This document shows, in pieces, positions 1 through 16,830 of a stretch of 16,830 bases of DNA. The stretch comes from Promethearchaeota archaeon. Lineage in GTDB: Archaea; Asgardarchaeota; Lokiarchaeia; Sigyniarchaeales; SOKP01. The notes under the pieces are model-generated. The model was not told the origin of the DNA and made no database searches. It saw nothing but the letters and a program-made list of their open reading frames with translations. Position numbers and translations under genes: made by a program. The stretch is from NCBI GenBank assembly GCA_048941265.1, contig JBHLNT010000084.1:1-16830 (forward strand), read 5' to 3'. Positions within the stretch are counted from its first letter, which is position 1. Every line of letters starts with the position of its first letter.

Positions 1-261
1 GATTTCATTCCTAATTCTTATATTTTCATAGTTTTGGATTCTTGGAAGAAAGTCTACGGGAATTTTTGTGCCTTGGATTATTTCCCCTTCAATAGTATGA
101 AATTCTACATTAATATCTTTACAAATATTCGTCGTTATAGTAACTAAATCAAGGCTAGAAATTTCTTCAGTTTCAAGAGGTCTTTCTAATAATCCCTGCC
201 CTTTTGATGGGGCTCCTATTTTAGGAATTACTCTGCTGGAAGAATTGTAATCATCCTCCAT
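1..261 (-). CDS. Hypothetical protein, partial (runs off left edge); not in ORF track
   Basis: ATG at 261, open for 87 codons to the edge (MEDDYNSSRVIPKIGAPSKGQGLLERPLETEEISSLDLVTITTNICKD...). AGAGGG lies just upstream, and the start overlaps the upstream gene's end by 11 nt, consistent with translational coupling. Confidence 0.7.
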   Translation of the reverse strand, partial: MEDDYNSSSRVIPKIGAPSKGQGLLERPLETEEISSLDLVTITTNICKDINVEFHTIEGEIIQGTKIPVDFLPRIQNYENIRIRNEI

Positions 262-1102
262 TTATATCCCTCTTATATAATTTCTCTAATTTCATATTTT
301 CTTCTTGAGTTAAGGGATAATTCTCGTTAAGTTTCTCGTTCTTATCTCTTACATCAGTTATAAATGAGACACCTAGTTTATTGTAAAAATCATGGAATAT
401 GCCATGACTGGGCCAACCATGTAATCCATCAAAGGATGTTTGAGGGTTTAATTTTTCGAGTTGTGTTTTATGCCATATTGAGAATTTGTAATAAAGAAAT
501 GCATTAAACAATGATTCCCGATGTTCATATGATTTAAATTTTTGGTAATAACAAAAAATGTGAATTTCCAAATCTCCCAATAATTCATAATAAATAAATA
601 AATTCTTGTGATCTACAAGATGAGTAATTATGACTTTTATATTTTTTTGAGCATTATAAATGTTATTTACAATCAGATTGATTCCTAACTTATTAAAAAT
701 TTTCGAACTTTGAAACTCATTAAAATTCGAGGAATATTCATTATCAGAGAAGTAAATACTTTCTAAATCTGCGACATTAAGATAATGTCTATAATCTATC
801 TTTTCTGTGCCAAACTTGGCTTTAAGCATTCTTAAACAACTTTCATAAAAAAAGATTTCATTACAAAGATATTTAAAATAGTTATCAGTTTGATCTTTTT
901 CGGACCAAATCTCCAAGGATCGGTATTTATCCTTTGCTTGTTTACATGTATCTTTAAGCTTCCATTTGATCTCATAAATTTCATTTACATCTGTTGCTTT
1001 CTTTAGCTGATTTTTTAATTCATCTATATTCTTTTCTATCTCTCTAATGTGTTCAATAGTTTCATCGATTTTATCTTGAAAGATTATTTCATCGTCAAAT
1101 AT
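251..1102 (-). CDS. Hypothetical protein (221 aa from TTG 916; possibly ~283 aa with a helical N-terminal extension)
   Basis: The track ORF 251..916 starts at TTG, but the frame stays open to 1108 (IFDDEIIFQDKIDETIEHIREIEKNIDELKNQLKK...). AGGTGA at 1114..1109 is 6 nt upstream of an in-frame ATA at 1102. No family motif recognised; start uncertain. Confidence 0.65.
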   Translation of the reverse strand: MFDDEIIFQDKIDETIEHIREIEKNIDELKNQLKKATDVNEIYEIKWKLKDTCKQAKDKYRSLEIWSEKDQTDNYFKYLCNEIFFYESCLRMLKAKFGTEKIDYRHYLNVADLESIYFSDNEYSSNFNEFQSSKIFNKLGINLIVNNIYNAQKNIKVIITHLVDHKNLFIYYELLGDLEIHIFCYYQKFKSYEHRESLFNAFLYYKFSIWHKTQLEKLNPQTSFDGLHGWPSHGIFHDFYNKLGVSFITDVRDKNEKLNENYPLTQEENMKLEKLYKRDINGG

Positions 1103-1108
1103 AGTCAG

Positions 1109-1114
1109 TCACCT
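1109..1114 (-). promoter_or_regulatory. Putative Shine-Dalgarno AGGTGA
   Basis: Matches the GGAGGTGA consensus and sits exactly where the downstream open frame begins. Confidence 0.45.
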
Positions 1115-1236
1115 ATTGTTTATGGAAGTAGAGTTCTTTTTTTACATTTTGTTAATTAACTAATTCTTGATTCTTTTTATATAATCGACAAAATCCTGTT
1201 AAGATCATTCTTTTCTTGATATTGTCATACAATTTT

Positions 1237-2247
1237 CTATTTATATTTTAAACGCTCAACTTTTTGAAAAGGTCGAAACCAATCCCAGAGCTCTTCAAAT
1301 GACAAATTCTGGGGTATAGGGTTGTTATAAATGAATTTATTATCTTTATATTGATTATGATATGCTTCACCTGTTCGACGAGGATGATTAGCAATCCAGG
1401 ATTCAAAAAAATTATTGTGAATTTCATAATGATGAGAATGAATGAATGGCTCCCAAAGTTTAGATTTGCGAAGTTCTTCCTCTGATTCAATATTAATAAT
1501 TTCAATTTGTTCCATATTTCTATTCCTTACTTCTCCCCAAGCAATTTTCATTAATTCGATCGCTCTCGTATCTGATTTAGGAGCACTATATCCAAAGAAT
1601 GTTATCCAAAATGCTGATCTTATATAATTTTGTAAAGTTATCCATTGTGATTTTAAAAAACCGTTAATATCGTAATTTTTTTCTGTAATTGGATATAAAA
1701 TTGGTGTTTTTTCTAAAGGCTTTCCGCAAGTATTGCACGGAAATCGTTTTAAACCGCTTTGATTATGTGCTTCGCAATATCCGGCTCCTACATTTCCATG
1801 TAAAAAAAGCATATTCGGTAATTCAAATCTATTTCCATTTCTCCTGTAAGCTTGAATTATGAGAGGATCCCAATTAAAAGTTGCTACGAGATCTTTCTTT
1901 CGAAGTGAAAGTAATAAAAGATCGTATATAGTTATGGATTCTGGTATTAATATTTCATTAAAGTAATTATAAACTTGGTTTTCGACTTTTTCTCTAATTT
2001 TCTTATATTTTTTTCTTCGATATAGTATTGAATACAACACCTCAAAATCACTGTTAATTTTTAGACCTAAATCTGCTAAGTACTCAAGTTTGATAACCGC
2101 AATCAAATCTTTCATCAAAGGCAACACTTTTCCATTTCTATCTCCATTTGGGCAAGTGGCTCGACTTGCTCCAGCTCCTAATATGACTACGTGTGGACGA
2201 TTCATAACTATTTGATTAATCTCTTCTTCAATGGAAAATTCGCTCAT
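1237..2247 (-). CDS. SIR2-family (SIR2_2-like) protein, putative NADase effector
   Basis: Motifs VVILGAGAS, TFNWD, LHGN and FFGYS in sirtuin order; a CEAH...CNTC zinc-ribbon-like segment follows the LHG histidine. Confidence 0.8.
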   Translation of the reverse strand: MSEFSIEEEINQIVMNRPHVVILGAGASRATCPNGDRNGKVLPLMKDLIAVIKLEYLADLGLKINSDFEVLYSILYRRKKYKKIREKVENQVYNYFNEILIPESITIYDLLLLSLRKKDLVATFNWDPLIIQAYRRNGNRFELPNMLFLHGNVGAGYCEAHNQSGLKRFPCNTCGKPLEKTPILYPITEKNYDINGFLKSQWITLQNYIRSAFWITFFGYSAPKSDTRAIELMKIAWGEVRNRNMEQIEIINIESEEELRKSKLWEPFIHSHHYEIHNNFFESWIANHPRRTGEAYHNQYKDNKFIYNNPIPQNLSFEELWDWFRPFQKVERLKYK

Positions 2248-2261
2248 CTTAATATAGTTTT

Positions 2262-2279
2262 ATTTGAATTTATTCAAAT
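2262..2279. repeat. Perfect 8-bp inverted repeat ATTTGAAT-TT-ATTCAAAT upstream of the SIR2 gene
   Basis: Read directly; lies 14 nt before the SIR2 ATG in the 58-nt intergenic gap. Function unknown. Confidence 0.5.
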
Positions 2280-2305
2280 CATTAATAGATTTCTCAGGAA
2301 ATATT

Positions 2306-3223
2306 TTATTTTGATGCTATAAAATCATAAGATTGTTTAATCAAATTCATTGAATATGGTATCATTTCAATAGAATCACATTTAAATTTACTAATTTTAC
2401 CCCATTGATATGATTCTGGAATATCTTCTAGAACGTCTCTAGGATCATCAAAGTACTCCTTCAATCTATTTAAATAAACATCAATTCGTTTATTATATAT
2501 AAATAAAGAAACAAAATTATTTCCATTTATTTTAAAAGCAATATATAATTTTACTGGTTTAAATTCAACATTTTCATTTATGTTTAATATTTCTTCTTTA
2601 AGATTTTCATATAGATCTCTTATATAAGAAGGTCTCTTTGCTATGTGATATTCCTCATCATAAGCTTGTACTTCTTTTTCAATATGTTTTTCTTTACTAA
2701 TTACAGGTGGTATTTGCTCCATGCTTACACTATATTTAGGCTCAACTTTAGATAAGATCAATATATCATCATCAAACTTCGAGATCTCCCATAATTCAAA
2801 TGGCATTTTGGTTGCTACAGCTTCTTTCGAATATTCCAGAAATCTATTCGCAATAAAAATAATTTTAGATTGACTCCAATCAAAGTCTTTGATTAGTTTA
2901 TTATCTCCTTTAACTTCATTATATTTTAAAACGAAATTCGCCTGATATTCAAATAACAATCCTAGATATGCGTAACCTTGATCAACAATACTTTTACTTT
3001 TATCTCGCTTATATTCAATTATAATAAAAGATTTAGTTTCTGAATCATATGCTAAGGTATCAATCCGTCGATTTTTAACAGAAAATTCAGTTTCTATAAA
3101 TTCTAAGTTAAAAATATTATTTAAATTATCTTCGATTATTTTTTGTATATCTTTTTCAAGCCTTATTTTTTTCTCATTTAACCTAACCAATTTGTCCTGT
3201 GATTCAATTTTATACACTTTCAT
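2306..3223 (-). CDS. NucS/DUF91-like PD-(D/E)xK endonuclease with C-terminal DUF5655-like domain
   Basis: N-terminal LEKDIQ...RIDTLAYD...IIIEYKR...IVDQGYAYL (E, D, ExK and QxxxY). C-terminal YDEEYH...LYENLKEEIL...PVKLYIAFK...WG resembles DUF5655. Confidence 0.78.
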   Translation of the reverse strand: MKVYKIESQDKLVRLNEKKIRLEKDIQKIIEDNLNNIFNLEFIETEFSVKNRRIDTLAYDSETKSFIIIEYKRDKSKSIVDQGYAYLGLLFEYQANFVLKYNEVKGDNKLIKDFDWSQSKIIFIANRFLEYSKEAVATKMPFELWEISKFDDDILILSKVEPKYSVSMEQIPPVISKEKHIEKEVQAYDEEYHIAKRPSYIRDLYENLKEEILNINENVEFKPVKLYIAFKINGNNFVSLFIYNKRIDVYLNRLKEYFDDPRDVLEDIPESYQWGKISKFKCDSIEMIPYSMNLIKQSYDFIASK

Positions 3224-3233
3224 GATTTTCTCA

Positions 3234-6200
3234 TCAAGAAATATAATTCTTAAATTCTTCTAGTCGTTTTTCAATCAAATTGTCCAAAACTTGTTGTCCC
3301 GCCGCTATTCCCGTGTGAAAATCCATTTCATAAATTCCAAATCCTTTTCGACGTAATTTTTTGCGTTTTTTCTCATCATCCTCTTTAACTTCAGGTTTAT
3401 TGTGAGGCGGGCCATCTACAAATACGCATAAATTTTTATCTTGATAATAATAATCTGCCACCGATAAAATAAAGCCTGTACCTGTAGATGGATCAATGTC
3501 ACTAATAGGATATTGAGCATGATGAGGTAATGGAATTTTCATTTTGAGCATATGTTCTAATACTCTTTTCTCTAGGAATGAATCTAGACCAGATCCAAGT
3601 AAATTTTTGAGCCTTTCTAATTGAGCTTCAACTGGATCAATAGATATAAATTCTACTTTTGATTTATGCATTGCTTGGATTAAGGATTTAACAACTTGAC
3701 GATTCAAATATCTATGATCTCTTTGGTTCCAATAACCAAGTAGACAATTGTAACATGCTCGTTTACAAGGATCCTCATACTCTTCTCCAGACTCAACATC
3801 CTTTAAGTGGATCAGCTCTGCCATCATATTCAGAAAACGATTGTACCTTATAGGGTTATTAATCAGAGCTTTTAACGTACCAATACCTCCTTCTTCGGTT
3901 TCATAAATTACTATTTTGCTTTCGTTTGACTCTGGAACTGGAAGGATAATTCCCCCTAATTCTCGTTCATCCATATTAAATGTTAACAAAATGCTTTGTA
4001 ACAAAACTTCTTTTAAGGTTGTATAGAACTCATTGATAGCTCCCTCACCCTCTACTACAACATCTTCAGGACAAATAAAATGCATTTTTATTACATCATG
4101 AGAACCTTTAACAAATAACATTAGATCTTTTAGAATATCTGATTCAATTCCATTATTGGTACAAGTTTGAGATGTACCTTGTGTTATATGATTTTCAATA
4201 CTCTTCGTTGTTATCCATTGATTGCATGCAATACAATAATTGAATGTCTCAGATTTTTGGTCAGTATCAGGAGTAAAACTAATTTGACCTCTATTCACAT
4301 AATAAATTAATGCATCCTGCTCATATGTACACTCAGCAAATGCACTTCCTTCCTGAGAAATAATATTGAAATGTCTTATTTTTTCTGCTTTTTCTTTATA
4401 ATTAACTATAACATCATAATACTTGATTAATCGTTTTTCTTCTTCACATCCAATATATTCTCCTGAAGATGCTCTCATATCGGGGAAAGAAATGCATCTA
4501 TGGATTTCTTTGCTAGGGATAATTGGTGCTCCACATGAAGGACAATTTTGTTGAGTATCAACACTTGAACCAAACTCTATGTACATACAATTATCACAGA
4601 GGAAACATTTATCTGCTGCAATTTCTTGCTCTTGATTGTGGAAATTAGCTCTTCTGACATAATATTTTGATCCCATAAAGTATATAGAATTTAAAGGAGC
4701 AAACTCTCGTATTGCAATATCATTTTCTCTTTGGATAATGCGTTCGTTAGAACTTGAGCTGTTGTACATTTGTATCGAAATGTCACTGGAAGAAAATCCA
4801 TAATTTGGCAAGAAACCATGGTCAGATAGATAATTAAAAATATAAAATTCACCATCTCCATCTAGCATTTTAGTTATTTGATTATCTACAGCTCTTTGAC
4901 GGTTTATTATGACCCTATCTCTAGAACCATGAGCTTCTTTGAATAATTTCTGTCTTTCTATCTCATATTCCCTTAGTAATTGCTTAAAATAGTAAAAATT
5001 CTGATCAAATCGATTGACAAAATTTTTAACTTTTGGAATGTAGAATTCTTCTGTTAACCATTCAAATTCTTCTGTTTTTAGATTCAATTCCCTTGAAAAA
5101 ACTTTTTTAACTGCAGAAAGAATTTCATCTTGATGAATATCAACTGCTCGTTCTATTTCGTCTGAATAATCTTCTTTTAGTTTAATCTCAAAATCCTCAT
5201 CTTTTTCTTTAATTTCGAAAATTTCTTTAGGTTGTTTATCAAGATCAGAATATTGAGTTACTATTTGAATTATAATTGAATTTATATGTTTTAAAACCAA
5301 GATTTTATTATTTAATTCAAATTGAGGGGGTACAATTCGTCCAGAAATTATTTTTTCAGGGTTATTATAGAAATATCTATCATGAGGCCCTCTATTTGTA
5401 TCCATCCCGGAGGAACAAAACACTAATATGAAGGAGGGTTGCTCGGATCGCCCTGCTCGCCCTGCCCTTTGCGCATAACGACTAGCATCTGGGGGAACAT
5501 TTCTCAGTAATACTGTTGATAAATCTCCAATATCTATTCCAAGTTCCATAGTTGGAGATGAAACTAAAACATTTAATACTCCTGCATTAAATTGATTTTC
5601 AATATCTGTTCGATCATCGACACTTAAAGTTGCATTATGTTCACTTGGTCTGATGGTAGATTCCAAGGAAATCTTTGAGTTGAATAGTTTGTAATAATAA
5701 TCATTACTCCAATCAATATCTTCTAAATCCCCACATAAAGGTCGAATACAACGATCTATAGTTTTAAAGCGGTAAACCCTTTGGCATTTATAGCAATATT
5801 TTACTTTAGGATCTATTCCATAATGCATTTCAATCTTATTTGGATTTACTTGAATAATATTCCGATATCTATGGTATTGTCCTAAAGTATGCTCAACTAA
5901 AAATCCATTATCAATTAAAATATCCTTAATTAATAACAATAGTTCTGATGCAAATTTTGAATCAACACCAGGAATAAAACTACGTAACCATTTATTTAGT
6001 GAAGAATAAGGAGTGCTAAACTTTCTCGTTCTAACTCTTTCTCCTTGAAATTTCTTGGAATGCGTAAATGTATCGTCAGAATACCCATAAATAAAGTTTA
6101 GAAATCTTCCAGGATCTTGCATGAAATAATCTTCAATAAAATCAGACCAATCCCCCCATTTATTTCTAGTACTATTAAGAAAATCATGCTTTATTGCACC

Positions 6201-8636
6201 CCACCATCTTATATCATCAAGTATCCCCCTTATTAAATCATATCGTTCTTCTGATGTAAGAGCTTTTACCTGAGGAATATCATTCCAGAATCTCTCGTTA
6301 TTGACGATATCTTTTAAACCTGTATACTTAACTTGCATTAGGCTATATTTTTCTACTCCAGTGTGTAAGATGTATCCTGAAGATTTTAATTCTGAAAGAG
6401 CCAAAAATTCAAGATATTCTTTGAAATATTGTTCACTACGTCTTTCATTTTTTCCCTCTTTCCATGGTAATTTAAATTTCTCTTCATTACTTTCTCTTAA
6501 TTGTCTAATTTTTTGATATATATCCCTCCCACACTCATCAGGTATTAAATAATCCCTATTTTTATGAGCATCCTTTAGGGTTTCAACCATAATATGTTGA
6601 AATGTTATTCTGCGGTCAAAATCTCTAAGATGACCCGCTTGAAACGCTGTTTCTTGACGATTATCTGAAAAAATTAAGATTCTTTTCTTATTCTCTTCTA
6701 AAACTTTTAATGCATTAGATACTAATATATCGGTTGCTGTACTTCGACCAACAAGGTCAAAAGAATAAAATTTCTTAAATCTCTGAGTTTTTTTCGTATG
6801 GACTGCACCACATGAAGGACAAAATTCAAAATTTTCGGAAACACGCCATACTGGAAACTGATCTGCGTGTGAACAGTCAGGATCAAATATATTACAAATA
6901 GGACAATAAATATCTTTAATTGGAACTTTATTTCTATATTTCTTACTTATATCTACACCATTTTTCAAATACCAATTTTCAGGAATCGGTAAATCTGATA
7001 GGTCATTTCCTAACTGTGAACTTTTGCCGAGTAAGATCTTATTTCCAGTAACAAATGGATTATAATATTCTGGTGAAAGCTGACCTTCTTCGGTTTGCTT
7101 AACTCCAAAAAATTCTGTACCGCATTGTTTACAAAAAACTAATGGAAATGCATAATAGGTCTGTTCTCCCATTGAACACATCTCACATACTTTATCTCCA
7201 CGAATTTGTAGATGAATCTTTTCTGAATCATTAGAGGTAAGACATCCATAAATAACGGCTCCTTGAGTGAAAAAAAGGTGTATTTTTGGTACCAAGATTG
7301 GTCTGAATTTACCCTCAAATTCAGCCTGAACAAATGTTCCGACTAACAGAGCTGCTTTGATTTCGAGCTTACACTCCCCTAACACATATTCAGAACGAAA
7401 TTCCTTCTGATACATTTCAGCTAATACTTTCATAGTCTGAGGACCATGTTCTTGAATGGTTCTCTTGATGAAGCGAATAGTGGGATGTTTTAACAATAAT
7501 TCCCCGAGAGTTTTTTCATTTGGATTATTGGGAATGAGATTCGGATTCTCTAATAGGCTTTTGATTAATGGTAAAGTATTTCCTAGAGTGCTATTAAAAT
7601 TATCCAGATCTATCTGTTTTATATATATTTTTTCTGGTAGATTTAAAAGTTCTATAGAGGGATCTTCTTCTATAAATTCTGCTTGAATAAGGAAACCTTC
7701 TGAAAATTCCTCTCCAAATATATCTTCTGCGAATTGTCGGATAATTTTACCCTTCACTCCAGGTGTATCCTCAATGGTAGCACTCGTTCCGATACAAATT
7801 GGATTTTCCATTTTTAATCGTTGTTTCACCCTTCTTATTAAACCTGCTACATCAGCTCCGGAATTACCTTTATATGTGTGAATTTCATCCAATATAAGAA
7901 ACTTAAGCACATTCTTTTCATTATCACGGAAGATTTTTCTATCATAGTGGCGTGTAAGGATTAGCTCAAGCATTTTATAGTTCGTTATAAGTATATCGGG
8001 AGGTGTTTGCTGAACATCTTCTCTGGAAATTATTTCAGAATCATAGATCTTTTCTCTTTTAAGAACATTTCTAAGGTAATTATGTGCTTCTTCATGTGTT
8101 TGCTTCATTTCTCCAGTATATTTCGCGACAGTAATTCCTGTACCGTGTAATCTTTCGGCAATATCATTATATTGAGAATTGGCAAGAGCATTCATTGGAT
8201 ATATAACGAGTGCTTTTACTCCTTTTAGCTCATTTTCTTTAGATTCTAGACAATAAGATACAATAGGGATCCAAAAACACATTGATTTTCCTGATCCAGT
8301 ACCTGTGCTAACAATAATATTCTTATTCTCATGAGTTCTACGGATCGCTTCATCTTGATGAGAATAGGGTTGGATTGGTCCTGATTTCTCTCTATTTTGA
8401 AATAAGATTGGGATTTCTTGTGGTAAAATATTTTCTTGTACGAGTCGCTCTAAAGTAGAACCTTTTTTATATTGTGGGATAAGGTCAATAACCGGTTTTT
8501 GGTATATGAACGTGCCCGATTCTATTTGATCATTTATCCATTCTTTAATGACAGGATTTTGGAATTTTTGATATGAACGGATAAATGATTTATATTGCTC
8601 TTGGAGTTCCTTAATTTGTAAAAATATATTTTTCAT
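3234..8636 (-). CDS. YprA/DruE-like DEAD/DEAH-box helicase with DUF1998 and C-terminal Vsr/DUF559-like nuclease
   Basis: Helicase motifs: Q motif PYSHQ, Walker A TGTGSGKS, YPMNALANSQ, DEIH, TSAT, IFSDNRQ, PTMELGIDIG, QRAGRAGR. Many CxxC pairs; DUF1998-type YETEEGGIG...CKRACYNC; terminal ADYYY...VFVDGPPH. Confidence 0.9.
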   Translation of the reverse strand: MKNIFLQIKELQEQYKSFIRSYQKFQNPVIKEWINDQIESGTFIYQKPVIDLIPQYKKGSTLERLVQENILPQEIPILFQNREKSGPIQPYSHQDEAIRRTHENKNIIVSTGTGSGKSMCFWIPIVSYCLESKENELKGVKALVIYPMNALANSQYNDIAERLHGTGITVAKYTGEMKQTHEEAHNYLRNVLKREKIYDSEIISREDVQQTPPDILITNYKMLELILTRHYDRKIFRDNEKNVLKFLILDEIHTYKGNSGADVAGLIRRVKQRLKMENPICIGTSATIEDTPGVKGKIIRQFAEDIFGEEFSEGFLIQAEFIEEDPSIELLNLPEKIYIKQIDLDNFNSTLGNTLPLIKSLLENPNLIPNNPNEKTLGELLLKHPTIRFIKRTIQEHGPQTMKVLAEMYQKEFRSEYVLGECKLEIKAALLVGTFVQAEFEGKFRPILVPKIHLFFTQGAVIYGCLTSNDSEKIHLQIRGDKVCEMCSMGEQTYYAFPLVFCKQCGTEFFGVKQTEEGQLSPEYYNPFVTGNKILLGKSSQLGNDLSDLPIPENWYLKNGVDISKKYRNKVPIKDIYCPICNIFDPDCSHADQFPVWRVSENFEFCPSCGAVHTKKTQRFKKFYSFDLVGRSTATDILVSNALKVLEENKKRILIFSDNRQETAFQAGHLRDFDRRITFQHIMVETLKDAHKNRDYLIPDECGRDIYQKIRQLRESNEEKFKLPWKEGKNERRSEQYFKEYLEFLALSELKSSGYILHTGVEKYSLMQVKYTGLKDIVNNERFWNDIPQVKALTSEERYDLIRGILDDIRWWGAIKHDFLNSTRNKWGDWSDFIEDYFMQDPGRFLNFIYGYSDDTFTHSKKFQGERVRTRKFSTPYSSLNKWLRSFIPGVDSKFASELLLLIKDILIDNGFLVEHTLGQYHRYRNIIQVNPNKIEMHYGIDPKVKYCYKCQRVYRFKTIDRCIRPLCGDLEDIDWSNDYYYKLFNSKISLESTIRPSEHNATLSVDDRTDIENQFNAGVLNVLVSSPTMELGIDIGDLSTVLLRNVPPDASRYAQRAGRAGRSEQPSFILVFCSSGMDTNRGPHDRYFYNNPEKIISGRIVPPQFELNNKILVLKHINSIIIQIVTQYSDLDKQPKEIFEIKEKDEDFEIKLKEDYSDEIERAVDIHQDEILSAVKKVFSRELNLKTEEFEWLTEEFYIPKVKNFVNRFDQNFYYFKQLLREYEIERQKLFKEAHGSRDRVIINRQRAVDNQITKMLDGDGEFYIFNYLSDHGFLPNYGFSSSDISIQMYNSSSSNERIIQRENDIAIREFAPLNSIYFMGSKYYVRRANFHNQEQEIAADKCFLCDNCMYIEFGSSVDTQQNCPSCGAPIIPSKEIHRCISFPDMRASSGEYIGCEEEKRLIKYYDVIVNYKEKAEKIRHFNIISQEGSAFAECTYEQDALIYYVNRGQISFTPDTDQKSETFNYCIACNQWITTKSIENHITQGTSQTCTNNGIESDILKDLMLFVKGSHDVIKMHFICPEDVVVEGEGAINEFYTTLKEVLLQSILLTFNMDERELGGIILPVPESNESKIVIYETEEGGIGTLKALINNPIRYNRFLNMMAELIHLKDVESGEEYEDPCKRACYNCLLGYWNQRDHRYLNRQVVKSLIQAMHKSKVEFISIDPVEAQLERLKNLLGSGLDSFLEKRVLEHMLKMKIPLPHHAQYPISDIDPSTGTGFILSVADYYYQDKNLCVFVDGPPHNKPEVKEDDEKKRKKLRRKGFGIYEMDFHTGIAAGQQVLDNLIEKRLEEFKNYIS

Positions 8637-8639
8637 TTT

Positions 8640-11600
8640 CTATACACCTTTTAATTTGTCTAAATCTACACCCTCAAGGCGAAATAATGGTCCGAGTTCT
8701 GGATCTGAATTAAATTTATTATAGGCTTTTAAAACAAGTCTTTTTGTTTTAAATTCTCCATATTCCCTTAATTCAATATCTCTGAGGACATAAAAATTAT
8801 CAATAATATATTCAAAATCTGTATATGTAAAACCATACATTAATCCAAAAATTGCATCTAATTCCGCTTTCAATAATTCTCTCCTCTCCAAATCGTATTT
8901 AAAAGGTTCTTTTTCAATGGAACATTTAAAATCTATAGAAAAATTTTTCATTTCATAAGTACAATAAATAAGTTCAATAGCTCTAATATAAATCTCATTG
9001 AATAATAATTTGTTATACACTTTTGGGGGAAATACAGGTAACTGCTCAACCATAAATTGAGTTATAGCTACACCCGATGTTTTATTTCTAACAATAAAAT
9101 CAAAAGGTAAGGATGATAAATTAGCGATTAAACAGATTATTTGAAGAGAAAAGCTATTAAAATATATATTTTGTATACTATCAATACTTGGAACTTTAGG
9201 AATAACAGATATTACAAATGTTCGTTGATTGGTAGAATTTGATACTTTTCGATAACCTATATACCATTCTTTTTTCCATTCAGGTGGAAATTTCTTTTCT
9301 GCATCAATTTTCTTAACCCAATACATAGGCTTATGAGAGAAGTAAGGATCTTTCTTTTTAACATTTGGAACACGTATTATATCAGCTTTAAGCTTTTTTG
9401 ATTTCATTAATTTTGGAACTAATTCATTGAATCTATAATCATATATCCAGATCGCAGCTCCAGTATATAGGGGATAATAAATCTCTTTTTTTTCTAGGCT
9501 ATCAATAAAATATACACTCTTCATTAATTTTTTATCAAATACTCTTTTCCCATTGCTTTTTATTAGTTCTTTTTCTGTTTTAAAGAGCTTGGAATCATCA
9601 GATGGATGGAAAAATCGTTTAATAATGATTCCCCAATGATTTTTTATTTCTTTTCCATCCTTATCTCTTCCAATTAGGATAGGAGCTCTGCCATAAGCTT
9701 TTTTTATAAGTGAAAAGTATTTTTTTCTCTTAAAAACTGGAGCACTTCTGGAATTTGGATTAAAATGGTGAAAATCTTCTTTCTTTAACTCCAAAATAGT
9801 CCCACCCTCTCTAATACTTCTAACAAATTCATCTTCATTTATCTTATTTTCATAATTTTCAAGAGTAATCAAAAATTTATCGATTTCCCATATAAAAAAA
9901 GCCATTAATATTAGGTCATCTCTGGTTCTCTGATTATTTATTGTTAATAAACAGAATTCTAAGTTATGAGCAACATCTGGAAAAATTTTTCTTTCATTTA
10001 CAAAACTAAATATACTATCAATTGAATTACTTTCAATTAGGTCACTAAATAAATTATTTAAAGTTTTACCAGTTAAAATTGTGGATAATGCTATACAGCC
10101 AATTTTACCTTGAGAATTGATTAAAGATTTTGCTCTCTCAATGAATAAAGGATAGAGATTCAGAGTTCCACTTGCAGATAGACTGTAAAATCCACTTTTC
10201 TTAAAAAAATTTAGCTGTTTTTTTATTTTATAATATTCCTTGATATATTCAGAATGTAATTCAGGATTTGTTTCTTTTAATTTCTTTATTTGCAATTGTC
10301 GTTTTGCTTGATTCTGTGTGTTTGTTACCTCATGACTCTTTCCAGAAAAAAATTCCATTTCTTTAAGGGCTAAGACATCCCAGGGTGGATTCATTAAAAT
10401 ACAATCAAAACCAGGATTTTCTTTTTGAAATACTTCAGGAAATTCTAGATACCAATTGAAGAATTGATACACTTTACTTAATTTTTCAACTTCTAATATT
10501 ATTTTCTCAGAATTCTTTAAATTTCCTCGTTTAATCCTAAAAATTAAAGTATCAGTAGGTATTTCTTTTATATAATTCTCACCAAAATTCCAAAAAAATG
10601 AGCTTGTCCATAAATTAGCTTGAATATTAAGATTTTTCCATGAATTTGATTTATGCAATTCCGAATAACATTTAATCTTTTCCTTCAAATCTTTCAAATT
10701 ATCTTCTGTCATAGAAAATAGCTCTGTAGCTATTTTTGAATAATTTTCGGAATCTTTATAGGGAATTAGAGTTTTTTGAACAGAAGCTAACCCAGAATTA
10801 GCTTCGGAAATTGATAGTTTTTTAAAATGTTTTATTGCTTCATCTACAAATTTTTTATTTTCATCTGGAATTCCCGTTTTAGGATTACCTTTAACGATAT
10901 TAAATGCGTCGAAAGGAATTTTTCCAATTTTTTGCTTTTTTGCTAATCCTAAAAGAGAATTTCCTTCTTTTAGATGATTATTTAAAAGTGTTAAAGGTTT
11001 CTTACCTACAGTTGCTTTTAACCATAAAGAAACTTTAGCTAATTCTAATGCCATAGGATTTAAATCTACTCCATAAATGCAATGCTGAAGAATGACTCTT
11101 CGGGACTCTCTTAATACTTGATCATCAGGAAATTCTTGTTCAGACTGTATTTGTGCATAAATTTTTCCCAAATAGTCCAACGAAGCTAATAAAAATGATC
11201 CACCTCCACATGCAGGATCACATATCTTTAGGTCTAATATAGCATCTAATTTTTCTCCTTTAGTATTTAATCCCTTTAATTTATCTTCAATTACGGGTTT
11301 TAAAGTTGTTTTAAGTAAGATGTCAATTAATCCCTTGGGAGTATAGTAGGTACCGGTTCCTTTACGCTCGGTATCAATTTCTTCCAAAACAAAATTATAT
11401 ATATGAGATTCTTTCTTGATATATCTAGGTTGAAAATCTAAAAGTGCCTCATAAATACTTCCAATTTCTTCCTCTCCTATTTGGGTATAATCAATTGATT
11501 GTAATCCAATACCTAAGTCTACAATTGTAAGTTCTCGAATAATTTTTAATATATAACTATTATTTAGGGATAAATTATAATTCTCATTTAAAACCAAAGG

Positions 11601-13013
11601 AATTTTTTCAGGATTAAAGAGCTCACCACTAAAAGCATTAATTCCCAAAGAAGATTCTCCAATATTAAGATACTTAAATAATAATAATAAACGATACCAA
11701 AGATCAGTATTTTGGTCATCCCGAATGGCTCGCTGTGCTTTTTTACGAAGATAAGTTAGCCCTAGATCATTATAATAAATCGTAGCTACACCGGGAAGTA
11801 AATCTTTAGCCTCTGCATATAAAATAAAAATAATTCTGTAAGTGATTCGTAATAATTCCTGATAAAAATCTCTAATCTCAATTTTACCTTTTAAAATATC
11901 CTCGGTGAAAGATTTGCTTGAATTAATTAAGCCCTCCCCCATTAATTTTAAAGCCTTTTTAACATTTTCTCTTAACTTTTTGCCAGCTTCAATTCCTTCT
12001 TCTTGACTCTTTTTTTGGAGTCTCTGTATTATACTTAAATTTTCATTAATATCTGATATGATAGAATTTAATTCTTTTAAATAAAAGTCGCGACCTATTT
12101 CTCCTAAATCTAAACTATGTTCATTGATATTTTTCATAAATGTCTCAGAATCAGATGAATTTATAGCCATAACTCCATTTTTATCTGCCTTCTCAATGAA
12201 ATCAATCAGAACTTTCTTACACACACCTAAAATATCTTTAGAAATCAAATTAATCTCAATTTTAGCACCATCTTTACTTAATTTTTCTGAAGTTTTCTCC
12301 CATTTTTTCTCAAGCTTTTCAATCCATCCATCTGGGTTTAAGCCAAAAGTTTCAATAAATCTTGAATAATGAATCAACGCATAAAATACCCAGAACTCAC
12401 TTTCATCCCTATTGATAAATATTGAATCTAAATTAAATTGCACATATCCTTTCGCATAGATATTAGAGTATTCTCCAAGAAGTCTTATATATTTTCCATT
12501 ACTTAAAAGACCCCATCGTACTCCTTCATTTAAAAGGATATAACGTTGAAAATGGTCGTGTTGCGATTTTTTTTGGTAATTTTTTTCATTTCTTTCGTCA
12601 AAATTATCATCTTCACAAATATGGAGTCCAATCTTAGCATGATTTTTAAATTGATGAGAAATCTGAATTTTATTTAAAATGTTATCTTGTTCCTCTTCAG
12701 AAAGATCACTCAGATCAATTTCTTCTTTTGTTTTACTTTCATGTCCTATTTTTTGAAGAAGAGGTTTAATCCATTTTTCATATCGATCCTTAATAGGCCA
12801 AGACTCCAATTTGTCCGCTATCTCTCCAAAAAGACGCTTAGCCCAATCCCAAACTTCATAATATTGCTTTTTTTCTTCTTGCCATTTTTCTCCAAAAGTG
12901 TTCCACTGAACTTCTGAAATTTGATCTTTTTTATCACGGATTTTTAAAAGAAGATTTTCTGTAAATAATCCTCCACTTACGTGGATATTCCGTAATGGTG
13001 TCAAATTTGCCAT
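8640..13013 (-). CDS. Large N6-adenine DNA methyltransferase (Eco57I/type IIG-like, DrmMI-like)
   Basis: GSIYEALL, GTYYTP, motif I DPACGGGSFL, YGVDLNP and motif IV NPPW; a C-terminal TRD-like region; N-terminal WGLLSNG restriction-domain-like segment. Confidence 0.92.
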   Translation of the reverse strand: MANLTPLRNIHVSGGLFTENLLLKIRDKKDQISEVQWNTFGEKWQEEKKQYYEVWDWAKRLFGEIADKLESWPIKDRYEKWIKPLLQKIGHESKTKEEIDLSDLSEEEQDNILNKIQISHQFKNHAKIGLHICEDDNFDERNEKNYQKKSQHDHFQRYILLNEGVRWGLLSNGKYIRLLGEYSNIYAKGYVQFNLDSIFINRDESEFWVFYALIHYSRFIETFGLNPDGWIEKLEKKWEKTSEKLSKDGAKIEINLISKDILGVCKKVLIDFIEKADKNGVMAINSSDSETFMKNINEHSLDLGEIGRDFYLKELNSIISDINENLSIIQRLQKKSQEEGIEAGKKLRENVKKALKLMGEGLINSSKSFTEDILKGKIEIRDFYQELLRITYRIIFILYAEAKDLLPGVATIYYNDLGLTYLRKKAQRAIRDDQNTDLWYRLLLLFKYLNIGESSLGINAFSGELFNPEKIPLVLNENYNLSLNNSYILKIIRELTIVDLGIGLQSIDYTQIGEEEIGSIYEALLDFQPRYIKKESHIYNFVLEEIDTERKGTGTYYTPKGLIDILLKTTLKPVIEDKLKGLNTKGEKLDAILDLKICDPACGGGSFLLASLDYLGKIYAQIQSEQEFPDDQVLRESRRVILQHCIYGVDLNPMALELAKVSLWLKATVGKKPLTLLNNHLKEGNSLLGLAKKQKIGKIPFDAFNIVKGNPKTGIPDENKKFVDEAIKHFKKLSISEANSGLASVQKTLIPYKDSENYSKIATELFSMTEDNLKDLKEKIKCYSELHKSNSWKNLNIQANLWTSSFFWNFGENYIKEIPTDTLIFRIKRGNLKNSEKIILEVEKLSKVYQFFNWYLEFPEVFQKENPGFDCILMNPPWDVLALKEMEFFSGKSHEVTNTQNQAKRQLQIKKLKETNPELHSEYIKEYYKIKKQLNFFKKSGFYSLSASGTLNLYPLFIERAKSLINSQGKIGCIALSTILTGKTLNNLFSDLIESNSIDSIFSFVNERKIFPDVAHNLEFCLLTINNQRTRDDLILMAFFIWEIDKFLITLENYENKINEDEFVRSIREGGTILELKKEDFHHFNPNSRSAPVFKRKKYFSLIKKAYGRAPILIGRDKDGKEIKNHWGIIIKRFFHPSDDSKLFKTEKELIKSNGKRVFDKKLMKSVYFIDSLEKKEIYYPLYTGAAIWIYDYRFNELVPKLMKSKKLKADIIRVPNVKKKDPYFSHKPMYWVKKIDAEKKFPPEWKKEWYIGYRKVSNSTNQRTFVISVIPKVPSIDSIQNIYFNSFSLQIICLIANLSSLPFDFIVRNKTSGVAITQFMVEQLPVFPPKVYNKLLFNEIYIRAIELIYCTYEMKNFSIDFKCSIEKEPFKYDLERRELLKAELDAIFGLMYGFTYTDFEYIIDNFYVLRDIELREYGEFKTKRLVLKAYNKFNSDPELGPLFRLEGVDLDKLKGV

Positions 13014-13017
13014 ATTA

Positions 13018-16000
13018 TCATCTCGGTGGATAAAATGTTGTTATACTTATGGGATCATAAGAAATTATTTCAATATCATCCATTCCTCTTAATTCTTCGA
13101 TTGCAGCTAAATTTTTCTTCTCTAATTTTTTCATTAAACCTTTAGCATTGTTTTTAACTATTACTAATCGATCATTTACAGCTTTTTCAATTATCTTTTC
13201 AAAATCTGGGCGAGTAAATAAGTCATTCATATCATTCTGGACGGTTTTATCAAGACCAGGATAATTTGAGGTTTGCCCGCTAATAAATTTATTCCAAAGG
13301 GTTTTAGTAGTTTTCTGCTCGACTAAAGGATTACCTCCATTATCTATTGACTCATCAAAAATTTTGATTCCAATTGGATGAAGTTCTTCCATCATTGAAG
13401 TTTCTCTTGTTTTTACTAAATAGCGTATTTTATAATAGATAATTGCAGACACTTCATTGATTAGACTGGTAGAAGCAGCAGCAGTTCTCCCATAAAAATC
13501 CTTATCCTCGGAAATAAATCCTTGTTCCTTTACTAAATTAATGACACCATAAATAACAGGTGATTTTAGACTCAATGTTTCTATCTCGGTATTTTTAGCT
13601 CCAAAAATTGGATCAATAGTAATGTAGTATTCCTCTTTGCTTTTTTCACTGGTAATTATTAATTCTTGGATCTCTTTGGATAAAATAATTTTATATACTT
13701 TATCAGGAGGGTATCCTTTTGCATTAACAACCTCAATTGATGAATTAAAGAATGGTAGAGCTTTCTGGAGAAAACCAAGGAGAATCATAATATCTCCTAT
13801 GGATTCTTGCATCTCTTTCATTCTTTCTTGGACATCGCTAAAATCAACTGTTGTTTGACCATAAAATGAATCTTCACTGAGAATATGTTCAAAATTTGGA
13901 TTTATATGAGCCTTTAGCAATTTTTTCATTTCACTCTCAGAATCTTGACCTATAAAATAATCAAGGCTTATATATTCCACTTCAGGTTCTCTTTTACCAA
14001 ATCTAATAGTGTTTGTCTTCTTAAAATAATCATCAACAACATCACCGATTAAATCTAAATTACCAAAATATTTAGGTTCATAACCCACGTCTGCTCCAAT
14101 ACTCTGAATTTTTTTGTATAATAAATCAAGGATTGCAATTTCAAGGGATTCTTTCATGATTAAAGTGCGTATGTATACATCTTTTTTAGGTTGACCAAAT
14201 CTGTCCACTCTACCGTTTCTTTGCTCAAGACGATTTGGATTCCAAGTAAGCTCATAATTTACCACAATATTGGAAGAGTACTGAAGGTCAATTCCTTCAC
14301 TCATGCAATCTGTAGAGACCATAATTCCTTTATTTAAAGCGAGAAATTTATCGTATTTTTCAGCTCTAATATGAATTGCATCTGTACCTACAATTTCCAC
14401 AATTTCAAATCCTTTCAGTAAAGATTTTTCATTTGCTAATTTTTTCAACTCATCAGCTAAATAATCTGCAGTGTCTATGTATCTTGTAAATATAATTATT
14501 TTATTTCCTACTTCAATTAAGTCTTGAAGTACATTATTATAAAAGTGATTAAGTTTCACATCATTAGAATAACCAATTAAATTTTTAGCAGAATTTTCAA
14601 TTTCAAGCAATTTATTAACAATTTTAGGAGATAACTTTTTACGTCCAGGTTCAGTATCATTGTTTCTATCTATCTCATGCTCTTCATAAGAGTCATCATT
14701 ACTAATATCAGTGACATTTTGACGAGTTCTTTCTAATTGTTCTTGAATTTCTTCTTCAGGTAATTTATTAACATCTTGTATTTCCGTTTCACTTGACGTA
14801 TCATCCTTTAATTTATTTTGAATAGTTTTAATTAATGAATATGGGCAACTTATATATCTCCGATACATATGAAGAATTGCCCAGTATTTAATATAACGGA
14901 CTCCTTTTTTATCAACTTTAGCAGTCTCAAAAATCATTGCAGCGTACTCGTCAATCTTTGATATAATCTCCTTAAACTCTGGAATGGGGGGAATAAAGAC
15001 TTCTTTTCGATGCACATTTGGGAATAATATTTTCATTTCACTCTCACCCATCCAGGCTTTAACATCTTCCTTCTTTCTCTGACATATAAAACGAGTTGCT
15101 AAAGCTTTATCAATCTTATAGGAATTTCTTTCATCTACTAAACTAGGATTAAGTAAATGTATTAAACTTGCAAAACTCTCATGATACCCATTGTGAGGTG
15201 TTGCGGTTAATAAAAGGATATGGGGATATTTATCAGCAACCCTTTCAGCCATTCCATAAAGTCGTTTGCTTTTTTTTTGTCCTTTTGGTTGCATCATATA
15301 GCGTGGTTTTGCTACATTATGAGCTTCATCAATAACTACCATATCAAAATTAAACTGTGTAGCACGCTCAAGCATTTCTTGTCTGCTTAAATAATCCTGA
15401 GAAACAATTAGGAAATTGAAATATCCCCAAGGATCACCACCAACAAGTAATTCTTTTTGCAAATTTCCAAGAGATCTATTAGAAATTATCCGTACGTCTA
15501 ATCCAAAGAATCTTTGCATTATTAATTGCCATTGCTCACGCAAACTTGCTGGAACGACGTATAGAACACGGTTTATCTTCCTCCGTCCTAGTAATTCTTG
15601 AATAATTAACCCTGCTTCGATTGTTTTACCTAATCCAACATCATCGGCTATGAGCAACCTAACTTTTTCTTGAGCCATTGCCATTAAAACAGGTACCATT
15701 TGATATGACACAGGAATTACACGACTATTTGCTAAACTAATAAAGCTTGAAGTCCCGAATATTAAATCAAATCGCATAGCTTGAATTAGAATTTTCTGAA
15801 AATCAGGATTTCCAAGTTTATTAACATCTGGTCGTGGAATTTTGGCGAGTTTAATTTCTTCCAGTTTTTTTATTTCCTTCTTGCCATCAGTCATTTTTAT
15901 ACTACTATGGAGTAGACAACATCTATTAGGAACTCCATCTATTGTTGAGACTTCTAAAAGGTTAATTTCCGAATATTTATCAAATTCAGATTTTTGATTT

Positions 16001-16104
16001 ATTATTCGTTCAATTCTCCAAAATCTATTACGTGCTTTAACAACTTGTCCAATCTTGAACTCTGGTATAGGTTTTTTAGTATTTATAAAAGAATCTAACG
16101 TCAT
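13018..16104 (-). CDS. SNF2-family helicase (DrmD-like)
   Basis: LLIADDVGLGKTIEAG, DEAH, LLTATPHNG, STDCMSEGIDLQ, WNPNRLEQRNGRVDRFGQ; N-terminal GQVVKARNRFW Tudor/SH3-like segment as in RapA/DrmD-type proteins. Confidence 0.92.
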   Translation of the reverse strand: MTLDSFINTKKPIPEFKIGQVVKARNRFWRIERIINQKSEFDKYSEINLLEVSTIDGVPNRCCLLHSSIKMTDGKKEIKKLEEIKLAKIPRPDVNKLGNPDFQKILIQAMRFDLIFGTSSFISLANSRVIPVSYQMVPVLMAMAQEKVRLLIADDVGLGKTIEAGLIIQELLGRRKINRVLYVVPASLREQWQLIMQRFFGLDVRIISNRSLGNLQKELLVGGDPWGYFNFLIVSQDYLSRQEMLERATQFNFDMVVIDEAHNVAKPRYMMQPKGQKKSKRLYGMAERVADKYPHILLLTATPHNGYHESFASLIHLLNPSLVDERNSYKIDKALATRFICQRKKEDVKAWMGESEMKILFPNVHRKEVFIPPIPEFKEIISKIDEYAAMIFETAKVDKKGVRYIKYWAILHMYRRYISCPYSLIKTIQNKLKDDTSSETEIQDVNKLPEEEIQEQLERTRQNVTDISNDDSYEEHEIDRNNDTEPGRKKLSPKIVNKLLEIENSAKNLIGYSNDVKLNHFYNNVLQDLIEVGNKIIIFTRYIDTADYLADELKKLANEKSLLKGFEIVEIVGTDAIHIRAEKYDKFLALNKGIMVSTDCMSEGIDLQYSSNIVVNYELTWNPNRLEQRNGRVDRFGQPKKDVYIRTLIMKESLEIAILDLLYKKIQSIGADVGYEPKYFGNLDLIGDVVDDYFKKTNTIRFGKREPEVEYISLDYFIGQDSESEMKKLLKAHINPNFEHILSEDSFYGQTTVDFSDVQERMKEMQESIGDIMILLGFLQKALPFFNSSIEVVNAKGYPPDKVYKIILSKEIQELIITSEKSKEEYYITIDPIFGAKNTEIETLSLKSPVIYGVINLVKEQGFISEDKDFYGRTAAASTSLINEVSAIIYYKIRYLVKTRETSMMEELHPIGIKIFDESIDNGGNPLVEQKTTKTLWNKFISGQTSNYPGLDKTVQNDMNDLFTRPDFEKIIEKAVNDRLVIVKNNAKGLMKKLEKKNLAAIEELRGMDDIEIISYDPISITTFYPPR

Positions 16105-16552
16105 GGTTATTTGTCTAATGGTGAAGGTTGATTAAAATTATTATTTATTAAACATTTAACAGAACAAATTTTTCTATAAGATCTTTTTATTTATTGCTTT
16201 TATTATAAATCATTCATTTCAATTTCAATTTAGAGTGTGCTATAGGATTCTCAAATCTTACTATGAAAAAATTAATATTATTTTATTTATATTTTTTTGT
16301 CAAAATAATGATTATTAGCAATCTTAAATTTGATTACTTTTTAAGCTGAGAGGTATGATTTTTCCCCATAGAAAACTAAAAAATCGTGAAATAACCGTCA
16401 AATTTTGTTAAATTCAAATCTATATTAATTAGATAATTATGAAAGAATAAATAGATTATATTTAACATATGAGATTATATTAATGTAAAATTTAGTAAAT
16501 TTTCTTTTATAAAAAAAAATTAAATGAAAATAGAAAATATTTACTCTCGAGG
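16105..16552. promoter_or_regulatory. AT-rich divergent intergenic/promoter region
   Basis: Separates head-to-head genes. Contains TATA-like TTTTATAA (16505..16512), direct repeat AGATTATATT (16453, 16472) and inverted repeat AAAATTTA-G-TAAATTTT (16487..16503). Individual elements unproven. Confidence 0.45.
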
Positions 16553-16830
16553 GTGGAAAAAATAGACGATGAGTTTTTAATTCAACGGTTGAAAGGTCAT
16601 GATAGTCTTATAAAAACTCTTTCTTTTAGCCCTAATGCTAAATATTTAGTAAGTGGGGCGTTTGATGGAAATATAGTTATTTGGGAGATTTCAAATGGAA
16701 ATCAGATCCATAAATTTAAAGCACATGATAGTGCTGTAAATGCGATTGTGTTCACCCCAGATGGAAAATATATTGTTTCTGGGTCTTCGGATCATACAGT
16801 TAAAATATGGACGTTTCCATCAGGTAAACA
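16553..16830 (+). CDS. WD40-repeat protein, partial (runs off right edge); not in ORF track
   Basis: From GTG 16553: two clear WD40 repeats, LKGHDSLIKTLSFSPNAKYLVSGAFDGNIVIWE and FKAHDSAVNAIVFTPDGKYIVSGSSDHTVKIWT. Confidence 0.9.
   Translation, partial: MEKIDDEFLIQRLKGHDSLIKTLSFSPNAKYLVSGAFDGNIVIWEISNGNQIHKFKAHDSAVNAIVFTPDGKYIVSGSSDHTVKIWTFPSGK

Follow-up and report, generated by a model that had tools for sequence, protein, structure and literature searches.

A probable defence island of four modules, with an ARMADA-like core, on a Promethearchaeota contig

The locus described here is most probably a small defence island made of four evolutionarily autonomous modules, i.e., genes 1-3, gene 4, gene 5 and genes 6-7, a reading to which we assign a probability of about 0.7. 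According to this reading, the modules are put together here by insertion and have not been inherited as one system. The window, i.e., the whole stretch of DNA analysed, is an entire contig of 16,830 bp, and the sequence past gene 7 lies outside it. It contains the following features:

Gene 1: 13018..16104, minus strand, SNF2/RapA/BrxHII-like helicase, ArmA-like, 1028 aa
Gene 2: 8640..13013, minus strand, PglX/DrmMI-like N6-adenine DNA methyltransferase, ArmB-like, 1457 aa
Gene 3: 3234..8636, minus strand, YprA-family helicase of ARMADA/Druantia type with a DUF559/Vsr-like C-terminus, ArmC-like, 1800 aa
Gene 4: 2306..3223, minus strand, PDC-S18-type protein with an N-terminal PD-(D/E)xK-like domain and a C-terminal DUF5655, 305 aa
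Gene 5: 1237..2247, minus strand, solitary SIR2-fold protein, 336 aa
Gene 6: 251..916 (ORF caller) or 251..1108 if a CTG start is used, minus strand, all-helical protein of a family without a name, 221 or 285 aa
Gene 7: 1..261, minus strand, 5' part (87 codons) of a gene for a GIY-YIG nuclease, open at the contig end
Spacer: 16105..16552, no strand, 448 nt separating gene 1 from a divergent WD40-like ORF

The ORF listing of the window confirmed the layout given in a preliminary description of this DNA: the seven ORFs span positions 1-16104, all on the minus strand, the first five are separated by 4, 3, 10 and 58 nt, and genes 6 and 7 overlap by 11 nt. Judging from this layout, the 448-nt spacer is the likely place of the operon promoter. 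The ORF caller places 320 nt between genes 5 and 6, but the frame of gene 6 is open up to 1108, where it has a CTG in the place of the ATG of a relative, and thus this gap may be 128 nt. The gene 6/5/4/3 junctions are crossed by a 3726-nt Logan contig that covers positions 94-3819 with 0 differences; it comes from run X1, from which this DNA may itself derive.

The first three genes had been described as a helicase-methylase-YprA defence core, and this is borne out by their domain and HMM matches and by their catalytic motifs, which are intact. Gene 1 matches the Pfam families SNF2-rel_dom (E 2.9e-15) and Helicase_C (3.2e-16), the PADLOC models DrmD (3.8e-100) and BrxHII (2.6e-74), and the NCBIfam model RapA (2.2e-47), and it carries the motifs GLGKT at 157, DEAH at 259 and QRNGRVDR at 628. 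Gene 2 matches Eco57I (3.1e-19) and N6_Mtase (2.1e-10) in Pfam, DrmMI (7e-80) in PADLOC and, under the cut-off, BREX-1 PglX in NCBIfam (2.9e-18), with the motifs DPACGGGSF at 599 and NPPW at 875. Gene 3 encodes DEAD (1e-25), Helicase_C (1.8e-15) and MZB/DUF1998 (1.4e-6) domains, with GSGKS at 114, DEIH at 250 and nine CxxC motifs, and it is much nearer to DruE than to DrmA in PADLOC (4.2e-119 vs. 1.4e-16). Its matches in the PDB include YprA (6znp, E 7.3e-24) and the solved large helicases 9tu7 (E 2e-47) and 9wae (E 2.6e-26), whose entry titles do not name a system. The C-terminal tail of gene 3 resembles DUF559/Vsr at sub-threshold level in Pfam (E 0.028, and E 0.024-0.028 in three of the five tails scanned) and gave no Vsr match among the PDB sequences; its motifs DS..E, AD(F/Y), F(V/I)DGP.H and D..KR are invariant across six relatives.

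According to its definition (Bell et al., 2025, bioRxiv 10.1101/2025.09.15.676423), ARMADA consists of a helicase similar to BrxHII/RapA, a methylase similar to PglX and a YprA helicase whose C-terminus is a Vsr nuclease. In the available part of that preprint, type I is found in archaea, and the helicase-methylase-YprA order is reported for many archaea and cyanobacteria. Genes 1-3 fit ARMADA type I as judged from the parts list, the gene order and the profile matches rather than from a phylogeny. They share with this type the same three components in the same order and, regarding gene 3, the proximity to Druantia DruE, the many CxxC zinc motifs and the DUF559/Vsr-like tail, with the difference that the Vsr tail is represented here only by the sub-threshold match and the conserved motifs. 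The experimental evidence on ARMADA concerns type II of E. coli, which requires a fourth gene (Bell et al., 2025). The window shares with type II the ArmA-, ArmB- and ArmC-like proteins as well as the NPPW and Walker motifs reported as essential, but it does not encode ArmD, in which a RelE-like RNase and a GajB/UvrD-like helicase are joined. Since ARMADA type I was published in 2025, the core is not new. SIR2, DUF5655 and Asgard are not mentioned in the available part of the ARMADA description, supplementary tables aside (Bell et al., 2025). Druantia type III is close only through DruE, the best HMM match of gene 3: the window lacks DruH, the partners of gene 3 are an SNF2 helicase and a methylase, and DruE of type III is reported to bear PLD-type nuclease domains instead of Vsr (Bell et al., 2025).

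Genes 1-3 form one unit, and the tail of genes 4-7 is not part of it. A YprA match at E<=1e-100 was found in 12 of the 400 genomes of the phylum, among them that of the window, and 13 stretches were taken from 12 other genomes, two of them (L112 and L113) overlapping. The gene1-gene2-gene3 synteny is kept in five loci (L112 and L114-L117), whereas L118 only retains the gene2-gene3 order. None of the five syntenic loci contains homologues of genes 4-7 (tblastn, E<1e-4), and the same search gave no match in L118. The nearest core, which is 60% identical (L112/L113), belongs to an operon that stops at the YprA gene and is followed by a convergent gene, and genes 4-7 are absent from the 14 kb searched downstream. 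In these loci, the neighbourhood conservation that a layered system had led to expect was not observed.

Gene 4 matches the PADLOC model PDC-S18 end to end (E 1.5e-92, residues 1-299, profile positions 1-301 of 302) and contains a DUF5655 domain (Pfam, E 5.8e-9, 36.4 bits vs. a cut-off of 24) and the residues D55 ... E70-x-K72. In line with its earlier description as a nuclease, it has a PD-(D/E)xK-type nuclease domain, but the label NucS-like came from weak matches to NucS (NCBIfam, E 0.0022) and to HSDR_N_2 (E 1.9e-4, 21.9 bits, under the cut-off of 25). PDC-S18 is a PADLOC-DB v2 candidate proposed by 'guilt-by-embedding', and the available text of the preprint describes the 145 PDC systems as a group as untested (Payne et al., 2024). 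Gene 4 resembles the founding examples in being co-oriented at a restriction-type operon; however, their hosts are BREX, DISARM and type I R-M systems instead of ARMADA, and they are located between system genes, whereas gene 4 is at the 3' end of the operon. Relatives were detected in 5 of the 400 genomes of the phylum by protein search and in 15 by the PDC-S18 model. ARMADA genes adjoin none of the five other loci with gene-4 relatives (L125, L126 and L140-L142, from metagenome contigs and this phylum), while in five plasmid records the relatives were inside a type I R-M operon (3/5), beside one (1/5) or away from any (1/5).

Gene 5 had no match in the four libraries scanned, which include Pfam, NCBIfam and PADLOC, and none of the PADLOC SIR2 models matched it at E<=0.01. 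Its assignment to SIR2, already put forward in the preliminary description, comes entirely from the predicted fold, the conserved motifs and the Atlas neighbours. The AF2 model (pLDDT 89.1, pTM 0.90) finds its best Foldseek matches in the SIR2 protein of SIR2/HerA (8wld, E 3.8e-8, TM 0.50) and in CobB, and the motifs GAGAS at 24, N125-W-D127, H150-G151, C158..H161 and C171..C174 are invariant or at least 90% conserved among 26 sequences. It shares the predicted SIR2 fold and the conserved GAGxS / N..D / HG signature with the defence effectors of this type (SIR2-HerA, Thoeris ThsA, DSR1/2 and SIR2-pAgo), but it is stand-alone, measures 336 aa and has a conserved C-terminal extension of its own, and the window contains no HerA, TIR, SLOG, pAgo or long sensor domain.

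The gene 5 family comprises 1954 relatives at E<=0.001, with identities of 51-65% among those of the best 120 listed proteins whose rows are full-length, and of 42-62% across 80 loci that represent many phyla of bacteria and archaea. In these 80 loci the family has no fixed partner, the most frequent neighbour family being present in six of them at a median distance of 5.6 kb. When the window proteins were searched there by tblastn, DrmD-like genes were found in two loci, MTase-like genes in seven and one weak YprA match, while a full YprA/DruE-type match and genes 4, 6 and 7 were found in none. A DISARM-type set (DrmD-like plus MTase-like) accompanies the relatives only in L013 and L033. In L013, the only locus on which the DrmA/B/C models were run, the relative lies inside a class-1 DISARM operon (DrmA 867, DrmB 249 and DrmC 161 bits), whereas L033 is assigned from its DrmD-like and MTase-like matches; L034 has an MTase-like gene alone beside the relative, and the relatives of L033 and L034 are pseudogenised. 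Genes of defence or mobile-element type, as labelled by an analyst who was not blinded, account for 28 of the 140 immediate neighbours vs. 6 of the 83 genes located at least 7 kb away within the same loci (Fisher p=0.007). Within the phylum, gene 5 occurs in 3 of the 400 genomes, and the other two do not have the core or genes 4, 6 or 7 nearby.

Gene 6 encodes 221 aa from a TTG at 916 or 285 aa if read from the CTG at 1108, and its relatives, which are 277-293 aa long, can be aligned in frame as far as 1087-1108. The family is small (11 relatives only); the AF2 model (pLDDT 88.5) has ten helices and gave no match in the PDB at E<=0.001, nor did the protein match any PADLOC model. Elsewhere the domain occurs in fusions, with TPR repeats in L132 and with an effector domain, PRTase-CE / PRTase_III-A, in L133. 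The orthologue of gene 7 at L131:10456-11103 has 215 aa and is 85% identical over the 87 aa of the window, and thus the end of the contig truncates gene 7. This orthologue matches GIY-YIG in Pfam (25.2 bits, cut-off 22.6) and PDC-S14 in PADLOC (3.1e-17), with GIY, YVG, R, E and N invariant. Unlike PDC-S14 and other GIY-YIG nucleases, gene 7 is paired with the helical gene 6, which is named in no library. The pair recurs in L131 (87% and 85% identity) with the 11-nt overlap conserved and the other genes absent.

Three other explanations deserve consideration. A single layered system, in which ARMADA would restrict DNA directly and gene 4, as a second nuclease, and gene 5, as a SIR2 NADase, would be dedicated, co-transcribed accessory or back-up effectors triggered when the core is inhibited, seems unlikely to us; the ArmD of ARMADA type II or the PrrC of type I R-M would be a parallel case. 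The co-orientation and the gaps of 10 and 58 nt speak for it, as do the gene-4 relatives embedded in type I R-M operons, the gene-5 relative embedded in DISARM and the fourth gene needed by type II. In 96.7% of cases, embedded genes also have the orientation of their host system, and co-regulation has been suggested in the available text (Payne et al., 2024). The PDC-S18 family is found in 3 of 12 ARMADA-bearing genomes vs. 12 of 388 others (one-sided Fisher p=0.008, for related genomes that are not independent, with only two of the three cases physically close). In L116, another locus with ARMADA, a SIR2_2 protein of 660 aa is encoded upstream and a gene distantly similar to PDC-S18 lies 1.9 kb downstream, but this SIR2 protein is unrelated to gene 5 except for the GAGxS motif, and the PDC-S18-like gene is on the opposite strand, beyond another gene. 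The co-oriented HSDR_N protein that follows the YprA gene in L117 and the HEPN_Swt1 domain fused to the YprA protein in L114 could mean that there is a variable accessory slot after YprA. These are weak hints of a PDC-S18/ARMADA link, and the enrichment expected of a layered system was mostly not found: genes 4-7 are missing from the five syntenic core relatives, gene 4 is away from ARMADA in the five other loci from metagenome contigs and this phylum, gene 5 has no fixed partner in 80 loci, and the gene 6-7 pair recurs without the rest. Moreover, defence genes cluster in islands anyway, and thus proximity is weak evidence.

We consider somewhat less likely that genes 5-7, and perhaps gene 4, are non-immune passengers beside a defence operon, in which case gene 5 would act as a protein deacylase of sirtuin type, gene 7, together with its helper, would be a GIY-YIG endonuclease of the homing or mobile-element kind, and gene 4 would be an accessory nuclease of repair or R-M. 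GIY-YIG domains are frequent among homing endonucleases; gene 5 is unusually conserved, has a Cys/His zinc knuckle as true sirtuins do, and is fitted by CobB deacetylases about as well as by defence SIR2 proteins. In addition, 112 of its 140 immediate neighbours are of neither defence nor mobile-element type, and genes 5 and 6 match no PADLOC model. Against this stand the sporadic occurrence of gene 5 in the phylum, its pseudogenised relatives and the one embedded in a DISARM operon, the abundance around it of defence genes, mobile-element genes and genes without annotation relative to flanks at 7 kb, the match of the gene 7 nuclease domain to the defence candidate PDC-S14 and the effector fusion of the gene 6 domain. 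Finally, it is very improbable that the core is a degenerate or fused class-1 DISARM (DrmD, DrmMI, fused DrmA-DrmB, DrmC lost), in line with its earlier label as DISARM-type. The core does share with class-1 DISARM (DrmD, DrmMI, DrmA, DrmB and DrmC) a homologous SNF2 helicase, an adenine methylase, self DNA marked by methylation and a YprA-family helicase, the latter common to DISARM and ARMADA (Bell et al., 2025); DrmD and DrmMI are the top PADLOC names of genes 1 and 2, and DISARM_DrmD is the best NCBIfam match of gene 1. However, this match reaches 353 bits vs. a cut-off of 610, the helicase and the DUF1998 module are in one chain instead of a split DrmA/DrmB, DrmA is weak in gene 3 and no DrmB model matches, PLD/DrmC is absent from the window, the true class-1 DISARM of L013 scores high with all three models, and the published definition assigns such a parts list to ARMADA (Bell et al., 2025). 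What fits best is the caveat of the preliminary description, according to which the small genes may be cargo of the island, independent of the core.

In the four-module island, genes 1-3 would carry out direct, non-abortive restriction, judging from their family: the PglX-like methylase would mark adenines in host DNA, unmarked invading DNA would be the substrate of the SNF2/RapA-like translocase and of the large helicase of YprA type, and gene 3, which has zinc modules, would cut this invading DNA with its Vsr/DUF559-like nuclease tail. Gene 4 would be a candidate single-gene defence, habitually found in or beside ATP-dependent restriction operons. Gene 5 has a zinc knuckle and its NAD-site signature is intact; most likely it is an effector that consumes NAD+ and would sense infection alone, and genes 6-7, a helical-repeat protein translationally coupled to a GIY-YIG nuclease, are probably a sensor/adaptor and DNase pair. 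The modules are alike in orientation and may have transcripts in common, the spacing of 10 and 58 nt and the co-orientation making read-through transcription and functional coupling plausible. Nevertheless, the three small candidate modules travel independently elsewhere, which argues for a defence island and not for one new layered system.

The window is one complete contig of a genome bin of 5.0 Mb (361 contigs, about 30% G+C). The genome is archaeal, as it encodes ribosomal protein L31e, for which the four archaea gave the sole matches in the control set; its assembly contains no SSU rRNA. The ORF call confirmed the layout of the preliminary description, i.e., seven co-oriented genes on the minus strand, with gaps of 4 (between gene 1 and the methylase gene 2), 3, 10 and 58 nt among the first five and an overlap between the last two. 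The reading frames are the following:

13018-16104, minus strand: gene 1, SNF2/RapA-like helicase
8640-13013, minus strand: gene 2, PglX/DrmMI-like adenine methylase
3234-8636, minus strand: gene 3, YprA-family protein
2306-3223, minus strand: gene 4, PDC-S18 family protein
1237-2247, minus strand: gene 5, SIR2-fold protein (336 aa)
251-916, possibly to 1108, minus strand: gene 6, predicted helical protein
1-261, minus strand: gene 7, cut by the contig end
16553-16828, plus strand: WD40-repeat-like frame (repeats read off the translation alone), running divergently to gene 1 and truncated at the opposite end of the contig

Scans of the whole window with Rfam and for tRNA genes gave no match, and the repeat scan returned only short AT-rich chance pairs, without att-like flanks. 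The stretch is present in three DNA runs, all from one study, and no RNA run was listed. The contigs of these runs confirm the gene junctions and show no informative variants; four apparent joints in them were discounted, since their sides measure just 20-21 letters.

Gene 1 encodes a SNF2/RapA-like helicase that matches the PADLOC models DrmD (3.8e-100) and BrxHII (2.6e-74) and the NCBIfam model RapA (2.2e-47). It does not qualify as DrmD at the equivalog level, since it scores 353.3 bits with the NCBIfam model DISARM_DrmD (NF038317), whose cut-off is 610. Gene 2 encodes a large adenine methylase with matches to Pfam Eco57I (3.1e-19), to PADLOC DrmMI (7e-80) and to the PglX models of PADLOC (4.7e-12) and NCBIfam (BREX-1 PglX, 2.9e-18), and it carries GxG at 603 and NPPW at 875. 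The gene 3 product belongs to the YprA family and contains DEAD (1e-25), Helicase_C (1.8e-15) and MZB/DUF1998 (1.4e-6) domains, all in one chain; it also matches the YprA structure 6znp in the PDB (E 7.3e-24). In PADLOC it scores far higher with DruE (4.2e-119, 397 bits) than with DrmA (1.4e-16, 58 bits), these being HMM scores and not a tree. The motifs of these three genes (Walker A and B, helicase motif VI, SAM motif, NPPW) are intact, and gene 3 also has nine CxxC motifs.

The C-terminus of gene 3 gives a sub-threshold match to DUF559 (E 0.028, 14.7 bits, cut-off 20.6), and similar sub-threshold matches were found in the gene 3 tails of two of four relatives (E 0.024 and 0.026). In six aligned tails the motifs DS..E, AD(F/Y), F(V/I)DGP.H and D..KR are invariant, a pattern that we take to agree with that of DUF559/Vsr. 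A search of the PDB with the tail profile did not return Vsr, and its sole match was a helicase (E 0.43).

On the basis of its gene content, we file the core formed by genes 1-3 as a putative ARMADA type I locus and not as DISARM, because split DrmA/DrmB, a PLD gene and ArmD are all absent from the window. The accessible text of the preprint that describes ARMADA defines it as a trio matching the parts list of this core, and reports type I in various archaea and a helicase-methylase pair ahead of a YprA gene in many archaea and cyanobacteria (Bell et al., 2025, bioRxiv 10.1101/2025.09.15.676423). According to the same text, type II has an extra gene, ArmD, and is the type tested in E. coli, where it gives direct, non-abortive protection that requires all four genes as well as the NPPW and Walker motifs; protection against viruses is presented there as demonstrated for type II only (Bell et al., 2025). 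The window resembles type I in its helicase-methylase-YprA order without ArmD, and no window protein matched UvrD/GajB or RelE in Pfam or PADLOC. Class-1 DISARM, in contrast, has separate DrmA and DrmB (DUF1998) genes, whereas the window has one chain of 1800 aa. No DrmB model was found for the window proteins among the PADLOC matches listed (25 of 37), and neither a PLD domain nor a model of the PLD nuclease DrmC was found in the seven window proteins with Pfam and PADLOC. For comparison, a class-1 DISARM locus (L013) gave 867 bits for DrmA and 249 bits for DrmB.

Other known systems were also considered for the core. Gene 1 matches HmaA (E 3e-64), yet the ATPase partner of Hma is absent. BREX was discarded in a locus without PglZ and BrxC, and Dpd with DpdE and DpdJ matches weaker than those of DrmD and DruE. 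Gene 2 was also rejected as a stand-alone type IIG restriction-modification (R-M) enzyme: no nuclease domain was found in it, and both helicases always flank it in its relatives. The preliminary description had proposed the locus as a candidate layered antiviral system, of a combination not known to have been described. The part of this proposal that stands is the helicase-methylase restriction core, but this core is already in print as ARMADA, as far as the accessible preprint text goes (Bell et al., 2025).

Relatives of the core were searched in 400 genomes of the same phylum. Gene 3 matched 398 of them at E<=0.001, a level that any SF2 helicase reaches; at E<=1e-100 the number falls to 12 genomes, including that of the window. 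Thirteen stretches from 12 other genomes were fetched, two of which (L112 and L113) overlap. The order of genes 1, 2 and 3 is kept in five loci (L112, L114, L115, L116 and L117), with 33-63% protein identity, and L118 keeps genes 2 and 3; the other fetched loci contain partial or more distant helicases. In L114 (2724-10133) and L117 (2460-10258) the methylase gene is duplicated, with two PglX-like copies in tandem between SNF2 and YprA. The YprA homologue of L114 (10134-15974; contig G249:C24; 1946 aa) carries at its end a Swt1-like HEPN domain (Pfam 6.6e-11), an RNase-type domain fused at the place where the window has gene 4. Two of the loci show a defence-island context: a ParE/antitoxin pair lies directly upstream of the ARMADA locus in L115 (2180-2709), and HSDR_N, HNH and SAD_SRA-HNH proteins are encoded downstream of it in L117 (15845-19998). 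A 660-aa SIR2_2 / Aga_SIR2-like protein, not an orthologue of gene 5, flanks a second ARMADA locus in L116 (117-2099; contig G032:C87).

Gene 4 matches the PADLOC family PDC-S18 (PDLC04945) from end to end (E 1.5e-92, residues 1-299, profile positions 1-301 of 302). It also matches Pfam DUF5655, and its N-terminal half has a D55 ... E70-x-K72 pattern. The accessible text of Payne et al. (2024) defines PDC systems by genes that lie within operons of BREX, DISARM and type I R-M, and describes the 145 PDCs as untested candidates. A literature search by the name PDC-S18 found no paper. Gene 4 homologues were found in five of the 400 genomes by protein search and in 15 by the PDC-S18 family model. 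In five other loci with a homologue (L125, L126, L140, L141 and L142) no ARMADA gene lies beside it; in L126 it adjoins HsdR and an integrase. The search of metagenome contigs gave just two loci, too few for statistics. Among plasmids, 26 records match gene 4, and in the five inspected the gene is located between hsdS and hsdR (three), beside an hsdMSR operon (one) or without R-M genes (one). The three plasmids with a DUF5655/PDC-S18 homologue between hsdS and hsdR are L146, L147 and L148 (NZ_CP090384.1, NZ_CP047974.1 and NZ_CP038637.1), and one of these records has an HNH gene and a PD-(D/E)XK gene embedded as well. A PDC-S18 family gene occurs in three of the 12 ARMADA-bearing genomes (G000, G032 and G139) versus 12 of the 388 others (one-sided Fisher p=0.008), related genomes not being independent. 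The gene of G032 (L116:17374-18171), which encodes NucS_C and DUF5655 domains, is distantly PDC-S18-like, with 23% identity to gene 4; it is found 1.9 kb past the YprA gene, on the opposite strand and with another gene between them. The contigs of G139 are too short to place its gene relative to ARMADA.

Gene 5 was recognized by its fold. It matched no Pfam, NCBIfam or PADLOC model (neither Pfam SIR2 nor SIR2_2 at E<=10, and zero PADLOC families at E<=0.01), and a sequence search of the PDB gave only three chance rows (E 0.45). The structure predicted from 26 sequences (pLDDT 89.1, pTM 0.90) had 322 Foldseek matches at E<=0.001, and all the matches listed were sirtuins or SIR2 proteins, the best being the SIR2 protein of SIR2/HerA (8wld, E 3.8e-8, TM 0.50), followed by CobB. 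Its Atlas neighbours fall in clusters that are unnamed or of sirtuin type. Conservation is complete or almost complete in the motifs GAGAS, N125-W-D127, H150-G and a C..H/C..C knuckle, and we take GAGxS, N..D and the catalytic His to be the signature of the SIR2 NAD site. Known SIR2 systems differ from the window, since Thoeris, DSR, SIR2-HerA and SIR2-pAgo have ThsB TIR, SLOG, HerA, pAgo or long DSR domains and the window has none of them.

The family of gene 5 comprises 1954 proteins at E<=0.001 and at least 588 confirmed stretches in species-representative genomes; the best 80 loci (42-62% identity) represent archaea and many bacterial phyla. No conserved partner was found in these 80 loci, the commonest neighbour family occurring in six. 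Immediate neighbours were scanned in 78 loci, two having been dropped with the SIR2 gene fragmented in the ORF call. Of 140 neighbours, 57 have a Pfam match and 28 were labelled as defence or mobile-element genes (among them Mrr, TIR, PIN, HepT, AbiC, BglII, integrases and reverse transcriptase), versus six of 83 among the genes of these loci that lie 7 kb or farther away (Fisher p=0.007), with labels that we assigned ourselves and not blinded. The SIR2 gene is broken into two pieces in L033 and three in L034. In the cyanobacterial locus L013 (1734-18398) a bona fide class-1 DISARM operon encloses a gene 5 relative, located between DrmMI and DrmA. The order in this locus is DrmD, DrmMI, a small two-gene pair, the SIR2 gene, a gene for 293 aa, DrmA, DrmB and DrmC; the small pair, whose second gene is HepT-like, is inserted at the same site as the SIR2 gene. 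Within the phylum gene 5 occurs in three of the 400 genomes, and the other two are without ARMADA and have no gene 4, 6 or 7 nearby. We interpret gene 5 as a solitary, mobile defence candidate that probably consumes NAD. It may instead function as a non-immune deacylase, in view of the high conservation of the protein and its sirtuin-like zinc site. As a defence candidate the family is compact and testable; it occurs in one case within a DISARM operon, and its members have neighbourhoods rich in genes of defence and of mobile elements.

Gene 6 has only 11 relatives. Its frame continues without a stop beyond the TTG called as start, up to position 1108, where a CTG (1106-1108) stands in place of the ATG of the relative P0125, so that this codon would be either an unusual start or a lost one. 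The gene 6 model is all-helical (pLDDT 88.5), and its fold matched nothing in the PDB at E<=0.001, the weak rows being generic helical repeats. The window copy of gene 7 ends at residue 87, before the GIY-YIG domain, which is recognized in the full-length orthologue of 215 aa in L131 (25.2 bits, cut-off 22.6; PADLOC PDC-S14, 3.1e-17) with its catalytic residues conserved. In L131, a locus with neither SIR2 nor PDC-S18 nor ARMADA, the gene 6-7 pair is present at 87% and 85% identity and again overlaps by 11 nt, as in the window. Five relatives of gene 6 and five of gene 7 show identical 'longest contig' values, which suggests that they sit together. Two more distant proteins, from two genomes of one family, have a gene-6-like N-terminal domain, fused to PRTase-CE / PADLOC PRTase_III-A in L133 (9509-11299, 596 aa) and to TPR repeats in L132 (9226-11820, 864 aa). 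The swapping of one shared domain among different effectors is typical of conflict systems.

Genes 4-7 had been proposed as possible accessory layers of one system with the core, and this proposal was not supported: they appear to form three distinct modules whose inheritance does not follow that of the core. In none of the 13 fetched stretches did genes 4, 5, 6 or 7 give a tblastn match at E<1e-4. In the closest relative of the core (L112/L113, 60% identity) the gene after YprA is convergent, and the tail genes are absent from the 14 kb downstream. Judged from gene order and homology, the core genes are a putative unit of which the tail genes form no part. The common orientation and tight spacing would allow co-regulation of the tail with the core, and there is a modest chance that the two are really coupled. 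Four observations speak for such coupling, namely the co-occurrence of PDC-S18 with ARMADA-bearing genomes, the locus L116, the HEPN fusion of L114 and the HSDR_N gene of L117. A more specific proposal, which we consider unlikely, is that the ARMADA type I loci of Asgard archaea include a variable 3' 'second-effector slot', whose co-transcribed add-ons would act as back-up or guard effectors if the core were blocked. The slot would hold the PDC-S18 nuclease in the window, the HEPN RNase fused to YprA in L114 and the HSDR_N nuclease in L117, and in the window a stand-alone SIR2 NADase, from a family also nested in DISARM, would extend it.

Defence islands are familiar, as are embedded defence genes, and these findings will not surprise a specialist. 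The practical value of the tail genes is that they offer three compact candidates for testing: the SIR2 family, PDC-S18, which is recurrent within type I R-M operons and in the window comes after ARMADA, and the gene 6-7 module, which pairs a helical protein with a GIY-YIG nuclease and is restricted to few relatives. If the slot did exist, it would represent real layered immunity and a functional counterpart of the ArmD of type II. ARMADA was named only in 2025, and the tests reported in the accessible text concern the bacterial type II form only (Bell et al., 2025). The core of the window would contribute to type I a clear example from archaea, to which at least five other loci of the phylum are syntenic.
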